Shown here: in pieces, positions 1 to 64,000 of the stretch | Layout of the letters: every line of letters begins with the position of its first letter | Numbering within the stretch: the first letter of the stretch is position 1 | Assembly: GCA_963701245.1 (NCBI GenBank) | Contig: OY969576.1 | Span: 208,456 to 272,455 of the forward strand | DNA: 64,000 nucleotides | From: an uncultured bacterium | Lineage (GTDB): Bacteria > Patescibacteriota > Saccharimonadia > Saccharimonadales > UBA4665 | Direction of reading: 5' to 3' | Made by a program: the position numbers and the translations under genes | The notes under the pieces: generated by a model | Databases searched by the model: none | Seen by the model: only the letters and a program-made list of their open reading frames with translations | Told to the model about the DNA's origin: nothing

Positions 1-920
1 AAGACCTCTGGAAACTGGTTAAGCCAACGATCCGGCAGATTGAAACTGACGACGGCATACTGGCTTTGGATGACACCATTGAAGAGAAGGCCTACACCGA
101 CGAAAACGACATCATTGCCTGGCACTATGACCACGTCTTCAACCGGAATGTGAAGGGCGTCAATATTCTCAATATGCTCTACCATAACGACCAGGCAACG
201 GTACCCTTGGGGTTTTGCCTGGTCAAGAAAGACGTACCTTTCACTGACCCGAAGACCGGCAAACAAAAACGCAAGTCCTCGGCCACCAAGAACGAACAGG
301 CCCGTGAGCTCATCGGGGCAGCCATCCAAAACCAGGTGAAGTTTCGCTACTGCCTTGCTGACAGTTGGTTTTCCTCACAGGAAAACATGGAGTTCATCGT
401 TGGCAAGGGCAAACACTTCATCTTTGCCCTCAAGAGTAATCGTACGTTTGCAAAAAGTAAGGAGGATAAACTACGAGGAGTATTCCACGCAGTCGAATCG
501 CTGGCCTGGGAAGAAAACACTACCAAGACAGGGTACCTCAAAGGCATGAATATGACGGTGCGTATCACCCGTCAAATCTTCACAAACGGAGATGACAGTC
601 AGGGTGTTTTGTATCTCGCTACCAGTGATCTGACGCTAGGACATACCGACATAACCACGATCTACCAAAAACGGTGGAAAGTGGAAGAGTACCACAAGTC
701 CGTAAAGTCCAACCTCGGGCTGGCCAAGTCACCGACCAAACGAGTGAAGACACAAAGTAACCACTTCTTTGCGGCAACCTATGCCTACCATAAGCTGGAA
801 CGACTGGCGAAAGCGAGCAATCTGAACCACTTTGCCTTAAAGGCAAAGCTATACCTCAAAGCTCAGCAAGCCAGTTTGGCTGAACTTCAGGTACTCAAAG
901 AAGCTGGAGGTTTTGCGTAA
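1..920 (+). CDS. DDE transposase, IS4 superfamily (partial, N-terminus outside window)
   Basis: Same protein as 7289..8383. Reading frame is open from nt 3. Carries the Y(2)R(3)E(6)K signature in YQKRWKVEEYHKSVK. Confidence 0.9.
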   Translation, partial: DLWKLVKPTIRQIETDDGILALDDTIEEKAYTDENDIIAWHYDHVFNRNVKGVNILNMLYHNDQATVPLGFCLVKKDVPFTDPKTGKQKRKSSATKNEQARELIGAAIQNQVKFRYCLADSWFSSQENMEFIVGKGKHFIFALKSNRTFAKSKEDKLRGVFHAVESLAWEENTTKTGYLKGMNMTVRITRQIFTNGDDSQGVLYLATSDLTLGHTDITTIYQKRWKVEEYHKSVKSNLGLAKSPTKRVKTQSNHFFAATYAYHKLERLAKASNLNHFALKAKLYLKAQQASLAELQVLKEAGGFA

Positions 921-929
921 GGTGAGTTA
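1..929 (+). mobile_element. IS4-superfamily insertion sequence, copy 1 (left part cut by window edge)
   Basis: nt 1-929 repeat 7464-8392 and 43359-44287, with identical ORF translations. Ends with right terminal repeat TGCGTAAGGTGAGT(TA) at 914-929. Confidence 0.9.
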
Positions 930-1052
930 ATAACCTTGCTTTGATGCCGTAAAAACCAATTAATTCTTCAACTTGTGGACGAGTTGTAATACTACCTTCG
1001 AAGGAGTAGATCATTACAAAAATAATAACATAAAATGATTATAATACAAATA

Positions 1053-1090
1053 CTTGGCTCCCCTTAGTGGGCAAGCTTAGAACTTTTGAC
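1053..1090 (-). repeat. Cassette-boundary repeat, A-type arm
   Basis: CTTGGCTCCCCTTAGTGGGCAAGCTTAGAACTTTTGAC; core CTTGGCTCC plus A arm. Confidence 0.7.
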
Positions 1091-1222
1091 TGTTGTGATT
1101 CAAAGATTGGGCAAGACGTTGCATAGAATCAGCCTGGTGTAGCTCTCTTGCTGCAGCTATTTCCCCGACTACGTCTTCAATTGGAATGAATTTAAAGCTC
1201 ACAAAAAACTAGCACAAAAAAA

Positions 1223-1918
1223 TTATACGCAGTGGATCAAGCCCTCCCATTTATAAGCATCGGACCTCTTCAGGGCACCATTGGCCAATTTGTTGACCAT
1301 TTTGAACTGACTGCGGTACGCAGCCACGGTTGCCATTTTCCCTAGCTGCTGGATGTTATCCAGTGCGACTGTTTCGACGCGAACATTTGAGTTGAGTAAT
1401 CGTTTTAGCTTTTCTACTGACAGTCGTCTAGGCCACTCCTTTAACCTCACTACTGGGAGTGCGTACGGTACGTCCGCATAAAATACGACATTATAGCCTT
1501 TGTCTCGCAGTATAACGCCGGCTTCTCGGACAGAGCAGTGATCTGGATGATTTCGAAAAAGTGTCCCTATTCCCGCCGGTAGGTATAATGACGAGTCCGA
1601 TTGTACCTGGGACTCGATGGCATCTGCAATGGCTATAATGTCACGTTGACAGTCTGCATAGGGAAGGTCAAGGAAGTCAAGGTACCTAATGGTGGTGTTG
1701 GTATCTTTGAGAGCCGCGTCATTCTCTGCTCTGCGGTCATACATGGAATCTTGTGCGTTTGTATATCCTGTTAATAAGTCCCATTTGCTAGGTTCAGGAC
1801 TTTCAGGGATGCCAGCGAAAACCGTGATTGATTCTGAGCCTAGAGCAAGTCGATTGTAGCAACTGAGCGGACCATCATCGATATGAGCAGAGATAATAAC
1901 CTCGTGGGGGGCATTCAT
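1223..1918 (-). CDS. PIG-L/LmbE-family deacetylase-like protein
   Basis: SAHIDDGPLS (AHPDD-like) and HPDH motifs. Start moved to MNAPHEV at 1918. Confidence 0.6.
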   Translation of the reverse strand: MNAPHEVIISAHIDDGPLSCYNRLALGSESITVFAGIPESPEPSKWDLLTGYTNAQDSMYDRRAENDAALKDTNTTIRYLDFLDLPYADCQRDIIAIADAIESQVQSDSSLYLPAGIGTLFRNHPDHCSVREAGVILRDKGYNVVFYADVPYALPVVRLKEWPRRLSVEKLKRLLNSNVRVETVALDNIQQLGKMATVAAYRSQFKMVNKLANGALKRSDAYKWEGLIHCV

Positions 1919-1957
1919 ATAGAGGTATACAATAACACAAAACATGGTAATTAACAA

Positions 1958-1998
1958 GTTTTGACTCCTCTCAGTTGACGGGCTTCGAACTTTTGATG
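1958..1998 (-). repeat. Cassette-boundary repeat, degenerate A-type
   Basis: GTTTTGACTCCTCTCAGTTGACGGGCTTCGAACTTTTGATG aligns to the A consensus. Confidence 0.5.
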
Positions 1999-2042
1999 TG
2001 TTGAAATCTGACGATTATGTACAAATGAAGCTTTGAGATTAT

Positions 2043-2303
2043 TTACGCAACTGTACGCTTTAATTTCTTGAGAACTATCTCATGATCCTTGACTACGTGC
2101 TCAATAATGATTAATCGATCATTAATATCGTTGACGGTTGCATGTACTTGATGTAACTCATGTCGAATAGTGGGTGCATCTTTTACGTATTCCGTGATGG
2201 CCTTTAGTTCATCTTGCAAAACCTCCCCATGCACTTCTTATCGTTTGTCATCGTTTAATGATTGCACGGCGTGGTCTAGTTTAGTCTTATAAATAGGGAT
2301 GAT
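2043..2303 (-). pseudogene. Small coiled-coil protein, paralogue of 8394..8657, with in-frame TAA
   Basis: The 63-aa ORF is about 75% identical to the C-terminal part of the 87-aa protein. Upstream in-frame sequence IIPIYKTKLDHAVQSLNDDKR is followed by a TAA (complement of 2238-2240) where the paralogue reads ERKEV. No ATG precedes it. Confidence 0.55.
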
Positions 2304-2330
2304 TTTCAGTCATTCGATAGTAAACGTCGT

Positions 2331-2364
2331 CCTAGCTCTCCCTAGTGGACGAGCTTAGAAGCTT
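2331..2364 (-). repeat. Cassette-boundary repeat, degenerate A-type
   Basis: CCTAGCTCTCCCTAGTGGACGAGCTTAGAAGCTT. Confidence 0.55.
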
Positions 2365-2692
2365 ACCGATTGAGTCGAGCCGCGATGGCGAAATGCAAGA
2401 AATAACGATCTAAGCTCTGGATAGATTCTTGACTTGCATGCTTATCAGAAATAATTTCTAAGAATTGTTGTTTTGCACGTCTTACTTCTTTTGCTCTTGG
2501 GGATTCTGATTTCCTCAAAATATAGATAGTGGCATTAAATAAATCAGTTGCACGCGCGATAGCCTGGTCCTTAGTCCTTTTGTCGTTAGCTTTAAAAGAT
2601 CGACCTACCTCACTGTAGATATTCCCCATTTGGTCAAATATGCCTAATTTTGCCCAACGTGTTCGGTCGACTGTGTAATGTTTTCTGTTCAT
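2363..2692 (-). CDS. Hypothetical helical protein (downstream gene of a two-gene cassette)
   Basis: 109-aa ORF that overlaps the upstream gene by 4 nt (ATGA-type coupling). Confidence 0.6.
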   Translation of the reverse strand: MNRKHYTVDRTRWAKLGIFDQMGNIYSEVGRSFKANDKRTKDQAIARATDLFNATIYILRKSESPRAKEVRRAKQQFLEIISDKHASQESIQSLDRYFLHFAIAARLNR

Positions 2693-3015
2693 TGCGTGAC
2701 TTTCCGCTTCACAATAGCAGTAATCTCTTCTCGAACGTTTTCATCTTCGATACCTCGTGACCTATTATTTTGCCTCTGACGAATGTTAATCATCGAGTCA
2801 AACTCAATGAACTCATCTGTGCCAAATTTCTCAGGATAAAGATTAATATCCCACAAGTCAGATTGTTTTGACTCCTCTTGGTCAACATGGAGTTCTGCAT
2901 CAACTACAAAAATTTGTTGTTTAATATCTACAACTGCTTTTACTAAATTGCCCAACATATTTTCAGCCATTTGAGTGAGCTCAGCAACAGTTATAGTATC
3001 TACTCTTTTCATCAT
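2689..3015 (-). CDS. DUF5674-like protein
   Basis: MAENMLGNLVKAVVDI...VVDAELHVDQEE...LWDINLYPEKFGTDEFIEFDSMINIR matches my recollection of the DUF5674 family common in CPR genomes. Confidence 0.6.
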   Translation of the reverse strand: MMKRVDTITVAELTQMAENMLGNLVKAVVDIKQQIFVVDAELHVDQEESKQSDLWDINLYPEKFGTDEFIEFDSMINIRQRQNNRSRGIEDENVREEITAIVKRKVTQ

Positions 3016-3030
3016 TTCAATTGTATCAAA

Positions 3031-3106
3031 ACAAAAAAACTTCCTGAGATGTCTTTTAAAGCATAAGCATCTTGGCTCCCCCTAGTGGACGTTCTTCGCA
3101 ACTATA
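3031..3106 (-). repeat. Cassette-boundary repeat (conserved left arm + core + A arm)
   Basis: ACAAAAAAACTTCCTGAGATGTCTTTTAAAGCATAAGCAT-CTTGGCTCC-CCCTAGTGGACGTTCTTCGCAAC. Confidence 0.75.
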
Positions 3107-3142
3107 GTAGTGCTGGCTTCATGATAGTTCTATAGTTAGAGC

Positions 3143-3712
3143 ATGGCCGAAAATAGACGATTAATAGCTGGGCAGATTGCTCCTGACTTCAGTCTAAAAG
3201 ATATTTATGGGAATAAGGTTAGACTGGCAGACTACAAGTATGACAAGCTACTCATTTGTTTTTTTAGATATGCAGGTTGTCCCTGGTGTAACCTGGCTAT
3301 TCACCGGCTTACAATGTCTTACCGTGCCCTAGACGAACTAAATCTCAAAATTATTGCTTTTATTCAGTCAGAACCTGCAAACATTCAGAGATATATATTT
3401 GATCGTCATGATCCACAGCCTCAATTTCCAATAATTGCCGATCCTGACCGTACTGTCTACAATTTGTATGGGGTTAATGACTCGATGTCTGCGGCCGCTA
3501 GATCGCTTGTTAAACTTCCGGACTGGTTGCATGCAAGTTTTGGTAGTAATTTTAAGCAAGGTAAGGTAGACGGAAGCTTAACTCTCGTCCCTGCTCAGTT
3601 CCTTATAGGGCAGAACAGCCACAAAATCTATAAAGTAAATTATGGAGCGGATTATTACAACAGTGCTCCCATAGTTGAGATTATGGATTTTGCACAATTT
3701 GGCGCAGATTAA
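3143..3712 (+). CDS. Peroxiredoxin-like thioredoxin-fold protein (AhpC/TSA family)
   Basis: APDFSLKDIYGNKVRLADY...FFRYAGCPWC motif. Confidence 0.65.
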   Translation: MAENRRLIAGQIAPDFSLKDIYGNKVRLADYKYDKLLICFFRYAGCPWCNLAIHRLTMSYRALDELNLKIIAFIQSEPANIQRYIFDRHDPQPQFPIIADPDRTVYNLYGVNDSMSAAARSLVKLPDWLHASFGSNFKQGKVDGSLTLVPAQFLIGQNSHKIYKVNYGADYYNSAPIVEIMDFAQFGAD

Positions 3713-3880
3713 TGGTAAGACTAAACCAAGACTAAGTTACTTGCTTCTCAGAATCTAACTTCGCTGCCTTACTTTTAGCCGAGCCTGAGTTGCCTTGTAA
3801 AACTACTAGTTTATTATCGTAAAGTTTCATAAATAATAATAGCAAAGTGGAAGTTCTGGAGCTGTCCGCTATCCTCGTTC

Positions 3881-3963
3881 AAAATAAAAAACAGAGACTA
3901 CCTGCCTCTGATGAGTTCGTCGAAACTTGGCTCCACCTAGTGGACGAGCTTCGAACTTTTGAG
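3881..3963 (-). repeat. Cassette-boundary repeat (A-run, hairpin, core, A arm)
   Basis: Hairpin CAGAG..CTCTG at 3892-3910, then CTTGGCTCCACCTAGTGGACGAGCTTCGAACTTTTGAG at 3926-3963. Confidence 0.75.
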
Positions 3964-3978
3964 AATTCTGAATTAGTC

Positions 3979-4218
3979 TCAAACAGTGAGCTTGTAACCA
4001 ATTTTGTCTGCTAGTTCATGAGTCCACTTGTCTAAACGATCAAGTTGGTGACCTATTACTAGTCTTTCCTCTTCATTTATTTCCTGCTTTTTCGGTAATT
4101 CATCAATCATGTTGTCAAGTCTATCAAATCTCAATGTTTGTTTCTCAAATTTTTCGTCAATCTTATCAAATCGTACAGTCATGTATTTAAACAGCTTTGT
4201 GAATTCATCTTGGCTCAT
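3979..4218 (-). CDS. Small coiled-coil protein
   Basis: 79-aa ORF rich in D/E/K heptad-like sequence. Occupies a single cassette. Confidence 0.6.
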   Translation of the reverse strand: MSQDEFTKLFKYMTVRFDKIDEKFEKQTLRFDRLDNMIDELPKKQEINEEERLVIGHQLDRLDKWTHELADKIGYKLTV

Positions 4219-4262
4219 GACACTATTTTAACATATTTACGTCATTTCAATTTTATGTCTTT

Positions 4263-4333
4263 AAATCAAAAAGACCTCTAATAAATAGAGGTCAAAATGC
4301 TTATGGCTCAGTTGACTTTGACGAAATGGAACC
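4263..4333 (-). repeat. Cassette-boundary repeat, degenerate
   Basis: Hairpin AGACCTCTA/TAGAGGTC at 4272-4293, then CTTATGGCTCAGTTGACTTTGACGAAATGG. Confidence 0.45.
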
Positions 4334-4416
4334 GTATCAAGGCTGAAATGATAGAAATGTGGCAGCTAGTAGTATCTAATAACTTAACTTCAAATTTAAG
4401 TGCTTAGCAATTTGTT

Positions 4417-4665
4417 CTATTTGTTTTCGAGCCTGTCTACTTTCGCCCCAAGCGCAAGCATCTCTTGCATGTATGTTTCGGCCTGTTTGGCATATGCGTC
4501 TACTGCTCTTGCATATATATCAATAGATTGTTTTAATTCTTCACGAATCAGATTACTTTCTTTTTGCGAGTTTTCAAATCCCTTAACTATACTCGACGCC
4601 ATTCGTTCTAACTGAGCATCCAACTTGTCTATTTTTTCATCCAGTGTTAGAGATTGTTTCGTCAT
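4417..4665 (-). CDS. Small coiled-coil protein
   Basis: 82-aa ORF. A shifted frame just past the stop reads QIEQIAKHLNLKLSY, which resembles the C-terminus of 3979..4218, so the 3' end may be frameshifted. Confidence 0.55.
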   Translation of the reverse strand: MTKQSLTLDEKIDKLDAQLERMASSIVKGFENSQKESNLIREELKQSIDIYARAVDAYAKQAETYMQEMLALGAKVDRLENK

Positions 4666-4705
4666 GAAATAATTGTAGCATCAATACCCTTATATCTACT
4701 TTTCT

Positions 4706-4747
4706 GTATAAGCATCTGGCTCCCCCTCTGGTGGTCGACCTTTTCGG
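4706..4747 (-). repeat. Cassette-boundary repeat, A-type variant
   Basis: TATAAGCAT-CTGGCTCC-CCCTCTGGTGGTCGACCTTTTCGG. Confidence 0.55.
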
Positions 4748-5290
4748 CTATGTATTTATTGAATCTACAACAAACTTGACTGCATCAATGAGATGATGTG
4801 CGCAAAACACTGCATGGGGAGAAACGACCTTTTTATTGGTTGCAGTTTTGACCAAGATGCCTCCCTTACAATGTGCATTCAATGCTGCTTGTATATCCGA
4901 ATCACTGTCACCTATCATATAAGTCCGTGTGAGATTTAGTTCAAAGTCTTTTGCTGCTTGTAGCAACATATTTGGTCCAGATTTACGCCAATCAGTTGCA
5001 CTTGGTCCAGCTTTCTCTCCATTCATATATGTTTTTAATACTTTTACGCCGCTCGGTTCTAATTTACGTAATATTACGTCGTGAATACGCCAGAAATCAT
5101 CCTCTGTAATACGCCCTTCTGCGATGCCAGCCTGATTAGTAACAAAAACTACCGAAAAATCATTAGTTGCAAGATAATTAAGTGCTTCAATAGAGTCCGA
5201 AAATAATTCTATTTTTTCAATAGAATCAACACGCTCATCTTTCGGGTCAACGATTACAGTACCATCTCGGTCAAGGATTACTACGTTCAT
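4748..5290 (-). CDS. HAD-IIIA family phosphatase (GmhB-like)
   Basis: VVILDRDGTV, VTNQAGIA and IGDSDSDIQAA motifs. Start set at MNVVILD. Confidence 0.7.
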   Translation of the reverse strand: MNVVILDRDGTVIVDPKDERVDSIEKIELFSDSIEALNYLATNDFSVVFVTNQAGIAEGRITEDDFWRIHDVILRKLEPSGVKVLKTYMNGEKAGPSATDWRKSGPNMLLQAAKDFELNLTRTYMIGDSDSDIQAALNAHCKGGILVKTATNKKVVSPHAVFCAHHLIDAVKFVVDSINT

Positions 5291-5300
5291 GTCAATACTA

Positions 5301-5389
5301 TAACAAAACAAAAAGATCTCCGAAGAAGTCTTTTAAGCATAAGCGTCTTGGCTCGGCAAATGATTTTTATTCCAAACTTTTTCAATCAG
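5301..5389 (-). repeat. Cassette-boundary repeat (left arm + core + truncated B1 arm)
   Basis: AACAAAACAAAAAGATCTCCGAAGAAGTCTTTTAAGCATAAGCGT-CTTGGCTC-GGCAAATGATTTTTATTCCAAACTTTTT. Confidence 0.75.
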
Positions 5390-6155
5390 AGAACAGACGA
5401 GAATTACTCTCGGTCCACCGTGCCCGCTTTTCAACTTCATCAAGATCACCATTCTCAACCCATTCGACTTGCGGCTGAACGCCTCGACTCGCAAGATATG
5501 CCTCGTGTCTACCGACAGATCTTTGCATTGCGGCAACTTTAGTCGCGACATTTGGTATAGTTGGGGTGCCATAGGCCTCAAAAAAGACGCTAATCCGATG
5601 TTGTCTATTAGGTACTTTCGGAAAGTGGTGCCACTTGATCGTTGTTTCATCGTCCCGAAATGGGGCAGAATACTCAAGCCCATACAAAATATCTTCTTCG
5701 GGGACAGCTGGATGTACAAGATCCCAGTCAATTATTCCTACAGGATCACTACCTCGCCAAACAATGTTCCATGGGCCAAAATCTCCATGGCAAACAATCT
5801 CTCCCGGCTTAAGGTATACAGCTCCGGTTGACCACTCTAAGTTCTCGTGTGGTTTATATTCTGCAATTGCGTCATGGTATGAACGTAATAACTTAGCAAA
5901 TTTTCGGAGGCCTTCATCACTAACGATTCTCTCCCATCCGGCTGCACCGGACTCGCCTTCAACGTAACTGAGGACTTCCCGGCCATCCGAGTCATTTTCG
6001 AATACCCGGGGAGAATATGGGAAATCTAGTGATTTAAGGTACTTAAGTAAGTCATGAACGGCGGGCGTCCACCAATGAGTCGGGCGATGGACTTTATCGC
6101 CAATACGTACGATGGATCGTTTGTCATCAGTAGTTAGTTGTTCTTCATCCACCAA
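5382..6155 (-). CDS. Aminoglycoside-phosphotransferase (APH)-family kinase
   Basis: HGDFGPWNIVW and IIDWD catalytic-loop motifs. Confidence 0.7.
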   Translation of the reverse strand: MVDEEQLTTDDKRSIVRIGDKVHRPTHWWTPAVHDLLKYLKSLDFPYSPRVFENDSDGREVLSYVEGESGAAGWERIVSDEGLRKFAKLLRSYHDAIAEYKPHENLEWSTGAVYLKPGEIVCHGDFGPWNIVWRGSDPVGIIDWDLVHPAVPEEDILYGLEYSAPFRDDETTIKWHHFPKVPNRQHRISVFFEAYGTPTIPNVATKVAAMQRSVGRHEAYLASRGVQPQVEWVENGDLDEVEKRARWTESNSRLFSD

Positions 6156-6173
6156 ATTATCATATCAAAAAGA

Positions 6174-7208
6174 AATTGAGGTAAAGGAATGGATATATCA
6201 GGTCGAGGCTCTAAACATATAGGACGTCTAAGTTAATAGTAGCATTCTCATATCCGGGCAGACTCTGTAAGTATTCGAGTGGTGTCATCATACCGAGTGA
6301 GGTATGTGGGCGGTATGTATTGTAGCGTTCGCAGTCTTCCAACAGGAATCGCTTAAGGTCCACGAAATTATGATCTATTTTGAAATGTTTCCGTAGGTAT
6401 TTGTCTGAGCCATGGCTGCGCTCAATAAACCCATTGAGTTGTGGTGAGCTGGCTTTAATTAAGCGATGCTCAATACCATGGCTGGTCAGCCATATGGTTA
6501 CTGGGTGAGTTATCTTATCCTGTGGCCACTGGGTGTAGGTGAACTCAGTACCATTGTCTGTCTGGATGGTTTGAAAGCTGAAAGCTGGCTCAAAGAATCT
6601 GACGGCATGCTCCAGGAAGTCGATGGTATTTCGGGGATGGTAATCATAGTACAGGCGCTTGTATTTGAGCCTGGTGGCACAATCTATGATGTCGTATTGG
6701 TAGGCGGCTCGTTTCCAGTGCTTCACGTCCATCTGACCACGCTCACCGGGTACATATTGCTGGTCAGATAGTTTACGTGAACGTTTGTTGACCTTTCTCT
6801 TAGCGAGCAATTCAGCTCGCCTAAGAACGTTATTAACACCTTTATGAGATATGGTGATGCCATAATCCCGCTCAAGGATCCTGGATAGGCCGTGCTTACC
6901 GTAGCCATACTCCAATCTCAGGCCAACGATGAGACCAGCTAATTCCTCATCAATTATGCGAGGGTTATCTTTTGGTATTCTGGGCTTGTCGTAAAGTGCT
7001 GTTACTTTCTTATCTCCGGCAATCCAACGTTTATGCCAATAGTAGTACTCACTCCTTGCTATTCCAAACCATTTACAAGCTTCAGTAACACTACCTAATT
7101 CTTCTGCCTTCCTAAACCAAGCAAGTCTAATCCGAGCTCCGTAGACTAAGAGCTGTTTCTGGGTCATAGTTCTGGTACTCACTTTCATTACTCCTTTCTA
7201 TCTTAATT
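6174..7208 (-). mobile_element. IS481/IS3-superfamily-like insertion sequence
   Basis: Single rve-type transposase ORF. Imperfect terminal repeats AATTGAGGTAAAGGAAT (6174-) and the complement of AATTAAGATAGAAAGGAGT (-7208). Boundaries are tentative. Confidence 0.55.
6211..7188 (-). CDS. Integrase-core (rve) DDE transposase, IS481-like
   Basis: N-terminal HTH region, then GERGQMDVKH...IQTDNGTEF...NGFIERSH, typical of retroviral-integrase-type transposases. Confidence 0.8.
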   Translation of the reverse strand: MKVSTRTMTQKQLLVYGARIRLAWFRKAEELGSVTEACKWFGIARSEYYYWHKRWIAGDKKVTALYDKPRIPKDNPRIIDEELAGLIVGLRLEYGYGKHGLSRILERDYGITISHKGVNNVLRRAELLAKRKVNKRSRKLSDQQYVPGERGQMDVKHWKRAAYQYDIIDCATRLKYKRLYYDYHPRNTIDFLEHAVRFFEPAFSFQTIQTDNGTEFTYTQWPQDKITHPVTIWLTSHGIEHRLIKASSPQLNGFIERSHGSDKYLRKHFKIDHNFVDLKRFLLEDCERYNTYRPHTSLGMMTPLEYLQSLPGYENATINLDVLYV

Positions 7209-8392
7209 ACTCACCTTACGCATCACTCCCACTTTCTTGAGTCCTGGGGCATACTAAAAGCAGTCAACCTTTCATCAAGGATGTTGCTATGCCAAAACAA
7301 AAACAATCCAAGCCCGTCAACGTACCAATGCTTGACCTGTATTCTGACTATCTCATCAGCTCATTCGGATTGACCACGGCAACTGGTATGTCGGCCGCCC
7401 TGGACGGGTCAGTCGGCCATGACGACGTCACCCGTTTCCTGTCTGCCCGGGAATATACCAACAAAGACCTCTGGAAACTGGTTAAGCCAACGATCCGGCA
7501 GATTGAAACTGACGACGGCATACTGGCTTTGGATGACACCATTGAAGAGAAGGCCTACACCGACGAAAACGACATCATTGCCTGGCACTATGACCACGTC
7601 TTCAACCGGAATGTGAAGGGCGTCAATATTCTCAATATGCTCTACCATAACGACCAGGCAACGGTACCCTTGGGGTTTTGCCTGGTCAAGAAAGACGTAC
7701 CTTTCACTGACCCGAAGACCGGCAAACAAAAACGCAAGTCCTCGGCCACCAAGAACGAACAGGCCCGTGAGCTCATCGGGGCAGCCATCCAAAACCAGGT
7801 GAAGTTTCGCTACTGCCTTGCTGACAGTTGGTTTTCCTCACAGGAAAACATGGAGTTCATCGTTGGCAAGGGCAAACACTTCATCTTTGCCCTCAAGAGT
7901 AATCGTACGTTTGCAAAAAGTAAGGAGGATAAACTACGAGGAGTATTCCACGCAGTCGAATCGCTGGCCTGGGAAGAAAACACTACCAAGACAGGGTACC
8001 TCAAAGGCATGAATATGACGGTGCGTATCACCCGTCAAATCTTCACAAACGGAGATGACAGTCAGGGTGTTTTGTATCTCGCTACCAGTGATCTGACGCT
8101 AGGACATACCGACATAACCACGATCTACCAAAAACGGTGGAAAGTGGAAGAGTACCACAAGTCCGTAAAGTCCAACCTCGGGCTGGCCAAGTCACCGACC
8201 AAACGAGTGAAGACACAAAGTAACCACTTCTTTGCGGCAACCTATGCCTACCATAAGCTGGAACGACTGGCGAAAGCGAGCAATCTGAACCACTTTGCCT
8301 TAAAGGCAAAGCTATACCTCAAAGCTCAGCAAGCCAGTTTGGCTGAACTTCAGGTACTCAAAGAAGCTGGAGGTTTTGCGTAAGGTGAGTTA
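7209..8392 (+). mobile_element. IS4-superfamily insertion sequence, copy 2 (complete)
   Basis: Terminal inverted repeats ACTCACCTTACGCA (7209-) and TGCGTAAGGTGAGT (-8390). About 1.18 kb with one transposase gene. Confidence 0.85.
7289..8383 (+). CDS. DDE transposase, IS4 superfamily
   Basis: 364 aa with the Y(2)R(3)E(6)K signature. Identical to 43184..44278. Confidence 0.9.
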   Translation: MPKQKQSKPVNVPMLDLYSDYLISSFGLTTATGMSAALDGSVGHDDVTRFLSAREYTNKDLWKLVKPTIRQIETDDGILALDDTIEEKAYTDENDIIAWHYDHVFNRNVKGVNILNMLYHNDQATVPLGFCLVKKDVPFTDPKTGKQKRKSSATKNEQARELIGAAIQNQVKFRYCLADSWFSSQENMEFIVGKGKHFIFALKSNRTFAKSKEDKLRGVFHAVESLAWEENTTKTGYLKGMNMTVRITRQIFTNGDDSQGVLYLATSDLTLGHTDITTIYQKRWKVEEYHKSVKSNLGLAKSPTKRVKTQSNHFFAATYAYHKLERLAKASNLNHFALKAKLYLKAQQASLAELQVLKEAGGFA

Positions 8393-8393
8393 C

Positions 8394-8657
8394 TTAAGCA
8401 ATCTTACGTTTTAGTTTCTTGAGATCTGATTCATGCTCTTTTACGACGTGTTCAATAGTTGTCAGTCGATCACTAATTTCATTAACGGTGGCATGTACTT
8501 GGTGCAGTTCTTGTTGAATAGAAGGTACGTCTTTAACGTACTCTGTGATGACTTTTAGCTCATCCGCTAAAACTTCGCCTAATACTTCTTTTCTTTCGTC
8601 ATCGCTTAATGATTGCATAGTATCGTTTAGTTTAAGCTTATACATAGCGATTATCAA
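8394..8657 (-). CDS. Small coiled-coil protein (intact paralogue of 2043..2303)
   Basis: 87-aa ORF. Its stop codon lies 1-3 nt from the right end of IS copy 2. Confidence 0.6.
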   Translation of the reverse strand: MIIAMYKLKLNDTMQSLSDDERKEVLGEVLADELKVITEYVKDVPSIQQELHQVHATVNEISDRLTTIEHVVKEHESDLKKLKRKIA

Positions 8658-8660
8658 TAA

Positions 8661-8822
8661 TTATTAACAAACAAAAAAACTTCCAAAAAAGTCTTTTAAT
8701 CATAAGCATCTTGGCTCGGCAAATGGTTTTTATTCCAAACTTTTGAAGAGCTGGACCGTTCTAAAAACAAGGAGCTGGAGACCCAGCAAATACGACAACT
8801 TATCGATAAACCCGATAATTAA
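8661..8822 (-). repeat. Cassette-boundary repeat (left arm + core + full B1 arm)
   Basis: TTAACAAACAAAAAAACTTCCAAAAAAGTCTTTTAATCATAAGCAT-CTTGGCTC-GGCAAATGGTTTTTATTCCAAACTTTTGAAGAGCTGG... The arm stays open as WLGKWFLFQTFEELD...QQIRQLIDKPDN*. Confidence 0.8.
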
Positions 8823-9076
8823 CCGTAGAGTTGGCTATGCGTGCCCACTATATCGAAGATTACTTCTTCTACGCGTTGTAGGTAGAGTGCTCGAACATCA
8901 CCGGTAATATCTATACTTCGGTACTCTTTCCACTTCCCTTTTAACTGATGGTTACGAAGCGTTGGATGGAGCGGGTTTTCGGCAAACGTTTCTATTCTTT
9001 CAAGTAACTTCTGTCGCACTTTAGGGGTTAACTTTTTCGCTTGAGCGATGAAGCTCTTGGAATATGAAATTTTCAT
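8819..9076 (-). CDS. RelE/YafQ-family type II toxin
   Basis: 85 aa with HPTLRNHQLKGKWKEYRSIDITGDVRALY. Overlaps the upstream antitoxin gene by 4 nt. Confidence 0.7.
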   Translation of the reverse strand: MKISYSKSFIAQAKKLTPKVRQKLLERIETFAENPLHPTLRNHQLKGKWKEYRSIDITGDVRALYLQRVEEVIFDIVGTHSQLYG

Positions 9077-9354
9077 TTCAATTCGTCGGCCAAAAACTCG
9101 AGACTTTCTTTATTGTCGCTAAAGCGGTGGTAGTCACTTTCTTCGATCTGTTTTTTTGACATAGCCAATTGCTTTGCCGTCTGCTTGTTGGGAACTTCTG
9201 GTACCTCAAAGACGACGCTCTGTTCGGCGGCAAAACGGCGGAGTTCATTGTTTAAAACTGCACTCACGCTTACGCCGAGTTTGTTTGCAACTTGGGTCGC
9301 CAACTTCTTAAGCTCTGGGTCGGTTTTCAGGTTGATAACTGCATAGTTACTCAT
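9073..9354 (-). CDS. RelB/DinJ-like antitoxin
   Basis: Small ORF translationally coupled to the toxin. Ribbon-helix-helix-like N-terminus INLKTDPELKKLATQVANKLGVSVS. Start set at MSNYAV. Confidence 0.6.
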   Translation of the reverse strand: MSNYAVINLKTDPELKKLATQVANKLGVSVSAVLNNELRRFAAEQSVVFEVPEVPNKQTAKQLAMSKKQIEESDYHRFSDNKESLEFLADELK

Positions 9355-9436
9355 ACCAAAAGTATATACTATTGGTATATACAATGTCAATAACGCTGAT
9401 GGTATGCATTAAGGGTTATTGGTTGTATGGTCCAAG

Positions 9437-9520
9437 CAAGAATGCACCTCAATTAAAGAGGTGCATTCTAAGTTTTCTGACGTTGCCCCCCCTAGTGGAT
9501 GAACTTCGCAACTTCTCAGT
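9437..9520 (-). repeat. Cassette-boundary repeat (hairpin + diverged core + A arm)
   Basis: Hairpin GAATGCACCTC/GAGGTGCATTC at 9440-9468, then CTGACGTTGCCCCCCCTAGTGGATGAACTTCGCAACTTCTCAG. Confidence 0.65.
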
Positions 9521-9842
9521 GGATACTGAAGACTTTACCGCCGAACCAATACTTATTCATCTCACGTAAGAACTTTTCGCTTATAGGGTAACCAGAAGCA
9601 TCACCAAGCACAGCGTCTATTTCACAATATGGACACATGCAGAATTCAAGCTTAGTGTCATCATCTCGTGCGCTAAACAACCACTCCTTAATTTGGTCTG
9701 GCTTAAAAGTGTGAAGGCAATAGTAACAGCCGCACATGTCACTTTTCCTTATCTTGGTGGCATAGTTTTCGTCAAGGCGGTGTGCTAATTGTATGTCTTT
9801 TGGAATTTTTGACATTAGATCATCATTCTTTACATTATTCAT
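9516..9842 (-). CDS. Cysteine-rich (CxC..CxxC / CxC..CxxC) putative zinc-binding protein
   Basis: 108 aa with CGCYYC...CMCPYC spacing. No family recognised. Confidence 0.5.
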   Translation of the reverse strand: MNNVKNDDLMSKIPKDIQLAHRLDENYATKIRKSDMCGCYYCLHTFKPDQIKEWLFSARDDDTKLEFCMCPYCEIDAVLGDASGYPISEKFLREMNKYWFGGKVFSIH

Positions 9843-9850
9843 TCTTAAAT

Positions 9851-10031
9851 TATAACAAAAATGACCCCAAAACAGAGGTCATTTAAACATAAGCACCTTG
9901 GCTCGGCAACTGGTTCCGGAATATAACCTTTATGCAAGATAAGGAAGTTAACATCAATGATCTTCGCCAGCTCATAGATACCAGTGAACATGCACCAGGA
10001 TGTTAGCCTAGTGGATGTGCTCTGCGGCTAC
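9851..10031 (-). repeat. Cassette-boundary repeat (left arm + core + B2 arm + A-like tail)
   Basis: Hairpin ATGACC/GGTCAT at 9861-9882, CATAAGCAC-CTTGGCTC-GGCAACTGGTTCCGGAATATAACC..., then CCTAGTGGATGTGCTCTGCGG at 10007-10027. Confidence 0.8.
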
Positions 10032-10042
10032 AATAAGCGAGA

Positions 10043-10564
10043 CTAGATGATAGAAACAAGCTCGGTGGTCTTTCTTAGGATTGTTTTCTGAGATTCAGTA
10101 GACACGTCAAATACTATGTCTGCGTATTGAGACGATGGTAGTACGTATCTTTCGTACATAGGCTTTAACACATATGTAAGGTAGTTATCCCACATTGGGT
10201 GTACTCTCCTTTTTGCAATGACTTCAAACGGCGCCTCCAAGAATATTTTTAGGTTTAATAGTTCACGTATTTCCTTGAAGTGCAGTAACAGGAATCCCTC
10301 AACAACTATTAAGTTTGGTTGCTCAACATTATCTATTAATCGGCTAAGGTTTTGTATGAGTCTAGGAAGGTTAACGGATATCGGATCGTCGTGATTATGC
10401 TCTCCAGCCAAAATAGGCATATCTTTTTCTGCGACGAAGAAGTCGTCTAAATGTATTATCGTCGATTCTTTAGGGAATGCTTTCTTCAAGCCTTCCGCTA
10501 ACGTTGTCTTGCCAGATCCTGATCCCCCAGCGATACCGACAATAAAAGGGTGCTTCATATCCAA
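10043..10564 (-). CDS. Uridine-kinase/PRK-family P-loop kinase
   Basis: IVGIAGGSGSGKTTLAEGL Walker A motif and family-typical length. Confidence 0.6.
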   Translation of the reverse strand: MDMKHPFIVGIAGGSGSGKTTLAEGLKKAFPKESTIIHLDDFFVAEKDMPILAGEHNHDDPISVNLPRLIQNLSRLIDNVEQPNLIVVEGFLLLHFKEIRELLNLKIFLEAPFEVIAKRRVHPMWDNYLTYVLKPMYERYVLPSSQYADIVFDVSTESQKTILRKTTELVSII

Positions 10565-10620
10565 AGTTTAACAGAATCAAACTCTCTTGACTGGTCTAAC
10601 TAAGACCATCCGCTGCCACC

Positions 10621-10772
10621 ACCAACAAAAAACAGAGGCAAATAACCTCTGCTAATTTGAGTTCTAATCTTGGCTCGCCGTTTCCTTCTGGAATATAACC
10701 ATTGCAAAAGAAAGTGAGGCAGACGTCAAAGAAGGGCGTGACCTGATTTGTGGAGACAGTGAGGAGGAGTAA
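10621..10772 (-). repeat. Cassette-boundary repeat (hairpin + core + diverged B2 arm)
   Basis: Hairpin CAGAGG/CCTCTG at 10633-10651, then CTTGGCTCGCCGTTTCCTTCTGGAATATAACC... The arm is open as WLAVSFWNITIAKESEADVKEGRDLICGDSEEE*. Confidence 0.65.
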
Positions 10773-10899
10773 AAATACAGAACTGAAGCCCTCCGACGAA
10801 GTTCAAATATAGTCCACGAACATCTTGATCCCTAAACGACGAGAGCAAGCTATAATGCCTATGGTTGTATATATCGACATAATCTAGCAAAATAGACTA

Positions 10900-12393
10900 A
10901 TGCGAGAAGTATCATGGGGTGTAGTTGGTCGCGGCAATATCGGTGGTGAGCTAATAGCTGCCATTCCTGCTGACGCCGGTTTAGATTTATCTCCTTCACC
11001 CGATTTTATAGCGACGTCCAAAGGTATTAATGCTTCCGACGGTATACATGACTATGGTGTAGCTGATATTCGAGACATTCCGCCCGGTTTGATGCCCGAT
11101 ACGCTCTTCGTTGCTTGCCCTACTACTGACGATGGCCTGCCGGCCAGCACTTATGTCGAACATGCTCTCAGAAGCGGCAAAACCGTTATCACAGCCGAGA
11201 AAGGCGCGCTATCGGCTAATTTCGCAGGGATGAGAGAGCTTTCAGATGGTTTCCGACGGCTCGGATTTACAGCAACAGTGGGCGGCGGATCGTTGCTTTT
11301 GCCCCACGCAAAGTGGCTAATCCAGGGTAATCCTAACGGTATGAGTCGATTTGTCGGGAAGTTTAACGGTACGGTAGAAGCTACATTTAATGACGCTTCA
11401 GAGGAGTTCGGTAGAGGCGTACCTCCCGAAGAAGCGATTGCCAAAGCGGTTGAACTCGGTTATGCAGAACCGGGGAGCCACGAGCCATTTGATGTGTTGA
11501 GGGCTGAGCTAGACGGTGATATTCCGAAGAAGTTACACATTTTCTTATCCTACATTTTGGGGCTAGAGGGCTTGACCGTAGATGGTCTTCGCGGTACATC
11601 TCTAGATGACGATACAATCAGTCAAGCTTTCGCCGAGGATAGACGACATGTTGTATCCGTAACTAATTTATCCCTAGGCGAACCACAACCAGAGGGTATG
11701 TTAATCGGTGGTATATCACGAGAATATCAAGGGTGGTTGATAGAAACTGGTTTTCAAAGAATAGGCGAGCAGGCTTTAGCAAGACTCCACTCGATGACTG
11801 GGCCAGGCAATGGGTTCGCGCTTTTTCTTGGACGCGACGGTAGGGATGGTACGCATACCCTGACTGGGCCGGGCGCAGGGGCGGGCCCGACGGTCGAGTC
11901 AATGCTTAGAGATCATCGTCTCTTAGCTCGTGATGCAACTAAAGACATGACTTTGGCCGAAAGGGTAAAAGGCTTTGGCGGTGGTGCCCCACGACCGCAA
12001 CTTTCAGAAGCCGAAAGAAGCGAGAGCCGGCTCCAGTCACATACTGAAAGTGTTGCTGCATTGCAGCGGGCGGGATTAAAACTCGCATATTCCGCATTAT
12101 GGACACCACATGGCGGCGGTATTGCTATCGATGCATATTGGAGAGCAAGAGAGGAGCTGGTGAGCCAGTACGGGTCTGACAAAGTCCTTAATGGTCCAGC
12201 AATACTCCCGAGCGACGGCAGCGAAGATGGCTTAGGTGGTCTTGGCATATGGATACCGGCAGGGGACGGCTCTGCCTTCGCAAAGTACGATAGGTATCTC
12301 GATCAAACACATAGTGGGCGGTGGGTATTAACCCCAGATGCTCCAGTGGAGCCTAGGGCTTCATCAAGCAAACTGCTAAGTATTTTCAGATAG
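10900..12393 (+). CDS. Homoserine-dehydrogenase-like oxidoreductase with unassigned C-terminal extension
   Basis: N-terminal VVGRGNIGGE dinucleotide-binding motif, TATVGGGSLLL and GPGAGAGPTVESMLRD resemble HSD blocks. The last ~150 aa are unassigned. Visibly G+C-richer than its neighbours. Confidence 0.55.
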   Translation: MREVSWGVVGRGNIGGELIAAIPADAGLDLSPSPDFIATSKGINASDGIHDYGVADIRDIPPGLMPDTLFVACPTTDDGLPASTYVEHALRSGKTVITAEKGALSANFAGMRELSDGFRRLGFTATVGGGSLLLPHAKWLIQGNPNGMSRFVGKFNGTVEATFNDASEEFGRGVPPEEAIAKAVELGYAEPGSHEPFDVLRAELDGDIPKKLHIFLSYILGLEGLTVDGLRGTSLDDDTISQAFAEDRRHVVSVTNLSLGEPQPEGMLIGGISREYQGWLIETGFQRIGEQALARLHSMTGPGNGFALFLGRDGRDGTHTLTGPGAGAGPTVESMLRDHRLLARDATKDMTLAERVKGFGGGAPRPQLSEAERSESRLQSHTESVAALQRAGLKLAYSALWTPHGGGIAIDAYWRAREELVSQYGSDKVLNGPAILPSDGSEDGLGGLGIWIPAGDGSAFAKYDRYLDQTHSGRWVLTPDAPVEPRASSSKLLSIFR

Positions 12394-12529
12394 GACGAAA
12401 GTGAATTAGAAGCTATTTTTATGTGTAGCTGCGAAACAGATTCACCCGTTCTATATGTATTCAACATAATCAAACCAAAAATTCCCCATTTTACAGGGGG
12501 AACTAATGATGTAGTGAAAACTTTTCTTA

Positions 12530-12620
12530 CTTGGCGCGGCAAATGGTTCCGGAATACAATCTTTACGTCAGAAAATGAAATCAATGTCAAGGAAGTCCGG
12601 CAACTAATCGATAATAATCA
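12530..12620 (-). repeat. Cassette-boundary repeat (variant core + B2 arm)
   Basis: CTTGGCGCGGCAAATGGTTCCGGAATACAATC... The arm reads WRGKWFRNTIFTSENEINVKEVRQLIDNNQ. Confidence 0.7.
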
Positions 12621-13121
12621 GGAGGGCTTTGGGTCGGAGGCGCTATTAAGCAGTGTCCTATACTCAAGATCTGAGAGGCTGACTAACTTGCTGTCTCGCC
12701 CTAAGTCAGATTCGGTTATCTCCACACCGGACCAGTCAGGAGGCAAAAAATGAATGGCTTCTTCGGTGCTACGAAACTCGACTTCCAATCGTATCAGCCC
12801 TTCAAAGCGACCATGATAAACCTTGATTGTAGTGTTCTTAGTGTCCGGGACTACGTAACTGTCACGTTCGATGCTGGCAATAGCGTGCTGGCGAAGTTCA
12901 TTGAACTTTTCAATGGTAATTGGAGTGACCTTTTTAGAACTAGAAAGCCGATCATGTGTAACTTTTTGCTCAGAGAAATACTTATCGCCTTTTCGTTGAA
13001 TTCTCAACTCTTCACCTGGCCCTACATTCAAGAAATATCTCTCATAGATAACTTTGGAGGTGAGATCAATGCTTGAAGGAATAGAGCTTAGTAGAAATTT
13101 GCGTTCTATCTCGTTGGCCAT
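12618..13121 (-). CDS. CYTH-domain (triphosphate tunnel metalloenzyme) protein
   Basis: N-terminal EIERKFLL (ExExK) signature and about 165 aa. Confidence 0.7.
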   Translation of the reverse strand: MANEIERKFLLSSIPSSIDLTSKVIYERYFLNVGPGEELRIQRKGDKYFSEQKVTHDRLSSSKKVTPITIEKFNELRQHAIASIERDSYVVPDTKNTTIKVYHGRFEGLIRLEVEFRSTEEAIHFLPPDWSGVEITESDLGRDSKLVSLSDLEYRTLLNSASDPKPS

Positions 13122-13147
13122 ATTGATATTTTACAGTACGCCTATAA

Positions 13148-13314
13148 ACAAAAACGCCAACCACAAAGTTGACGTATTGTACAATAACTGGCTCGGCAAA
13201 CTGTTTTTATTCCAAACTTTTGAAGAGCTAGATAGCATCAAAGATAAAGAGGCAGAGATACAGCAGATCCGTCAGCTTCTAGATGAGGGTCAGAAAGAGG
13301 AACAACTATGTTAA
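13148..13314 (-). repeat. Cassette-boundary repeat (hairpin + variant core + full B1 arm)
   Basis: AACAAAAACGCCAAC..GTTGACGT hairpin, then CTGGCTC-GGCAAACTGTTTTTATTCCAAACTTTTGAAGAGCTAG... The arm reads WLGKLFLFQTFEELD...IQQIRQLLDEG...*. Confidence 0.75.
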
Positions 13315-13794
13315 CGCAATTCCTCCGCCGATCTACAAATACTTCCCCCGACCTGCTTGAATCAAAACTGTACGACGAGAAAACGTTCTACCCTGCTTTC
13401 CTCAATGACCTAAACAATTGCGGAAGCGAACTCATCATTGAATGCCCGTTCGTTACTCGCAGACGGCTGCAAAGCTTATTGCCAACGTTGCAGAAGCTTA
13501 AAGCGCGCAAGGTGCGAATTATCATCAACACCAAAGATCCCCATGAGCTAGACGAGGAACGGCGAGAAGAAGCATACCATGCGGTTGCGTCACTGCAACA
13601 CAAGGGTATCCAAGTCATATTATACCCATGGACATCACAGAAAGCTGGCCATCATTGACCGATCAATACTTTACGAGGGTTCGCTCAATATTCTTTCTCA
13701 GAACAGGAGCACAGAGATTATGCGAAGGACCGAGTCGGTGCAACTTGCGTGGCAGATGGCGAGGTTTGTTGGGATAGACGGGTTTATCGCCTAA
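13308..13794 (+). pseudogene. PLD/HKD-superfamily nuclease-like gene, frameshifted
   Basis: Two overlapping frames (13308..13658 and 13579..13794). The HKD motif HRKLAIIDRSILYEGSLN lies in the second frame, and the shift is near 13620. Confidence 0.6.
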
Positions 13795-13815
13795 AATCTC
13801 TAGCAGGAAAGTGTA

Positions 13816-14082
13816 CTAACTGATCTGGGTGAATCGTTTCAGCTTCTTACCATCTACTTCAATTTCTTCAAGCCAGCTCGATACCGGACGTATCCATGTC
13901 AGCTTGTCATCGTACTCAGCTTGATATATGACGCATGGTTCCATATCTTCTTCTCGCAAGGCAATGCCAATGACTTTGTAGCTTAGCTGCTTATAGTGTA
14001 AATATCGAGCGCCAACAGAGACTTGTTTTGCTGCTTCGGCAAGCCGGATGGAAAGCTGGGGTTGACCTTCTTTGTCATGCAT
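13816..14082 (-). CDS. DUF1653-like small protein
   Basis: ARYLHYKQLSYKVIGIALREEDMEPCVIYQAEY...WIRPVSSW pattern. Start set at MHDKEG, because the longer ORF would overlap the upstream kinase gene. Confidence 0.6.
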   Translation of the reverse strand: MHDKEGQPQLSIRLAEAAKQVSVGARYLHYKQLSYKVIGIALREEDMEPCVIYQAEYDDKLTWIRPVSSWLEEIEVDGKKLKRFTQIS

Positions 14083-14098
14083 ACGGCAAGATACTCCT

Positions 14099-14677
14099 TT
14101 AATCTTTGTATAACACGTCTGCTGAGTTTGCAGGATTAAATAATACAACGAACTCTTTCTCTTTTGGCACCCAAACCTCGTCCCATTTCTGGATATGGGC
14201 TTCGACATCGTATTTGTCGCTCGGCTTGTTAGCTCGGTCGCGAGCCTTTCCTTGGTCGGTAGCTTCTTCAAGTGAACGATCAATCCAGACCGTCAGCTTG
14301 TAGTAGTATTTGAGATCAGGCCGCAGGATTCTTACCCCTTCGACAATGACTAATGAGGGCAGCGGCTGACTAATCCAATCCTTTGTTTCGTTTTTCTCCC
14401 AGTTATACCACTGATAATGTAAATCCTTACCGACACTTACATCCTTTAACACACCCTCAAATCGATCCCAATCATATCCACCTTTCCAACCCTCACCTTC
14501 GCCGTGATTGACGAGAAAGTTATCAAGTTGGAGGATGGTAGAATCGGGAAAACGAGCTTTTAACTTTTCTGCAAGTGTCGTTTTGCCAGAACCACCGAAA
14601 CCAGACACCGCAACAACAGTCGGACGCTTTGTTTCAAGGAGACCCTGCACTTTAACGGCAAGATCTTCAAAGATCAT
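14099..14677 (-). CDS. Uridine-kinase-like P-loop kinase
   Basis: VAVSGFGGSGKTTLAEKL Walker A motif. Overlaps the upstream gene by 11 nt. Confidence 0.6.
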   Translation of the reverse strand: MIFEDLAVKVQGLLETKRPTVVAVSGFGGSGKTTLAEKLKARFPDSTILQLDNFLVNHGEGEGWKGGYDWDRFEGVLKDVSVGKDLHYQWYNWEKNETKDWISQPLPSLVIVEGVRILRPDLKYYYKLTVWIDRSLEEATDQGKARDRANKPSDKYDVEAHIQKWDEVWVPKEKEFVVLFNPANSADVLYKD

Positions 14678-15374
14678 TCATTACCTCATATTCCAGTCGC
14701 AGGTAAGAGTCTTCTAGCGGCTTGGCGTTCTTAAACTTTAGTGGCCGGATTTTGGTCAAGTCTTCGGTCGTTCGGAGTGGATCGCCGTCAACAAGTGTCG
14801 CCGTGTTTCGGCCGCCTACCAGACATGGCGCGACAACAATTAGGACTTGATCTATAAGTCCTGCTCTCAGCAGTATCGCATTCAGTTCTCCGCCGGATTG
14901 AATAGTCATACGCTCGGCACCGTACTCTGTTTTGAGCTTAACAAAGAGGTCGGCAAAGTCTATGACCTCGTCATATTGCACTATTGCTACATTGGGATAC
15001 TTTTCTTGTAGGCTGTAAACTGGATGATCACTGTCCGTGGTAACGACAATGAGCTTACCGAACTTATGTGCCAAAAACTCAACGCCATGTGCCGTTAAGT
15101 GGGGCTTATTATCTACCACCACAAAGGTCATTGGAATTTGCTTTATACCTTCAAGCGAGTCGGTATTGGCGCCCACCTTAGCCATTACCCGGCCGCTAAT
15201 AAATGAAACTGGGTCAGTCTGTTGCTCTATTTCGTAGTATTGGTGGAGACCCTCTTTGACGCTTGGGATGTTCGGTAAGTCTTTATCAAAGTCACGTTCA
15301 TCGGTGTCGCCGGTCGAGATTTTACCGTCGAGCGATTGAAGAAGGAAGAGGGTGGTATAGGGTCGGTTACTCAT
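14667..15374 (-). CDS. RibD C-terminal-domain/dihydrofolate-reductase-family protein
   Basis: PYTTLFLLQSLDGKISTGD N-terminus and the GGR...L motif typical of RibD_C. Confidence 0.65.
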   Translation of the reverse strand: MSNRPYTTLFLLQSLDGKISTGDTDERDFDKDLPNIPSVKEGLHQYYEIEQQTDPVSFISGRVMAKVGANTDSLEGIKQIPMTFVVVDNKPHLTAHGVEFLAHKFGKLIVVTTDSDHPVYSLQEKYPNVAIVQYDEVIDFADLFVKLKTEYGAERMTIQSGGELNAILLRAGLIDQVLIVVAPCLVGGRNTATLVDGDPLRTTEDLTKIRPLKFKNAKPLEDSYLRLEYEVMNDL

Positions 15375-16024
15375 TATCGATTCGTCGGGTACATCGTTAC
15401 GTCCCGTAGGTAATATGTTGCGTGGCTATCTGCTTGCCCTCGGACAAATGCGGCTAGGTCTTCAGCACTAATGGCATCAGGGTTTGCCCCATGAGTCGCG
15501 ATATCGCTTGGGTAAAGATTCGTTATCTGGTACTGCTCAGGTTTGAACTCTTGCTGTAATGACTGGAAGAAATGCATTTCAGCAGTCTTTGCTGCACCGT
15601 ACGCCGAGTTGTTCTTGTGTGCAGCTAAGGCGCTACTGGAAATGATATTGATAATCCGGGCATTCGAAAAGTAAGTAGCGAGGCCATGCGTCATGTAGAC
15701 GGCTGAGAAGTAGCTGCTTCTCATTTGCTGCTCATAATCTTCCGGTTTCATATCTGTAAGACTGCCACTCACATAGCCGCCTGCATTATTGACTAAGCAT
15801 ATTTCAGCATCTGGGTGTTCATCGCGCAGTTGTTTCCAGAACGTTGCACAAGCGCCAGCATCACTCGCATCGAATTGTCTATGCGATACGTTTTTAGGAT
15901 AGTCATCTGGTTGTTCCGATCGGCCCGTGCCTATAGATATCCATCCGTTTCCGGCAAATTCATTTATAAGCACAAGGCCAAGCCCGCGACTGGCACCGGT
16001 AATAACTGCGACTCTATCTGGCAT
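15374..16024 (-). CDS. Short-chain dehydrogenase/reductase (SDR)
   Basis: VITGASRGLG cofactor motif, NNAG, and YGAAK catalytic motif. Confidence 0.8.
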   Translation of the reverse strand: MPDRVAVITGASRGLGLVLINEFAGNGWISIGTGRSEQPDDYPKNVSHRQFDASDAGACATFWKQLRDEHPDAEICLVNNAGGYVSGSLTDMKPEDYEQQMRSSYFSAVYMTHGLATYFSNARIINIISSSALAAHKNNSAYGAAKTAEMHFFQSLQQEFKPEQYQITNLYPSDIATHGANPDAISAEDLAAFVRGQADSHATYYLRDVTMYPTNR

Positions 16025-16038
16025 ATTAATGATCCTTC

Positions 16039-16443
16039 CTATTCAGGTCTCTTAGTTGCTATAGACGGGTGGTGTACGAATTCGTAGACATTGCCATCGG
16101 GGCCACGGAAGTGCGCCCATTTCGTACCACCCGAGCCTTCACCGATACCTTCCGGAAATACCTCATAGCTATTGGCTTTGAGCCAGGACATAGCGTTATA
16201 GAAATCTTCTACCTCGAAGCCAGTTACCGCTCCTTCAAGTGGATAGAATTGTTTGTCTGGAGTACCCTCAGCGTGTAGCTCGAAGCGTTGGCCTTGCGGT
16301 GTCGTGAAAGCGACAAAGTCTCCGTCATCATAGGTCTTCTCGTAGCCAAGGACAGACTCGGCGAATTGCTTCATTTCTTCAATGTGTTTGGTGCGGATGC
16401 CGACGTAGGTTATGCCGGGGGAGTGAAGATTTGGCGGATTCAT
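16039..16443 (-). CDS. VOC/glyoxalase-bleomycin-resistance-family protein
   Basis: 134 aa with two beta-alpha-beta-beta-beta-like halves (GIRTKHIEE..., HFRGPDGNVYEF). Confidence 0.65.
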   Translation of the reverse strand: MNPPNLHSPGITYVGIRTKHIEEMKQFAESVLGYEKTYDDGDFVAFTTPQGQRFELHAEGTPDKQFYPLEGAVTGFEVEDFYNAMSWLKANSYEVFPEGIGEGSGGTKWAHFRGPDGNVYEFVHHPSIATKRPE

Positions 16444-16527
16444 CCCTCCTGACCCAAGGTGTTAGAGTCGCCGTAGCAAAGAATGACTGTCGCGTTGGGG
16501 TTCATTGGTTAATGATATCAGATTATA

Positions 16528-16552
16528 GAAGTGGATTCGAACTTTTGTAACA
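16528..16552 (-). repeat. Core-less A-arm remnant / tRNA T-arm-like fragment
   Basis: AGAAGTGGATTCGAACTTTTGTAAC matches both the A arm (..AGTGGA..TTCGAACTTTTGA) and the tRNA T-arm complement (ACTGGATTCGAACC). Confidence 0.5.
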
Positions 16553-16560
16553 GGGCTAGA

Positions 16561-16598
16561 AACAAAAACAGATCGGAAAACCAAACTTTTCTGATCTG
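16561..16598 (-). terminator. Rho-independent terminator of the tRNA-Asn gene
   Basis: Minus strand reads CAGATC-loop-GATCTG followed by TTTTTGTT, 10 nt after the CCA end. Confidence 0.7.
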
Positions 16599-16608
16599 TT
16601 ATTTTTCT

Positions 16609-17026
16609 TGGCTCCGGGGACTGGATTCGAACCAGCGACCTAGTGGTTACACGTATTCCCTATTTTCATAGTGGCGTGGACTATCTCATCATCCAAATCA
16701 TATGGATGCAGGGCGCTAATGAGAGATTATTGTTAGGCTCACTCTCTAGTCTCTGAACCTTCCAGAACCCTTTAACCTAGTTCTGGCTTGGCTGCGGATT
16801 ACCTTGATCAATATGATTGTAGGCTTCCCGCAATTCACCCTGTTTTCACTGTTTAATTTATTAAACAGGCTGCACTTAAAATCTTGAAAGTTTTGGACTG
16901 TAGTTTACATTTGTTAATTTAATCCAAAAACTTCAACGACGTTGCATAAAATAGATAATTTCATCTAAAAAATTGCATATAATTTGTGTCGTACAGCCAC
17001 CCGCTCTACCGCTGAGCTACCCCGGA
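16609..17026 (-). tRNA. tRNA-Asn(GUU) interrupted by a group I intron (exons 16993-17026 and 16609-16649)
   Basis: The joined exons give a 75-nt cloverleaf, UCCGGGG-UA-GCUC-AGCGGUA-GAGC-G-GGUGG-CUGUUAA-CCACU-AGGUC-GCUGG-UUCGAAU-CCAGU-CCCCGGA-G-CCA. U1-A72 and G73 fit bacterial tRNA-Asn. Confidence 0.8.
16650..16992 (-). ncRNA. Group I intron (tRNA-type, no ORF)
   Basis: Minus strand contains CCGCAGCCAAGCC (16785-16797), GGUUCAGAGACUAG (16746-16759) and GAGAUAGUCC (16678-16687). These match the conserved group I core elements as I recall them from the Tetrahymena and Anabaena introns. The 5' exon ends in U and the intron ends in G. Confidence 0.75.
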
Positions 17027-17045
17027 ATATTAAAGAACAGACAGC

Positions 17046-17074
17046 ATTATATCTGACGTATCCTAGTCGCGCAA
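17046..17074 (-). promoter_or_regulatory. Sigma-70-type promoter for the tRNA gene
   Basis: Minus strand reads TTGCGC, a 17-nt spacer, then TATAAT. The -10 box ends 20 nt upstream of the tRNA 5' end. Confidence 0.55.
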
Positions 17075-17081
17075 ACATAAG

Positions 17082-17549
17082 CTAATTTCTAAATTGTTTT
17101 ATAGCTGTTTGACTTCTTCGCTTGTCGTCACGTTCCTTGAGAGTTTGCCGCTTGTCATAGAGTTTCTTACCGCGGCCCTCAGCTATTCTTACTTTGATGT
17201 ATCTGCCATTTGTCAAAATGTCGAGAGGTATTATAGTTTTACCCTGTTGTTTGGCGGCAATAAATTTCTGTATTTCTTTTCGTTTGGCCAGAAGTTTTCT
17301 GGCCTGTGTTTGTTGATTTTCAGGAATAATGACACCACTAGTGCCACTGATGGTCGCATTTATGAGCCATAGTTCATCGTCTTTAATCGTCACATAAGAG
17401 CCACGTAACTGACCATGACCCATACGTAGGGCCCTTGTTTCAGCACCAGTTAATTGGATGCCTACAATTAATGAATCGTCGAGATTATAGTCGTGACGTG
17501 CACGGCGATTTGAGATAGATTTAGCTTGGTGAGACTTCTTTTTAGACAT
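17082..17549 (-). CDS. smpB: SsrA-binding protein SmpB
   Basis: NRRARHDYNLDDSLIVGIQLTGAE...LRGSYV and a C-terminal basic tail. 155 aa. Confidence 0.9.
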   Translation of the reverse strand: MSKKKSHQAKSISNRRARHDYNLDDSLIVGIQLTGAETRALRMGHGQLRGSYVTIKDDELWLINATISGTSGVIIPENQQTQARKLLAKRKEIQKFIAAKQQGKTIIPLDILTNGRYIKVRIAEGRGKKLYDKRQTLKERDDKRRSQTAIKQFRN

Positions 17550-17590
17550 ACTGACATAGAGTATGAAACATTCAGTAAAACTCCGCTACC

Positions 17591-18688
17591 CTAATTGGAA
17601 GATTTAAACGCTTGTTTTGCAACATTCCAAAGGCTTGGATCGTGTAGTACCTTATAGCGGTAATACCAATATTCAGCTCCCCACATATTGATTTGTTTCA
17701 TCCCGGTGGCTTTACCATAGGTAAAAACGCCTTGAAGTCTGGCTGCATTAATAGATTTATTTTGTTCAACCAAGGATGTTTGAGTAATGGATTGTTCATT
17801 AGGCGGCCAGGCCTCTGCTTGTAACTCGCCGATCATCATATCTTTATGAGTATAAATTTTTTGGACACCAGCAAGAAAAGCGAAAAACCATGCTGGAAAT
17901 GGATACTCAATGTAACGATGGGTATAATTAGCGTCCCATACTCGCCTGTAAATTGAGATACTAAATTCGTCAGGTGTTGGTTGATTGATTGGAAATCCAA
18001 GTGCATTATTACTACGGCCAATGACTATAGGATGCGTGGGGTCAGCCTTTCTCACTTCGTTAAACTCACTTACTAATCGGGCTCGGCTGAAATTGGTACA
18101 AACCCCAAATCCCTTAAGGAAGTATTCATTTTCAAGCTGGTAGCTTTCTAAACTCGGGGAGTTCTTGTAGCGATTCACTACTACAGACATGAATGATTCT
18201 AGTTGTGGTTGCCATACACTCGCTGGTTCGTTTTGGGCCCATGTAGGCATATGGCATTCTGGCCATCGCGGTTGGCGAAGACCAAGCGTTAAGATGATTT
18301 TTGCATGAGCTGCTTGAGCATCTTTAAATTCCCAGTCGAGCTGGCTGAAATCGTAATGTCCAGGGCTTGGTTCGATATCATTCCAATAACTTACGAGACG
18401 AAAATGCTTTACTCCAATGCCCAGTAAGGCGTCAAAGGTTTGTTCGGGATTTAACCCGAGGCTCGAAGCATAATCTGGGATGAAACTGACACCCAGTTGG
18501 AGTGGAATAGATGCTTCAGAATGTATATACCACTGTGCAATACCGTACATTATTCCAAAAATTACGAGGAAGAAGAGTACGGTGACTGTTACTATTTTAT
18601 GCCAAAGACTCTTCTGCCAATATCGGATTGGGAGCTTCTTTAAGTCGCTCATCAGCTGTTTGTTGTACAATCTTGAGCGCTTTGCCAT
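17591..18688 (-). CDS. Membrane-anchored TIM-barrel glycoside hydrolase (clan GH-A, GH5/GH42-like)
   Basis: N-terminal TM helix, then GVKHFRLVSYWNDIEPSPGHYDF and YQLENEYF blocks. Confidence 0.5.
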   Translation of the reverse strand: MAKRSRLYNKQLMSDLKKLPIRYWQKSLWHKIVTVTVLFFLVIFGIMYGIAQWYIHSEASIPLQLGVSFIPDYASSLGLNPEQTFDALLGIGVKHFRLVSYWNDIEPSPGHYDFSQLDWEFKDAQAAHAKIILTLGLRQPRWPECHMPTWAQNEPASVWQPQLESFMSVVVNRYKNSPSLESYQLENEYFLKGFGVCTNFSRARLVSEFNEVRKADPTHPIVIGRSNNALGFPINQPTPDEFSISIYRRVWDANYTHRYIEYPFPAWFFAFLAGVQKIYTHKDMMIGELQAEAWPPNEQSITQTSLVEQNKSINAARLQGVFTYGKATGMKQINMWGAEYWYYRYKVLHDPSLWNVAKQAFKSSN

Positions 18689-18708
18689 ATAATTTTGAAG
18701 ATAGCTAA

Positions 18709-19572
18709 ATGAAAATAAGTATTATTATTCCAGTATACAACGAAGCCGATCGTCTTGATGCGTGCTTGCAAGCGATTCGCAATCAAGCGGAACAGGTCTT
18801 CGAAGTTATAGTCGTAGATAATGCCTCAACAGATCAGTCTGCGACAATTGCACGGTCGTATGACTTTGTGACCGTGCTCAGTGAAAATAGACAAGGTGTG
18901 GTGTTTGCTAGAGATACTGGCTTTAATGCAGCGCATGGCGATATTCTTGGCCGAATTGACGCAGACACACTAATACCGACTGATTGGACGTCGACTATTA
19001 CTAAACTCTTTGCTGATACACGACTTTCTGCAGTTTCGGGCAGCATACACTATTACGATCAAGCGTGGTGGCGAAGCGGCGATAAAATTGATAATTTTTG
19101 TCGTAAACATCTTGCACGGGTGCTGTCGAGATCAAATACCGTCTTTTTACAGGGTGCCAATCTTGCACTACGACGCGATGCCTGGCAATCAATACGTCAC
19201 ACGATGTGTCATTTAGATGGTATACATGAAGACTTTGATTTAGCTATACATTTGCAAATAAAGGGTTTTACAGTCCGATTTGACGAAAGATTACATGCAG
19301 GCATATCTTCACGTCGAGCGGACTCCGATATACTGACCTTCATCCGATATTTACAGGTTTGTCCACGTACTTACGCGGTTCATAATCTTAGGAGCAGAAT
19401 ATATATGTATCCGGTCGGTATACTCTGGATTGCAATCTTTATACCTTCATATATTGGGTATCGCGGCTATGACGCTGCGACCGGCGGGTTCTCTTTTGAG
19501 AAATTTTTATATGCCAAAAAATCACCAACCCGTTTAGATCCTTCTACTATCCTCTACGAAAAATTGAATTAA
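18709..19572 (+). CDS. Family 2 glycosyltransferase
   Basis: ISIIIPVYNEADRL...VVDNASTD...DAD motifs. Confidence 0.8.
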   Translation: MKISIIIPVYNEADRLDACLQAIRNQAEQVFEVIVVDNASTDQSATIARSYDFVTVLSENRQGVVFARDTGFNAAHGDILGRIDADTLIPTDWTSTITKLFADTRLSAVSGSIHYYDQAWWRSGDKIDNFCRKHLARVLSRSNTVFLQGANLALRRDAWQSIRHTMCHLDGIHEDFDLAIHLQIKGFTVRFDERLHAGISSRRADSDILTFIRYLQVCPRTYAVHNLRSRIYMYPVGILWIAIFIPSYIGYRGYDAATGGFSFEKFLYAKKSPTRLDPSTILYEKLN

Positions 19573-20087
19573 GCGAGATTAAGTTTTTCTGATAATTCTT
19601 GGGAATTGAGTTTGCTGCCATCGATCTTGATCACATCTTCGTTGTCAGTGGGCACTTCTAAGTGACTTGCTATGCGGTCAAAGTCTGCTTCTGACATATT
19701 TCCGTAGACACGAGTTCTCTGATTGTCCGATAGTTCTACCGCTCGCTTTTTTGCTAATTCCTTTGGCGTCGTAATCCAGATGACGTAGGCATTTGCATTT
19801 GCGTTCCGAGCAATATCCCTCAAATGTTGACGATCTCTTAAGAAGTTAAAATTTGTGTCAAAAATGACGCATTTGCCGGCTTTTAGTAAATCCGACGTTA
19901 AGTTATTTAGGTACGCATATAATTCGTTGTTTTCGTCATCGGTGTGCTTTGGTTCTCCAAACATCCTTTGCCGTTCATAATCGGCCCACAAGTGGACACC
20001 ACCAGTTTTTTCTTTAATCAGATGGGCAGCCGTGGTTTTACCAGCACCCGGATAGCCAACAAATAAATATAGCGTCGGTTTTTGCAC
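19569..20087 (-). CDS. AAA_33/zeta-toxin-like P-loop kinase
   Basis: LFVGYPGAGKTT Walker A motif. 172 aa. Confidence 0.6.
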   Translation of the reverse strand: MQKPTLYLFVGYPGAGKTTAAHLIKEKTGGVHLWADYERQRMFGEPKHTDDENNELYAYLNNLTSDLLKAGKCVIFDTNFNFLRDRQHLRDIARNANANAYVIWITTPKELAKKRAVELSDNQRTRVYGNMSEADFDRIASHLEVPTDNEDVIKIDGSKLNSQELSEKLNLA

Positions 20088-20128
20088 GATCTTATTGTAG
20101 CAAACCTTATACTTTCCGTGAGCTGTTA

Positions 20129-20863
20129 TTAACTATGTTGCAGTACTAATGATCCGGCATGTTGAAAACTAAAACTAGCATCACGATCGAGAGGATAGAC
20201 TTGAAGTTCCTGATGTACGTCTGGGGGAAGGGTTAATCCGAGCGGTAGTGTTGGCCATCCTGGTTGCAGTTGATTCGTAAAAGGCATTTGGCTGGCATGA
20301 GCTTGGGCGCTATAGTAGGTGCGTTCAATACTAGTTGCGGTTGCGGAGGTCCACCATTCCCCTTCTCCATTGTGATGTACTGTCAGTATATTGACAGGTT
20401 GTGATGGTGTCTCGTCACGAAGCAGAATCGCAGCCCTAAGTGCAATTTGATGGGAAGCATTATGATCTTGATGATCATGAAACCCTAAGGTAGCAAAGGT
20501 GCCGATGTTATGGATCTTGGCCCAGGTTACAGTTTCATAGGCTAAAATTTCTTGCTGATCAGTGAGTTTCCCGTCGTCGCCTGAGGCGAATTCAACCGAT
20601 TTTATGCCTAGACGACGGGCGCCTTCACTTCCTTCTTTTCGTCGATGACCTTTTGCAACATCAAAATTTGGATTCGAAAAGCGGACAAAATTTTTGGTGG
20701 ATGCGGAGCCCAGTGAGTAAATTAATTCATGGGCGACTATGCCATACTTTTCTGCAACTTCAAGTAAACTCCCGAAGGATATATCATCATCCGGGTGGGC
20801 GGTAATTATACCGATTTGACCGACAATTCGTTTTTGTTGAAATAAAGTTTCGATGGAGTTCAT
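20129..20863 (-). CDS. PIG-L/LmbE-family deacetylase
   Basis: ITAHPDDDISFG and HDHQDH motifs. Start moved to MNSIETL, because the longer ORF would run through a terminator hairpin. Confidence 0.7.
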   Translation of the reverse strand: MNSIETLFQQKRIVGQIGIITAHPDDDISFGSLLEVAEKYGIVAHELIYSLGSASTKNFVRFSNPNFDVAKGHRRKEGSEGARRLGIKSVEFASGDDGKLTDQQEILAYETVTWAKIHNIGTFATLGFHDHQDHNASHQIALRAAILLRDETPSQPVNILTVHHNGEGEWWTSATATSIERTYYSAQAHASQMPFTNQLQPGWPTLPLGLTLPPDVHQELQVYPLDRDASFSFQHAGSLVLQHS

Positions 20864-20888
20864 TTGCGAGCGTTTCCTTGTTGAGAAT

Positions 20889-21000
20889 ATAAAAAACAGG
20901 CCCGAGGCCTGCTTCATTCTTGGCAATTAAAGGAAACGAGCCTCGGTCAAGGACAGGAGGCGCAACAACAACTTACATTGAAATTACTGCTTTGTTTCAT
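20889..21000 (-). promoter_or_regulatory. Candidate leader-peptide transcription attenuator (Cys-rich leader)
   Basis: A 17-codon ORF MKQSSNFNVSCCCASCP* (complement 20947..21000). Three mutually exclusive pairings: GCCUC/GAGGC, CCGAGGC/GCCUCGG, and the CAGGCC-UCG-GGCCUG terminator followed by a U6 run (20891-20911). Confidence 0.45.
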
Positions 21001-21064
21001 AAGGCTAAAAGAATTGTACATGGTCTAGCTGGTACGATCAATTCGATGTAGCGACAGTCGTTTT

Positions 21065-21634
21065 TTAATAGTCGATACCTTTATTTGCGATATACCGCTC
21101 ATCAAAATGATGTTTAATTTTGGTCATATTTGTGGCTATGTCAACGAATGTAAGAAATTCATCGGGAAAATCCCGCCCAGTTACACAAAGATTTGTATGT
21201 GGCGAACGACTTTCAAGTAGTTTCTTAAACTGTGCTTTTGAGAGTAGGCCATCGTGCAGGGCATTGTTAATTTCGTCGCAAATCACTAAATCGAAAGATC
21301 CACTACTCACGGCCTTAAGGGCCTCTCTAAATGTTTCACGGGCGGCACGCTTATGATCAGCTGCCGATATATGTGAGGCGCTCAAGTCTCCCGCATTATA
21401 GAAACCTTTGCCTCCTTTATAAAAATATAATTGGTCTTTATATAATTCTTGAATATCGCGGATAAAGACGTGTTCACTTACACCCCAATATTTTATGAAT
21501 TGAATAAAAGCAACATTCCAACGATTGCCGAGAGCACGAGCAAGTAGGCCGAGTGCAGCGCTTGTCTTACCCTTACCTTCCCCAGTATAAACAAGTACTA
21601 GCGATTCTTTTTTCTTAAAATCCTCAAACGCCAT
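21065..21634 (-). CDS. Cob(I)yrinic acid a,c-diamide adenosyltransferase (CobO/BtuR family)
   Basis: VYTGEGKGKTSAALGLLARALG...FIQFIK...DLVICDE...VTGR pattern. Confidence 0.7.
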   Translation of the reverse strand: MAFEDFKKKESLVLVYTGEGKGKTSAALGLLARALGNRWNVAFIQFIKYWGVSEHVFIRDIQELYKDQLYFYKGGKGFYNAGDLSASHISAADHKRAARETFREALKAVSSGSFDLVICDEINNALHDGLLSKAQFKKLLESRSPHTNLCVTGRDFPDEFLTFVDIATNMTKIKHHFDERYIANKGIDY

Positions 21635-21682
21635 ATATAGCTATCCTAGCATGGATAGCGCCCACCTAATTACTCTACAGAT

Positions 21683-21940
21683 TTACGCTTTTACGAGTTT
21701 GTGTTTTTTGAGTGCTTCGTCAATACGTGGTCGGTCAAAGCCGATAATAATAGTACCGCCAATGTCGAGTACGGGGATGCCGCGCTGGCCAGATTTGTTG
21801 ACTGCTTCTAAGCCAGCATGTGGATCGGTTTCGACGTCTTTTTTGACATACTTCACACCTAATTTATCGAGGTATTCCATAGCTGCATGACAAAAGGCGC
21901 ACCATGACGCACTGTATACAATTGGTTCTTCGTTGCTCAT
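21683..21940 (-). CDS. Glutaredoxin/NrdH-like redoxin
   Basis: 85 aa with a CAFC active site and a GIPVL...G motif. Confidence 0.75.
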   Translation of the reverse strand: MSNEEPIVYSASWCAFCHAAMEYLDKLGVKYVKKDVETDPHAGLEAVNKSGQRGIPVLDIGGTIIIGFDRPRIDEALKKHKLVKA

Positions 21941-22040
21941 TACTAGTAATTATACCATTTCGTGTGAGTTAGACATAGATTCAGAAAACCATCCGTTAAT
22001 CGCTTGCTTAACAGATACAAATCTGCTATATTATAGGTAG

Positions 22041-22361
22041 ATGAGCAAACCAACAAAGCCGGCAAAAAAGCCGACTGAGAGACTACATAACTTAGAATCT
22101 GACCTTGAATTGGTTACCGTTAATTCTCCTAAAAAGGAGTTTTATTTGGCAGTGATGAATATGAGTTGGCAACTTGTCATAGTGGTGCTCGTGCCTCTTT
22201 ATATAGGTAGTAGACTGGATACTCACTTTAATACATCTCCGCTCTGGACGCTGGTAGGCTTGCTTCTCGCCCTCATTTGTGTCGCCCTTATTGTCTGGCG
22301 TCAATTCCAACTATTCACGCCAAAAATCCAGAACCAACCCAAAAAGGAAAATCATTCATGA
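22041..22361 (+). CDS. AtpZ/AtpI-family small membrane protein
   Basis: 106 aa, two TM helices, immediately upstream of and overlapping atpB. Confidence 0.6.
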   Translation: MSKPTKPAKKPTERLHNLESDLELVTVNSPKKEFYLAVMNMSWQLVIVVLVPLYIGSRLDTHFNTSPLWTLVGLLLALICVALIVWRQFQLFTPKIQNQPKKENHS

Positions 22362-23212
22362 TGTCATCAGCATTTTTACGATTTGCCGATTCCGGACCGA
22401 CCGTACATGTTGCCCCGGGAGTTGTGGGCCAAATCGGTGGTATTACGATCACTAATTCAATGCTGTATGGTTGGCTTTGCGCACTAATTATCATCGTAGC
22501 CTTTATTTGGACGGCTAAGCGTGTCACGATCAAGCCGAAAGCCGGATTTATTCAAATTGTAGAAATCGGTGTCGACTTTATTACTAACATCGTCGAAGGC
22601 GCCTTTGACGACAAGCACAGGGCCCGTAAATACGTACCCTATTTTGTAACCCTGTTTTTCTTTATTCTATTCAATAATTGGCTAGGCTTATTACCGATCG
22701 TAGGAGAAGGCTTTCAGGCCAATGGCTTTCCGCTGCTTCGTCCTTTTACCGGCGATTTGAACGGGACATTGGCCATCGGAGTGGTTACTATGTTGGTAGT
22801 ATACGGAGCCTCTATTTATGAATCAGGTGGCTTCAGAAAATATCTTGGCCATTTCTTTATCGGCAACCCACTGAATCCACTCTTTTTGATTATCGGACTG
22901 CTCGAAATACTGACTGATCTTACCCGTGTCCTAAGCCTTTCACTTCGACTTTTCTTAAATATTACAATTGGAGAAATTGTCATTGCTGTTTTTTCATACT
23001 TAGGTCATGTTGCAGCACCACTTACTGCCCTACCCTTTACTCTTTTGGAGTTTCTGGTAGCTGCACTCCAGGCCTATATCTTTACCATTCTTAGTACCCA
23101 GTACTTAGCCATTGCGGTTAATCATGCTTCAGAACATGAACGTGACCACTTGACCGAAGATGAGCAACCTGAAACAATAGGGGCAGTAAATGCTGGGAGT
23201 GTCAATGGGTAA
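22358..23212 (+). CDS. atpB: F-type ATP synthase subunit a
   Basis: LSLRLFLNITIGE (conserved Arg helix) and position in the operon. Start set at ATG 22358, overlapping the atpZ stop. Confidence 0.85.
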   Translation: MMSSAFLRFADSGPTVHVAPGVVGQIGGITITNSMLYGWLCALIIIVAFIWTAKRVTIKPKAGFIQIVEIGVDFITNIVEGAFDDKHRARKYVPYFVTLFFFILFNNWLGLLPIVGEGFQANGFPLLRPFTGDLNGTLAIGVVTMLVVYGASIYESGGFRKYLGHFFIGNPLNPLFLIIGLLEILTDLTRVLSLSLRLFLNITIGEIVIAVFSYLGHVAAPLTALPFTLLEFLVAALQAYIFTILSTQYLAIAVNHASEHERDHLTEDEQPETIGAVNAGSVNG

Positions 23213-23260
23213 GTTTCAGCATGGTTTTTTTAATAGTATAGGTAAATAAAGGAGAAAATA

Positions 23261-23518
23261 ATGGGAGTTATAGATTTGCTGGCAGCGACTACAGTAGTGA
23301 CTACACCTGAAGCGCTTCAGACTATCGCGAAAGGTTTGATGATCGGTGGTGGATTCATTGGCCCAGGCATCGGAATTGGTTTAATCGGCGGTAATTATTT
23401 GCAGGCTGTTGGCCGAAATCCAGAAGCAGCAAAGTTCTTAGGTCAAGCCCTGATTTTTGTGGCTATTGTTGAACTTTTCGGATTACTCGCCTTTGCTTCA
23501 ATATTTATCGTCAAATAA
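23261..23518 (+). CDS. atpE: F-type ATP synthase subunit c
   Basis: 85-aa hairpin protein with GIGLIGG, RNPE and a conserved carboxylate helix (IVELFGL). RBS AAAGGAG. Confidence 0.9.
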   Translation: MGVIDLLAATTVVTTPEALQTIAKGLMIGGGFIGPGIGIGLIGGNYLQAVGRNPEAAKFLGQALIFVAIVELFGLLAFASIFIVK

Positions 23519-23608
23519 ACATAGAGGTTATGATTGAGTGTTCATGATTGTAAAGAAAATTCGACTACAGCTAACCGGTAGTATTTTCAAGGAGATAGCG
23601 ATTTAAAT

Positions 23609-24142
23609 ATGGTGCAATTACTCACGACATTTGGTGACAGTTCGTCAGGTTTAGGTGCCTTAGGTTTTGATGGACAGGCTTTTCTGATCCAGTTGATCAC
23701 TTTTATCTTGGCTTTTTTGGTCTTACAGCGATTCGCATTTAAACCAATTATAAAAATACTTCATGAACGGCGAGAAACCATCGAAAGCGGAGTCAGTCTT
23801 GGTGAGGAGATGCGTAAGGAACGCGAAGCGCTGGAGGCAAAAGTAGCTGAAGAGTTGCATGGTGCCAGAAAGCAAGCTGATGCAATTGTCGCCGATGCCC
23901 AAGAAGCTGCTCGTGAGATATCGCGTGATGCTGAAGCAAAAGCTCGCAAAAAAGCCGACATTATCGTGTCTGAAGCTAAGCAACGAACAGAATTGGATGT
24001 GTCGAGGGCGCGCAAACAACTTGAGCGCGACGTGATTGCCTTAGTATCCGATGCGACTGAAGCGATTATAGATGAAAAAATTGACGCGACGAAAGACGCA
24101 AAGCTTATCGACAGGGTTATGAAGGGGTATGCTAAATCATGA
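23609..24142 (+). CDS. atpF: F-type ATP synthase subunit b
   Basis: One N-terminal TM helix plus a long charged helix. Operon position. Confidence 0.85.
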   Translation: MVQLLTTFGDSSSGLGALGFDGQAFLIQLITFILAFLVLQRFAFKPIIKILHERRETIESGVSLGEEMRKEREALEAKVAEELHGARKQADAIVADAQEAAREISRDAEAKARKKADIIVSEAKQRTELDVSRARKQLERDVIALVSDATEAIIDEKIDATKDAKLIDRVMKGYAKS

Positions 24143-24546
24143 AAGTACCTCGACTTAAACTCGCACAGCTAATACGGGATCGGGCTACTTCAGACGAAAA
24201 GTTTGCTGATTTAAGTCGAGAAATTGCCGCTTATTTATTACAGGAAGGACGAACTGGTGAGCTCAATTCTCTCATGCGAGATGTAATAGAACTACGAGCT
24301 GAACAAGGCGAGGTAGAGGCTATTGCGACCAGCGCGTTCCCCTTGTCTGACGAATCTAAGTCAGAAATTATGGCGGTTGTGCGTGAACTATACCCAACTG
24401 CCAAAAGTATTGTCGTGAGCGAAGCACATGATGCCAATGTGATAGGTGGTACTAAACTGGTTATTGCAAATCGCCAGCTTGATGTGAGTGTTCGTTCCAA
24501 GCTTAATCATTTAAAACAATTGACTGCTGTCACAGGAGGAAATTAA
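24139..24546 (+). CDS. atpH: F-type ATP synthase subunit delta (short form)
   Basis: Operon position between b and alpha. 135 aa, shorter than the usual ~180 aa. Confidence 0.7.
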   Translation: MKVPRLKLAQLIRDRATSDEKFADLSREIAAYLLQEGRTGELNSLMRDVIELRAEQGEVEAIATSAFPLSDESKSEIMAVVRELYPTAKSIVVSEAHDANVIGGTKLVIANRQLDVSVRSKLNHLKQLTAVTGGN

Positions 24547-24549
24547 AGC

Positions 24550-26103
24550 GTGAGTGACTTATCGATTAATACGTTAGCGGATGATATCCGGACAGCGATA
24601 CATGGATTAAAAGTACGTCCGGAAATAGAAGATGTCGGAATTGTAACCCGAGTTGGTGACGGTATTGCCTGGATCTATGGCCTACGAAAGTGTGGCTACA
24701 ATGAAATGCTTGATATTGAAGGAGCTGATGGTCAAACCGTGACTGCGTTTGCCTTCAACCTTGGAGAAGATGAAATTGGTGCGGTAATGCTCGGAGCCGA
24801 CGAGTCCGTTAAAGCTGGCGCTACAGTGCGATTGTCTGGAAGGGTGCTAGAAGTACCAGTTGGACCTGAGCTAGTCGGACGTGTGGTTGATCCCCTTGGT
24901 AATGTCTTAGACGGCGGTGAGCCGCTAAAACGAACGCAGACTAGCCGCGTCGAACGACCGGCACCGGGTGTCTTGGCCCGTAAAAGCGTCCATGAACCGA
25001 TGATGACCGGGTTAGTTGCGATTGATGCAATGGTACCAATTGGTCGAGGTCAGCGTGAGTTAATAATTGGCGATCGTCAAACTGGGAAAACAGCTATTGC
25101 GGTGGATACGATGGTAAACCAAGGACGTCAGAAAACCGGTATCATCAATGTCTATGTGGCTATTGGACAAAAATTATCGAAGATTGCTGCACTTCAGGAA
25201 CGTTTAAAGCGTGAAGGCGTGATGGATCAAACGATTATTGTGGCGACCAGCCCAGCTGATCCTGCCGCCCTGCTCTACCTCGCACCGTATGCCGGTTGTG
25301 CTATGGGTGAGTATTTCCGTGATAACAAACAGCATGCCCTAATTATCTATGACGATCTGTCAAAACATGCAGCGGCTTATCGACAGATGTCCCTTTTGCT
25401 GCGTCGTCCACCAGGACGCGAGGCGTATCCAGGAGATGTCTTTTACTTGCATTCCCGTTTATTGGAACGAGCAGCTAAATTAAATGATGAACTTGGAGCC
25501 GGTTCATTAACGGCACTACCGATTATTGAAACGCAGGCTGGTGAAATAAGTGCCTACATTCCAACCAACGTCATTTCGATTACTGATGGTCAGATTTTTC
25601 TTGATACCAGTTTGTTCTATCAAGGTATCCGGCCAGCGATTTCCGTCGGGACGTCAGTATCGCGAGTGGGAGGTAATGCTCAAAGTAAAGCAATTAAGGC
25701 AGCAGGTGGTGGATTAAAATTAGCCCTTGCTCAGTTCCGTGAGCTCGCGGCATTTAGTCAGTTTTCGACTGATCTTGATCCTGAGACTAGACATACCATT
25801 GAACGCGGCCAACGGTTGACTGAACTATTAAAACAGCCTCAGTTTTCTCCGTATTCTATTTGGGAGATGTATGCGATCCTGTACTCTGCAACCAATGGCG
25901 CCTTTGACAAAGTTCCATTGAATAAAATTGAGACCGCCAAAGACTCATTACTTAGAGAGCTGAAGTCAAAGCACGAAAAACTGATTACTGCGTTAAACAC
26001 TGGCGATAAACCAACAGATGATCAAAATTCGGATCTCATGGAAGTCGCTGAGTCAATTGCCCGTAGTTATGAGGATAAACCTAAGCCAAGCGCGACAAAG
26101 TAA
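24550..26103 (+). CDS. atpA: F-type ATP synthase subunit alpha
   Basis: GDRQTGKT Walker A motif, plus the LLLRRPPGREAYPGDVFYLHSRLLERAA block. Confidence 0.95.
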   Translation: MSDLSINTLADDIRTAIHGLKVRPEIEDVGIVTRVGDGIAWIYGLRKCGYNEMLDIEGADGQTVTAFAFNLGEDEIGAVMLGADESVKAGATVRLSGRVLEVPVGPELVGRVVDPLGNVLDGGEPLKRTQTSRVERPAPGVLARKSVHEPMMTGLVAIDAMVPIGRGQRELIIGDRQTGKTAIAVDTMVNQGRQKTGIINVYVAIGQKLSKIAALQERLKREGVMDQTIIVATSPADPAALLYLAPYAGCAMGEYFRDNKQHALIIYDDLSKHAAAYRQMSLLLRRPPGREAYPGDVFYLHSRLLERAAKLNDELGAGSLTALPIIETQAGEISAYIPTNVISITDGQIFLDTSLFYQGIRPAISVGTSVSRVGGNAQSKAIKAAGGGLKLALAQFRELAAFSQFSTDLDPETRHTIERGQRLTELLKQPQFSPYSIWEMYAILYSATNGAFDKVPLNKIETAKDSLLRELKSKHEKLITALNTGDKPTDDQNSDLMEVAESIARSYEDKPKPSATK

Positions 26104-26125
26104 TTTGGAAATGTATTCATAAAGT

Positions 26126-26989
26126 ATGGCCAGCACGATAACCCTAAAACGACGGATAACGTCAATAAAGAACACCCGCCAGATTACCAAGGCGATGGAA
26201 CTGGTGAGTGCATCTAAATTACGACGAGCCCAAGAATATGCTGTTCGTAGCCGCGCGTACCACGAGTTGGCTAATGATCTATTAGCTCGTCTGAATGCAA
26301 TGTCCGAAGTTGAGAGACAGCCACTGTTTATTAAACGACCAATCAAACGTCGCTTGTGTGTGGTCATAACTAGTAGTAGTGGACTAGCTGGTGCCTATAA
26401 TGCCAACGTGCTCAAACTCCTTACTAAAAAATTACGAGAAGATCAGACAAATCAGATCAAAGATCAAATTATTACCATCGGTAGTAAAGGTGCACAGTTT
26501 GTTCGTCGGCTTGAAGAGGTCGAATTAAACGCCGTTTACCCTGCCTTTGGCGATCGTCCTACGGTTAATGATGTGCGGCCGATTCTGAACACTATCATTG
26601 ATGAATATAGAACTGGCAATGTCGATAGTGTAGATTTGTTCTATACGGTATTTAAGTCGACCGTCGTACAGAAAAGTCAGGATTTTCAATTGCTTCCTGT
26701 GTCGACTGAGCCCTCACCAAGCAAAACAGCTGCCTTCAGTAATTTTGAGCCAGATGTCGAGACAGTCATTGAACAAACCGCAACCAGGTTAATTGAAGCC
26801 CAAGTCTGGCAAGCTGTATTAGAAAGCTTAGCATCCGAACATGCCATGCGAATGGTGGCTATGAAAAATGCCTCTGATAACGCCAAAGACTTAATTGACG
26901 ATTATACCCTTGAGTTAAACACTGCCCGTCAAGCCAGTATTACTCAAGAATTAGCCGAGATAACCGGCGGTGCAGAGGCACTGAAATGA
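26126..26989 (+). CDS. atpG: F-type ATP synthase subunit gamma
   Basis: N-terminal IKNTRQITKAMELVSASKLRRAQ and C-terminal ARQASITQELAEITGGAEAL. Confidence 0.95.
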   Translation: MASTITLKRRITSIKNTRQITKAMELVSASKLRRAQEYAVRSRAYHELANDLLARLNAMSEVERQPLFIKRPIKRRLCVVITSSSGLAGAYNANVLKLLTKKLREDQTNQIKDQIITIGSKGAQFVRRLEEVELNAVYPAFGDRPTVNDVRPILNTIIDEYRTGNVDSVDLFYTVFKSTVVQKSQDFQLLPVSTEPSPSKTAAFSNFEPDVETVIEQTATRLIEAQVWQAVLESLASEHAMRMVAMKNASDNAKDLIDDYTLELNTARQASITQELAEITGGAEALK

Positions 26990-27023
26990 GCAGCGACAAA
27001 TATTCGACTTTGAAAGGAGATAA

Positions 27024-28423
<1,400 letters not shown>

Positions 28424-28424
<1 letters not shown>

Positions 28425-28852
28425 TGTTTCGATTTCGTTTAGTGGCTATTTCAGGTGTGAAATATGATGACCAAGTCGCTGAGGTCATATTACCGACATT
28501 AGACGGCGAAATCGGCGTCTTGCAAGACCATATGCCGCTGGTCAGCGTTGCCACCAATGGAGCGATTGCGATTCGTAAGCAAGCCAAAGATTCAGACTTA
28601 GCTCGAGAATATTTTGCCACAAACGGTGGTGTGATTGAGGTTGCCGATAATGAACTACGAGTACTTGTTGATGAGGCTGACAATGCCGAAGATATTAATG
28701 AAGACGAAGAACAACGGGCAATGGAGCGAGCTCAGGAAATAAAAGCTGAAGCCAAAGACGAAGTGAGTTTAGAACACGCCCAGCAGCTCGTGGATCGCTC
28801 AGCAGTACGATTACAAGTCGCCACCCTCAAACGACGTCACCAGAAACACTAA
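28424..28852 (+). CDS. atpC: F-type ATP synthase subunit epsilon
   Basis: Operon position. LPTLDGEIGVLQDHMPLV block. GTG start overlaps the atpD stop. Confidence 0.85.
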
Positions 28853-29257
28853 TTTATTTTTCAATACAGCCGTACAAAAAGCACACCGTTTGGCACCTAC
28901 TGAAATTTCACTCAAACATTCCGGACATTCTTTTGTTTTTACCTCAACGGTTTTATTCCGATTGGCGTAAGCGACTAATTTGTTAATTGGCTGAATGACA
29001 AAAAAGAAAATGACTGACGCGATAATTAGAAACGAAATGACAGCATTGATAAAATCGCCGTATAAAATTCTGCTGTGATTAATTGTAAAATAAAGATTCG
29101 AAAAATCTGGCTTACCAGCGATTGCTGCAATTAGTGGTGTCAATACGTCTTTTACTAGCGCCGTTATAATGGCCCCAAAAGCAGCACCAATAACGACTGC
29201 AACGGCCAAGTCTACGGTATTGCCTCGTAATATAAAATTCTTGAATTCTTTAAACAT
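28811..29257 (-). CDS. mscL: Large-conductance mechanosensitive channel MscL with C-terminal zinc-ribbon tail
   Basis: MFKEFKNFILRGNTVDLAVAVVIGAAFG... N-terminus, with C-terminal CPEC...CAFC. The 3' end overlaps atpC by 42 nt. Confidence 0.85.
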   Translation of the reverse strand: MFKEFKNFILRGNTVDLAVAVVIGAAFGAIITALVKDVLTPLIAAIAGKPDFSNLYFTINHSRILYGDFINAVISFLIIASVIFFFVIQPINKLVAYANRNKTVEVKTKECPECLSEISVGAKRCAFCTAVLKNKLVFLVTSFEGGDL

Positions 29258-29344
29258 TATTATCTGTATTGAAGCATGTATGTGTTATTGTCACAAGTAA
29301 ATTACTAGCACACTTGCATAATATGCTCTACTATACTATCGACT

Positions 29345-29839
29345 ATGAGTTCTTCTCTGCGTAAGCCACTAATTATTGTGTCACTGATTGCGATTATTGG
29401 CATTGCCATTGCTGGATTGTTTTTAACGCAGCATACACAAAAACCGGCGGTCGTTACAAAAACTGGATGTGTGACTCAAAATCTTGCAGTCGGCAGTAAC
29501 AGCAGCTGCGTGTTATATGCCAAGACAATGGTCGATTATATTGAAACTGCAGGTCTAAACGAATGCTCGTTTACTGGTGGACAAGTAGTGCCATTAAATA
29601 ACGATTACGACACCGCTACAGCACAACAAATTAAAGTCGTGCAGACGTGGATAAATTGTTATAACAAACAAGAAGGATCAACGCAGACAATAGCCGAAAA
29701 TGGATCTGTAAATAGTACGACATGGATGGTGTTATGTTCCTATGGATTTAGTTTTCCAAAGCAATCACATTCGACCACTTCTCCCTATCACTATCAGACA
29801 ATTAGTGCTGGTCAAGACGCTGGTTGTGAGACCGAATAA
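29345..29839 (+). CDS. Hypothetical membrane-anchored, Cys-containing exported protein
   Basis: N-terminal TM/signal anchor. No family recognised. Confidence 0.5.
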   Translation: MSSSLRKPLIIVSLIAIIGIAIAGLFLTQHTQKPAVVTKTGCVTQNLAVGSNSSCVLYAKTMVDYIETAGLNECSFTGGQVVPLNNDYDTATAQQIKVVQTWINCYNKQEGSTQTIAENGSVNSTTWMVLCSYGFSFPKQSHSTTSPYHYQTISAGQDAGCETE

Positions 29840-29943
29840 TACAGAAATTGTTTGAGATATAATTTGCAGAAAAGTACTGCTCTTTACAAAAGCAATTATT
29901 CACGATAATCTTATGTCATTACATAAGTGGAGGTTTTAAAGTA

Positions 29944-30690
29944 ATGTTCGGAAAACGAAAAGCAGCTATGTTGGTGGCTGAGTTTTTAGGAACTGGAATC
30001 CTGACACTGTTGGTTCTTAGTGTTCAGCGATCAACAATAGGCGTACCATTCTTTGTTGCAACTGCAGCTGGTTTGGTAGTTGCCGCTATGGTTATGGCGG
30101 TCGGTAGTGTTTCGGGTGCACATTTGAACCCGGCGATATCAATTGCAATGTGGACGGCTCGCAAGCTCTCAACATTGAGTGCGGTCATGTACATCGTCAT
30201 GCAGCTTCTTGGTGCATATGGCGCGTACTGGCTCTACACTTATTTTGTAAACAGTCACTTACAATCAATCGGTGGTCACTTTAGCGGACGCATTTTAGCT
30301 GCTGAAGCAGCCGGTGCACTGCTGTTTGGTTTTGCTTGGGCAGCAGCCGTATACCAGAAATTCACTGTTGCAACTACTGCCGCTGTTGCTGGTATCGCCT
30401 ACATGTTGGCAATCATTGCCGCATCGTCTGCCTCAATCGGCCTCGTTAACCCAGCACTCGCCCTAGGAGTAAAAGCCTGGGTTTGGGGAACCTACGTACT
30501 TGGTCCTATTCTAGGTGCAATCATAGGTGTCAATCTTTACGGCTTACTATTTGCGCCAGCCGCGGATGAAGGTGCCGTAGCAAAAGCTGCGGTCACACCG
30601 TCTGCTAAGGCCTCGGTAGCTTCAACAACTACTAAAGCAACTGCCAAAAAACCAGCTGCCAAAAAAAGATCTCCAGCAAAAAAGAAATAA
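29944..30690 (+). CDS. MIP/aquaporin-family channel with Lys/Ala-rich tail
   Basis: Two NPA boxes (HLNPAISIA, VNPALALG). C-terminal AKKPAAKKRSPAKKK. Confidence 0.85.
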   Translation: MFGKRKAAMLVAEFLGTGILTLLVLSVQRSTIGVPFFVATAAGLVVAAMVMAVGSVSGAHLNPAISIAMWTARKLSTLSAVMYIVMQLLGAYGAYWLYTYFVNSHLQSIGGHFSGRILAAEAAGALLFGFAWAAAVYQKFTVATTAAVAGIAYMLAIIAASSASIGLVNPALALGVKAWVWGTYVLGPILGAIIGVNLYGLLFAPAADEGAVAKAAVTPSAKASVASTTTKATAKKPAAKKRSPAKKK

Positions 30691-30709
30691 AGTCAAAAAA
30701 TATAGAATA

Positions 30710-30740
30710 AAAAGAACTGGTGTATATAGCCAGTTCTTTT
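30710..30740. terminator. Bidirectional stem-loop between convergent genes
   Basis: AAAAGAACTGG-TGTATATAG-CCAGTTCTTTT. An 11-bp perfect stem flanked by A and T runs. Confidence 0.7.
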
Positions 30741-33700
30741 TATACGTTTTCTTTAAGTAAATCAGTAATAAATAATTGTGATCCTTCATAGTCTTGGGAG
30801 TAGCCCGAGATGTCAGGAAAGTCTAGTTCGATAATGTGTCCAAAAACGATTTGAATGAGTTTCTTCAAGTCCGATATTTCATTTGGTGATGGTGTATATG
30901 AACGAATTAATTTGTTCGGTTCATCGGCTTCAACATACACCATTTGTCCGCTTATTGACATGTCATTAGTAAAGCGTGGATACTCACTGGCTAGGATTGC
31001 ATAAAAAATTAGTTGCAACTTATGATTGTAGGCTTTTTCAATAATGGTCGCGTCTTTCGTATCAAATCGTGGCAGTGGTTTGCCGGTCTTATAATCGACA
31101 ATGATCATATTTTCTTCTGTAAGATCAATACGATCTAGTTTGCCACGAATTCTAGCGTTTCCAAGTCGAATATCTCGAATGTCTTGTTCCGGCAAACTTC
31201 CCTTTATGAGTGAGTAGCCATACTCGTTGAACAAGGTTTTGATGAGTTGTTCGCCCTGCCGTTTAAAACGGAGATATTCACCTTGAGTTAATTGCTGTAA
31301 TTCTAAGGCGTTGGTAAATACTTCTGTCGTCTGGGCAATCGAAAAGTTACCTAAGTTTGTTTGTTTCTGGGCAAATTCCATGGCACTATGAACTGCCGTT
31401 CCATAGCCGAGATTCGGTGATTTAGCTTCTGGCAGTAAAAGTAAATTGCGTTCTTTAAAATAGCGTGGCCCGCCTTTTGAGATGTTTATAAAGTTTAAAA
31501 GATGCGTCACACTTAAGCTGTAGTGCTCTAATTTTGCCTGCAACAAGGCACTTTCTAAACCCTTCTCCATAACCGGCCAGTGTAGATTTGCCTCCAAAAC
31601 AGCTGTTAAAACGGCTTCTCGCGTCTCCGTGACTTGCTCGATACTAAATGCAGTTTGAATGATTGAGCTGGTGGCAACTTGTTTACCAACATGATCCAAG
31701 TAATACGAAGTAATGGTAAGGTTATTTTTTGCCCGTGTGGCGGCAACGTATAGCAAACGTACGTAATCGTTGATGTCGTCACCGACTGGTTGCAACGGTA
31801 AGTTAGCCGGAGGTTTTCGATTGCCAGCCCGTGGTCGCCAATTGTCCTCAATCGCATCAATGATGTAGACATCATCAAATTCGAGCCCCTTAGCTTTGTG
31901 GACGGTTAATAATTGGACGGCTTGATGGCCGGTAATAAAGGGTGATTCGTCAGCAACAATGAGGTTATTGGTGGTATGAATATCAATAAAGCGAACCAGA
32001 TCTTTGAGCGAAGGAATTGGACTCGCACCAAATTCGTGTACGAGTGATCGCAACAATTGGACGGCCGATAAGCTTTGAAAGTACGTAGAAATTCTCTCTT
32101 CGTCACCACTGAGATAGTACTGCTTCATTGGCGATTGATAATTTTTGGTATGACGAAGTCCGATCAAATACTCAAGAATGACGGCTAGCGGCTGTTCTTC
32201 TGCTTCGGAAGCAAGCCAGCCTAGCCATCGACCAAAAGTACGTAGCTGCTCATCTTCATGAACTATCAGGCAACCGTACCAGTCTTGGGTTATGAAATTT
32301 TCAACAGCTAGTTGCCATAGTAGCTCCGGATTAAAACCCCATTGAGGGTGACGGATAATTTGATGCAGTAAGGCGTTGGAGTGTGCCTTATCACCACTTT
32401 GGATTGCTAACAGTGTTTGGCAGAGAAGATAAATTTGCTGAATTATATCGAGTTCAAGAATATTGTGTGATTGTTCATAACGTATGGGGACACCTGCTTG
32501 ATCAAGCATACCGGCCATTTTTACAAGGCTTTCATTATTGCGGGCTAACACGGCAATTGACCGACTGGGAGCATAGCTTTTGGCTATCTGCTCCACTACC
32601 CGACTGAACTGCAACTCACGTGATGCATAACTCAACGCCTGAATTTGACTTGAAGCAGAGCTATTGTCGCGCACCGCAAGTAATTCCTTTCGCAAATCAT
32701 GACGCACATTGACCATTCGATTGTCGGCCTGCTCAATAATTCGTGTTGCGCCATCAAGAATTAGTTGACTGGATCGATAATTCTTTTTGAGTATGATCGT
32801 GCGTGCCGACTGGTAGCGACGGGAAAAACCGAGCATATTGTTTAATTCCGCACCACTAAATTTATAAATTGCTTGATCGTCGTCACCGACAACCATGAGA
32901 TTTGGTTGTCCATCGAGGGTATGATGATCAGCAACCAAATGCGCTAATCGAAGTTGGGCAGGTGTGGTGTCCTGAAACTCATCGATCAGGACGTAGTTAA
33001 ACCGTTCCTGTACATCAGCTAACATATCAGGTCGTGCTTCCAGCTGAGTATTTACTTCTACGATCATATCGGCATAATCGTAAAAACCGCGCTCATGCAT
33101 GAGGTTAAGATACGACTCATATATGTCGGCTAGTTCCCTCCACCACGTATTTCTTCGCCGTTCAGCCAGCATGCCACCAGCGTTTCCTTCAACTTGATAC
33201 CATCGTTTTTTCCATAGACTGACATGAGTATGCTTGGCGGTATCTAAATCCTGTTCGGTGGCTTCATTAAAAGACTCTTTAATGACGGTTGAGAGTGAAA
33301 GTAAAGGATAGACAAATTCATCAATAGATTGGTCGGGTAGTTTTGGTATGGCAGCCTGAAGTGTCGATACTTGCTGGGCCGTCAGACGAGGCTCTAACAA
33401 ATTTGCGAGCTTCGGTTCAATGACATCTATATAGGCAAGATTATAGTCAATGATGGCTCTCAGTTTGGCCGGTGTCAAACCGGCTTCTTTGGCGAGTCCA
33501 ATCGCCCTTCGAATTTCGCTAATAAGCGTATATTGGCCGGCAAACTTTAGTGCCAGGGGATGGTCGAGGGGTAATTGCACAAGTATTGATTCAATAATCT
33601 CAAGCTGTACTGAATCGGGCGCAACTGAAAGTCTGGCTGCGTTCCAAAAATAATCCGGGTAGATATTCATTAATTCTCCAGCAAAGCTATGAAAAGTTTT

Positions 33701-33967
33701 AACCGGCAAACGAGCCCCTTCGGTGCCTGCCAATTGGATAATGCGCTCTTTCATATTGATGGCTGCTTTGTTGGTGTACGTTAGGCAAAGCACATTCGCT
33801 GCTTTTGTGTCAGTTGCGCGTAAGATGTTTGCGACTCGAGTACTGAGTAGTTGTGTTTTACCGGTTCCTGGTCCAGCAATCACCAGCAGTGGTCCGTCAA
33901 TGGTATCAACAGCTTGACGTTGCTCTGAATTAAGCTGCCGGTAAGCAGCATCATACTCCGAAGACAT
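30740..33967 (-). CDS. UvrD/PcrA/AddA-like helicase fused to a PD-(D/E)xK nuclease domain
   Basis: GPGTGKT Walker A, DEFQDT, VGDDDQAIYKFSGA, TVHKAKGLEFD and VAATRAK helicase motifs. C-terminal GKLDRID...VDYKTGK nuclease motif. Confidence 0.85.
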   Translation of the reverse strand: MSSEYDAAYRQLNSEQRQAVDTIDGPLLVIAGPGTGKTQLLSTRVANILRATDTKAANVLCLTYTNKAAINMKERIIQLAGTEGARLPVKTFHSFAGELMNIYPDYFWNAARLSVAPDSVQLEIIESILVQLPLDHPLALKFAGQYTLISEIRRAIGLAKEAGLTPAKLRAIIDYNLAYIDVIEPKLANLLEPRLTAQQVSTLQAAIPKLPDQSIDEFVYPLLSLSTVIKESFNEATEQDLDTAKHTHVSLWKKRWYQVEGNAGGMLAERRRNTWWRELADIYESYLNLMHERGFYDYADMIVEVNTQLEARPDMLADVQERFNYVLIDEFQDTTPAQLRLAHLVADHHTLDGQPNLMVVGDDDQAIYKFSGAELNNMLGFSRRYQSARTIILKKNYRSSQLILDGATRIIEQADNRMVNVRHDLRKELLAVRDNSSASSQIQALSYASRELQFSRVVEQIAKSYAPSRSIAVLARNNESLVKMAGMLDQAGVPIRYEQSHNILELDIIQQIYLLCQTLLAIQSGDKAHSNALLHQIIRHPQWGFNPELLWQLAVENFITQDWYGCLIVHEDEQLRTFGRWLGWLASEAEEQPLAVILEYLIGLRHTKNYQSPMKQYYLSGDEERISTYFQSLSAVQLLRSLVHEFGASPIPSLKDLVRFIDIHTTNNLIVADESPFITGHQAVQLLTVHKAKGLEFDDVYIIDAIEDNWRPRAGNRKPPANLPLQPVGDDINDYVRLLYVAATRAKNNLTITSYYLDHVGKQVATSSIIQTAFSIEQVTETREAVLTAVLEANLHWPVMEKGLESALLQAKLEHYSLSVTHLLNFINISKGGPRYFKERNLLLLPEAKSPNLGYGTAVHSAMEFAQKQTNLGNFSIAQTTEVFTNALELQQLTQGEYLRFKRQGEQLIKTLFNEYGYSLIKGSLPEQDIRDIRLGNARIRGKLDRIDLTEENMIIVDYKTGKPLPRFDTKDATIIEKAYNHKLQLIFYAILASEYPRFTNDMSISGQMVYVEADEPNKLIRSYTPSPNEISDLKKLIQIVFGHIIELDFPDISGYSQDYEGSQLFITDLLKENV

Positions 33968-34014
33968 GCACCTATTGTACTCTGCTTCGGTAGTTGAAGA
34001 GGAGTGGCAAAGCG

Positions 34015-35217
34015 TTATAAATTGGTATGAGACTCAGCAATTGTGCAGACCACGCAATCGTCTTGCATGCTAAACTCACTGAACCACTGTTTTGATGCAG
34101 TGTACCATGGTTCAAGATCATGAAAACCAACGAAATCTGCTGCTTCTCGCAATAACCATCCCAGACGTCCATAAAAACGGAGTTTCCCCCAACATACGGC
34201 TGCCCATTTTGGACCGGCAGGAATAATGGTAATCGGTGCTTTTACTTTGTAGCTGTCGAAAGCTTTTCCGGCTTGTCGTTTTTTCAAGTTTCTGGCAACA
34301 AAACTTCCATCTCGAAGTGCGGTTTGTGCGAGTCCGCTGTAGGGGGTGTTGGCATTATCACCGATCACATAAATGTTATCTTCAGCTTGTAAGTAGACGT
34401 CGACCGCGACTTTACCCCGTTTCGTCACGACAAATTGGTTGGCGGTAAAGAACGGATGGTTCGTCACTCCTGCAGTCCAGACGACTGTATGGCTGCTAAT
34501 TGGCTTGCCGCTCACGGTAAGTTCATCGGCCGTTTCCCCTTGCACGACACTGCCGACATATAATGATATACCGAGTCGTTTGAGCTGTCTTTTCACTAGC
34601 CGAGAGGTATCTTTTGGTAAACGTGGCAATAAACGAGGTGCTGCTTCAATGAGATCGATATGGATCTTGCGCGGTTCCAAACCATGATTTTTGATGATTC
34701 TGTTCAGGTAACCAGGGAGCGCACCAGCTAATTCAATACCGGTTGGTCCGGCACCAATAATGACATAATTGAGATCCGGTTTATGCTCATCAGTTAATTG
34801 TTTATGCAAGTGTGTTTTAAAACGTGCCACTTCATTTTGTGTCTTGATGCTATAGGAAAATTCACTTAAACCGTTAATACCAAAATAATTTGTCACAACG
34901 CCAAGTCCCAAAATTAAAGTATCATATGGCAGTACTTTGCCATCTTCAGTGGTGATTGTTTTTGCCTTACGGTCAAGAGTGATAGCCGTACCATTCACGA
35001 CTTCAATCTTTTTAGCATGAAAAATTCGGGAAAGCGGAATTGATGAATTGGCTCGCTTTCCACCGGTTGCAGTATGGTAGAGGGTTGGGTAGTACCGAAG
35101 ATCGCTGTCGTCGGATAAAAGTGTTACTTCGAAGTTATCGTCTTCAGCCAGTTCGAGCGCAGCTTTCACGCCGCCGAATCCGCCGCCGACTATTAGAACA
35201 TGAGATATTTGTTTCAC
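34015..35217 (-). CDS. ndh: Type II NADH dehydrogenase (NDH-2)-like flavoprotein
   Basis: VLIVGGGFGG and VIIGAGPTGIELAG dinucleotide folds. About 400 aa. Confidence 0.8.
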   Translation of the reverse strand: MKQISHVLIVGGGFGGVKAALELAEDDNFEVTLLSDDSDLRYYPTLYHTATGGKRANSSIPLSRIFHAKKIEVVNGTAITLDRKAKTITTEDGKVLPYDTLILGLGVVTNYFGINGLSEFSYSIKTQNEVARFKTHLHKQLTDEHKPDLNYVIIGAGPTGIELAGALPGYLNRIIKNHGLEPRKIHIDLIEAAPRLLPRLPKDTSRLVKRQLKRLGISLYVGSVVQGETADELTVSGKPISSHTVVWTAGVTNHPFFTANQFVVTKRGKVAVDVYLQAEDNIYVIGDNANTPYSGLAQTALRDGSFVARNLKKRQAGKAFDSYKVKAPITIIPAGPKWAAVCWGKLRFYGRLGWLLREAADFVGFHDLEPWYTASKQWFSEFSMQDDCVVCTIAESHTNL

Positions 35218-35420
35218 AATGCTTATGATTATACAGAGTCATTTTTAAGAACACCAGTCATATATTGCGTGATTTCTTATCAATAGCCGCTTCATGATAT
35301 AGGCGATACAACACTTTTTGTCTACATAAAAAATAATGTTATTTATACAATTTCTCAGGTACATGGCGTTAAAATAGTGTATGGTAGAGAATATATTTTT
35401 TAAACGTCTCATAGTTAACA

Positions 35421-36419
35421 ATGACCAAACTTAGTCAATCAGGATTTCTTCGAAAAAGCCTTATCCTTATTGTCATTTTGTTCATCATTTTTGGTTTCGG
35501 AAACACTCTCTTCATAAGTCATACGTCAGCTGTATCGGCTGAGCCAGAAGTCCAGTCAGCCATAGAAGGATTTTGCATAACCGACTCGCAGAATAGTAAA
35601 ACGGCAAATGCGGTCGTAGATACAGAGCGATGTGATGATTCTCCGTCTCAAGCATTCACTGTCAATGGAAATACTATTTCAATTGACAATAACTACTGCT
35701 TGGGAGTGGAAAATAGCGGTACTTCAGTAGGTGATCCGGTCGTACTGAACCCTTGTTCGGACATACCTGGTCAAAACTGGGCAGTAGATCTTGGTGGCTA
35801 TCAGAATCCGAATAGTGGTGATTGTCTGACTGTGCCACATAGCCAAACGGAGGTACAACTCACTATCACTTCCTGTCAAAATTTAGATCAGCCGAATCAG
35901 GGTTGGTCAGCAACGCATTACAGTGAGGTCTCCATCTCAAGTAATTCATGCTCGCAGGGCACAGAAGGTCAGCGGGTAGCCTGTAACGCTGAGGTGCAAT
36001 GGTCGCTTTGGCAGGCTAATCCTAATTCACACAATCAGTTATTAAATGAATACACGGATGGCAATAGCTATGAGGAATGGTGTGCAGATTTTGTTAGTTA
36101 CGTCTATAAGATCTCTGGTTATCCTTTGCAAAACGGAGAACGTGATAATTGGGATGAATATAATGCCAACAATCTTGTTAATTTGAATTTTACGATGCAT
36201 GATGCCAGCAGTTATGTGCCCAAACCGGGCGATATTGCGTATTTTGATTATGCCGGTGGACACGTTGAGTTGGTTGTCATAGGAGGGAAGCATCCGACTT
36301 TTATCTATGGCGATTCAGGCACTGCTGATCCTATTACAAATAATGGTGAAATGAATGAAGACATGCTGACCAACGATGGCTCAGCTGGTGGTATCCAATA
36401 TTATCTCTCCCCCAATTAG
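35421..36419 (+). CDS. Secreted lectin-like (ricin-B/QxW-type) + CHAP-domain peptidoglycan hydrolase
   Basis: Signal anchor. Repeated C...D...(Q)xW segments (GQNW, QGW). C-terminal EWCADFVSYVY (Cys) and GDIAYFDYAGGHVELV (His), typical of CHAP. Confidence 0.65.
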   Translation: MTKLSQSGFLRKSLILIVILFIIFGFGNTLFISHTSAVSAEPEVQSAIEGFCITDSQNSKTANAVVDTERCDDSPSQAFTVNGNTISIDNNYCLGVENSGTSVGDPVVLNPCSDIPGQNWAVDLGGYQNPNSGDCLTVPHSQTEVQLTITSCQNLDQPNQGWSATHYSEVSISSNSCSQGTEGQRVACNAEVQWSLWQANPNSHNQLLNEYTDGNSYEEWCADFVSYVYKISGYPLQNGERDNWDEYNANNLVNLNFTMHDASSYVPKPGDIAYFDYAGGHVELVVIGGKHPTFIYGDSGTADPITNNGEMNEDMLTNDGSAGGIQYYLSPN

Positions 36420-36423
36420 AGGG

Positions 36424-37020
36424 CTAGGACGCTTGAGGAAACTCACCGCCGGCAACGGTATCTACTTGCACAGCCGGATTATGTGTTAGTCCATCGATAC
36501 CAACTAAGGCTGTTGCTCCATCGACTAATCGAAGTTGTTCACCGCGTTCTAGTTGTGATTTAGAGTACGCGACAGGATGTTGATTGCCTTCTTGTGGAGT
36601 AATTATAATACCACCATTCGCGTTCAAGGTCGCCAAAACTCCTATGTAAAGTGTTTCCGAGGCTGGATTTAACTGACCAGTACTATCATAATTTGGTCGC
36701 GCAAGTCCGACAAATTCAGGTTTGGTTACATCGGCAGCGACAGGTTCACCAGGAATTGAAGTTGTTTCAAACGGTTGTGTAATTGTTTCCCCATGACCCA
36801 AATTATAGGCAGTAGGACTACCGCTGGGTCCGAATAATCCGTAAGCCGCAGCACTGGCAAGGACTGAAAATATAGCTCCTCGCTTAACCCAACTTCGGAC
36901 TCGATCACGTCTCGTAAAATAGCTCTTAGGATGCCATGCTTCATTTGAATAGCCACCAAAATCTTCCTGTCTATCACCAGGTTGAACCAATTGAAGTTGA
37001 GGTTTAGAGAGCTTAGCCAT
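36424..37020 (-). CDS. Hypothetical membrane-anchored protein
   Basis: 198-aa ORF with one TM helix (GAIFSVLASAAAYGLFG). Confidence 0.5.
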   Translation of the reverse strand: MAKLSKPQLQLVQPGDRQEDFGGYSNEAWHPKSYFTRRDRVRSWVKRGAIFSVLASAAAYGLFGPSGSPTAYNLGHGETITQPFETTSIPGEPVAADVTKPEFVGLARPNYDSTGQLNPASETLYIGVLATLNANGGIIITPQEGNQHPVAYSKSQLERGEQLRLVDGATALVGIDGLTHNPAVQVDTVAGGEFPQAS

Positions 37021-37108
37021 ATAGATAATATATCATACTAGATCGTATATGTCAATAGACACTAAATTTAGAGTTGACTTAATTAAGTCATGGCTTTAAC
37101 ATAAGAAG

Positions 37109-37423
37109 ATGGACATGTTCACTGCTCTCGCCGAGCCAAATCGGCGTACTATAATCGAACTTTTAGCAACTCAAGGCGAATTGTCAGCTAGTGCTATCGC
37201 AGAACGATTTCAAATAAGTTCTGCCGCTATTTCACAACACTTGAAAGTATTAAAAGAATCTAAGCTAGTCTTTATGCATAAGCAGGCTCAACAAAGGATA
37301 TATGAAATTAATCCAGATGCAGTAAAAGAACTAGAAAGATGGGCCCAACAAATGACTGAAAATTACGAACGATTGAATGAGCTACTACAAACAACAAATG
37401 AAACTAATGGAGGAAGTTTATGA
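37109..37423 (+). CDS. ArsR/SmtB-family transcriptional regulator
   Basis: FTALAEPNRRTIIELLATQGELSASAIAERFQISSAAISQHLKVLKES winged-helix motif. Confidence 0.85.
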   Translation: MDMFTALAEPNRRTIIELLATQGELSASAIAERFQISSAAISQHLKVLKESKLVFMHKQAQQRIYEINPDAVKELERWAQQMTENYERLNELLQTTNETNGGSL

Positions 37424-37893
37424 AAAAACCACAATTTACTGTCAATGAACAAGATTTAATAGTAACTATTCAGAGTGTCTTAGATGCTCCTCGTGAGCGA
37501 GTGTGGCAGGCTCATACTGATGCGACTATGGTCGCGAAGTGGTGGGGTCCACGTGGCTATAAGATGAAAGTTGAAACGTATGAACCAAAAGTCGGTGGCA
37601 AATGGCGCATTCTTCACGTCGATCCGGAAGGACGAGAGCATTGGTTTCATGGTGAATACAAAACAGTCATCGAACCAGAAAAAATCGAGAGGACTTTCAT
37701 ATATGAACCGGTACCCGATGCGGTCATGCAGGAAACTACGACATTTGATGTCTTAGATGAAAATCGAACTGAAATTACGACGATCTCCCAATTCCCTACC
37801 CTAGAAGCTTTACGTGGCATGACGAGTACTGGTATGGAATGGGGCGCCACTCAGAGCATTGAGCGGCTCGCCGAAATCGTTGAATTGCGCTAA
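37420..37893 (+). CDS. SRPBCC/AHSA1-domain protein
   Basis: Coupled to the ArsR gene by a 4-nt overlap. VWQAHTDATMVAKWWGPRGY pattern. Confidence 0.75.
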   Translation: MKKPQFTVNEQDLIVTIQSVLDAPRERVWQAHTDATMVAKWWGPRGYKMKVETYEPKVGGKWRILHVDPEGREHWFHGEYKTVIEPEKIERTFIYEPVPDAVMQETTTFDVLDENRTEITTISQFPTLEALRGMTSTGMEWGATQSIERLAEIVELR

Positions 37894-37905
37894 CCCCAAT
37901 TTGTT

Positions 37906-39189
37906 CTAGCCAACTTTATGCAGTGGTTGCGGCGCTGCAACAATTTCTATGGCGGCAAAGCAGACAAGCAATAGTATGGCGTAGATCAGAATCAGTCGTG
38001 GTGATAATTGCACGATCAGCATAATTGCGGCTATTAATAGGACGCTTAACCATTGCAGTAACCGTTTTCTATTACTTACCCACTTGGTGATACCATTTTC
38101 GTGAGAACCGAAGAATGTTTGGTGAATCTGACCGGATAAAAGTTCATTAAATCTGGCTTTGGCAGCTAAGGCAGCACGTGAAGGACCGGTTAGCCAACCT
38201 ATAAGAGCGACAAACAGTGCCAGTAGTAAGATCGTTCTCGTTTGCGTGATAAAGAAACTGATGACCGTGCTATAGGCAACGCTGATGGCTTGTTGATATG
38301 CGGGATTTACTTTCGAAGCCGCCAGAGCTCCGACAACCCGAATCGCAATAAGTGTCGCCAACATAAATAAGGCGAACATAACACCAATTCGAATAACCAT
38401 GAGCCGACGATTCTTAGATAACCAGATAGCGGCGATGCAGAGGATAAGTAAAAGCGCAGTCGCCAAAAATTGATATAACCCGATATTGTTGACTAGGTTA
38501 TGGAACGCCGGCAGCCAACCAATTGTAGTAATGGTGATTGATCCCACACTGGACGGCAATGTTTTATTGGCTAAAAAGGATAAATTAGTCGAGGCTAATC
38601 TATTTGAAAGTTCACTATAAATGTCACTAATTGTAATATCCCCGTTGCCTTTATAAGTCTTGCTGAAATTAATGAATGCCTGATGTCGTCGTTGTAGTGA
38701 ACTATACCAATACGCTTGGACTTTAGAACTTGCCAGCAGTGTCTTAATCGTTGTTTGGGTGTAGTTTTTGACTTGAGTACTAAGTTGTGGTGCCAAAAAT
38801 TCTGCGCGTGGGGGTAGTGTTTGCTTCACATAGTTCGTGACATTGAAGCGACTAAACAATTGGTCAGTGGTATATGCTGCAATCGCAGACTGAATAGCCG
38901 GTTTTTCGAGGAGGGGTCCAACGGTAGAAACGTATTTGTTTGTATTAACAATAGTGTTTCCCGCCCAGAAAAACGCGTTACCAAGGACAAGTAACACTGA
39001 CGCTACTATGACACAAAGCCACGCTGTAATTGACTTCCAGCGCCCACCCGAAGACCGAACGGTAGAAGGACGTGGATGAATTTCGACGTCATCTAGCTGT
39101 TTTTGCAGACGTTTTAATGAGCGACGCAACTCAGCGTTTTCATGTTCTAAATCGGCTACTTTTGATTGGGTGATCTTACCTTGAGCCAT
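37906..39189 (-). CDS. Hypothetical polytopic membrane protein with N-terminal coiled coil
   Basis: 427-aa ORF with several TM helices. Confidence 0.55.
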   Translation of the reverse strand: MAQGKITQSKVADLEHENAELRRSLKRLQKQLDDVEIHPRPSTVRSSGGRWKSITAWLCVIVASVLLVLGNAFFWAGNTIVNTNKYVSTVGPLLEKPAIQSAIAAYTTDQLFSRFNVTNYVKQTLPPRAEFLAPQLSTQVKNYTQTTIKTLLASSKVQAYWYSSLQRRHQAFINFSKTYKGNGDITISDIYSELSNRLASTNLSFLANKTLPSSVGSITITTIGWLPAFHNLVNNIGLYQFLATALLLILCIAAIWLSKNRRLMVIRIGVMFALFMLATLIAIRVVGALAASKVNPAYQQAISVAYSTVISFFITQTRTILLLALFVALIGWLTGPSRAALAAKARFNELLSGQIHQTFFGSHENGITKWVSNRKRLLQWLSVLLIAAIMLIVQLSPRLILIYAILLLVCFAAIEIVAAPQPLHKVG

Positions 39190-39272
39190 TAAAACTACTC
39201 CCGATTCATTACGTTAGTACCCTAGCAGTGTGATTAAGAATTTAGTGAGACGAGAAAATCTGTTCGTGTAGT

Positions 39273-39677
39273 TTAAACGTTACTTTGCAGTTCTCCACCG
39301 TGTACTGTGAGGGCATAGATGATCAGTACATCAATTGTGATGATAATAACTGACCAGATTGGATAGGCACTTATTGAAGCAAGCGCGGCAATGGCATCAA
39401 ATGTCGCGATCACCACCCCGACAATTCGTGCCCACAATGCTCCATGTAGGACAGAGATACCGGCAAGCAGCACTACGAGACCAGTCAGTAAATCTATCCA
39501 ACCCCAGGCAGAGTAATTAAACACAAGTAGTCCATGAGCTGATGTCACGTACCAGGTTGGCCGCAGGAGAGCGGTCAATCCGGCAATAGCATTAAATAGA
39601 CCAGATAATATCATCATGAAACCTGCAAAGAATACCCAACCAGTCCAATGACTATATGTTTGACTACTTGTTGCCAT
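39273..39677 (-). CDS. DUF7144-like four-TM membrane protein
   Basis: Paralogue of 40362..40763 (WTGWVFFAGFMMILSG..., WARIVGVV..., YPIWSVIIITIDVLIIYAL). Confidence 0.6.
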   Translation of the reverse strand: MATSSQTYSHWTGWVFFAGFMMILSGLFNAIAGLTALLRPTWYVTSAHGLLVFNYSAWGWIDLLTGLVVLLAGISVLHGALWARIVGVVIATFDAIAALASISAYPIWSVIIITIDVLIIYALTVHGGELQSNV

Positions 39678-39872
39678 AATTGTCCCTCCGTTTATTAAAC
39701 GTACCTTATGAGTTTACTATTTACCTATACTATAAATTAGTCAATACATAAAAAATATAATGTCCCTATTATTTGTGATATTTCTAACGAATAATCTATT
39801 GATCAATGGAGCTTTGCTTTTTTGGGATGTACTATCAACGTGACAGCTTCATTTCCTGGTACAATTACCATC

Positions 39873-40250
39873 ATGAATAAAGGAAAAATACAGCCCAAAA
39901 AAAGGCTTACAACCGCCGAAGAATTTAATCGTCATGCCTACCATTATCTCGTCGGGTTAGCGATTGCCACCGTGGCAACTGGAACAATAGTTTATCATGT
40001 TTCCGAAAAATTAAATTGGGTTGATGCCTACTACTTTAGCGTCGTCACATTATCTACCGTCGGCTACGGCGATATCGTACCGCATACGGCTTTTGATAAA
40101 ATCTTTACCACCTTTTATATATTTATTGGAGTAGGCATAATTACGACTTTTCTGTCTGTATCAATGCGCCGCCGATCAGAAATATTCAAGGCAAAACGTT
40201 TTGATATTCAAAATGATAAAGACAATAGCGAAACGACAAGCGATATGTAG
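39873..40250 (+). CDS. Minimal two-TM potassium channel
   Basis: TVGYGD selectivity filter between two TM helices. Start set at ATG 39873. Confidence 0.75.
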   Translation: MNKGKIQPKKRLTTAEEFNRHAYHYLVGLAIATVATGTIVYHVSEKLNWVDAYYFSVVTLSTVGYGDIVPHTAFDKIFTTFYIFIGVGIITTFLSVSMRRRSEIFKAKRFDIQNDKDNSETTSDM

Positions 40251-40361
40251 GAATTTAATGAATAGGCAAAATGGTTTCTCGATGTATCGGTATACTTTCT
40301 TAGCATATCGTGTCTTGGTAGTGTGCGCTACACGCAAGTACGAATAACAGTGAGATACTTT

Positions 40362-40763
40362 TTAGTCTGCGCCAAGCTCATTGCCATGTACGAGCAGCGC
40401 ATAGATGACAAGGATATCGACGATAATAATTAAAATTGACCATAGCGGATAGGCGTCCATAAATGCCATGTTTATAAGAATGCTTAATCCGGCTAAAAAT
40501 ATTGCTACAACCCGGGCCCATAACGCTCCACGAAATAATTCGTAACCTGCCATAAAGATTATGATGCCAAGAATCAGGCTCACCCATCCCCAGGTTCTGT
40601 AATCAAAGACCAGAAGATGATTCTGAGATACCACATAGTAACTTTGTCTGAAGATTCCCGTAAGACCGCTTATAGCCTGTAATCCTCCAAGGATCATCAT
40701 CATGTAACCTGCAAAATATGCCCATCCTACCCAATTGCTGGGAGAACTATTACGAGTCGCCAT
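40362..40763 (-). CDS. DUF7144-like four-TM membrane protein
   Basis: Paralogue of 39273..39677. Confidence 0.6.
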   Translation of the reverse strand: MATRNSSPSNWVGWAYFAGYMMMILGGLQAISGLTGIFRQSYYVVSQNHLLVFDYRTWGWVSLILGIIIFMAGYELFRGALWARVVAIFLAGLSILINMAFMDAYPLWSILIIIVDILVIYALLVHGNELGAD

Positions 40764-40871
40764 ATACCCTCCTTAAGATCCATCCAAATTGCTTGCATCT
40801 TCATAATTGTTTAATGAATTTCTGCTATTTAAGAAGTATTTGTATATATTTATCTGATACCCAAAAAAGCT

Positions 40872-41441
40872 CTATGTCTTTTTGTCATTTGTTTCAGTGT
40901 TGCCATTTGAATTCTTTAGTACCTCAGTAGTACTTTTTGGTACTGTGCCACTATGAACTTTTTTACCTCCTTCCTTTGACATTTCCTCTTCGACTTGTTC
41001 AACAAAGTCATCCTCGACGATGGCGATTAGTGCTGAGCTGCCGATTGGTAAAGAATCGCCTAATTTACCTAGGTTTTTATCATCAAAGCCACTGTCATGC
41101 ATTTTTGCCCAAATACCACCAATGAGTGCTCCTATACCAGCTGGTAATAGTATCGCACCACCGATAATACCAATAAGCGCGCCAACTGCGCCTCCAGCGA
41201 TAACGCCTTGTCCACCGCGCCAATCGCCTTGTTCATGTACTTTGATTTTGCTTCGTTCTGTTTTTTCGATGTAGGCGGCGCTAATGATTTTAACAATTCC
41301 CTCTCGTTGAACTTCTTTTAGGGCTTTATACGCGACCTTCGCAGTATCAACATCATCAAACATTGCTGCAACAAATGAAATTGCCAAACCTTCAGTACTA
41401 TTTTCCGTTGCTGTTTTTGTATCGGTCGTAGTAGTAGCCAT
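40872..41441 (-). CDS. DUF1269-like glycine-zipper membrane protein
   Basis: GGAVGALIGIIGGAILLPAGIGALIGG glycine zipper flanked by soluble segments. Confidence 0.5.
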   Translation of the reverse strand: MATTTTDTKTATENSTEGLAISFVAAMFDDVDTAKVAYKALKEVQREGIVKIISAAYIEKTERSKIKVHEQGDWRGGQGVIAGGAVGALIGIIGGAILLPAGIGALIGGIWAKMHDSGFDDKNLGKLGDSLPIGSSALIAIVEDDFVEQVEEEMSKEGGKKVHSGTVPKSTTEVLKNSNGNTETNDKKT

Positions 41442-41550
41442 GCTGCCCCCTTCTTATTGTGATAATTATTTCTTACACTCACGCCAATTTTAACATAGCT
41501 GCAATATTTAGGATGTTGAAATTATTTCGTATGGATGAATTATGTTTTAG

Positions 41551-41769
41551 TTAGTGCCGCACGAGAGCCACGACCATACTTATGAGACTGAGCACCGTAA
41601 TCAGGATTCCGGCAATCAGAAGAAAACTAAGTCCCAGATGTAAATGTGCGACATCTTCGAACGTTGCTCTGTATTGCAAGGTGTTGCGCAAACTAGCCAC
41701 AAAGATGAGAAGCAAACTGCCAAAGATAAAACCGAGCGATGACCATAGTATCGTATTATCTCGATCCAT
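41551..41769 (-). CDS. Small two-TM membrane protein
   Basis: 72-aa ORF with two hydrophobic helices. Confidence 0.45.
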   Translation of the reverse strand: MDRDNTILWSSLGFIFGSLLLIFVASLRNTLQYRATFEDVAHLHLGLSFLLIAGILITVLSLISMVVALVRH

Positions 41770-41781
41770 TTTGACTCGATG

Positions 41782-42330
41782 TTACCTTTTTGCTCCTACG
41801 TCTAGTTGCTTTGGCATGTCCATTGCAACCGCAATAAGTATAGGACCAGTAATAAGTGCGTACAGGCCTAAGACCCAAACAAACGCCACACCACCATTCA
41901 CTGGTTCAAGCAGGACGATTATGCCAACAATTAATGCTAAAGCTCCAGCAATGACCATCATGATACGATGACCCGCAGAGATACTTTCCAAAAACGCCCC
42001 CACAATATCAAAAACTCCACGGAATATTAAGGCAAAACCAATCAATAAGATAAACGTGGCGAATGTTACGTGTGGGTGTCGTAACAGAAAGACACCGATG
42101 CCAATCTGTAGAACTGAGATCAATATCTTTAAGAACCAGGAGCCTGTAGCATGACCCATATGGAAAATGCCAGTAATAAGATTGATTATTCCACTAGCCA
42201 GAACAAACGTGGCAAACAGATATAATAAAGTTACTATTGTTAAGCCTGGCCAAAACACAGCGGCAATGCCGAACAAGACTGCGACAATGCCTTCGGCAAT
42301 GGCGAGTCCACGTAACGTACTCATTTCCAT
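41782..42330 (-). CDS. HdeD/DUF308-family membrane protein
   Basis: Repeated GI.A.LFGI.A...P pattern over six TM helices. Confidence 0.6.
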   Translation of the reverse strand: MEMSTLRGLAIAEGIVAVLFGIAAVFWPGLTIVTLLYLFATFVLASGIINLITGIFHMGHATGSWFLKILISVLQIGIGVFLLRHPHVTFATFILLIGFALIFRGVFDIVGAFLESISAGHRIMMVIAGALALIVGIIVLLEPVNGGVAFVWVLGLYALITGPILIAVAMDMPKQLDVGAKR

Positions 42331-42471
42331 GGTATTCCCTCCTAAAACTTATATTAAGCTAACTTATGCTCTTTGTTGGCAATATTGTCAATATAAATTA
42401 CTAAATTCTGTGGATAATACACTACAGTAGACTACGGCTATGGGTAGCGTAAACCGTAAAAACCTTAATTT

Positions 42472-42990
42472 CTAGAAGTAAGAATCATAAACTACAGGTT
42501 CTGTGTCTTGAGGGATCAATGCGACCGAGTAGTCTTCATTAAATATGACCCTGTTTCTCAATGAGGAAATCATACTATTCCAGTTAGATTCCCAAGTCCG
42601 AAATATACCAAGTTGTATTGCGTCGGCTGGCTCTATGTCAGCCAGCTTTAACATCTCTATTAGTTCAGGATGGGGATCAACGACATTTTCTCTAATATCA
42701 AAGAAACCAAGCGGTAAATATCTCACATCGGAATTCTCGGTCATACGTCCATTGGGTGAGCCGTATGGTGAGTTAAATCGCAGACCCATTAGCCATGTTC
42801 CGTCTTGCAAAGGCGTATAGGTTGGTTCACACAGTACTGCCAATTCGTCACCAACATTCGATAATTCGCCTAACAAACCGGATTGGACCACAGCACCCAT
42901 AGCTTCATTTTGTAACATGGCAAAGCTAAATGAAGCTTTGGCGGTCATTAGCTCAGTGTGCCCACTTGTGAGCGGTTCTCCGGATTTCAT
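42472..42990 (-). CDS. Hypothetical cytoplasmic protein
   Basis: 172-aa ORF. No family recognised. Confidence 0.5.
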   Translation of the reverse strand: MKSGEPLTSGHTELMTAKASFSFAMLQNEAMGAVVQSGLLGELSNVGDELAVLCEPTYTPLQDGTWLMGLRFNSPYGSPNGRMTENSDVRYLPLGFFDIRENVVDPHPELIEMLKLADIEPADAIQLGIFRTWESNWNSMISSLRNRVIFNEDYSVALIPQDTEPVVYDSYF

Positions 42991-43103
42991 AAAACAAAGT
43001 ATAGAATAATAATCCCTAACCGTCTATTACGGCGTGATGACCGGGAGGATCGCACGTTGCCCAAAAAATAGCCAATAAGTAGCATTTTCAAAGGTTTTTA
43101 TTA

Positions 43104-44287
43104 ACTCACCTTACGCATCACTCCCACTTTCTTGAGTCCTGGGGCATACTAAAAGCAGTCAACCTTTCATCAAGGATGTTGCTATGCCAAAACAAAAACA
43201 ATCCAAGCCCGTCAACGTACCAATGCTTGACCTGTATTCTGACTATCTCATCAGCTCATTCGGATTGACCACGGCAACTGGTATGTCGGCCGCCCTGGAC
43301 GGGTCAGTCGGCCATGACGACGTCACCCGTTTCCTGTCTGCCCGGGAATATACCAACAAAGACCTCTGGAAACTGGTTAAGCCAACGATCCGGCAGATTG
43401 AAACTGACGACGGCATACTGGCTTTGGATGACACCATTGAAGAGAAGGCCTACACCGACGAAAACGACATCATTGCCTGGCACTATGACCACGTCTTCAA
43501 CCGGAATGTGAAGGGCGTCAATATTCTCAATATGCTCTACCATAACGACCAGGCAACGGTACCCTTGGGGTTTTGCCTGGTCAAGAAAGACGTACCTTTC
43601 ACTGACCCGAAGACCGGCAAACAAAAACGCAAGTCCTCGGCCACCAAGAACGAACAGGCCCGTGAGCTCATCGGGGCAGCCATCCAAAACCAGGTGAAGT
43701 TTCGCTACTGCCTTGCTGACAGTTGGTTTTCCTCACAGGAAAACATGGAGTTCATCGTTGGCAAGGGCAAACACTTCATCTTTGCCCTCAAGAGTAATCG
43801 TACGTTTGCAAAAAGTAAGGAGGATAAACTACGAGGAGTATTCCACGCAGTCGAATCGCTGGCCTGGGAAGAAAACACTACCAAGACAGGGTACCTCAAA
43901 GGCATGAATATGACGGTGCGTATCACCCGTCAAATCTTCACAAACGGAGATGACAGTCAGGGTGTTTTGTATCTCGCTACCAGTGATCTGACGCTAGGAC
44001 ATACCGACATAACCACGATCTACCAAAAACGGTGGAAAGTGGAAGAGTACCACAAGTCCGTAAAGTCCAACCTCGGGCTGGCCAAGTCACCGACCAAACG
44101 AGTGAAGACACAAAGTAACCACTTCTTTGCGGCAACCTATGCCTACCATAAGCTGGAACGACTGGCGAAAGCGAGCAATCTGAACCACTTTGCCTTAAAG
44201 GCAAAGCTATACCTCAAAGCTCAGCAAGCCAGTTTGGCTGAACTTCAGGTACTCAAAGAAGCTGGAGGTTTTGCGTAAGGTGAGTTA
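43104..44287 (+). mobile_element. IS4-superfamily insertion sequence, copy 3 (complete)
   Basis: Same inverted repeats as copy 2. Flanks read ...TATTA|ACTCACC and GGTGAGT|TATTA..., which may be a 5-bp target duplication. Confidence 0.85.
43184..44278 (+). CDS. DDE transposase, IS4 superfamily
   Basis: Identical 364-aa protein to 7289..8383. Confidence 0.9.
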   Translation: MPKQKQSKPVNVPMLDLYSDYLISSFGLTTATGMSAALDGSVGHDDVTRFLSAREYTNKDLWKLVKPTIRQIETDDGILALDDTIEEKAYTDENDIIAWHYDHVFNRNVKGVNILNMLYHNDQATVPLGFCLVKKDVPFTDPKTGKQKRKSSATKNEQARELIGAAIQNQVKFRYCLADSWFSSQENMEFIVGKGKHFIFALKSNRTFAKSKEDKLRGVFHAVESLAWEENTTKTGYLKGMNMTVRITRQIFTNGDDSQGVLYLATSDLTLGHTDITTIYQKRWKVEEYHKSVKSNLGLAKSPTKRVKTQSNHFFAATYAYHKLERLAKASNLNHFALKAKLYLKAQQASLAELQVLKEAGGFA

Positions 44288-44476
44288 TTAAGAGTGTCTA
44301 AAATACTGCATGTATACAGAATTTTAACGTATGTAGTAACTAGTTAATGCTTATGATAAACACCTTTAATTTAAACAGTAAAAATTTAGTACAATTTTTT
44401 AACTTTAGGCTATAATAGTTACGAACTTGGGATTTATAATTTTAAGATTAAATATTGTGGGGGTGGATGTTATGGT

Positions 44477-47206
44477 ATGCACAAATCTACTCCACCAACA
44501 TTTGTAACTAATTACCCTTCTGGTAAAGTTGATTATTTTGGTCGTAATTTACGATTATTATCACTTGATGAATCAGAACACATACCTCCGATTCGGATTG
44601 GCGCTAGTGGTGGAATCGCTGCGTTAATTGTTTCCACGAATCGATCGTTTGCCAAGAGTAAACCATCATTTGCGCACTATATGAAGCTAGCAATGTTTTA
44701 TAATCTGACACTCGTTGTTTTGGCATCAGGTGATTGTCATAAAGATGACATTATTGACTACGCCAGTAACTTTCCCGAATTAAGTTGGCTTATCGTAGAC
44801 GGGCCTTTCAATGAAGCGCTCCTAGGACATTCATTCAAAACTAATACTTCAATATACGCATCACCGGCTGCTCATGATCTGTCTACCAAGCGTAATTTTG
44901 GCTTGATACTGAGCCGCTATATGAAGTGGCAAAAGGTAATGTTTTTAGATGATGATATTAGCTTTCCAAAAGGTTATTTTCAGAAATTAATGAACATGAC
45001 CCAACATGATAATCTCTTAGTAGCAAGCAATACACGTGACTTTCCAGATCTATCGGTGGTTACCGGTGCGTTCCAGGATATTTATGGCAAAAAACGTCTC
45101 GACACTTTTTTGAACTCACAAGCTTTGGTCGTGAACATTGAAAATCAGTGGCTAGGTTTTAGTCCGCAAATATACTGCGAAGACTGGATGTTTATGATGC
45201 CCTATATTTTAAAAAATCAGAAGCCAGTGTGGGCAGGCAGTGTCAAGCAAAATAACTATCGTCGTTATAAAAAGCAACGAGCCTCATACGAAGAAGCGGG
45301 CGATCTACTCGCCGAAGGCGTCGCTCGATTAACGATGACTCTGTTGTCTGAGAATCACCGCTTTGAATCCTATGAAAAAGCACTGCAATCTCTTGTCAAA
45401 CGGGCTGATACAGTTTTTTGGGAACGAGAAATTTTGCACCGTGCGATGTTCATTCGGGATATGCTGGCGCAAATCGATGGCCGATCATTGCACACATACA
45501 AACTGCAGCGCATCAAACAGTCTCTACAGAAATCGCTTAATGTACTGCTTGGAACTGAATATCAAAATGGCCTACAGGCACCAGAATTAGCCAAGTGGGT
45601 CAGAGATTGGGCGGCAGATTTAGCCTATTGGAATGCGGTTACCTTGACGGAGCTGGTTTCATCGCGACCGACTATCCCTGAAGTACTGAATCATATCGGT
45701 ATTAAAGAACGGACAAGTTATCAACTTGCGAATCGGGCAAAACCAGAAAATATATCAAAATCGGATGACGCGAAAGCATATCGCAAAGATACTTTAGCTA
45801 GCTTATCGAATGCTCAGCGCACAAGTTCGCAGGTTGACGGCCTTCAATCTACCCGAAAAATTCAGGACTATATGCACAAAAATAATTTAGGTATGGAAGA
45901 TATGATCAGAATTGCAAATCGTTTGCGGTATGATCGACCGATTCACTTTCTACGCGCAAACAAACCGCTAGCGACAATCGTTGTACTAGTTCGTCAATTT
46001 GAAGAACCAGACACTTTCGCTGAACGGGTTAAAGAAGTTGTTGAGATGAATAAACGTCAGTTGCCGATTCACTGTGTCATCTGGATAGTTCCCGATAATA
46101 GTAGTCAGTCAAAACCAAGTCTGCGTTTATATCGTGAATATCTAATAGCCAGAGTCATGCTGGAAACGGCAGGCACAAATATTCGACTGTTATCCTGTAT
46201 TGGCAGAGTTTCGAGCGAACAACCGATACAGGCCGTGAATGAGGAGTACACGCGTGTCATCGCGTTGATGTATTGGAAAGTATCGGCTATCAATTCTAAC
46301 GCTCATCCGATGTTCGTAGTCAATTCACGAAATGAAGTTCTTTTTAATGGGACGCTTATGAATTTTATCGACAACAAATTCAGCACCACCACAACGGAAT
46401 TACCTATTGCTCTTCAAAAGTTACGTCGATCAGCGCAAAACAAGGATGTACCGTTTAGTGATGACTTACTCTCTACTGAGCATGTACGGTCTCGATTAAT
46501 TGTGCACCATGCCAATAGAGATTCGAAATTTTCTATGATCAACAGAATCTCTAAATCTACATTGGCTATGCGATTTGCACTAAGAAGAGCTAAACTATCT
46601 TGGTTGATAATTGATGACCGGCATTATTCGACTGAGATACACGACAGTAGAGCATTTGATATGTTAATCTATGCTCAACGCGTCACCGCCGTACTTATTC
46701 CGTATAACGCCGAACAAAGATATGCACTTGCCTCTGTGAAGCTAGCACTTGATGTGTTAAAACAAGTCAATTGGCAAAAAGGCAGTCATGCCGAAATCAT
46801 GCTGATTGTCTATGGTCCGGCATCGAACTCTGAATTACACCGCTATCGTACATCCCTTATTGAGGCCGTTGAAGCCTATATAGAACTGCCGGAAAGTGTC
46901 TTTCTGATGTCTACATTGATTAGAGACGGCAGCATCTCGAGAGCTAATTTACAACCCTGCGAAGCGATTATTCGCTACGAACACTGGCTGGAAAACGATA
47001 TGATTTTGCCTAAAATAACTTGGATCGGGCCAAAGTCCAATCACGAATATATACCAATGCAGTACCATTGGTATCAACGTAATGTAGCTGGCAAGCTCGC
47101 CATGGTCAATTCCAATAACCGGGGAGATATTGACGGTCCTGGGCCTGATCTTGTCCAGGCATCACTAGTATTTCATTTTACTTCCCTGCTGCAATCTATT
47201 TATTAA
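44477..47206 (+). CDS. Large orphan multidomain protein with N-terminal GT-A-like (DxD) region
   Basis: 909-aa uninterrupted ORF. STKRNFGLILSRYMKWQKVMFLDDDISFP and YCEDWMF resemble a nucleotide-sugar transferase fold. The rest is unassigned. Confidence 0.6.
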   Translation: MHKSTPPTFVTNYPSGKVDYFGRNLRLLSLDESEHIPPIRIGASGGIAALIVSTNRSFAKSKPSFAHYMKLAMFYNLTLVVLASGDCHKDDIIDYASNFPELSWLIVDGPFNEALLGHSFKTNTSIYASPAAHDLSTKRNFGLILSRYMKWQKVMFLDDDISFPKGYFQKLMNMTQHDNLLVASNTRDFPDLSVVTGAFQDIYGKKRLDTFLNSQALVVNIENQWLGFSPQIYCEDWMFMMPYILKNQKPVWAGSVKQNNYRRYKKQRASYEEAGDLLAEGVARLTMTLLSENHRFESYEKALQSLVKRADTVFWEREILHRAMFIRDMLAQIDGRSLHTYKLQRIKQSLQKSLNVLLGTEYQNGLQAPELAKWVRDWAADLAYWNAVTLTELVSSRPTIPEVLNHIGIKERTSYQLANRAKPENISKSDDAKAYRKDTLASLSNAQRTSSQVDGLQSTRKIQDYMHKNNLGMEDMIRIANRLRYDRPIHFLRANKPLATIVVLVRQFEEPDTFAERVKEVVEMNKRQLPIHCVIWIVPDNSSQSKPSLRLYREYLIARVMLETAGTNIRLLSCIGRVSSEQPIQAVNEEYTRVIALMYWKVSAINSNAHPMFVVNSRNEVLFNGTLMNFIDNKFSTTTTELPIALQKLRRSAQNKDVPFSDDLLSTEHVRSRLIVHHANRDSKFSMINRISKSTLAMRFALRRAKLSWLIIDDRHYSTEIHDSRAFDMLIYAQRVTAVLIPYNAEQRYALASVKLALDVLKQVNWQKGSHAEIMLIVYGPASNSELHRYRTSLIEAVEAYIELPESVFLMSTLIRDGSISRANLQPCEAIIRYEHWLENDMILPKITWIGPKSNHEYIPMQYHWYQRNVAGKLAMVNSNNRGDIDGPGPDLVQASLVFHFTSLLQSIY

Positions 47207-47258
47207 TTCGTCATAACCTTCGTTACAATATGTACATCGAAATGTACACACAAATCCT

Positions 47259-48449
47259 ATGATCGAAGCTACAGAGCGTCTGATACTCAAAAGGCTAAAA
47301 CCATTATATTGGGCTGCTTTTTTTCAAGGCTTTGTACTCTGGTATGCCATTGAAAAATTATTTATGGTAAGCATCGGTTTTAATAATGCGACGATTGCTC
47401 TCGCCACATCTTTGTACGTAGTGGTGATGTTGATCATGAATGTTCCTTACGGTGTATTGGCGGATCGTTGGAGCCGTAAAGGAGTATTGTTTATAGCCAT
47501 TGTAATGTTGATACTTGCATCTATTGTGTGCGGACTGAGTCATACCTACATTCAATACTTGATTGGCTTTATGTTATGGGGCATGTTTTACGCTGGTTAT
47601 ACGGGAACGTACGATTCGATTATTTACGATCTTGTACTGGAGGAAACTGGTTCGCCAAACGGTTTTGAAAAGTTGTACGGCCGCGTGCAAGTCTATGATT
47701 CAATTGCACTCGTAATCGGCTCGGCTGCCGGTGGTGTTATCGGTCACGCCTTTGGTCTTCGGATTGACTATTATCTTACTGCTGTTTTTGTTAGTTTCTC
47801 ACTTATCTCGCTGTACTTTTTTCATGAACCGACCCTGCATAAAAAGGCCGTTGTTTTGCCGATTCGACACCATCTTAAAGAAATTGTATCCAGTGTCACA
47901 CATTCGATTATCATGCTTTGGATTACGATTGCAGTCATTTGTAATGTCCTGGTGTTGCGTTTGGTGGCAGAATTTTCGGCGTTATGGTACCTCGGCTTGA
48001 AATTACCAGAAAGTTGGTACGGACCAGCGGCGGTACTCTTTTTTATTGGCTTTGGGGTTGGCGGTTATGCGGCGCCATGGGTAAGTCGATCAGCGCTTCG
48101 TAGCTTAGGTGTCACTGGATTGGCGATTATCGCCAGTGCCGGTTTATTCACCCACCATCCCTTGCTAATAATACTGTGCTTCGCGCTCCTTATTAGCTGT
48201 ATGCTGAATATTAGTGTCGTAGTAAACCGGTATCTGCACGACCTGCTAACGTCACGCATTCGCGCTGGTGCTTCGTCATTACTAACGACCGCCGGTTACG
48301 TCGTTTTTATTCCAACTGGCATCATTTTCGGTATAATCAGCCGAGATCACGGAATATTTATCGCGTCATGGTTCGTGACCATTCCTTTAGTCGTACTTTT
48401 TGCTGCATTACTTGCAATTGTGCTACATCAAAAGAAAAATAACGAGTGA
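47259..48449 (+). CDS. MFS transporter
   Basis: 12 predicted TM helices, with a GVLADRWSRKG loop motif between TM2 and TM3. Confidence 0.8.
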   Translation: MIEATERLILKRLKPLYWAAFFQGFVLWYAIEKLFMVSIGFNNATIALATSLYVVVMLIMNVPYGVLADRWSRKGVLFIAIVMLILASIVCGLSHTYIQYLIGFMLWGMFYAGYTGTYDSIIYDLVLEETGSPNGFEKLYGRVQVYDSIALVIGSAAGGVIGHAFGLRIDYYLTAVFVSFSLISLYFFHEPTLHKKAVVLPIRHHLKEIVSSVTHSIIMLWITIAVICNVLVLRLVAEFSALWYLGLKLPESWYGPAAVLFFIGFGVGGYAAPWVSRSALRSLGVTGLAIIASAGLFTHHPLLIILCFALLISCMLNISVVVNRYLHDLLTSRIRAGASSLLTTAGYVVFIPTGIIFGIISRDHGIFIASWFVTIPLVVLFAALLAIVLHQKKNNE

Positions 48450-48465
48450 GATATAAACTTTAGGC

Positions 48466-49101
48466 TTACGGCATTGTAAAGCTATTCAGTTGCTCGGCAT
48501 AGCTGAGCAATAGCGCATTTGGGCAATGTCGTTGGGGGTAAAAATAAGCAATGCGCTGGTCAGCGAGTAGTTTGTGATAGGCGGGTGTTCGCCCTTTCAG
48601 TGGCTGGAACGAGACATTTATACCGTTGACACAGGCTTGTACCGTCGGGACGGCGGAAAAAACATTCGGGACTGGTAGACTCGCATCATCGTCCATCGCA
48701 ATGACTGACTGTTGGATATCGACTGCACTGACGATATGAAGTGTCGTTGGCTCAGAACGATCGTACGAATAGAGTACCTGACCGAGATTCGGATTCATCT
48801 GGGGTAATACAATACGCGCTTCAGGTACATATAAATTGCCTGTCATTGGATCTTCGGCTAAGGGCTGGTTGATGGTGCCAAGATTTTGGGCAATCAGATC
48901 AGCAGCGCGCTGGTTGTCTAAAAGTTGTAGTTGATTGTTGTCGGAGTTGAGTGCGTCCACGAGATTATACAAGCTAAGTCCGATTACTAGGAACATTAAA
49001 ACTAAGCTGAAAGAAAATAGTAGTTTATATTTGAAGTGAACTTTCTTTATCCGTTTTACATGCTTGTGATGCGTCGCATGTCTTTTTTTCATACTGTTCA
49101 A
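48466..49101 (-). CDS. Hypothetical membrane-anchored protein
   Basis: Basic N-terminus, one TM helix, then an extracytoplasmic domain. Confidence 0.5.
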   Translation of the reverse strand: MNSMKKRHATHHKHVKRIKKVHFKYKLLFSFSLVLMFLVIGLSLYNLVDALNSDNNQLQLLDNQRAADLIAQNLGTINQPLAEDPMTGNLYVPEARIVLPQMNPNLGQVLYSYDRSEPTTLHIVSAVDIQQSVIAMDDDASLPVPNVFSAVPTVQACVNGINVSFQPLKGRTPAYHKLLADQRIAYFYPQRHCPNALLLSYAEQLNSFTMP

Positions 49102-49140
49102 TATACCATAAGCGTAATATGGTACGGTACCGCTTTATTG

Positions 49141-50070
49141 TTAGAGTGGAGTCCTAGGAAGGAAAACTTCAGCTAACATACAGCGAATACTTCCACCGCC
49201 AAGCGTCTCAAGAGTCGGAATTGCAAAAGCTAAAATCTGTTTATCTTGTGCAAGTATCGCTCTCTGGTTTGGCGTATAAACATTGAAAGCAGACTGACTC
49301 ATAACTAAAAATCGTTCGCCGACCGGATTATGGAGTTCAAGGATATTGCCGCAAAAGGATAGCATTTGCGTTTTACTGATGTCCACTAGTGTATGCCCAC
49401 TCGATTTGATGACTTCGGTCACTGCCGTTCGTTCGTTGTCTGACGTAATCGCAGAAGCGCATATAACCGCAGTCGATGACTGAATACCCATCATTACATT
49501 GGTGTGGTAAATGGCTGCACCTCTTGATTCAGCGTGAAATGAAATCGGACGATAGCCGAGTGACTGGGCGTGGGCTTCAAACAGTTGTTTGTTGCTTCGC
49601 GGTGAAAGACAACAATAGGCCAGTCTATGTTGATGGTCAAAAATAATTGAGCCAGTACTCTCCAAAAATATACCTCGGTTCTCGTTGTCGCTTAAGTCAG
49701 TGACCCCGTTCACTTTAAAGTTGTGCTTAAGTATATCAACGACTGCTGAGCTTCGTTCATGTCGACGACTGGCCTGCGCCATAGGATATAAATAGATTTG
49801 ACCATTCGGCCAGGTACTAATCCAGTTGTTTGGAAAAACTGCACTAGGGGCAGGTATGGTGTTGTCGTCACCTGCTGCAATAACTTCGATCTGATGAAAC
49901 CGCAGTCCATGTACCACACCATTAAACTCTCGCTCGACTTGTTCAGCGATTTGCTGATTTGAGACGTGAAGTTGTTTTTGGAAAGTGTTGGACTGTGCTG
50001 TTTCAGGGTCAAAACCAAAGTGTGTAGGTTTGACCATGAGAACGATCGACGTTGATTGCTCGGGTTCCAT
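49141..50070 (-). CDS. Amidinotransferase-fold enzyme (arginine-deiminase-related/CtlX-like)
   Basis: LMVKPTHFGFDPETAQSNTFQ N-terminus and C-terminal GGGSIRCMLAEVF (catalytic Cys). Confidence 0.6.
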   Translation of the reverse strand: MEPEQSTSIVLMVKPTHFGFDPETAQSNTFQKQLHVSNQQIAEQVEREFNGVVHGLRFHQIEVIAAGDDNTIPAPSAVFPNNWISTWPNGQIYLYPMAQASRRHERSSAVVDILKHNFKVNGVTDLSDNENRGIFLESTGSIIFDHQHRLAYCCLSPRSNKQLFEAHAQSLGYRPISFHAESRGAAIYHTNVMMGIQSSTAVICASAITSDNERTAVTEVIKSSGHTLVDISKTQMLSFCGNILELHNPVGERFLVMSQSAFNVYTPNQRAILAQDKQILAFAIPTLETLGGGSIRCMLAEVFLPRTPL

Positions 50071-50122
50071 AAAAACCCTGATTTATAGGTAGCTAATTCA
50101 TTTTTCGCAATCTTATGAATGA

Positions 50123-51421
50123 TTATTCGTAGCGAAGGGCGTCAATTGGGTCTTTTCGACTAGCTCGAAGTGCCGGCAGTGTACCTGCCAAAAAGGCGAT
50201 GAGCATAATACCGACTATAACGACGATAACTGTTTTAAGCGGAAATGTCAGTAATGATAAACCTGGAAAGTTTTTTAAGAAGCCATGCGACCCGATACTA
50301 TTAATTGCCTTGCCGATGAGACTGGCAAAAAGCACTCCTAAAGCACTTCCCCAGAAGCCTATCAAAACGGCTTCGATACTAAAGAGTAGGAAAATGCGTT
50401 TGCGGCCCATGCCGAGTGCCTTCATTAAGCCGATTTCTTTCGTTCGTTCTTGGACAGCCATAAACAGTGTATTGATAATTCCAAAAGTGGCGGCTAGTAA
50501 GGCTATGCCGCCGAACAAGTCAAAGACAATAATTATGGCATCGATGGCAGTAAAGATGGTATTCTCGGTGTCTTTAATCGTTTGACCGGAGTACCCTTTG
50601 TTTGACAGTTGGTTTTTTATATCCGTTATTTGGGCAGTAGTGAGAGTAGTCGGAAAGATCGCTACGACCGTAGAAAATGAATTGGCGGTCGCTGGTGGTA
50701 GACCTTTACTTTGAATGGTGTAGAGGCTGGTGGCGAGCGGTGTATTGACATATGCCACGGCATCACCAATCACTGATTTTTGCTGTACGCCGACGACATA
50801 AGCAGGCACGGTGCTTTGTTCTCCCTCGGCGCTGGTAATTCCAATGGTCACAGGTTGGCCGATGATAGCTTCGTTCGAGGAGTAGCCCAAAGGTCCGACA
50901 TAGCTTTCCGGAACGGAAATTTGATATTGATTGGCGTTCACGTTGACGCCATTGCCAGCCAGCATATCAGCCGTTGTGGAGCCGTATTGCTCCGTCAAAT
51001 CGACCTGATATTTATTGCCAGTCCCCATGATATAGTCTGCCGAAATGGCATGAACTGCTTCTACTGACGTAATATTAGGTATCGCTTTTATCGTGTTTAT
51101 ATCTGATTGAGTCATCAATAATTGGCGGTCACGCGGTCCTTGCCCACTATTGGGCGCAACTTTTTGATTTGGATTATATACTTCTGGACCGCTACTGCTT
51201 GAACCTGGTGATTGTTTGTCGGCAACTTGAATTTCTAGGATGTTCGTTGCTCCTAAGTTTCCAATCTGTTTGTTGAGATAACTTTTAATACCTGATCCAA
51301 TGCCATTGGTGAGCGTAATGGTCATTGCCCCTATAAAAATAGCAATTATCGTTAGAATAGTTCGCGCTTTATTGCGCAACATATTCGCCGAGGCCGTCTG
51401 TAGTAGATCAAACAAGTTCAC
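50123..51421 (-). CDS. ABC transporter permease, FtsX/MacB-like
   Basis: N-terminal LRNKARTILTIIAIFIGAM, a large periplasmic loop, and a C-terminal FtsX four-helix module. GTG start at 51421 overlaps the ATPase gene stop. Confidence 0.8.
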   Translation of the reverse strand: MNLFDLLQTASANMLRNKARTILTIIAIFIGAMTITLTNGIGSGIKSYLNKQIGNLGATNILEIQVADKQSPGSSSSGPEVYNPNQKVAPNSGQGPRDRQLLMTQSDINTIKAIPNITSVEAVHAISADYIMGTGNKYQVDLTEQYGSTTADMLAGNGVNVNANQYQISVPESYVGPLGYSSNEAIIGQPVTIGITSAEGEQSTVPAYVVGVQQKSVIGDAVAYVNTPLATSLYTIQSKGLPPATANSFSTVVAIFPTTLTTAQITDIKNQLSNKGYSGQTIKDTENTIFTAIDAIIIVFDLFGGIALLAATFGIINTLFMAVQERTKEIGLMKALGMGRKRIFLLFSIEAVLIGFWGSALGVLFASLIGKAINSIGSHGFLKNFPGLSLLTFPLKTVIVVIVGIMLIAFLAGTLPALRASRKDPIDALRYE

Positions 51422-52118
51422 GTCGAGGCGCCTCTCTATGTGGTTCAGGTCGAAGTAAATGACCATCCTTGATGAGTATTTGCCGTTGACATTTTCTGGC
51501 AAGGTCAATGTCATGGGTCACAATAATCAAGGTTATACCGCTATCGTGGTTTAGTCTGAACAAAAGGTCAGTAATAATTTTGCCAGTCTGGCTATCTAAA
51601 TTACCAGTCGGCTCATCGGCAAAAATAATTCTTGGACTATTTACTAAGGCACGAGCAATACAGACTCTCTGTTTCTGGCCACCGCTTAAATTCGCAGCTT
51701 TGGAATGCGCTTTTTCGAGCAAATCAACAGCTTTTAAAACGGCTAAGCCGCGTTTTTTTCGTTCGCGTCGCCCTACCTTCGCTATCTTAAGGGGCAATAT
51801 GACGTTATTGAGGACGGTGTCATTACCATTTAAAAAGAATTGTTGAAAGACAAAACCGTATTGTTTATTTCTAAGCAAATCAACTTGTTTGGTTTTCATC
51901 GATGAGGCATTTTCATCACCAACATAGATCGCACCTTTGGTGGGACGGTCAAGAAGAGCGAGGATATGCATGAGCGTGCTTTTCCCCGAACCACTCTTGC
52001 CTAAAATTGCCACCGATTCCCCGTCGTTGACGCTCAACGTTATTTCACTTAGAGCAGTAAAGGCGGTATCGCCTTTACCATACGTTTTACTTACATTTTT
52101 TGCCGCAATAGAAAGCAT
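51408..52118 (-). CDS. ABC transporter ATP-binding protein (MacB/LolD-like)
   Basis: GKSGSGKST Walker A, LSGGQKQR signature and IIFADEPT Walker B. Confidence 0.9.
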   Translation of the reverse strand: MLSIAAKNVSKTYGKGDTAFTALSEITLSVNDGESVAILGKSGSGKSTLMHILALLDRPTKGAIYVGDENASSMKTKQVDLLRNKQYGFVFQQFFLNGNDTVLNNVILPLKIAKVGRRERKKRGLAVLKAVDLLEKAHSKAANLSGGQKQRVCIARALVNSPRIIFADEPTGNLDSQTGKIITDLLFRLNHDSGITLIIVTHDIDLARKCQRQILIKDGHLLRPEPHREAPRRELV

Positions 52119-52264
52119 ACTTTATACAAATTAAACAACAGGTTCGGTCATTCGTTCCGGTCTGAAGTCTACCTTGTAGTATAAACGATCATCTGAGATT
52201 GCGTAAATCTAATATGGCTTTTTCTATAGCCTATCTTCAGACAGCGATTTGAAAAAAGCAACTA

Positions 52265-52510
52265 CTAGTTCCGTCGTTCGACTGTAATTGTGCATTCTGT
52301 CACTAGTGCGGCAATTGCCCCAACAGCAGCCAGCATTGGTGCAATGACGGTTCCAATCACGCCAATCGTAAGTGGTAGCTCGATAATAGTTTTACCAGCC
52401 TTCGTTTTAATGGTAATTCGACGAATGTTACCTTCATTTATAAGCTGCTTCACCTTTTTTAAAAGCTCTTCACCACTGACGCTAAATTCTTCAGTCGATT
52501 TATCTGACAT
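52265..52510 (-). CDS. DUF4342-like small protein
   Basis: SGEELLKKVKQLINEGNIRRITIK...ELPLTIGVIG pattern. Confidence 0.6.
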   Translation of the reverse strand: MSDKSTEEFSVSGEELLKKVKQLINEGNIRRITIKTKAGKTIIELPLTIGVIGTVIAPMLAAVGAIAALVTECTITVERRN

Positions 52511-52636
52511 GCATGATTCCTCCTTACGCTGTTACTTAAGTATATACTGGTCTCGCTTGTCTAGGAGAAGATTCCGTAGGTGTTCTTTAAGCATAACCAT
52601 TCGCATGATATCATTAGGCGTAGCAGTGAGACGGTA

Positions 52637-53521
52637 ATGAAACAAAGAGCTAACTTCCGTATACTTCTAGCCAGTAAAACGAATCGACGTCTGGTGGCAC
52701 TTTGTAGTGTGCTGGTAATTGGTTGCATCGGTGCTTATTTTTTATCTGGTGGCCAGGCTGATACTCCCTACAGTAGCGTTGAGGCTGCCTCAGGCAGCAT
52801 ATCCGGAAGTGCGACTGTATCAGAGGATCCGACAGCTTCATCGTCCAAAGCGGTGGTCTTTGGTGCAGCGCCTGCCGTCGCTGGTTGCACAAATCCTCTG
52901 TTCACTTCAACAAGTAGCACTGGAACGTGGTCAACGAATGGTTACTTTGTTAATAATGATGCTTGGAATAGCACTGAAGCTGGTCCACAGACTATGTATG
53001 CGTGCTCGTTTAATAACTGGTATGTCGTCTCTAATCAACCTAACCTTACAACAGATCCGGGCTCAGTCAAGACCTATCCCGACATTGAAAAATTATTTAG
53101 TGAACAACCAATTAAATCGTTCCATACGATTACGAGTTTTTATAATGAAACTACTCCAAATGTCGGTAATTGGGACACGGCCTATGATATTTGGGCAAAT
53201 AATTGGAAAAATGAAATTATGATCTGGAATAACGAACAAAACCAGGGTCAAATTCCACCAAGCGGTGCAATCAATGTGACTGTAGCTGGGCACGAGTATG
53301 CCGCCTGGCAAAACGGTTCGAAATATACGACCTTGGTAGTGCAGCCGATGAATTCGTCGGGCAATGTGAATATATTGGGTGTACTAAATTGGCTTACCAC
53401 AAAAGGCTGGCTTCCTAAAAACTCAACACTTACGGCCGTCGAATACGGCATTGAAATTTCTTATACCGGTGGTGGACCAGCTACGTTTAGTGTCAACAAC
53501 TTTTCTCTCTCAGCAAACTAG
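52637..53521 (+). CDS. Secreted glycoside hydrolase family 12-like protein
   Basis: Signal anchor, NNDAWN, and YDIWANNWKNEIMIWNN (EIMIW-type GH12 block). Start set at ATG 52637. Confidence 0.5.
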   Translation: MKQRANFRILLASKTNRRLVALCSVLVIGCIGAYFLSGGQADTPYSSVEAASGSISGSATVSEDPTASSSKAVVFGAAPAVAGCTNPLFTSTSSTGTWSTNGYFVNNDAWNSTEAGPQTMYACSFNNWYVVSNQPNLTTDPGSVKTYPDIEKLFSEQPIKSFHTITSFYNETTPNVGNWDTAYDIWANNWKNEIMIWNNEQNQGQIPPSGAINVTVAGHEYAAWQNGSKYTTLVVQPMNSSGNVNILGVLNWLTTKGWLPKNSTLTAVEYGIEISYTGGGPATFSVNNFSLSAN

Positions 53522-53530
53522 ACTGTTTAT

Positions 53531-54853
53531 TTAAGAACGGCTTAATGCTCGGCCGAGTGGTCCTTCAACATCTTCTAATAGGCCTTTGAGTTGCTGGTGA
53601 AGCTTTGGCAAATGTGAACGTCCACGCAAATCATAAATGACAAAACCTAAGAAGGTCAGTATCAGTCCGATAAGTAGTGTCGTTTTTGGCATAAAGAAAA
53701 ATTGACTTGCTGCACCGATGGCGCCAAGAATAGGTATGCACCAGCGACCTGGCAGTTTAAGTCCCTGAAAAGATTTTGAACGCTGGGCTTTAGCAGCTGC
53801 AAAGTTGACAATTATTAATGCCACAATGGCAGTGACATTGGCTAAATCGATCACGGCTTTCGTCTGACCTGATAGCAAGAGAATGAAGTAGAGTAAGGCA
53901 GCAGCCAATACGCTGTAAATAGGATGGCCTTTCTTTAAACGACCAAGAATAGTTGGTACTTCACGATTCGCCGCCAAGCGTACCATAATTTCCGAAGATC
54001 CAAGAATATTAGCATTGGCGCTCGATAAAGTGCTAAATATGGCGCCAACGATGATTAGCCCACCACCGATTGGACCGATCAAGTGTTGGGCGGCGACGCC
54101 GACACTTGCTTCGGAGTACGAAGATAAGTGAGCCGATAATAAGGCAATGGCCACCCCACAGTAGATGAGTGTCACGATGAGCATACTTAATATAATGGCT
54201 TTTGGTACGGTTTTGCGTGGATTGTCGATATCGTTAGATATAGAAGTGATGACGTTAAAACCGAGGAATGCAATAAAGAGAAAGGCGCTAGTGCCAAATA
54301 CTTGGGAGATACCGTGCGGGGTAAACGGGTGCAATGCCGAGGTATGAAAATGAAGCAGACCGAATGTCACTAATACTAATAGAATGAGGATTTTCACGGT
54401 TACTAAAATAGACTCCACTTTACCTATTTCACTCGCTGGACCAAGATTGACTAACGTCAAAACCGTGGCTCCAATGAGTGACCAGCCGAGTATCGACAGC
54501 TGCGGCAGTATAAAGTCATGCATGTAGGTACCAAAGGCGTTGAGGACAAAAGCTGTCGCGATGATACCACTAAGATAAAAACACCAAGACGTCATAAAGC
54601 TCCACTGGGGAGAGCCAAGCGACTTGCCGACGAATGTATAGCCTGGTGATTCGTCAGAGACTTGCGAGGCGATAACTGAGAACGATAATGCCGAAAATAA
54701 AACAATCACTGCTGCGATTAAAAACGATGTAATCGCTGATGGTCCGGTTTGCATAAGAGCATCACCGCTCAAAACAAAAACGCCTCCACCTATCATGGCA
54801 CCGACTGCAAATGCTACCGCCATATACAGCGAAATCTTTTTTGTTTTGGACAT
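53531..54853 (-). CDS. APC-family amino acid permease
   Basis: 12 TM helices. N-terminal GAMIGGGVFVLSG motif. Confidence 0.8.
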   Translation of the reverse strand: MSKTKKISLYMAVAFAVGAMIGGGVFVLSGDALMQTGPSAITSFLIAAVIVLFSALSFSVIASQVSDESPGYTFVGKSLGSPQWSFMTSWCFYLSGIIATAFVLNAFGTYMHDFILPQLSILGWSLIGATVLTLVNLGPASEIGKVESILVTVKILILLVLVTFGLLHFHTSALHPFTPHGISQVFGTSAFLFIAFLGFNVITSISNDIDNPRKTVPKAIILSMLIVTLIYCGVAIALLSAHLSSYSEASVGVAAQHLIGPIGGGLIIVGAIFSTLSSANANILGSSEIMVRLAANREVPTILGRLKKGHPIYSVLAAALLYFILLLSGQTKAVIDLANVTAIVALIIVNFAAAKAQRSKSFQGLKLPGRWCIPILGAIGAASQFFFMPKTTLLIGLILTFLGFVIYDLRGRSHLPKLHQQLKGLLEDVEGPLGRALSRS

Positions 54854-54963
54854 GAAACTCAGAGTTTACGTATTTAGTATGTATTTGAGTATAACTTATT
54901 ATAGGGGAATCTAAATACTGTTAACGAAAGTGAAAGTCTGACTTTTTGCTACACTGATAATGA

Positions 54964-55617
54964 ATGTCAGATACCAGACACCACGAACATCATCAGAAGT
55001 CGCACACCGCACATGAGCATGGGCTATATGATGATCCGATAGTACGCTCTAAAGAAGGATTGAAGGTGGTATTCTTTAGTTTTCTGATTTTACTAATCGC
55101 ATCTGCGCTACAATTTATGCTTTTCAGAATGAGTCATAGTGTTGCGCTACTGACTGATGTCATACATAACGCCGGTGATTCTCTGACGGCAATTCCTCTG
55201 GGGATAGCGTTTCTACTCCATAGTCGAAAAGGTGAACTCTGGGCAGGCTACTTTATAGTTTTCATCGTATTTCTTAGCGCAGTTATTGCTGCCTGGCAGG
55301 TGATAGAAAAGTTTATTCATCCCTCCACTCCGGATCATTTATGGTTCCTTTTTCTGGCTGGTGTAATTGGTATTATCGGAAACGAGTTAGCCGCCTATAT
55401 TCGTTGGCAGGGGGGTAAAAAACTGCACAGCCCAGCATTAACCGCTGATGGCAATCATGCCAAGGCTGATGGCATTGTCAGTGCTGGAATAATAGTCAGT
55501 AGTATCTTCATTGCCTTTGGGTATCCTTTGGCTGACCCAATAATCGGATTTTTCATTACCCTATTAATTCTGCATTCCAGTTGGGAATCATTTGAGGTGA
55601 TCAAGGCATCAAAGTAA
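54964..55617 (+). CDS. Cation diffusion facilitator transporter, membrane domain only
   Basis: His-rich N-terminus, HNAGDSLTA and NHAKADG metal-site motifs. 217 aa with no C-terminal cytoplasmic domain. Confidence 0.7.
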   Translation: MSDTRHHEHHQKSHTAHEHGLYDDPIVRSKEGLKVVFFSFLILLIASALQFMLFRMSHSVALLTDVIHNAGDSLTAIPLGIAFLLHSRKGELWAGYFIVFIVFLSAVIAAWQVIEKFIHPSTPDHLWFLFLAGVIGIIGNELAAYIRWQGGKKLHSPALTADGNHAKADGIVSAGIIVSSIFIAFGYPLADPIIGFFITLLILHSSWESFEVIKASK

Positions 55618-55770
55618 TTGATTGTCATTCGCGTTCATTATCTTTGATGTAGCACGTAGACCCCCTTACTTTATTATTCGATTGGTAGCTTTTTGGAGCT
55701 TTAAAAGGTGGTTCGCTCAACTGCCGTCTGAAGTCTTTTAAATTTTTAAGCATGAGCGTACCATTACGAA

Positions 55771-56997
55771 GTGAGCCTATTCAGTTCAAACAATCAGGCG
55801 CAAAATCCTAGTGGCGCCAATCCATCTCTTGCTAGTGACCAATCACCGATAATTTGTACTGGATTAAGCGGCAATGAATACTACTGTATCGCCTTGTCTG
55901 GCTATTCACCCGGAGATATTTTGATGGGCAACTCGGTCTATTCATTAGGATACGTCGGAGGCCTACTGTCTAACGTCCATACCACACTAGGGGGTGAAAT
56001 AACCCAGTACACCAATATGATTAATGGTGGTAGGCGCTTGTCTTTAGAAAGATTTGAAGGCGAATTACAGGCGGCCAATGGTAATGGTGCCGCTGGGGTG
56101 ACCAGTGAACTTATTTTTCACCCTGGCAATATCGAGTTCTTGTCTATCGGCTCTAGTTTGTATGCCAAAGAGGGGTCGCCATCGAGTCGGGCGATGACGA
56201 CGGCAGCTGATGGCCAGGAGTTATTTTGTCAGCTCGATGCTGGCTTCCAACCACTCAGTTTTGTACTGGGAAACGTTGCCTATTCAATTGGCATAGGAAG
56301 AAATATGCTCGGCAGTCTCAGGCAGATGGCGCATGGCGAAGTTCGTCAGTATAGTGATCTTTTTAATACCACTCGTAATCTTGCGTTGCAGCGGATCATG
56401 GATGACGCGAAGCGCTACAACGCCAACGCCGTTGTTGGTATTCGAACTACTATTTTGCCTATTGGAACGACCAAAGTACAAGAAATGATTATGCTCGGGA
56501 CCGCCTCCTATCATCAGGCACTCGGTGGTGTGGCTCAGCAAGCCGGAGGAGTGATTACTTCAGATCTGACCTCCGAAGAAATGTGGAATGTCATGCGACT
56601 TGGCTATGCTCCGGTACAATTAGTACTCGGTACTTCAATTTATTCCCTGGGTGTTGCTGGTGGCGTGGCAGCAGCCTTACGCGGTATTGCGCATGGTGAA
56701 ATCAATGCCCTCAGTCAACTTGTCTACGGGGCCCGCGAGCAATCACTGAAAAAAGTGCAGGCTCAAGCCAAAGCTGTCGGTGCTGATATGGTTTTGGGAA
56801 TTAAAACGTATATTTATCAGCTGGAAGGCTCACTCATTGAGTTTCTGGCTATCGGGACAGCAGTCAAACGAATGGATGGTGTTACTCCTAAGTCGGAACA
56901 ATTACCACCGCAAGCGATTATTCGGGACAAAGATACATTTATCAATACGGCCGATTTCTCTTACGGCAATGACTTGAGTCATGCCAATACTGGCTAG
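55771..56997 (+). CDS. Triple-tandem YbjQ/UPF0145 (heavy-metal-binding-like) domain protein
   Basis: Three internal repeats of about 105 aa, each with the pattern GN.VYS(L/I)G...G...GE...(Y/L)... GTG start as in the ORF track. Confidence 0.6.
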   Translation: MSLFSSNNQAQNPSGANPSLASDQSPIICTGLSGNEYYCIALSGYSPGDILMGNSVYSLGYVGGLLSNVHTTLGGEITQYTNMINGGRRLSLERFEGELQAANGNGAAGVTSELIFHPGNIEFLSIGSSLYAKEGSPSSRAMTTAADGQELFCQLDAGFQPLSFVLGNVAYSIGIGRNMLGSLRQMAHGEVRQYSDLFNTTRNLALQRIMDDAKRYNANAVVGIRTTILPIGTTKVQEMIMLGTASYHQALGGVAQQAGGVITSDLTSEEMWNVMRLGYAPVQLVLGTSIYSLGVAGGVAAALRGIAHGEINALSQLVYGAREQSLKKVQAQAKAVGADMVLGIKTYIYQLEGSLIEFLAIGTAVKRMDGVTPKSEQLPPQAIIRDKDTFINTADFSYGNDLSHANTG

Positions 56998-57000
56998 TCC

Positions 57001-57825
57001 TTATTTTAGGAGCGTAATAAATGGCAGCGAACCGTCAGTGTGCATTGAGTCACCTCCGCCATTACGACTGTGGTAGCTAGAGGTAAAGTGCGTAATAGTC
57101 TTAATGTCTTCATGTACCTTTGCCTCTCGAAGTGTTTTGACAACAAAATCTCGCTCCACATCTACATCGGCATCAATTTTGTGAGTAATTTGACCAGTAA
57201 ATAACGACAGACTGACATGTTCGTCATAGGTAGCAGCGGCCAGCCAATCGGCCTGGTAACCACCAGGGAGCCACCAATGTGCCGGCGTTCGCCAAAAACG
57301 GACATGATGTCGTTTCCGTGGATTACCGCCGACGTCACGCTCAAAGGCAAAATTTTGGCGAGTATTAAACAAAAACAGACTACTGACTGGTGCTTCGGTG
57401 TATTTTTTTCCGAATACCGCGGCGTAAACCATTTTCAGCGATGAACCAAGACCTAGCACATCAGCTTGTACCCAACCAGCTTTGATCATGGCGTTTTTGA
57501 GTGACTGCTCGTTACCGATGAAAGCTAGGTTAATCGGGTCGCCGAGTAGCCCATCACTGGCTTGGGTACGACCAATGAAATAGTTCGGGATAAATAATTT
57601 GGAAATAAAACGGTAGACTCTTGGTAAGACAATGTAGGCACTGAATAACCATAGTACTATAAAGGCAATAAAGTGAGATTTTCCGGTAATTATGTCGCGT
57701 AGAAAATAGTAGTAAACACCGACGGCTAATGTTGATAGTACGAGTACGATAATAAAGCGGACGACGTGGTTAAAGGCGTTGGTTAACCACGAACCTCTTC
57801 TCTGTTTGTCTTCAGGAGCTGACAT
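57001..57825 (-). CDS. LssY C-terminal-domain membrane protein
   Basis: Two N-terminal TM helices, then GDPINLAFIGNEQSLKNAMIKAGWVQAD and HHVRFW motifs. Confidence 0.6.
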   Translation of the reverse strand: MSAPEDKQRRGSWLTNAFNHVVRFIIVLVLSTLAVGVYYYFLRDIITGKSHFIAFIVLWLFSAYIVLPRVYRFISKLFIPNYFIGRTQASDGLLGDPINLAFIGNEQSLKNAMIKAGWVQADVLGLGSSLKMVYAAVFGKKYTEAPVSSLFLFNTRQNFAFERDVGGNPRKRHHVRFWRTPAHWWLPGGYQADWLAAATYDEHVSLSLFTGQITHKIDADVDVERDFVVKTLREAKVHEDIKTITHFTSSYHSRNGGGDSMHTDGSLPFITLLK

Positions 57826-57882
57826 CGCAGTTTTAGCATAGCAAATGCTCCCCGGAATGTTTACTGAAACGTTCTCAATAGT

Positions 57883-58419
57883 CTAGTGGACAACAATTAA
57901 ATTATTAAAGAAATTCGTCCAATCGGGCTCAGAAATATTATGCTTCGGCCGAACAAAAACCAACGTACCATTACTGTTTAGAACGGCTGTTTGCTCGCCG
58001 TGAAGCTCAGTTGGTTTAGTTAATGCGACAGTACCAAGATTTGATTGCACCTGATTATATTCGTTCAGCTTATTAAGTAACGTCGGGTAATACTGAGGTA
58101 TATTGGTGAAAATTTGAGGTGATTGTTGTTCGCTCATTGACATGGAGTTGCTTGCGGAATTGGCCACGATCGTCAGGATGCCTGTTTGATCATTATAGGT
58201 CACTGAATTTTTTGGGACTGTCCAAGGAGATTGTTTGGTATTCGGTGCATAGATTTGAAAGGCAATGTGTTGTTGTAAAGTTTGCGGAATTATCGAATTA
58301 TTGCGAGAGCTCACAAAGAAGATGATGAAAAAAGTTATAGTACTACCAAATATAACCAATATGCTTCCGCCAAAAATTAGCTGTGTTCTGGTAAAAGTCC
58401 GATACGTGATTCGTTTCAA
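57883..58419 (-). CDS. Hypothetical single-pass membrane protein
   Basis: ORF track gives 57883..58485, which overlaps the upstream gene. A TTG at 58419, just after that gene's stop, is the more likely start. Confidence 0.45.
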   Translation of the reverse strand: MKRITYRTFTRTQLIFGGSILVIFGSTITFFIIFFVSSRNNSIIPQTLQQHIAFQIYAPNTKQSPWTVPKNSVTYNDQTGILTIVANSASNSMSMSEQQSPQIFTNIPQYYPTLLNKLNEYNQVQSNLGTVALTKPTELHGEQTAVLNSNGTLVFVRPKHNISEPDWTNFFNNLIVVH

Positions 58420-58421
58420 GT

Positions 58422-61400
58422 TTACTCGAAACCTATATCTATATTTAGGAATATCGATCCGACGCACGTCGCCGCAGAGGTACAAGCTCCACCACTGTTT
58501 GCTGTACTCATTGCCTGACCCAAGTTGGCATAAGCAGTACCTACGCCGGCGTTGGCTGCCTCGGTTTGTCCGGCGGCACCATCTTCTTCAACCGTATCTC
58601 CAATGGTTACAGTAGCACCGGAAAGCGACTGAACTTCACCAGGTCCGCTATTTGCAATAATCACATTTGGTGCACCACCGGATGACGCTGCTCCAGTAGA
58701 GGCGATGATGGTACCGGCTAACTTAATACCAGTGGCTGTCGGGACTTCTACTTCCCCGGCTGTGCCGTTCAGTTCTGCGGCGCTGGAAAGCGACATTGCT
58801 GCAGCGGATAGTGCAAAAGTCTTCACCGTTTCTACATATGTCCTGGTATCGTAAATCATACCAGCAGTAACAAAGCTACCGTTCGCACTGGTACCGTTAA
58901 CGATGGTTGCCAGACATAGCACGGGAGCTCCTGCATTCCACGTTGGTTCAATTGTGGCGGAGGTCAGCGACGTTGAAGCGGCGTTGCCTGCTCCAACCAG
59001 TGCCAAGGTATTTGATGCGGCTCCAGCATTCGTTGCAAAACATAAGTTCGAATAACGGTCGGTAGTGGTGAGGCCGGTAAGACTTACGGTTTGGGCTCCG
59101 GAATAGCCTGGCACCGTCGTTCCGACCATGACTTCTCGACCACCTGAATAGGCGATACAGGGTTGGACTGTGACGGAGTTTGCAGATGCCCATGATACTT
59201 TACAGGGACCAGAAACACTGGCGGTCGACGTTGCCGCTAAATCACCGGCATTGCCGGCGCCACCTGATGTACTGACTATACCAAAGGCGAGCAAACCAAG
59301 TGCTGATGATGAGGCTAAATCTGTCCAACTGCCATCTATACAAGCGCGGATGGTGTTGCTGGACGTATTAAAGTAAATTGATCCCTGATTGAATGTTGCC
59401 GAGCAGGTCTCTGTTTCGGTGTAGGTGTCAACTGAATCAAGCTGCAATAAGCTGGTGTTGGTTGTATTAGTGGATGTGTTTGTTCCGATTATGACATTGC
59501 CATTTAGCGTATCAACATCAAGTATGGTTGTCCCTGAAGCATTTTGGACCTGGAATGCGGTAGTAGAATTAGTAGTGTTTTGATATGCAACTTCGCTAGC
59601 CGTGTCCACCCCATTTGTCTGATAGCTGCCAAGCTGATAATTCGTGAGAGAGCTGGTCGTAATCTGTGGATCGCTGATGTAGAGCGTCTGACTGGCACTT
59701 GCAGTAGATTCAATTGTGACAATAGTAGTTGCCGTCGTAGGGGTAGTAGTACAAGAGAAATAAGTAAAGCCCGTACTGCTGATTGATGTGTAGTTTGGTG
59801 TGCAAGTTCCACCGGTACCGTTGAAAGCAACGGTCAGTCCTGTGATCGTAGCACTGCCCATTGCATAAAAACCAAATTTATAGGTGGTACTACCAGCTAA
59901 TGAGCTGCCGGCAAGACCAGCGGCAGCTATTTCAATTCCGCTGGTACCCGATGCTGCAAGCGTATCATCAATGCTGTCAATTCCGTAGTTGGATGGATAG
60001 ACATCGGTTTGGTTGGTGACCTGCGTCAAGGCGGTGGCGGCTCCTTCTACTGCCCAACCAGTCGTGCCACCAGTAAAGGTGTAATTCGTGACATCGTTCG
60101 TTTGGCTGATAAGGTTGGTGCCTTGGACAAAAACCGCTTGTCCGGCAGCATTTTGGATCCGAAAGGCGGTTGCTGAGTTTCCGGCATCCTGAACTATGAC
60201 ACCACCAGAGCTACCCGAAGTACCAGCTCCCGCTCCTGCTGATCCACCGGAAAGTGTAATGCTGCCACCATTGCCGTTGGTTGAACCAGCGACAGCGTTA
60301 CCACCGTTGCCTGCAGTAATAACAACACTACTACCGTTGCCAGCTGCAAAACCAGATCCGGTAGTTGCTCCCCCATCGCCCCCATTGACGTAAAAAGCTT
60401 GAGCGTTGCTTACGCCAGCAATGGTTGAAGAAGGTTCGTTCGCTTGTGTGACGGAAACACCACCTCCTGCGGCAACACTTAAGTTGATCGCGGCGTTGCC
60501 GTTTGCACCCGCTTGGACTGTCGTTTGAGATGTGGAATCTAAGGAGCCGACGGTGACATTTGAAATTCCGGATGCATTGGTGTTGTTGCCGACATTGATA
60601 GTATCGGTGATGGCGCTGTTAGTGGCACCGATTTGAATGGTCTTATTATTGGCATTTATGCCGATATTCACGTTTCCGGTTGAGCCTGAATCTAGCGTTA
60701 GGGCATTTCCAGTACCGAGTGAACTAATAGACACCGTCCCGGCGTTGGCGGCAGTTGAGGTGACCTGAATAAAATTACCAGCAGTGGCACCGTCGACATC
60801 AAAAATGTCATGGCTTGGCGAAGCGGCAGCGGTTTGCTGAACGACAAGCCCGGCGACATCAGTCAGTGGTTGTATGGTATTGGTGGTGGTCCAGGTATTG
60901 GCAGTTGCTAACTGTCCGAAGGCCGATGCTGCCAGTCCGCCAAGCAAGGCCGAATCTTCAGCATAGGGAGATGCTGTTAATTCAATAAATGGGTTCATGA
61001 CTCCGTCACCAGTACAGTTAGAGGTAAAATTTCCAGCTGGCGCACAACTGGCGCCCTCAGTGTTACTAATTTGCATGGACAAATAGAGTGGACTGGTGTC
61101 CCAAGGTACACTGCCACCAAAAGCGGTGATCGAACCTAAGTTCACTTGAAATGTACCACTGGTGAAGGTCACTAATTGCGCCGCTCCGGTATAATCCTCG
61201 GTCCACACCGCACTACAACCGGTACTATTTGTCGGTTCGTTCGTACATCCGGTATAAATTTTGAATTCCATGGCGTACGTCCCGTCTGGAACGTTGACAC
61301 CAGCAGCCGTCACTACTTTGCCTTCAAAACTTATTTCCGGATTACCGGCTGCAATTGCTTGCCCGCCATATAACAAAAAAGCAGCTGCCATCGTCATCAC

Positions 61401-61460
61401 CGAGACAGCCACCACCCATGTTAAAGCGAGACTTTTCCCTCTTAAACTCATCTTTCCCAA
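58422..61460 (-). CDS. Giant secreted Gly/Thr/Ser/Ala/Asn-rich surface protein
   Basis: 1012-aa ORF with an N-terminal signal peptide (..AAFLLYGGQAIA). Low-complexity beta-rich repeats such as GNGGSITLSGGSAGAGAGTSGSSGG. Confidence 0.75.
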   Translation of the reverse strand: MGKMSLRGKSLALTWVVAVSVMTMAAAFLLYGGQAIAAGNPEISFEGKVVTAAGVNVPDGTYAMEFKIYTGCTNEPTNSTGCSAVWTEDYTGAAQLVTFTSGTFQVNLGSITAFGGSVPWDTSPLYLSMQISNTEGASCAPAGNFTSNCTGDGVMNPFIELTASPYAEDSALLGGLAASAFGQLATANTWTTTNTIQPLTDVAGLVVQQTAAASPSHDIFDVDGATAGNFIQVTSTAANAGTVSISSLGTGNALTLDSGSTGNVNIGINANNKTIQIGATNSAITDTINVGNNTNASGISNVTVGSLDSTSQTTVQAGANGNAAINLSVAAGGGVSVTQANEPSSTIAGVSNAQAFYVNGGDGGATTGSGFAAGNGSSVVITAGNGGNAVAGSTNGNGGSITLSGGSAGAGAGTSGSSGGVIVQDAGNSATAFRIQNAAGQAVFVQGTNLISQTNDVTNYTFTGGTTGWAVEGAATALTQVTNQTDVYPSNYGIDSIDDTLAASGTSGIEIAAAGLAGSSLAGSTTYKFGFYAMGSATITGLTVAFNGTGGTCTPNYTSISSTGFTYFSCTTTPTTATTIVTIESTASASQTLYISDPQITTSSLTNYQLGSYQTNGVDTASEVAYQNTTNSTTAFQVQNASGTTILDVDTLNGNVIIGTNTSTNTTNTSLLQLDSVDTYTETETCSATFNQGSIYFNTSSNTIRACIDGSWTDLASSSALGLLAFGIVSTSGGAGNAGDLAATSTASVSGPCKVSWASANSVTVQPCIAYSGGREVMVGTTVPGYSGAQTVSLTGLTTTDRYSNLCFATNAGAASNTLALVGAGNAASTSLTSATIEPTWNAGAPVLCLATIVNGTSANGSFVTAGMIYDTRTYVETVKTFALSAAAMSLSSAAELNGTAGEVEVPTATGIKLAGTIIASTGAASSGGAPNVIIANSGPGEVQSLSGATVTIGDTVEEDGAAGQTEAANAGVGTAYANLGQAMSTANSGGACTSAATCVGSIFLNIDIGFE

Positions 61461-61584
61461 TAATCGTTAGATTAACCATTACCAATTATAAGCTAATCTG
61501 ATGGTAATTCCAGTCAAATAGAGACAAAAAGTTGCAAATTTTGCAGCATCATACCGTCCTTGTGTATAACCTGCTTTATTCCAA

Positions 61585-62643
61585 TTACCTTATCTTGACT
61601 GCTTCTTCATCTTCATAGGCAACAGCAATCGTGCGCTTCTTTGGTAATTTAGCAGGAATTTGTTTGGTTTTAGGGTGCCGCTTAAACAATCGATTCGGCA
61701 GCCACTCACGGTGATACTTGGCAAGTATAAAGAGCACTAACAAAATAGCCAGTGTTGTCAAAATGTATGACTGATTAATCATTTCAAACGATTGAGTATA
61801 GGTAGTAAAGTCAGTTTGGCGATTGGTTCGGTATTTCAGTACGAGGTGGTATTGACCAGGTGGCAAATGATTTGTCGTTGGTCGCAAGTAAGTTGTAAAT
61901 AACCGCTTTGATTCGGGCAATATCAAGCTGGAATCAGTGTTTAGTTGTCCTTGAGCAACGACGGTGCCCTGATCATTGGTAATTTGAGCCAGTCCGTAGG
62001 GTATGGTTTGAGTATTTCCGGTGTTAGTGAAAACGGTATCGATCGTTGTAGGCAGCGACGCGTAAAAGTTATTGATAAGTGGGGTTGAAAGGTTTAAAGC
62101 TTCAGTGCCTGCTCCGTTGGTGCTCACAAACAATAAACTGGCACTGTCTTGATTGACGGTCACTGTAGGTCCATTGCCGGGTTCTGGATTATTAATGCTG
62201 AACAGCACTGCGCCGAAATGACCGCCACTAGCTAGTTGGTTTGCGTTACTTATTTGTATAGGCACCGCTTCACCCTGATGAGCCCCGAGCACGACTTCCG
62301 GATAGGGAAAGCTTACGTTATTGATCAGGCTATAGGGGTCATGTTTTGATTGTTTCGGCGTCAAAAAAACGATTTCTCCATGGTCGTTGAGATTAGAAAA
62401 ATCAACCGTTCTCAAATGGATGATGACGAGTGACGCGCTATTGTTGGTAACCGTAATTGTATACCCGGCTGAGGTTTGATTTTTATTGAGTGTTAACTGC
62501 TCCATATACGGCGAGATTGTGATACCGCTTTGAGGCTGATCTGCAGCCGCCGGGGTAACACTAGAAAAAGCAAGCACTATACTTCCTGCAAGAAGCATGC
62601 CATAAGTTGACACAACACTACGTCGATTATGAATAAGCCTCAT
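61585..62643 (-). CDS. Cell-surface protein, DUF916/DUF3324-like architecture
   Basis: Signal peptide, Ig-like segments (ITISPYMEQLTLNKNQTSAGYTITVTNNSASLV), then a C-terminal TM helix and basic tail. Paralogue of 62717..63781. Confidence 0.6.
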   Translation of the reverse strand: MRLIHNRRSVVSTYGMLLAGSIVLAFSSVTPAAADQPQSGITISPYMEQLTLNKNQTSAGYTITVTNNSASLVIIHLRTVDFSNLNDHGEIVFLTPKQSKHDPYSLINNVSFPYPEVVLGAHQGEAVPIQISNANQLASGGHFGAVLFSINNPEPGNGPTVTVNQDSASLLFVSTNGAGTEALNLSTPLINNFYASLPTTIDTVFTNTGNTQTIPYGLAQITNDQGTVVAQGQLNTDSSLILPESKRLFTTYLRPTTNHLPPGQYHLVLKYRTNRQTDFTTYTQSFEMINQSYILTTLAILLVLFILAKYHREWLPNRLFKRHPKTKQIPAKLPKKRTIAVAYEDEEAVKIR

Positions 62644-62716
62644 ATTTGGATCACAATTGATCTCCGCCAGTGGATATAAGCCTTATTATAATGTATTGGC
62701 TTAGACTATACTGAAA

Positions 62717-63781
62717 TTATTTTTTGATCTTGCGATAGCCAGCTTTAATCGACTTCTTAAAGTATACCCAGATGGTGATGAGTGCCGCGATGATAACGAT
62801 TACTAGAAGTATCAGTTTCCATGGAATGACCCAAAATGAAACGTAGGCATCAGTAGTTTCATTGGTTATACCGTTATTGTAGACAAGCGCGAGATGGGCA
62901 TAATATTTACCAAATCTAATTTTCGAAAATGAGCTGTTACTGTTCCACTGCAACTGTTCTATTGGTTGGCCATTGCTATTCGAAACTATCTGACCGTTAA
63001 TTCGTTTAGGCGCAAAGATTGGAAAGCCGTCTTGCCAACTTACGCTAAATTGCCTGGAAGAGTCGGGGAGTACATTACCGGCAGCACTATTGACGCCGAG
63101 GCTGGCCAGGACTTTACCGTTCATTGTTCGGCTTATAAAGACATCACCCTGCGGCGCAACATAGATGTTACCGGTATTTTTTACGGTCATGGTAAAGGTA
63201 GCCGGTAAGTATTCGTAAATGCTTTTTTGCGATGTGAAACCAGTGACGCTTAATTGCCGTTTTTCGTTTCCGGCATTAGCATTGAGAAGTATAAAGATCG
63301 CATTCGCGCCCTTAATAACATCTGTACTACTACCATGCGTCCCAGCCGTTTGTGGCTCAAATAACACCGCGTAGTAATAACCACTGGCCGCATTAGTAGG
63401 AAGGTTGATAGTAGCTACAACTGAATTCCAGACTCCAGGCTCGGCAACGAATGAAGATCTTGAGAAGCTCACCCAGTTTACAGAGTTGTCGTCTTTCGCT
63501 GGGCTGTAGATTGCCGCTTGACCAGTCTCACCATTAGCCTTGAATTTGTCGAGATGTACATTAATTGTAACCGGCTGTGGGCTATTGTTTTGAACTTGTA
63601 AGGTTGTTGATATTGACTGACCAGGTTTGGCGCTTAAATCAACGGCCACTGGCGAAGTTGTAAGGTCGGAGCCTGAAACTGAAGCGGCACTTGTGTTCGC
63701 TGGTACAACAGACCAAGCTCCTCCAATAATGGCTACAGTAACTATGGACGCAATAACCTTACGTCGGACATTTAATGACAT
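62717..63781 (-). CDS. Cell-surface protein, DUF916/DUF3324-like architecture
   Basis: Signal peptide, VAVDLSAKPGQSISTTLQVQNNSPQPVTINV, then a C-terminal TM helix and KKSIKAGYRKIKK tail. Confidence 0.6.
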   Translation of the reverse strand: MSLNVRRKVIASIVTVAIIGGAWSVVPANTSAASVSGSDLTTSPVAVDLSAKPGQSISTTLQVQNNSPQPVTINVHLDKFKANGETGQAAIYSPAKDDNSVNWVSFSRSSFVAEPGVWNSVVATINLPTNAASGYYYAVLFEPQTAGTHGSSTDVIKGANAIFILLNANAGNEKRQLSVTGFTSQKSIYEYLPATFTMTVKNTGNIYVAPQGDVFISRTMNGKVLASLGVNSAAGNVLPDSSRQFSVSWQDGFPIFAPKRINGQIVSNSNGQPIEQLQWNSNSSFSKIRFGKYYAHLALVYNNGITNETTDAYVSFWVIPWKLILLVIVIIAALITIWVYFKKSIKAGYRKIKK

Positions 63782-63800
63782 ATTGCGTTACAGTATACTA

Positions 63801-64000
63801 CTAGAAACTTCCCGCACCAACTAAGGTGATTGTGTCACTGTAATCGGTAGCTGCTGGTGTCGTTGCCCCAATAGTGGCGTATTCTTTGACGGTGACAATG
63901 GCGCCACTAGCAGTTCCAGTTGAGCTTGCCATCTGGCGTTCGTTTGAGTCGAGGCCACTACCATTTCCAGCACCTGATGAGGCATAGGCAGCTGTCGCGC
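63801..64000 (-). CDS. Hypothetical secreted protein, C-terminal part (continues beyond window)
   Basis: My own translation of the minus strand is open from 64000 to a TAG at 63801-63803: ...YASSGAGNGSGLDSNERQMASSTGTASGAIVTVKEYATIGATTPAATDYSDTITLVGAGSF*. It is too short in the window to appear in the ORF track. Confidence 0.4.
   Translation of the reverse strand, partial: ATAAYASSGAGNGSGLDSNERQMASSTGTASGAIVTVKEYATIGATTPAATDYSDTITLVGAGSF

Follow-up and report, generated by a model that had tools for sequence, protein, structure and literature searches.

The region beside the tRNA-Asn gene of this Saccharibacteria (TM7; Saccharimonadales) genome is a site-specific gene-accretion hotspot, because the ~14 small accessory-gene modules that adjoin the tRNA are each delimited by half attachment sites that belong to a family of large serine recombinases (LSRs). 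Within the window, by which we mean the whole 64-kb stretch of DNA analysed, the 16.6-kb stretch concerned is probably a tandem accretion array built by an LSR that uses the tRNA-Asn 3' end as attB. The tRNA gene and its flank are:

16609-17026, minus strand: tRNA-Asn(GTT), found with ARAGORN -i; 343-nt intron in the anticodon loop
16528-16608, plus strand: L3 left arm beside the tRNA, with a terminator hairpin at 16567-16600; contains what the first-pass annotation called a core-less A copy

No tRNA was called at this locus by ARAGORN with default settings. The gene is split by a group I intron (RF00028 at 16657-16890, minus strand, 89 bits in Rfam), and its 3' exon spans ~16609-16649. The repeat core at 16607 is indeed the genuine tRNA-Asn 3' end, as had been proposed, and the closing bases GAGCCA of the tRNA are the att core. 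Synteny of smpB and tRNA-Asn is kept in relatives. The L3 arm carries a promoter-like GTTACA-18-TATAAT on the minus strand (16551-16522), ahead of a glyoxalase operon, and the same ~85-nt arm is present in L084, L085, L086, L087, L089, L093, L094 and L102 (E-values 1e-16 to 1e-25).

The core CTTGGCTC has 10 matches on the two strands of the 64-kb window versus 1.46 expected, and none of 100 shuffled sequences reached 10. Nine copies are co-oriented, all within 1-16.6 kb, and the single minus-strand copy is at 54612. Our recount returned each exact position listed in the first-pass annotation (1053, 3071, 3926, 5347, 8710, 9897, 10669 and 16607) and one further plus-strand copy at 4209, within the start codons of ORF 3979-4218 (minus strand). 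The diverged copies at 1958/1960, 2331, 4300, 4716, 9478/9481, 12530 and 13188 are also true members, since nhmmer profiles detect an A, B or L1 arm at every one of them. The arm profiles from the window further match independent loci of other metagenomes, with E-values down to 1e-25.

We denote by B and B' the halves of the chromosomal attB and by P and P' those of the element attP. The crossover point lies within the invariant core TGGCTC, which on the tRNA strand is GAGCCA (discriminator plus CCA). The tRNA provides the B-type half-site on its T-arm side, incoming elements provide P-type half-sites in the form of the A-type and B-type right arms, and the left arms L1, L2 and L3 are terminator hairpins that replace the tRNA's own terminator. 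The junctions are:

1053-1098, plus: junction 1, core 1055-1060 and A arm (nhmmer E=3.6e-10)
1961-2005, plus: junction 2, degenerate core TGACTC 1962-1967 and A arm (nhmmer E=5.5e-8)
2332-2378, plus: junction 3, degenerate core TAGCTC 2333-2338 and A arm (nhmmer E=2.8e-9)
3021-3116, plus: junction 4, L1 arm 3021-3078, core 3073-3078, A arm 3071-3116
3892-3972, plus: junction 5, L2 hairpin 3892-3910, core 3928-3933, A arm 3926-3972 (E=1.3e-11)
4256-4310, plus: junction 6, L1-like arm, hairpin 4273-4293, core GGCTCA 4305-4310 (E=1e-6)
4671-4763, plus: junction 7, L1-like arm 4671-4721, core 4717-4722, diverged A-like arm 4717-4763 (E=5e-6, 1e-5)
5299-5399, plus: junction 8, L1 arm 5299-5354, core 5349-5354, truncated B1 arm 5347-5399
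8664-8834, plus: junction 9, L1 arm 8664-8717, core 8712-8717, B1 arm 8710-8834
9439-9522, plus: junction 10, hairpin 9439-9469, degenerate core TTGCCC 9483-9488, A arm 9482-9522 (E=7e-8)
9846-10008, plus: junction 11, L1 arm 9846-9904, hairpin 9859-9884, core 9899-9904, B2 arm 9897-10008
10631-10778, plus: junction 12, L2 hairpin 10631-10653, core 10671-10676, B2 arm 10669-10778 (E=8.8e-22)
12484-12640, plus: junction 13, hairpin 12484-12498, core TGGCGC 12532-12537, B2 arm 12530-12640 (E=1.5e-24)
13154-13309, plus: junction 14, hairpin 13154-13175, core TGGCTC 13189-13194, B1 arm 13188-13309 (nhmmer B profile E=2.9e-22)

Junction 6 is the weakest member, and its right arm fits no named type. 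The array probably continues leftward past the IS copy at the window edge. Arms occur in the combinations L1/A, L1/B1, L1/B2, L2/A, L2/B2, L3/B, L3/A and L3/tRNA and always meet at the core; this exact joining of different left and right arm families supports the serial site-specific insertion at the tRNA-Asn 3' end that the first-pass annotation had suggested. All junctions of the window are attR-like (terminator-core-P arm), and the modules follow the layout terminator, promoter, one to five genes and P arm, with no LSR. The majority of array genes are on the minus strand, the same as the tRNA. The gene content described earlier was recovered with Pfam (weak PIG-L, DUF5674, AhpC/TSA, HAD, APH, YafQ/RelB, two PRK-like kinases and weak Homoserine_dh), together with DUF1653, RibD_C, SDR and glyoxalase families; junction 9 opens the relE/relB cassette (8819-9390, minus strand). 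Two IS transposase genes within 6211-8383 were rejected as part of the cassette system, being insertions into the array:

6211-7188, minus strand: rve-type IS transposase gene
7289-8383, plus strand: DDE_Tnp_1 IS transposase gene, with further copies at 1-920 and 43184-44278

The hairpins reported beside the cores were located as hairpin and T-run sites on the minus strand at 3910-3892, 4293-4273, 9884-9859, 10653-10631, 12498-12484 and 13175-13154, with two-way hairpins at 9439-9469 and 16567-16600; terminator-like sites numbered 28 versus 14.8 +/- 3.6 expected. A terminator-like hairpin in every junction is what an ordinary genome-wide intergenic terminator or REP-like family, dense here by chance, would provide. 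We regard such a family as extremely unlikely, since all arm families are restricted to the 1-16.6 kb stretch, nhmmer profiles found no arm copies at 17-64 kb of the window, L011, L086 and L113 have no copies between the tRNA and smpB or beyond on that side, and the arms are LSR tail and half-site sequences.

The arms have the architecture of serine-integrase half-sites. The motif TTCGAAC starts 11 nt past TGGCTC in the tRNA arm and 16 nt past it in six of the seven window A arms and in the A arms of L112, L113 and L114; in B1 arms the motif end is at +23 versus +18. That the zinc-ribbon-domain motif lies 5 bp further out in attP than in attB is the signature published for serine integrases (PMC3783163). 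What had been remarked in the A arm as an echo of the tRNA T-arm is the shared, predicted recombinase-binding motif, displaced by 5 bp. Its P-type spacing, kept in 6/7 A arms, suggests continued selection as recombinase sites. In the left arms, we found neither a recognisable LSR-binding motif nor similarity to LSR 3' ends.

As stated in the first-pass annotation, the window encodes no integrase or recombinase except DDE transposases, namely the IS copies at 66-920, 7289-8383 and 43184-44278 and the rve-type gene at 6211-7188 (Pfam; phmmer searches of every six-frame ORF with LSR and XerD seeds). Neither the window nor ~150 kb of metagenome arrays with A, B or L arms contains an LSR gene or remnant, and the link to the LSR is therefore drawn from relatives and from arm sequences. 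Judged from these, the missing enzyme is predicted to be an LSR family with 1,446 homologues at E<=1e-20 and the domain set Resolvase, Recombinase and Zn_ribbon_recom, and the A-type and B-type arms are its putative att half-sites. The LSR ORF crosses the core (...KKPFDTMAFCSENGN-WL...) and usually continues into the antisense tRNA: among the best 120 of the 1,446 homologues, 104 end in ...W-L plus the antisense tRNA T-arm. A-type tails (WLPxVD.LRN) end the LSRs P0104 and P0126, with which the A arm of junction 4, in frame WLPLVDVLRNYSS, can be compared. A B1-type tail (..FQTF..IRQILD...C) ends LSR P0099, and the B1 arm of junction 14, which in frame from the core encodes WLGKLFLFQTFEELDSIKDKEAEIQQIRQLLDEGQKEEQLC*, is 53% identical to the C-terminal tail of that protein (tblastn E=7e-7). 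Contiguous P'-core-A is found in the DNA of L112 and L114 and contiguous P'-core-B-PLD in that of L110 and L111. The LSR gene of a complete element abuts the core, and its last codons extend across it; after integration these codons therefore run on into the antisense tRNA, and in a site that has not recombined they continue into the A or B arm. The dyad centre of unrecombined sites points to the TC of TGGCTC as the crossover dinucleotide.

B arms consist of the LSR tail and the leader of a coupled PLD-nuclease gene. Read in the LSR frame, they show the pattern of change expected of a coding region, with substitution of 0.40/0.31/0.55 at the three codon positions and an indel of 15 nt between B1 and B2. 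In B-type elements the LSR tail is translationally coupled to this small gene, which is represented in the window by:

13308-13800, plus strand: PLDc_2 (HKD nuclease-like) gene, its start overlapping the B-arm stop codon; frameshifted near 13610

On account of the frameshift, this copy is a pseudogene or contains a sequencing error. It has 76-88% DNA identity with intact 160-aa copies in L084, L086, L089 and others, and Pfam assigns PLDc_2 to its homologues. The PLD protein is the sole one repeatedly linked to junctions; L3-core-B-PLD is a frequent contiguous unit of ~0.8 kb, and L084 has two PLD copies. The nuclease might on these grounds be the mobiliser, either a homing-type nuclease cutting the core or a new phosphohistidine recombinase, with spread by repair or strand transfer. 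We hold this to be very unlikely: no PLD is seen at A-type junctions, PLDc_2 is not among the called genes of the complete A-type element of L113, the A-type array of L011 has no B arm, the window copy is frameshifted and no solved relative was found in PDB by sequence. The PLD gene always follows the LSR tail, with its translation coupled to it, which makes it an accessory gene of B-type LSR elements.

Similar arrays occur in relatives, either between smpB and tRNA-Asn as here or at other places in metagenome contigs, and their cassettes are almost wholly different. The tRNA-Asn locus of relatives holds a naive tRNA and terminator (L002, L005, L009, L014), a complete recombinase-bearing element or a cassette array, a range of states that again supports serial insertion. 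L011 has at least 12 A-type junctions in an array directly after tRNA-Asn, and L086 reads B arm-PLD ... L3-tRNA-Asn. LSR genes adjoin the tRNA in the same convergent orientation in L007, L004 (a remnant) and L113; in L008 the LSR adjoins an A-like junction. L113, where the flanking gene order is as in the window, carries a complete 6.3-kb element, tRNA-core-LSR...A arm-core-terminator. Its attL is LSR 3' end-TGGCTC-tRNA and its attR, at 5138, is hairpin-CTTGGCTC-CCGCTAGTGGAC..CGCAAC, the latter being the A arm. On paper, recombining the two gives the attP of L112 and a naive attB. Distal to attR there are LSR-less modules with hairpin-core junctions at 3811 and near 105.

The many small, mostly co-oriented and unrelated modules, including toxin-antitoxin pairs, and the repeat with a short invariant core between them also recall the integron-like platform considered in the first-pass annotation, with an IntI-kind tyrosine recombinase outside the window, promoterless cassettes, folded attC-like sites and a tRNA-derived attI. 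Such a platform is barely credible. XerD-seeded phmmer found no tyrosine recombinase in the window, 14 relatives' loci or 26 metagenome loci, and what relatives encode at the tRNA-Asn site is a serine recombinase. Junctions have TGGCTC as their core instead of GTTRRRY, and the arms are asymmetric half-sites rather than R''-L''/L'-R' palindromes. T-runs and promoters come after the hairpins, and the cassettes are therefore self-contained transcription units. Only the analogy stands: there is neither an IntI-type recombinase nor an attC-type site.

Tandem accretion by an LSR would proceed by an integration that gives tRNA-core-(LSR ... cargo ... P arm)-core-old terminator, and repeated integration would push older modules away from the tRNA. 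The window modules have no LSR and therefore would be either satellites that depend for movement in trans on an LSR gene at another place, or elements whose LSR end has been lost. Canonical serine integrases recombine only attP x attB, which gives one attR per attB. To produce attR-like junctions in series, the LSR would have to recognise the left half-site less strictly, or attL would have to serve as a pseudo-attB and the LSR then be lost. Neither a circular cassette nor an empty-site variant was seen; near-identical metagenome copies are collinear and no contig has terminal overlaps.

Cassettes shared between arrays bear on how modules move. The relBE cassette is common to the window and L084 (6545-7225; 81% identity, different organism), and the homology begins exactly at TGGCTC, with unrelated left arms. 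Two more cassettes are common to other arrays. In two shared cassettes, conservation of the cassette body does not extend to the terminator hairpin beside the next core, which simple core-to-core cassette exchange does not predict. Hairpin segments exchanged independently of cassette bodies would fit a recombination-prone variable island kept mainly by homologous recombination after natural transformation, in which conserved stretches of terminator, promoter and arm would serve as short anchors of homology; serine recombinases would have seeded the att remnants historically and would no longer move small modules. Saccharibacteria are naturally transformable, no LSR is present in the window or in arm-rich metagenome arrays, and the junctions, all attR-like, are not made serially by canonical LSR chemistry. 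We nevertheless consider such an island unlikely, since unrelated left and right arm families meet over a common segment of just 6-8 nt, a length insufficient for RecA-type exchange, the relBE cassette shared with L084 has its left boundary exactly at TGGCTC and the P-type motif spacing is kept. The array is best read as an SCC-like tandem accretion of LSR-dependent modules.

Literature searches for such a system in Saccharibacteria returned nothing, and to that extent the first-pass statement that it is not a described system holds; the general kind, att-site tandem accretion as in SCC, is known. In SCC/SCCmec of staphylococci, the large serine recombinases CcrAB/CcrC insert elements at the 3' end of rlmH/orfX, a housekeeping gene whose end is restored by the incoming site. 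Short-core direct repeats delimit the tandem units, many of them without a recombinase gene and presumed to be moved in trans. The array shares with SCC/SCCmec the LSR insertion at a conserved gene 3' end, the restored gene end and tandem units with short-core direct repeats, many recombinase-less. It differs in its target, a tRNA gene where SCC uses a protein-coding one, in a recombinase ORF that runs across the att core, in far smaller modules (0.4-3.4 kb) with their own terminator and promoter, and in its host, a CPR bacterium; the LSR has no demonstrated homology to Ccr beyond the LSR domains.

With phage and ICE serine integrases (Listeria A118/LI, phiC31, Bxb1, SPbeta SprA), the LSR shares its domain set, short sites with identity confined to a small core, and P- and B-type half-sites with a motif displaced by 5 bp (PMC3783163). 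Unlike them, it is associated with serial attR-like junctions and LSR-less mini-modules, unexpected under a strict attP x attB rule, with poorly conserved left half-sites, with an attP inside the integrase ORF and with no identified recombination directionality factor. Integrons resemble the array in their small, unrelated, mostly co-oriented and toxin-antitoxin-rich cassettes beside a fixed insertion point and in content that is hypervariable between relatives. They differ in using IntI tyrosine recombinase and attC hairpin sites; here a serine recombinase acts, cassettes have their own promoters and terminators, and the anchor is a tRNA gene.

CIMEs, site-specific accretion of ICEs and IMEs, and Prochlorococcus tycheposon-type tRNA islands involve tyrosine recombinases and long segments of tRNA identity. 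As in these, units pile up at one att site, integrase-less units lie between att repeats and module boundaries are marked by partial tRNA repeats, but the identity here is 6-8 nt and the arms are serine-integrase half-sites. The Myxococcus phage Mx8 intP/intX and SSV1-type archaeal integrases ('gene capture') are tyrosine recombinases spanning their own attP. Common to them and to the present system are an integrase ORF whose 3' end is altered or split by integration and C-terminal leftovers beside tRNA genes that mark past insertions. In contrast to those systems, only ~13-40 C-terminal codons change here, and integration uncouples the downstream PLD gene from the integrase.

The core repeat CTTGGCTC occurred ten times in the 64-kb window against 1.46 copies expected, a number that no shuffle reached, and nine of the ten copies lay on the + strand between positions 1053 and 16614. 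Alignment of the copies resolved the sequence to the right of the core into two families, an A arm of about 45 nt and a B arm of 100-125 nt with subtypes B1 and B2, and defined to the left of the core the L1 arm of about 55 nt. Profiles of the arm families (nhmmer) recovered all 14 junctions listed in the first-pass annotation and found nothing significant over window positions 17-64 kb. Terminator-like hairpins of the - strand stood directly left of the cores (28 sites versus 14.8 +/- 3.6 expected). Promoter-like sites came after the hairpins, further along the - strand, among them TTGACA-18-TATACT in front of relB and, preceding the glyoxalase operon, GTTACA-18-TATAAT. Window junctions 1-15 delimit tandem units between direct repeats, and these units lack a recombinase. 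The mixed cargo described in the first-pass annotation was borne out by Pfam, and the absence of a recombinase from the window by Pfam and phmmer; only IS transposases were present.

An additional exact CTTGGCTC at 4209-4216, absent from the earlier list, falls within the first codons (MSQD) of an ORF at 3979-4218 on the - strand; having no A, B or L arm, it is probably a chance match. One IS with a DDE_Tnp_1/DDE_5 transposase is present in three copies (1-920, 7289-8383 and 43184-44278), positions 1-300 being identical to 7464-7763, and an rve-type transposase gene is located at 6211-7188. Two of these four transposase genes adjoin each other within the array, one IS copy forms the left edge of the window, and both the IS copies and the tRNA are points where short-read contigs from the same sample end. 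In the public annotation of this sequence (L082), four + strand ORFs that overlap one another cover the B arms at 12421-13314, and no call is made for a 167-aa ORF on the - strand (12618-13121), which starts with MANEIERKFLL, has a CYTH-like ExExK motif and gave no Pfam match at E<=0.01. Gene callers seem to be misled here by junction-derived ORFs.

A genuine tRNA-Asn(GTT), at 16609-17026 on the - strand, has the final core as its 3' end. A 343-nt group I intron (16650-16992, - strand; Rfam 89 bits) interrupts its anticodon loop, and the gene is otherwise intact; because of the intron, a default ARAGORN scan finds no tRNA and an intron-aware run was needed. Group I introns in bacterial tRNAs have been described mainly in cyanobacterial tRNA-Leu/fMet, alpha-proteobacterial tRNA-Arg and Azoarcus tRNA-Ile. 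A cyanobacterial origin of the DNA, prompted by the intron, was rejected: there were no HIP1 sites, and the relatives of SmpB, encoded next to the tRNA, are Saccharimonadales. By its SmpB, whose best relatives are 71% identical, the window is assigned to Candidatus Saccharimonadales (TM7/CPR). Introns of 248 and 232 nt occur at the equivalent place in two other Saccharimonadales (L006, 10729-11051, and L014, 10519-10826); in most relatives tRNA-Asn has no intron.

The pairing of smpB with tRNA-Asn is kept in most relatives, and in the window smpB lies on one side of the tRNA and the cassettes on the other. Downstream of the tRNA just a terminator was present in four relatives' loci (L002, L005, L009 and L014). 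The tRNA of L011 is followed by at least 12 A-type junctions that share the GAGCCAAG core, and the array leaves the end of the locus. L012 and L008 carry a true tRNA 3' fragment 0.8-1.4 kb downstream of the tRNA, followed in L012 by an L1-type arm. Only in these two loci were tRNA 3' fragments longer than the core; the window junctions match the tRNA in the core alone. The functional tRNA-Asn of L012 (11205-11279) has the acceptor stem TCCGGCT/AGCCGGA, from which that of the downstream fragment (12040-12087, ..CCAGTCCCCGGAGCCA) differs, indicating that the fragment was imported with a module and not derived from the resident gene. When the array was compared with the 14 relatives' loci by tblastx, no window cassette gene was shared. 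Hence the content is hypervariable and the junction architecture conserved. Exact-protein look-ups for the cassette genes returned just short contigs of the same sample, ERR11523669.

In the array loci from metagenomes (L084-L109), A, B, L1 and L3 arms were co-oriented and combined in many ways. L3, the arm of about 85 nt beside the window tRNA, recurs in at least eight loci, often directly before a core, a B arm and a PLD nuclease gene. The arms are shuffled at the core: the relBE module at window 8712-9392 is 81% identical to L084 6545-7225, the homology begins exactly at TGGCTC, and the left arms (L1 in the window versus L3 in L084) are unrelated. Other modules are common to L085 and L089 (89%) and to L012 and L085 (89%). 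In the homologous cassettes window 8712-9480/L084 6545-7297 and L012 12077-12649/L085 6541-7094, the arm right of the core, the genes and the promoter are kept, and the 40-80 nt next to the following core hold unrelated terminator hairpins, so that the hairpin segment behaves as a piece that can be exchanged on its own. Related arrays are rich in conflict and defence genes; cargo at L084 4355-6417 and L085 2593-3390 and 6660-7043 includes Fic/VbhA pairs, a CdiA_C toxin domain and two Mtd_N proteins, of the kind that diversity-generating retroelements have as targets. The order in L086 is B arm and PLD gene, then ThrRS and RNase J, then L3 and tRNA-Asn. The class II aminoacyl-tRNA synthetase (tRNA-synt_2b and HGTP_anticodon) and RNase J genes (L084 13563-17284, L086 772-4493) have the last B-PLD junction on one side and the L3-tRNA-Asn junction on the other, bounded by two cores, and are either trapped housekeeping genes or extra copies carried as cargo.

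A bulk Pfam screen of ORFs revealed two proteins with Resolvase, Recombinase and Zn_ribbon_recom domains downstream of smpB in relatives, that is, large serine recombinases (LSRs). An LSR gene adjoins the att site in the relatives L007, L004 (a remnant), L008, L113, L110-L112 and L114, and none does so in the window. The gene is convergent with the tRNA in L007 and, reduced to a remnant, in L004; the L007 ORF passes the tRNA terminator and the core into the antisense tRNA (...KKPFDTMAFCSENGN-WLRGLDSNQRPSG*). In L008, about 20 nt separate the LSR stop codon from an A-like arm whose core is degenerate; an apparent LSR remnant beside the tRNA of this locus was dismissed, as the antisense part of the tRNA alone accounts for it. 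A database search with the L007 LSR returned 1,446 homologues at E<=1e-20, and among the best 120 of them 104 end in W-L followed by the antisense tRNA T-arm. The homologues P0104 and P0126 end in WLPIVDVLRNS... and WLPLVDALRNY..., and window junction 4 reads WLPLVDVLRNYSS in their frame. P0099 ends in WLGRRDLFQTFPDELD...VQEIRQILDEKSKEEPKC, which is the B1 peptide, and its tail is 53% identical to window 13186-13311 (tblastn E=7e-7). At the DNA level, the LSR 3' end, TGGCTC and an A arm are contiguous in L112 and L114, and in L110 and L111 the LSR 3' end is continuous with TGGCTG, a B arm and the PLD gene.

The conserved LSR codons for ...KKPFDTMAF... form an A-run and hairpin (AAAAAGCCATTCGATACAATGGCTTTTT) in L007 (15681-15740), L113 (11380-11440) and L112 (2590-2640). 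Their opposite strand reads as the intrinsic terminator behind the tRNA, so that the LSR C-terminus becomes the tRNA terminator after integration. Directly upstream of the LSR with the intact A-type site in the 5.9-kb L112 contig lies a rolling-circle Rep gene (REP_ORF2-G2P, 254-961), which suggests that some elements are small integrative plasmids; no terminal overlap was found in this contig, nor were terminal overlaps or circular contigs found otherwise. The bulk Pfam screen of the metagenome arrays, with phmmer run as a backup, gave no recombinase among the families listed. No XerD/IntI-like ORF was detected in the window or in 40 related loci, and no tyrosine recombinase in those loci. 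Viral contigs yielded no relatives with the LSR as query, three chance matches to the A-arm pattern, all without an LSR, and no match to the B-arm pattern. No LSR remnants were found in the window, and a profile of LSR 3' ends had no similarity to the left arms, which are therefore not detectable LSR remnants.

Read from the core in the LSR frame, the B arms encode WLGK(W/L)F..F...E....IRQLID...C*. Their substitutions by codon position (0.40/0.31/0.55), the 15-nt indel that separates B1 from B2 and the in-frame stops just upstream of the core indicate that the B arm is coding sequence, and because of these stops the peptide has no start within the array. A database search with the B-arm peptide, from which long proteins were expected, gave just 42-71-aa ORFs with unrelated (junk) N-termini; the link to the LSR emerged only from searching with the LSR itself. 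We rejected a genuine 70-aa gene composed of L3, core and B arm, given that the L3 copies differ by single-base indels and that L1 has an in-frame stop upstream of the core. The start of a 160-aa PLDc_2 (HKD) gene overlaps the B-arm stop at window 13308, in two copies in L084, in L085, in L086 and in 20 further metagenome loci; the window copy (B arm and PLD, 13188-13800) is frameshifted near 13610. In the B-type elements L110 (94-2141) and L111 (80-2052), the PLD gene has its start inside the stop codon that ends the LSR tail. Only before recombination, therefore, does the site hold an intact LSR-PLD operon; integration uncouples the two genes. The B-type operon is thus LSR, tail (B arm) and PLD; integration cuts it at the core, and both tail and PLD stay behind at the element's far end. 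We rejected, as the main explanation, that the PLD protein acts as recombinase or homing enzyme; its sequence found no match in the PDB.

The locus L113 contains a complete element, and its gene order on the smpB side is that of the window (GH42-like, GT2, AAA_33, CobA, glutaredoxin, ATP synthase).

Features of the complete element in L113
Position 5138, LSR strand: attR, consisting of terminator hairpin, CTTGGCTC and A arm (distal end)
Between attR and attL, LSR strand: element body, 6.3 kb of genes with the LSR last
Beside the tRNA, LSR strand: attL, consisting of LSR 3' end, TTTGGCTC and tRNA-Asn 3' end

When the LSR end of attL and the A arm of attR were joined on paper, the product was the site found intact in L112. 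Joining the attR hairpin to the tRNA gave the naive sites of L002 and L005; the order terminator, TGGCTC, tRNA is that of the naive loci L002, L005, L009 and L014. The two junctions of L113 are reciprocal hybrids with a short common core, the signature of site-specific integration. More hairpin-core junctions, lacking an LSR between them, occur distal to attR at 3811 and near 105; hence an LSR element and, after it, modules without an LSR coexist in one array.

The arms also differ in spacing. TTCGAAC, the antisense T-loop sequence, starts 11 nt after TGGCTC in the tRNA arm versus 16 nt in six of the seven window A arms and likewise in the A arms of L112, L113 and L114. The related TTCCAAAC of the B1 arms has its end at +23, compared with +18 in the tRNA. 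In serine integrase sites, attP has the motif of the zinc-ribbon domain 5 bp further from the centre than attB does (Rutherford et al., 2013, PMC3783163). The 5-bp shift matches this rule. The similarity of the A arm to the T-arm, described earlier as an echo, is therefore one protein-binding motif shared by both, set at P-type spacing in the A arm. The intact L112 site has an inverted copy of the motif, TTGCAAT, 12 nt to the left of TGGCTC, which puts the dyad centre at the TC of TGGCTC; judging from this symmetry, TC is the predicted crossover dinucleotide. All left arms and LSR 3' ends supply the adjacent TGGC (GCCA, discriminator and CCA). The core is longer than the dinucleotide because every incoming element must bring TGGC to restore the tRNA 3' end. 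Insertion is thus at the 3' end of a conserved gene, whose end is restored by the element. No clear motif was found in the L1, L2 and L3 left arms or in native terminators, and the sequence requirements on the left half-site seem to be weak.

About 14 attR-like junctions (terminator, core, P arm) follow one another in the window with no attL or LSR between them, and we infer that the window's modules depend on an LSR encoded elsewhere. The window departs from the rule that only attP and attB recombine, by which each event gives one attL and one attR, and the serial junctions therefore call for an extra assumption, either trans-mobilised LSR-less modules or LSR loss. By the first route, the circle of an LSR-less module with P arm, core and L arm would be accepted as attP, its left half-site being loosely read. 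By the second, an element would integrate into attL as a pseudo-attB and the LSR end would afterwards be lost; the P arm-core-LSR junctions of L008, L110, L112 and L114 could be such tandems. In two shared cassettes the hairpin segment was not inherited with the body, so some homologous recombination or hairpin turnover must contribute too. Less likely than not, in our estimate, is a true cassette system, the serine-recombinase counterpart of an integron, in which an LSR acting in trans excises the LSR-less modules and puts them back at the 3' end of tRNA-Asn. A mini-cassette would then consist of a terminator, a promoter, one to five genes and a P-type half-site, the LSR would tolerate almost any left half-site, and B-type integration would also switch off the PLD nuclease gene coupled to the integrase tail. 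Such a system, if real, would be a dedicated gene-capture platform for Saccharibacteria and other CPR bacteria.

Genomes are tiny in CPR bacteria, Saccharibacteria included, and how these bacteria gain accessory genes is little understood. The smpB-tRNA-Asn locus is a dedicated hotspot for toxin-antitoxin, detoxification, kinase and nuclease genes, nearly all of which differ between related species. Literature searches for this system in Saccharibacteria or Patescibacteria gave nothing relevant. The serine integrases form a coherent family of more than 1,400 members, with an attB predictable as the tRNA 3' end and an attP readable directly from the 3' end of the integrase gene itself, so that attP/attB pairs for CPR bacteria are easy to derive; these would help to build genetic tools for intractable organisms. 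An integron-like cassette economy run by serine integrases becomes a testable question. The sequence economy is unusual: the last codons of the integrase are also the tRNA terminator hairpin, and the rewriting of the integrase tail and the uncoupling of the downstream PLD gene upon integration are part of the same overlap of functions. Integrase ORFs that cross their own attP are known for tyrosine enzymes (Mx8, SSV1), and we found no description in the literature of an LSR ORF doing so.

Among known systems, the array looks like an integron, and the first-pass annotation had proposed an integron-like platform as one possibility. That proposal fails on both the integrase and the recombination site, as no IntI tyrosine recombinase by an attI was found in the window or in the 40 related loci and the core is TGGCTC and not GTTRRRY; attC sites are imperfect palindromes with a GTTRRRY core, whereas the junction arms belong to two unrelated, non-palindromic families. 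Tyrosine-recombinase islands at tRNA genes (tycheposons and classical genomic islands) have a tyrosine integrase and tRNA 3' repeats of about 20-60 nt, whereas the window has no tyrosine recombinase and its identity to the tRNA is the core only. The array also resembles CIME-type accretion. Closest in behaviour are the composite SCC islands, which share with it an LSR, a target at the 3' end of a housekeeping gene, direct repeats and units without a recombinase.

Follow-up and report, generated by a model that had tools for sequence, protein, structure and literature searches.

The window, by which we mean the whole 64-kb stretch of DNA analysed here, very probably carries the regular, smpB-adjacent tRNA-Asn(GUU) gene of its host, split by a group I intron, intact and ORF-less, whose removal would occur through RNA-catalysed self-splicing. 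ARAGORN called zero tRNA genes across the 64-kb window in its default mode, and in intron mode its sole call for the locus was tRNA-Asn(gtt) i(35,343) on the minus strand. The preliminary description of this DNA had recognised two tRNA halves 343 nt apart on that strand, with an exon ending in U and an intron ending in G; ARAGORN recovered the halves to the exact nucleotide, and both terminal bases can be read from its split. The insertion lies between anticodon positions 35 and 36 of the tRNA-Asn(GUU). Ligation of the exons (predicted junction GGCUGU/UAACCACU, the slash marking the point of joining) gave a cloverleaf with anticodon GUU, both when ARAGORN was run on the ligated exons and in its intron mode. 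A 32-nt probe across this junction found at least 120 loci in metagenomes, and 78 of the 120 loci listed are uninterrupted tRNA-Asn genes identical (75/75) to the ligated exons of the window. The CUGUUAA loop and the Asn-like body (U1-A72, G73) that had been read from the sequence beforehand are therefore those of real, uninterrupted tRNA-Asn genes. In addition, 38 of these 120 listed loci have smpB nearby, frequently 50-130 nt ahead of the tRNA, similarly to the window.

The intron matches the Rfam group I model RF00028 far beyond chance. With a score of 89 bits (gathering score 50; E=2.1e-21), the match (16890-16657, minus strand) spans model positions 1-253 of 253, and Rfam has no other match within the 64-kb window. 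The three motifs CCGCAGCCAAGCC, GGUUCAGAGACUAG and GAGAUAGUCC, singled out from the start as elements of a group I core, are all found in the intron. Its description as ORF-less also stands, with no ORF of at least 40 aa on either strand. The features of the locus are collected in Table 1.

Table 1. Features of the split tRNA-Asn(GUU) gene and its surroundings in the window.
Feature	Coordinates	Strand	Evidence or remark
smpB (SsrA-binding protein), directly upstream, syntenic marker	17549-17082	-	Pfam PF01668 on all homologues
Probable promoter: TTGCGC (17074-17069), 17-nt spacer, TATAAT (17051-17046)	17074-17046	-	Putative, from reading of the sequence
tRNA-Asn 5' exon, 34 nt: acceptor, D-arm, anticodon stem 5' strand, CUGU (C32 U33 G34 U35)	17026-16993	-	ARAGORN intron mode; identical sequence at the start of 78 uninterrupted metagenomic genes
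Group I intron, 343 nt, ORF-less; terminal (omega) G is G16650	16992-16650	-	RF00028, ARAGORN, ORF scan
P1 splice-site pair U16993.G16873, continuing into the intron	A16992-U16874, C16991-G16875	-	
L1 (P1 loop), 119 nt, AT-rich	16992-16874	-	Alignment and guide positions
Internal guide sequence GCAGCC	16873-16868	-	Forms P1 with exon GGCUGU (16998-16993)
P2 hairpin, 7 bp, loop UAAA	16867-16850	-	All 7 pairs with compensatory changes
P3 5' strand	16842-16836	-	RF00028, RNAalifold, covariation
P4-P5-P5a-P6-P6a domain	16832-16757	-	RF00028, RNAalifold, covariation
P7 5' strand GACUA	16751-16747	-	Pairs with UAGUC 16683-16679
P7.1-like extra hairpin between P7 and P3': GAGAG, 16-nt loop, CUCUC	16746-16721	-	
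P3 3' strand	16715-16709	-	RNAalifold and covariation
P8 hairpin	16708-16690	-	RNAalifold and covariation
P7 3' strand	16683-16679	-	
P9.0	16677-16675 with 16653-16651	-	Covariation
P9, GAAA loop, one A.G mismatch in the window copy	16673-16658	-	
tRNA-Asn 3' exon: U36 A37 A38, anticodon stem 3' strand, variable loop, T-arm, acceptor, G73, CCA	16649-16609	-	ARAGORN; uninterrupted metagenomic twins
Encoded CCA	16611-16609	-	
Terminator-like hairpin, 14 pairs	16600-16567	-	Palindrome, scan-listed on + strand; T-rich TTTGTTT follows on - strand

The secondary structure was derived from an alignment of 17 related introns, the window copy included, seven of which had their L1 trimmed. From these 17 introns RNAalifold recovered unaided the anticodon stem, P1, P2, P3, P4, P5, P5a, P6, P6a, P8, P9.0 and P9. 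Once the P7 pseudoknot had been added to complete a P1-P9 structure, 97.2% of the cells of the alignment formed standard pairs, against just 30-41% when the 3' partners were slid by 1-3 columns. Compensatory changes occur at 39 of the 64 pairs, and 0 of 500 shuffles matched the observed values; in the anticodon stem, which joins both exons (helix 1), they affect three of the five pairs. The P1 U.G at the splice site is found in 17/17 aligned sequences, and the adjacent pair, to which the first intron base contributes, covaries (GC in 7, AU in 6, CG in 2, GU and UA in 1 each). P7 (GACUA/UAGUC), by analogy the guanosine-binding helix, is identical in 17/17 and covariation is therefore silent on it; the terminal G16650 is present, a base that the scan pattern used to find relatives demanded. 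The window copy deviates at only 2 of the 107 columns conserved in at least 15 of its 16 relatives, both outside the catalytic core: one is the first base of the P2 loop, which reads UAAA in the window and begins with G (GUAA, GCAA, GAAA) in 15/16 relatives, and the other is a single base of the 3' tail of the intron.

Between P7 and P3' the intron contains a P7.1-like hairpin that appears as a 29-nt insertion in the alignment to the Rfam model, and its stem changes in a compensatory manner from GAGAG/CUCUC to GAAGG/CCUUC in two other Saccharimonadales (L102 and L042). The same interval holds two hairpins in more distant relatives and none in two others. A loop-loop pairing of L6 (UAGG) with the P7.1-like loop (CCUA) was also considered; the two loops contain complementary 4-6-mers in most of 7 close relatives, inconsistently.

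The distance from splice site to guide is much larger in the window copy than in its closest ORF-less relatives (119 nt versus 5-8 nt, i.e. 111-114 nt longer). This long L1 folds as two hairpins closed by the 8-bp P1 (-31.1 kcal/mol, z=-4.1), and its first ~33 nt resemble the beginning of the intron of another locus, L022 (76%, E=0.01). The same loop is the position of the HNH ORF found in relatives of this intron (see below), and no HNH remnant was detected in the L1 of the window by tblastn with the intron ORFs, 20 HNH ORFs among them, or by nhmmer with a profile of the long L1 regions. The origin of L1 as a decayed HNH gene, of which both searches found no trace, remains a guess.

In the splicing pathway that we propose, the gene would be transcribed from its own putative promoter to the hairpin terminator. 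In the transcript, GGCUGU together with the first two intron bases would pair as P1 with the guide GU-GCAGCC, 119 nt downstream, the splice-site U lying within the U.G wobble, an arrangement seen in the sequence and in its covariation; the P3-P9 core would fold as predicted by the model match and, again, by covariation. If the established group I mechanism applies, exogenous guanosine at P7 would attack after U35, G16650 would then replace the guanosine and the freed 3'-OH of U35 would attack before U36. The anticodon stem, rather than a separate P10, may hold the exons together, a role taken from the Anabaena tRNA-Leu intron for a pairing that is found here as well; no convincing P10 beyond the anticodon stem was found in the tRNA-Asn intron. 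Ligation would produce CUGUUAA, the standard Asn anticodon loop, in a tRNA identical to that of the intron-free relatives.

All core helices and 105 of the 107 conserved columns are intact in the window copy and the L9 GAAA loop is still present, what makes it unlikely that the RNA adopts the group I fold and nevertheless self-splices inefficiently in vivo, either needing a host protein (chaperone or maturase-like) or limiting the supply of tRNA-Asn by its slowness. The candidates for such an effect are the 119-nt L1, unusually long, the UAAA of P2 in place of the G-first (GNAA) loop and the A.G mismatch of P9, each of which could slow folding or weaken tertiary contacts, and many group I introns do depend on protein help (Hausner et al. 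2014, PMC3984707). L1, however, folds on itself and leaves P1 closed. Furthermore, the small bacterial tRNA introns of Azoarcus and Anabaena reportedly self-splice in vitro.

In this Saccharibacteria-like genome the tRNA-Asn gene begins 56 nt downstream of smpB, and the SmpB homologues that carry a name are from Saccharibacteria or Patescibacteria. The TATAAT of the probable promoter is located ~20 nt upstream of tRNA position 1. This promoter is missing from the consensus scan list because its -35 hexamer fits at 3/6 positions; the TTTGCG...TATAAT arrangement is maintained in the orthologous loci L121, L122 and L123. At the other end, the terminator-like hairpin starts 9 nt past the CCA. Among Saccharimonadales, the arrangement smpB then tRNA-Asn is conserved in L042, L067, L102 and L123-L129. 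An intron at the same site is present at the smpB-adjacent locus of L123, L042, L102 and L067, and also in L022, where smpB is ~2.9 kb off, while the smpB-adjacent tRNA-Asn of L124-L129 is uninterrupted and has the anticodon stem GGGCG/CGCCU. We also considered intron polymorphism on account of L121, an independent assembly of the same organism whose contig breaks off precisely at the 5' splice site, and rejected it; this end is more simply seen as a branch of the assembly graph because the 34-nt exon is common to co-occurring species.

The identity of SmpB to that of the window decreases from 75% in L123 to 70% in L067, 68% in L022, 65% in L042 and 64% in L102, and the corresponding intron cores are 83%, 64%, 82%, 81% and 83% identical. 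In four other Saccharimonadales the intron core of this gene thus shares 80-83% identity with that of the window, L067 being the lower exception. The intron-less lineages have an SmpB identity of 71-73%. On the sequences compared, intron presence is sporadic and intron similarity does not run parallel to host similarity, the usual picture of a mobile intron with gains and losses. The exons, on the other hand, are identical in the window and in these five intron-bearing loci while the intron cores have diverged to 64-83% identity, indicating that selection acts on the exons, that is, on a working tRNA.

This conservation bears on the idea of a dead or dying gene, in which the intron would no longer splice and another tRNA-Asn gene elsewhere would serve the cell. 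The absence of a homing endonuclease ORF and an L1 that resembles AT-rich filler could be accommodated by such decay, but it is very improbable for a gene with exons 100% identical to functional intron-free genes and a conserved intron core, at the smpB-adjacent position that is the place of tRNA-Asn in relatives, with promoter motif and terminator still present and within a 64-kb window that holds no other tRNA. Judging from the features of this locus and of its relatives, the cell's regular tRNA-Asn gene most likely contains a group I intron that is functional, self-splicing and devoid of an endonuclease.

The preliminary description had also proposed that this tRNA gene anchors a cassette array, an idea that found no support. 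A search of the 64-kb window for another copy of the tRNA 3' end, with up to 3 mismatches allowed, found none, and more than 3.3 kb separate the gene from the closest array repeat. Ten larger ORFs on the downstream side of the gene (66-13658) were tested and yielded only IS-type transposases and no tyrosine integrase. We have rejected the tRNA as an island or array attachment site on these three grounds.

With regard to the identity of the host gene, the U1-A72 pair and G73 of the window tRNA, which we take to be the bacterial Asn identity signature, are widely shared in the family, by 98 of 102 members. As the host, a tRNA-Thr(UGU) interrupted behind U33 (CU/GU...ACG/UGUAA, slashes marking the splice sites) can practically be dismissed: ARAGORN does call Thr(tgt) i(33,...) in about half of the relatives, the sequence CUGU/ACG...ACGUG/UAA is locally compatible with a Thr(UGU) splice and the artificial Thr product likewise folds as a cloverleaf, but the Thr splice site would set U33 against A in place of the invariant P1 U.G, and P1 geometry, the Asn-type tRNA body and the abundance of uninterrupted genes with the very sequence of the ligated Asn exons all agree on Asn. 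The same three lines of evidence support the insertion between positions 35 and 36 that had been originally deduced.

Relatives of the intron were sought in contigs representing one genome per species with a pattern that combines the P7 3' strand and the 3' half of a tRNA resembling tRNA-Asn. At least 120 matches were obtained, and 101 of the 120 listed were identified by an independent exon finder as tRNA-Asn genes split after CUGU; the Rfam group I intron was verified in 17 of 19 sampled matches. Complete genomes are represented among the matches listed by CP174360.1, CP070837.1 and CP143273.1. Taking the host groups as labelled in the genome records and counting among the matches listed, Patescibacteria contribute 36 genomes (11 of them Saccharibacteria), Cyanobacteria 13 (Microcoleus, Tychonema, Phormidium, Hormoscilla and Floridaenema), Nitrospirota 9, genomes labelled Gammaproteobacteria another 9, Deltaproteobacteria 6, Omnitrophota 5 and Planctomycetota 4, with 1-2 each from Methylomirabilota, Limnocylindria, Binatia, Elusimicrobia, Margulisiibacteriota, Gemmatimonadota and Bdellovibrionota. 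Furthermore, four of the matches listed are archaeal-type genes (G1-C72, CCA not encoded) in DPANN bins, and archaeal markers (MCM, TATA-box-binding protein and a universal archaeal KH protein) were found on two archaeal contigs. In the searchable literature, a body of text outside which most subscription journals lie, we found no report that places a group I intron within a tRNA-Asn gene of bacteria or archaea. The Asn host, initially regarded as unusual, is thus unusual in that literature and not in nature, where at least 101 species-level genomes have the same split.

The lengths of these introns are bimodal, 190-345 nt for those lacking an ORF and 500-630 nt for those with one. Introns of at least 500 nt account for 24 of the 101 family members among the matches listed, and 20 of these 24 have a recognisable HNH ORF. 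The ORF in L1 of the long members is conserved, mostly about 100-135 aa in length, with the consensus R.Y.DR..YL..AV..RR...G..C..CGY...AL.FHH...K.F..S..G..RSW...E..KC.L.CANCH.E.H, and the end of the L022 ORF extends over the internal guide with its last codons. The Pfam HNH model (PF01844) gives 17 bits on the ORF of relatives, under its cut-off, and some homologues are annotated as HNH or McrA by their sources; the assignment to HNH was made because of the CxxC...HH...CxNCH motif together with these annotations. The protein family is large, with at least 1,701 clusters at E<=1e-5 in the protein collection. Since the window copy has no HNH ORF it is probably immobile by itself, and would be retained only through splicing.

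Provisionally, the window copy can be seen as one member of a large and apparently unreported intron family directed at this single site, widespread in bacteria and present in some archaea. We also put forward, tentatively and as a possibility that falls somewhat short of even, that this could be an undescribed cross-domain mobile family, specific for position 35/36 of tRNA-Asn(GUU), distinguished from subgroup IC3 by its P7.1/P7.2-like hairpins, driven by the small HNH endonuclease in L1 and spread horizontally across Patescibacteria, no fewer than twelve further phyla of bacteria and the DPANN archaea. Within the family the window copy would be an ordinary, endonuclease-free member, ordinary also in its mechanism and probably functional.

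The practical consequence concerns annotation. Because standard tRNA finders overlook the split gene, tRNA-Asn will be wrongly recorded as absent, genomes will seem to be devoid of it and completeness checks will be distorted. Saccharibacteria, other Patescibacteria, Nitrospira and Microcoleus-type cyanobacteria would be affected, among others. In biological terms, the known group I introns of bacterial tRNAs gain a fifth host and a new site of insertion, the latter linked to a dedicated HNH endonuclease. The pair of intron and endonuclease is also found in archaeal-type tRNA-Asn genes, with the HNH proteins of archaeal contigs ~60% identical to the bacterial ones, and provides a clear case for studying how a ribozyme may pass horizontally between bacteria and archaea that are episymbiotic and live in the same habitats. 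In archaea, Nawrocki et al. (2018) encountered group I introns in rRNA genes alone. If the cross-domain family is true, group I introns would here be reported from tRNA genes of archaea for the first time.

Self-splicing introns are known in tRNA-Leu(UAA), tRNA-fMet, tRNA-Ile(CAU) and tRNA-Arg(CCU) (PMC8450103, PMC3984707), and the tRNAscan-SE 2.0 paper refers to the fMet and Ile2 cases only. The tRNA-Asn intron resembles these four in several respects: it is a small ribozyme inserted in the anticodon loop right behind a U, its P1 makes use of the loop and of the 5' strand of the anticodon stem, the exons pair with each other within that stem, and its distribution is sporadic among related hosts, with copies that are mostly ORF-less. 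It differs from the known bacterial tRNA introns in the host, Asn(GUU), and in the site, which is 35/36 here, compared with 34/35 for the Leu intron and 36/37 for those of fMet, Ile and Arg.

There is also a difference in the core. The classical bacterial tRNA introns belong to subgroup IC3, where P7 is directly followed by P3' and no P7.1 or P7.2 is known. Compared with this general description of IC3, the window copy has one hairpin between P7 and P3' and many of its Asn-family relatives have two. A P7.1-P7.2 element at that place is typical of subgroup IA, represented by the introns of phage T4 td and of Twort, and at the level of such descriptions the one or two extra hairpins of the Asn family occupy the same place of the core. 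The T4 td and Twort introns, unlike the Asn family, reside in phage protein-coding genes.

An endonuclease encoded within a bacterial tRNA intron has a precedent in the tRNA-fMet intron of Synechocystis (Bonocora & Shub 2001, as cited in PMC3984707). In the Asn family, compared with that intron, the ORF encodes a protein of HNH type with ~100-115 aa, is located in L1 and runs with its last codons over the guide, and the window copy is ORF-less. Within the Candidate Phyla Radiation (CPR), insertions in rRNA genes carry LAGLIDADG genes (Lui et al. 2021, PMC8172020; PMC11809585), and some CPR tRNAs were mentioned, with no details, to contain group I introns that conceal them from detection (Lui et al. 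2021, PMC8172020). The window gene agrees with these reports in the host group and in being a tRNA missed by standard finders, so that the genome seems to lack it. It goes beyond them in that the tRNA, the site and the endonuclease are now defined (Asn(GUU), 35/36 and HNH), and in that the family extends far outside the CPR.

The tRNA-Asn locus was also found in an independent short-read assembly (Logan ERR11523669; locus L121) of the same organism, with a SmpB 100% identical to that of the window, where the contig breaks off, with ...GGTGGCTGT, precisely at the 5' splice site. This end probably corresponds to a branch in the assembly graph, since the 34-nt exon is common to co-occurring species that carry different introns or none. 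Intron-less orthologues of the tRNA-Asn gene, adjoining smpB, were found in other loci (L124-L129), and their anticodon stem reads GGGCG/CGCCU rather than GGUGG/CCACU, which alters the base that would face the last position of the guide sequence and also part of the likely endonuclease target. The stem variant may have arisen by divergence alone, or it may represent an allele with resistance.

Within the intron, the loop of P6 (UAGG) and a P7.1-like loop (CCUA) contain complementary bases, and 4-6 complementary bases appear again in most of the close relatives, seemingly displaced in L042 and L078. This weakly suggests, from base complementarity, that the two loops may form a tertiary contact. 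Two Saccharibacteria loci (L052 and L017) have matches to LOOT RNA close to their split tRNA-Asn genes.

The window also contains an array with several families of direct repeats interspersed among small genes, such as a toxin-antitoxin pair, kinases, AhpC, HAD and APH. The preliminary description had this cassette array anchored at the tRNA-Asn gene; such a link was looked for in the window and none was found. In addition, the first 300 nt of the window are repeated exactly at 7464-7763. The repeat belongs to an IS element with a DDE transposase that is present twice, and a separate rve-family transposase gene is situated between the two copies.

Features located in the window and in related loci
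Feature	Location	Strand	Remarks
Cassette array	window 1050-13300		several direct-repeat families, 34-96 nt, among small genes
Array unit, TTGGCTCC.CCTAGTGGACG..CTTCGAAC-like	window 1052, 2330, 3070, 3925, 9480		
Array repeat copies	window 5299, 8662, 9849		example family
Array repeat copies	window 9897, 10669, 12530		example family
Array repeat copies	window 8712, 13189		example family
Toxin-antitoxin pair	window 8819-9390		among small genes of the array
Transposase-related genes	window 66-920, 7289-8383, 6211-7188		DDE-transposase IS copies and separate rve-family gene
P7.1-like loop region	window 16721-16746		UAGG/CCUA complementary with P6 loop
P6 loop region	window 16757-16792		UAGG/CCUA complementary with P7.1-like loop
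LOOT RNA (RF03000)	L052 682-797		above gathering score
LOOT RNA (RF03000)	L017 7814-7918		above gathering score
Group I intron	L058 about 108-620	minus	archaeal-type tRNA-Asn

Five IMG/VR contigs classed as viral (L132, L133, L135, L138 and L141), two of them 470-543 kb in size, contain Asn-type tRNA genes split by inserts of 197-566 nt. Possible sources are huge phages that possess an intron-bearing tRNA themselves, proviruses whose flanking host DNA contains the gene, or cellular contigs wrongly classed as viral.

Group I introns were found at the identical 35/36 site in four archaeal-type tRNA-Asn genes (L058, L004, L010 and L092), characterized by G1-C72 and a CCA that is not encoded. Two of these contigs carry MCM, TBP and an archaeal KH protein, and in two cases the intron codes for an HNH protein that shares about 60% identity with its bacterial counterparts. 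In the survey of Nawrocki et al. 2018, archaeal group I introns were found only in rRNA genes.

Follow-up and report, generated by a model that had tools for sequence, protein, structure and literature searches.

A candidate cysteine-responsive leader-peptide attenuator upstream of PIG-L, lyase-family and cysS genes in Saccharibacteria

The classical leader-peptide attenuators are those of E. coli and Salmonella, i.e., trpL, hisL, pheL, thrL and leuL, together with pheM in front of pheST. For cysteine, uORFC-8-2, located upstream of cysS in Rhodobacterales, was proposed to be a Cys-tRNA-sensing ribosome-mediated attenuator (Brewer et al. 2021, PMC8632094). Cys leader peptides were first noted in Actinobacteria, without terminators (Seliverstov et al. 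2005, PMC1262725), and the polycysteine leaderless sORFs of mycobacteria are translational attenuators (Canestrari et al. 2020, bioRxiv 10.1101/834739): the Shine-Dalgarno (SD) sequence of the next gene is hidden in a duplex until the stalled ribosome opens it, and no intrinsic terminator takes part (Canestrari et al. 2020, 10.1101/834739; Seliverstov et al. 2005, PMC1262725). One of the mycobacterial target operons includes mshA, which brings thiol metabolism into the regulon (Canestrari et al. 2020, 10.1101/834739).

Here, we analyzed a leader upstream of a PIG-L gene in a window of 64,000 nucleotides (the whole stretch of DNA studied; contig OY969576.1) from an uncultured Saccharimonadales bacterium. 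As in the trpL-type attenuators, a short leader ORF is rich in regulatory codons, its stop lies beside the 5' strand of an antiterminator, this antiterminator overlaps an intrinsic terminator, and the window has the complete set of 1:2, 2:3 and 3:4 helices; as in pheM–pheST, an aminoacyl-tRNA synthetase gene would be controlled, here cysS in relatives. Unlike in these systems, the amino acid sensed would be cysteine, the organism is one of the Saccharibacteria (Patescibacteria/CPR), the SD-less mRNA probably begins at or close to the start codon, most relatives have a weak 1:2 helix or none, and the predicted first regulated gene codes for a PIG-L deacetylase. The element shares with uORFC-8-2 a tandem-Cys ORF, a stem that contains or abuts the Cys codons, a terminator stem followed by a U-run, and the target cysS, but it comes from another phylum; furthermore, the Cys codons of uORFC-8-2 are at about positions 14-15 inside the first stem, whereas here they lie 5-7 codons ahead of a stop next to the antiterminator, and no PIG-L or lyase gene is involved in the Rhodobacterales system. 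Homology between the two is unlikely, and the Saccharibacteria element looks like an independent invention. With the mycobacterial polycysteine sORFs, it has in common a Cys-ending short ORF before a cysteine-related operon and a Cys-stalled ribosome as the sensor (here predicted); leaderless initiation may be a further shared trait. In contrast to them, a terminator/antiterminator pair would act here, and the helices neither include nor sequester the SD of PIG-L. The element resembles no Rfam leader family in sequence, and we found no description of leader-peptide attenuation in Saccharibacteria in the literature. The mechanism is a textbook one, and its cysteine versions are known in Rhodobacterales and mycobacteria; the lineage and the PIG-L target are new.

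Anatomy of the leader in the window

Reading of the minus strand of positions 20600-21300 places a short ORF (sORF) between a CobA/CobO-family gene (cobO) and the PIG-L gene (Table 1). The preliminary description of this locus, made from the letters alone, had pointed to an sORF with four Cys codons near its end, and all sequence features were located as claimed: 4 of the 17 codons are Cys codons, and three of them, standing in tandem, are the proposed sensing codons. In a scan of the whole 1.9-Mb genome, this was the sole intergenic poly-Cys sORF with a terminator behind it.

Table 1 Features of the leader and neighbouring genes in the window
Feature	Positions	Strand	Details
Glutaredoxin gene	21940-21683	minus	Upstream neighbour
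CobA/CobO-family gene (cobO)	21634-21065	minus	E = 4.6e-46; stop at 21065
Sigma-70-like promoter, putative	21013..21041	minus	TTGATC-17-TACAAT; consensus scan, 9/12 match
Leader sORF	20947..21000	minus	MKQSSNFNVSCCCASCP, then stop; ATG 21000 to TGA 20947; 17 codons + UGA
Three tandem Cys codons	20962..20970	minus	UGU UGU UGC; proposed sensing codons
Region 1 (anti-antiterminator)	20957..20961	minus	GCCUC; pairs with GAGGC 20944-20940 of region 2; 5 bp
Fourth Cys codon	20953..20955	minus	UGU; two codons ahead of the stop
Region 2 (antiterminator 5' strand)	20939..20946	minus	CCGAGGCU; begins at the first post-stop base
Region 3 (antiterminator 3' strand)	20902..20909	minus	GGCCUCGG; complementary to region 2
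Intrinsic terminator	20891..20911	minus	CAGGCC-UCG-GGCCUG + U6; stem 20911-20897, U6 20896-20891; also found by terminator scan
PIG-L gene (predicted regulated gene)	20129..20863	minus	PIG-L/LmbE-fold deacetylase or amidase, 244 aa; ATG 20863; SD AAGGAA 20879-20874
AAA_33 P-loop kinase gene	19569..20087	minus	41 nt downstream of PIG-L, same strand

No SD precedes the ATG of the sORF in any of the 33 leaders considered in this work (see below), including that of the window. The preliminary description had listed this as its weak point; the SD is indeed absent, but this is not a weakness, because a promoter-like sequence lies just before the ATG in most leaders. In the window, the -10 box of the sigma-70-like promoter ends 12 nt upstream of the sORF ATG, and its position predicts a 5' UTR of only ~5-6 nt. 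For 29 of the 33 leaders, we found a sigma-70-like promoter (8 or more of 12 positions matching) whose -10 box ends 6-13 nt upstream of the ATG; this box is frequently TATACT or TATAGT. With this spacing the mRNA would be leaderless or nearly so, and the missing SD fits such an mRNA.

Three mutually exclusive helices had been proposed to follow, and each of the pairings was confirmed, so that the window carries the full 1:2, 2:3 and 3:4 set. The region 2:region 3 antiterminator consists of 8 bp (7 Watson-Crick pairs and 1 G-U pair), and region 3 comprises the 5' arm and loop of the terminator plus one base, the first, of the 3' arm. RNAfold folded the free leader of the window as the 1:2 helix plus the terminator (-33.6 kcal/mol, z = -2.4). 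The z-score of the whole-leader fold is modest (-1.4 to -2.4). Among shuffled spacers, 0.3% had a complement of at least 7 bp to the 5' arm of the terminator, and 0.05% had one that also started no more than 3 nt from the stop. A scan of positions 20500-21400 against Rfam with E values up to 10 returned chance-level matches only.

The distance from the end of the terminator to the PIG-L ATG is 27 nt. This leaves no room for a separate promoter, and therefore all transcription of PIG-L must pass through the terminator; in relatives, cysS transcription probably passes through the leader terminator too. The SD of PIG-L is located 3' of the U-run and outside all helices.

Leaders in related genomes and covariation of the helices

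Orthologues of the PIG-L protein are few and fast-diverging: L002 from the same genus (41% identity), L006 from a Logan contig (68% identity), L008 and L009 from two GTDB genomes, and L016-L019 from JGI metagenomes. Every one of these genes is preceded by a Cys-ending short ORF and by a terminator whose 5' arm and loop are complementary to a segment located behind the stop of the ORF. Weaker PIG-L matches (L003-L005) had no Cys sORF upstream. Two further genes from a scan of metagenome contigs with the PIG-L profile, L014 and L015, were discarded as irrelevant PIG-L genes (25% identity). Covariance models were built from the leaders of the PIG-L orthologues and then used for genome searches. 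They detected copies in 24 of 310 genomes of the own family, spread over 9 of its 102 genera, and in 7 of 401 sampled genomes across the order; in a 401-genome sample of the phylum, only the window itself and one dubious match (L050) were retrieved. L050, which resembles a small gene that has an SD and a long terminator of its own, and L027, which is without sORF, were removed as false positives of the covariance models. The window, the loci found via PIG-L orthologues and those found via covariance models make up the set of 33 leaders, i.e., 32 further loci in Saccharimonadales.

The sORF, its Cys codons, the stop-adjacent antiterminator and the terminator are all kept in these 32 further loci. 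The sORF is intact in 33 of 33 leaders, with a length of 14-21 codons (median: 16) and 2-4 Cys codons near its end (only two in L018, L025 and L047). Cys accounts for 107 of ~510 residues (~21%) and usually precedes the stop by 7, 6, 5 and 2 codons. The peptides retain C-C-x-[STP]-C-x-stop at their C-terminus, and their N-terminal two thirds are unconstrained. The stop, which is UAG in about 29 of the 33 leaders, is fixed beside region 2 across all loci.

In an unguided MAFFT alignment of 9 leaders, the antiterminator was 94.8% paired, with 3 compensatory pairs of 9, whereas sliding the partner strand as a control reduced pairing to 32-49%. In an alignment of 14 leaders that was fitted to the modelled structure, so that its counts lean to that structure, pairing of the antiterminator reached 94.3% and 5 of 9 pairs showed compensatory changes; 0 of 500 shuffles equalled this result. 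Over the antiterminator alignments taken together, the slid controls were 27-51% paired. The consensus structure proposed by RNAalifold was the antiterminator helix. Several of the covarying positions sit within the loop of the terminator; therefore, only the antiterminator explains them. Its strands differ between clades with pairing retained: they are CCGAGGC/GCCUCGG in the window, GGUAAGGC/GCCUUACC in L002, GGUGAGGC/GCCUCACC in most leaders and UUGAGGUC/GACCUCGA in L026, and L048 and L049 have a 13-bp version. The terminator is 83-91% paired across relatives, with 2-3 compensatory pairs. The region 1:region 2 helix of the preliminary description is formed in the window but is poorly conserved: in relatives it is 73% paired without covariation, and only its inner CUC/GAG is general. 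A riboswitch was considered and rejected, since the spacer between regions 2 and 3 is variable in length (20-35 nt) and in sequence, leaving no room for an aptamer.

Genes behind the leader and the role of PIG-L

In most genomes, the gene order is recR – (x) – DHH/NrnA-like – leader – X – cysS, where X is usually a PIG-L gene. In L036, L037 and L045, X codes for a Cys/Met-metabolism PLP enzyme of the cystathionine gamma-lyase/synthase family; a lyase-family gene also stands behind the leader in L048 and L049, with a different gene upstream, and in L025 the leader is placed immediately before cysS. The leader-linked Cys_Met_Meta_PP enzyme scored 474 bits against PF01053. The cysS product of L008 scored 365 bits against TIGR00435 (cut-off: 340), those of L017 and L019 matched Pfam tRNA-synt_1e and CysS_C, and in many further loci cysS was recognised by a sequence motif. 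The gene upstream of the leader is that of a DHH phosphoesterase in most genomes, and rplL or other genes take its place elsewhere. In the clade of the window, the leader–PIG-L module is located between cobO and the AAA_33 kinase gene, which is probably co-transcribed with PIG-L. We looked for a leader before cysS in the window genome and found none; cysS directly follows the DHH gene there and is the single CysRS-family gene of this genome (housekeeping cysS at C1:530845-532245). Judged by these gene neighbourhoods, the leader travels with PIG-L. Since it is predicted to control cysS, the lyase gene and PIG-L, the sensed amino acid would be cysteine.

The window protein was assigned to the PIG-L family by Pfam (PF02585, E = 2.5e-11), and the AHPDD and HxDH metal-binding motifs were invariant in PIG-L alignments. 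Its AlphaFold model (pLDDT 92) has the LmbE fold and matched diacetylchitobiose deacetylase, MshB, Orf2*, LnmX, TT1542 and BshB in the PDB with TM values of 0.55-0.66 and 13-19% identity; all LmbE-fold enzymes match about equally, and the fold search thus gives no subfamily. A sequence search of the PDB with the PIG-L profile returned nothing at E 0.01. In NCBIfam, the window PIG-L had no match, and TIGR03445, TIGR04001 and TIGR04000 were not reached; the L008 orthologue obtained 18-26 bits, compared to cut-offs of 182-224 for the MshB/BshB models. The window genome has a single CysRS homologue and therefore no MshC. The rationale originally offered for a Cys-sensing leader, namely a PIG-L enzyme of mycothiol or bacillithiol synthesis, is thus not borne out.

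What else could link PIG-L to cysteine? No cysK above the cut-off and no PF01053 enzyme were found in the window genome, which has no recognisable cysteine synthesis. Of the five genomes with a lyase gene behind the leader, four are without a PIG-L orthologue, and 13 of the 16 genomes with PIG-L behind the leader are without PF01053. This near-complementary distribution suggests that PIG-L is an alternative cysteine-supply enzyme. The slot shared with the lyase gene (leader – X – cysS), this distribution, and the lack of cysK and transsulfuration enzymes in the window genome led us to a tentative and rather unlikely specific proposal: PIG-L might be a cysteine-salvage amidase or deacetylase that is switched on in cysteine starvation and frees cysteine from a host conjugate. 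Its substrate may be mycothiol or bacillithiol (Mca/Bca-type cleavage) or an N-acetylated cysteine derivative. If this is true, PIG-L is a functional stand-in for the cystathionine-gamma-lyase-family gene that occupies the same slot in sister genomes. The attenuator would serve as a regulatory label that places an uncharacterised, fast-evolving PIG-L/LmbE branch in cysteine supply, and the slot shared with a cystathionine-gamma-lyase-family enzyme offers a lead on how Saccharibacteria epibionts get cysteine from their hosts.

Proposed mechanism and competing explanations

The anatomy of the sequence, the conservation and covariation of its parts, the gene context and the thermodynamic preference of each state make it likely that the element is a ribosome-mediated, Cys-tRNA-responsive transcription attenuator; we further infer a start site, a translated sORF, a stalled ribosome and a response to cysteine. 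Transcription would start a few bases ahead of the sORF AUG, and a ribosome would translate the leader (17 codons in the window) as RNA polymerase proceeds. When Cys-tRNA(Cys) is plentiful, the ribosome would reach the last codons or the stop and cover region 2, region 3 would pair with region 4 to form the terminator, and the transcript would end at ~20891. When Cys-tRNA(Cys) is scarce, the ribosome would stall at the tandem Cys codons, which lie 5-7 codons ahead of the stop, leaving region 2 free to pair with region 3; no terminator would form, and the polymerase would enter PIG-L and probably the AAA_33 kinase gene too. In most relatives, the same element would control an operon ending in cysS. 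Saccharibacteria have tiny genomes and few regulators, and a cis-acting switch of this kind would need only the ribosome to set the expression of cysS and of a cysteine-supply gene.

The thermodynamic preferences were obtained by folding 9 leaders with 28 nt held unpaired per ribosome, and they refer to this thermodynamic model only. With the A site of the ribosome on the stop, the terminator formed in 9 of 9 leaders. Placing the A site on the first Cys codons made the antiterminator the minimum free energy structure in 7 of 9, the exceptions being L016 and L017, and placing it on the last Cys codon gave the terminator. The ribosome-free RNA folded in the clade of the window into the 1:2 helix plus the terminator, i.e., the classical "off" default, and in the DHH-context clade it preferred the antiterminator; the untranslated state would thus read through there. 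The trp-type geometry recognised in the preliminary description is reinforced by the 32 further loci, the compensatory changes, this footprint folding, and cysS and the PLP enzyme as targets.

Three other explanations have to be weighed against the attenuator. The sORF could encode a functional Cys-rich micropeptide, either metal- or redox-binding or a substrate of PIG-L, with the hairpin acting as a leaky terminator that sets the ratio of peptide to enzyme mRNA. Such a peptide would account for a conserved C-terminus that exceeds a plain run of Cys codons, for a Cys two codons ahead of the stop that 32 of 33 leaders retain and attenuation does not need, and for a glutaredoxin gene two genes upstream in three genomes. 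However, the last Cys codon is always UGU, which argues for a constraint at the level of RNA or decoding and not of protein; the peptides have only 14-21 residues, with no constraint on their N-terminal two thirds; the element also occurs directly before cysS, and before the PLP enzyme gene, without a PIG-L gene; and a plain terminator leaves the covarying helix between the post-stop segment and the terminator loop unexplained. We consider this reading, which is compatible with attenuation and does not exclude it, very unlikely as the explanation of the element. It is scarcely probable, too, that the switch is real and its sensor responds to something other than Cys-tRNA charging, such as a thiol-reactive compound, metal or redox state acting on the nascent chain, or a release factor at UAG-G. 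The conserved word C-UGU-AYA-UAG-G at the stop and the prevalence of UAG stops speak for this reading, but cysS and a Cys/Met-metabolism enzyme are the expected targets of a Cys-tRNA sensor, tandem codons 5-7 positions before the stop match the classical attenuators, and the N-terminal part of the peptide has no conserved sequence resembling that of arrest peptides.

The third explanation would be that the hairpin is only the terminator of cobO, the sORF a chance frame, and PIG-L transcribed by unregulated read-through. Indeed, there is no other terminator between the cobO stop and the hairpin, and the z-score of the whole leader is modest. In relatives, however, the module goes with PIG-L, lyase or cysS genes and not with cobO, and the upstream genes differ (DHH, rplL, others). 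Moreover, all 33 sORFs are intact with the stop fixed beside region 2, 29 of the leaders have a promoter-like site of their own, and only 0.05% of the shuffled spacers reproduced the arrangement at the stop. As judged from sequence comparison, this explanation is already contradicted, and we regard it as extremely improbable.

Within the attenuator, which remains our preferred reading, one feature stands apart. For the Cys two codons before the stop, which 32 leaders have, UGU is used throughout and never UGC, the upstream Cys codons being a mixture of UGU and UGC; the word around the stop shows conservation at the RNA level. This invariant UGU is left unexplained by the attenuation model: it is not a sensing codon at this position, and a stall on it would favour termination. 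As a wobble-decoded codon with UAG-G behind it, it might keep the ribosome on top of region 2; other possibilities are a mini-hairpin, CCUG-UAYA-UAGG, and a function of the peptide.

Codon usage and stop position at the end of the leader ORF

The cysteine codon two codons before the stop of the leader ORF was UGU in all 32 leaders that have it (the window and 31 related leaders), and the upstream cysteine codons of the same leaders used both UGU and UGC. Around the stop codon, the RNA word C-UGU-AYA-UAG-G was kept. Simple attenuation accounts for neither the invariant UGU nor this conserved word.

The place of the stop codon differed among three related leaders. In L046, a UGA stop lies within region 2, the 5' strand of the antiterminator (GG-UGA-GG); in L048 and L049, the reading frame runs across the entire 13-nt region 2 and stops only after it. 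Both placements are compatible with masking of region 2 by a ribosome.

Movement and decay of the leader–PIG-L module

Most relatives carry the leader–PIG-L module between the gene for the DHH/NrnA-like phosphoesterase and cysS. In contrast, a locus outside the window in the window's own genome (L010) has the order recR-DHH-cysS, with cysS right after the DHH/NrnA-like gene and no leader between the two. Therefore, we conclude that the leader–PIG-L module has moved as a unit. At a further related locus (L022), the gene upstream of the leader is rplL, and the place of cysS downstream of leader and PIG-L is taken by a PALP enzyme of threonine/serine-dehydratase-like type.

At L033, the leader is directly followed by an inserted ORF (317 aa, Zn-finger transposase-like), and the PIG-L gene is reduced to a short remnant; this operon copy is in decay. 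The ORFs that occupy the PIG-L slot between leader and cysS at L031 and L038 lack the AHPDD motif and matched no Pfam family, and they are probably degenerate PIG-L homologues.

Other cysteine- and thiol-related features of the genome

The three genomes of the window's clade all have a glutaredoxin gene immediately 5' of the gene for a CobA/CobO-type adenosyltransferase, a conserved pairing in a lineage that is not known to produce cobalamin. In the whole genome holding the window (G000), neither cysK (best score 60 bits, cut-off 351) nor a Cys_Met_Meta_PP enzyme (22.7 bits, cut-off 27) passed its threshold; cysteine auxotrophy is probable for this organism. The same genome carries at least 10 identical copies of a 42-codon Cys-rich frame (MSLRSCWYCGCHFWCCFCN...), which is the mark of a multi-copy element and probably represents an insertion sequence read in an alternative frame.

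Coordinates of the features discussed
Feature	Location	Position
Last leader Cys codon	window	20953-20955 (-)
recR-DHH-cysS (L010)	G000 C1	529345-533745
PALP enzyme gene	L022 (genome G167)	2524-3078
Decaying operon copy (L033)	G535:C3	~993918-994004 region
PIG-L slot ORF	L031	1602-2306
PIG-L slot ORF	L038	1606-2139
Glutaredoxin–CobA/CobO-type pair	window	21065-21940 (-)
Glutaredoxin–CobA/CobO-type pair	L002	407-1287
Glutaredoxin–CobA/CobO-type pair	L006	3151-4025
42-codon frame, example copy	G000 C1	403761-403889
42-codon frame, example copy	G000 C1	430959-431087
42-codon frame, example copy	G000 C1	1121030-1121158
42-codon frame, example copy	G000 C1	1155138-1155266
42-codon frame, example copy	G000 C1	1627689-1627817
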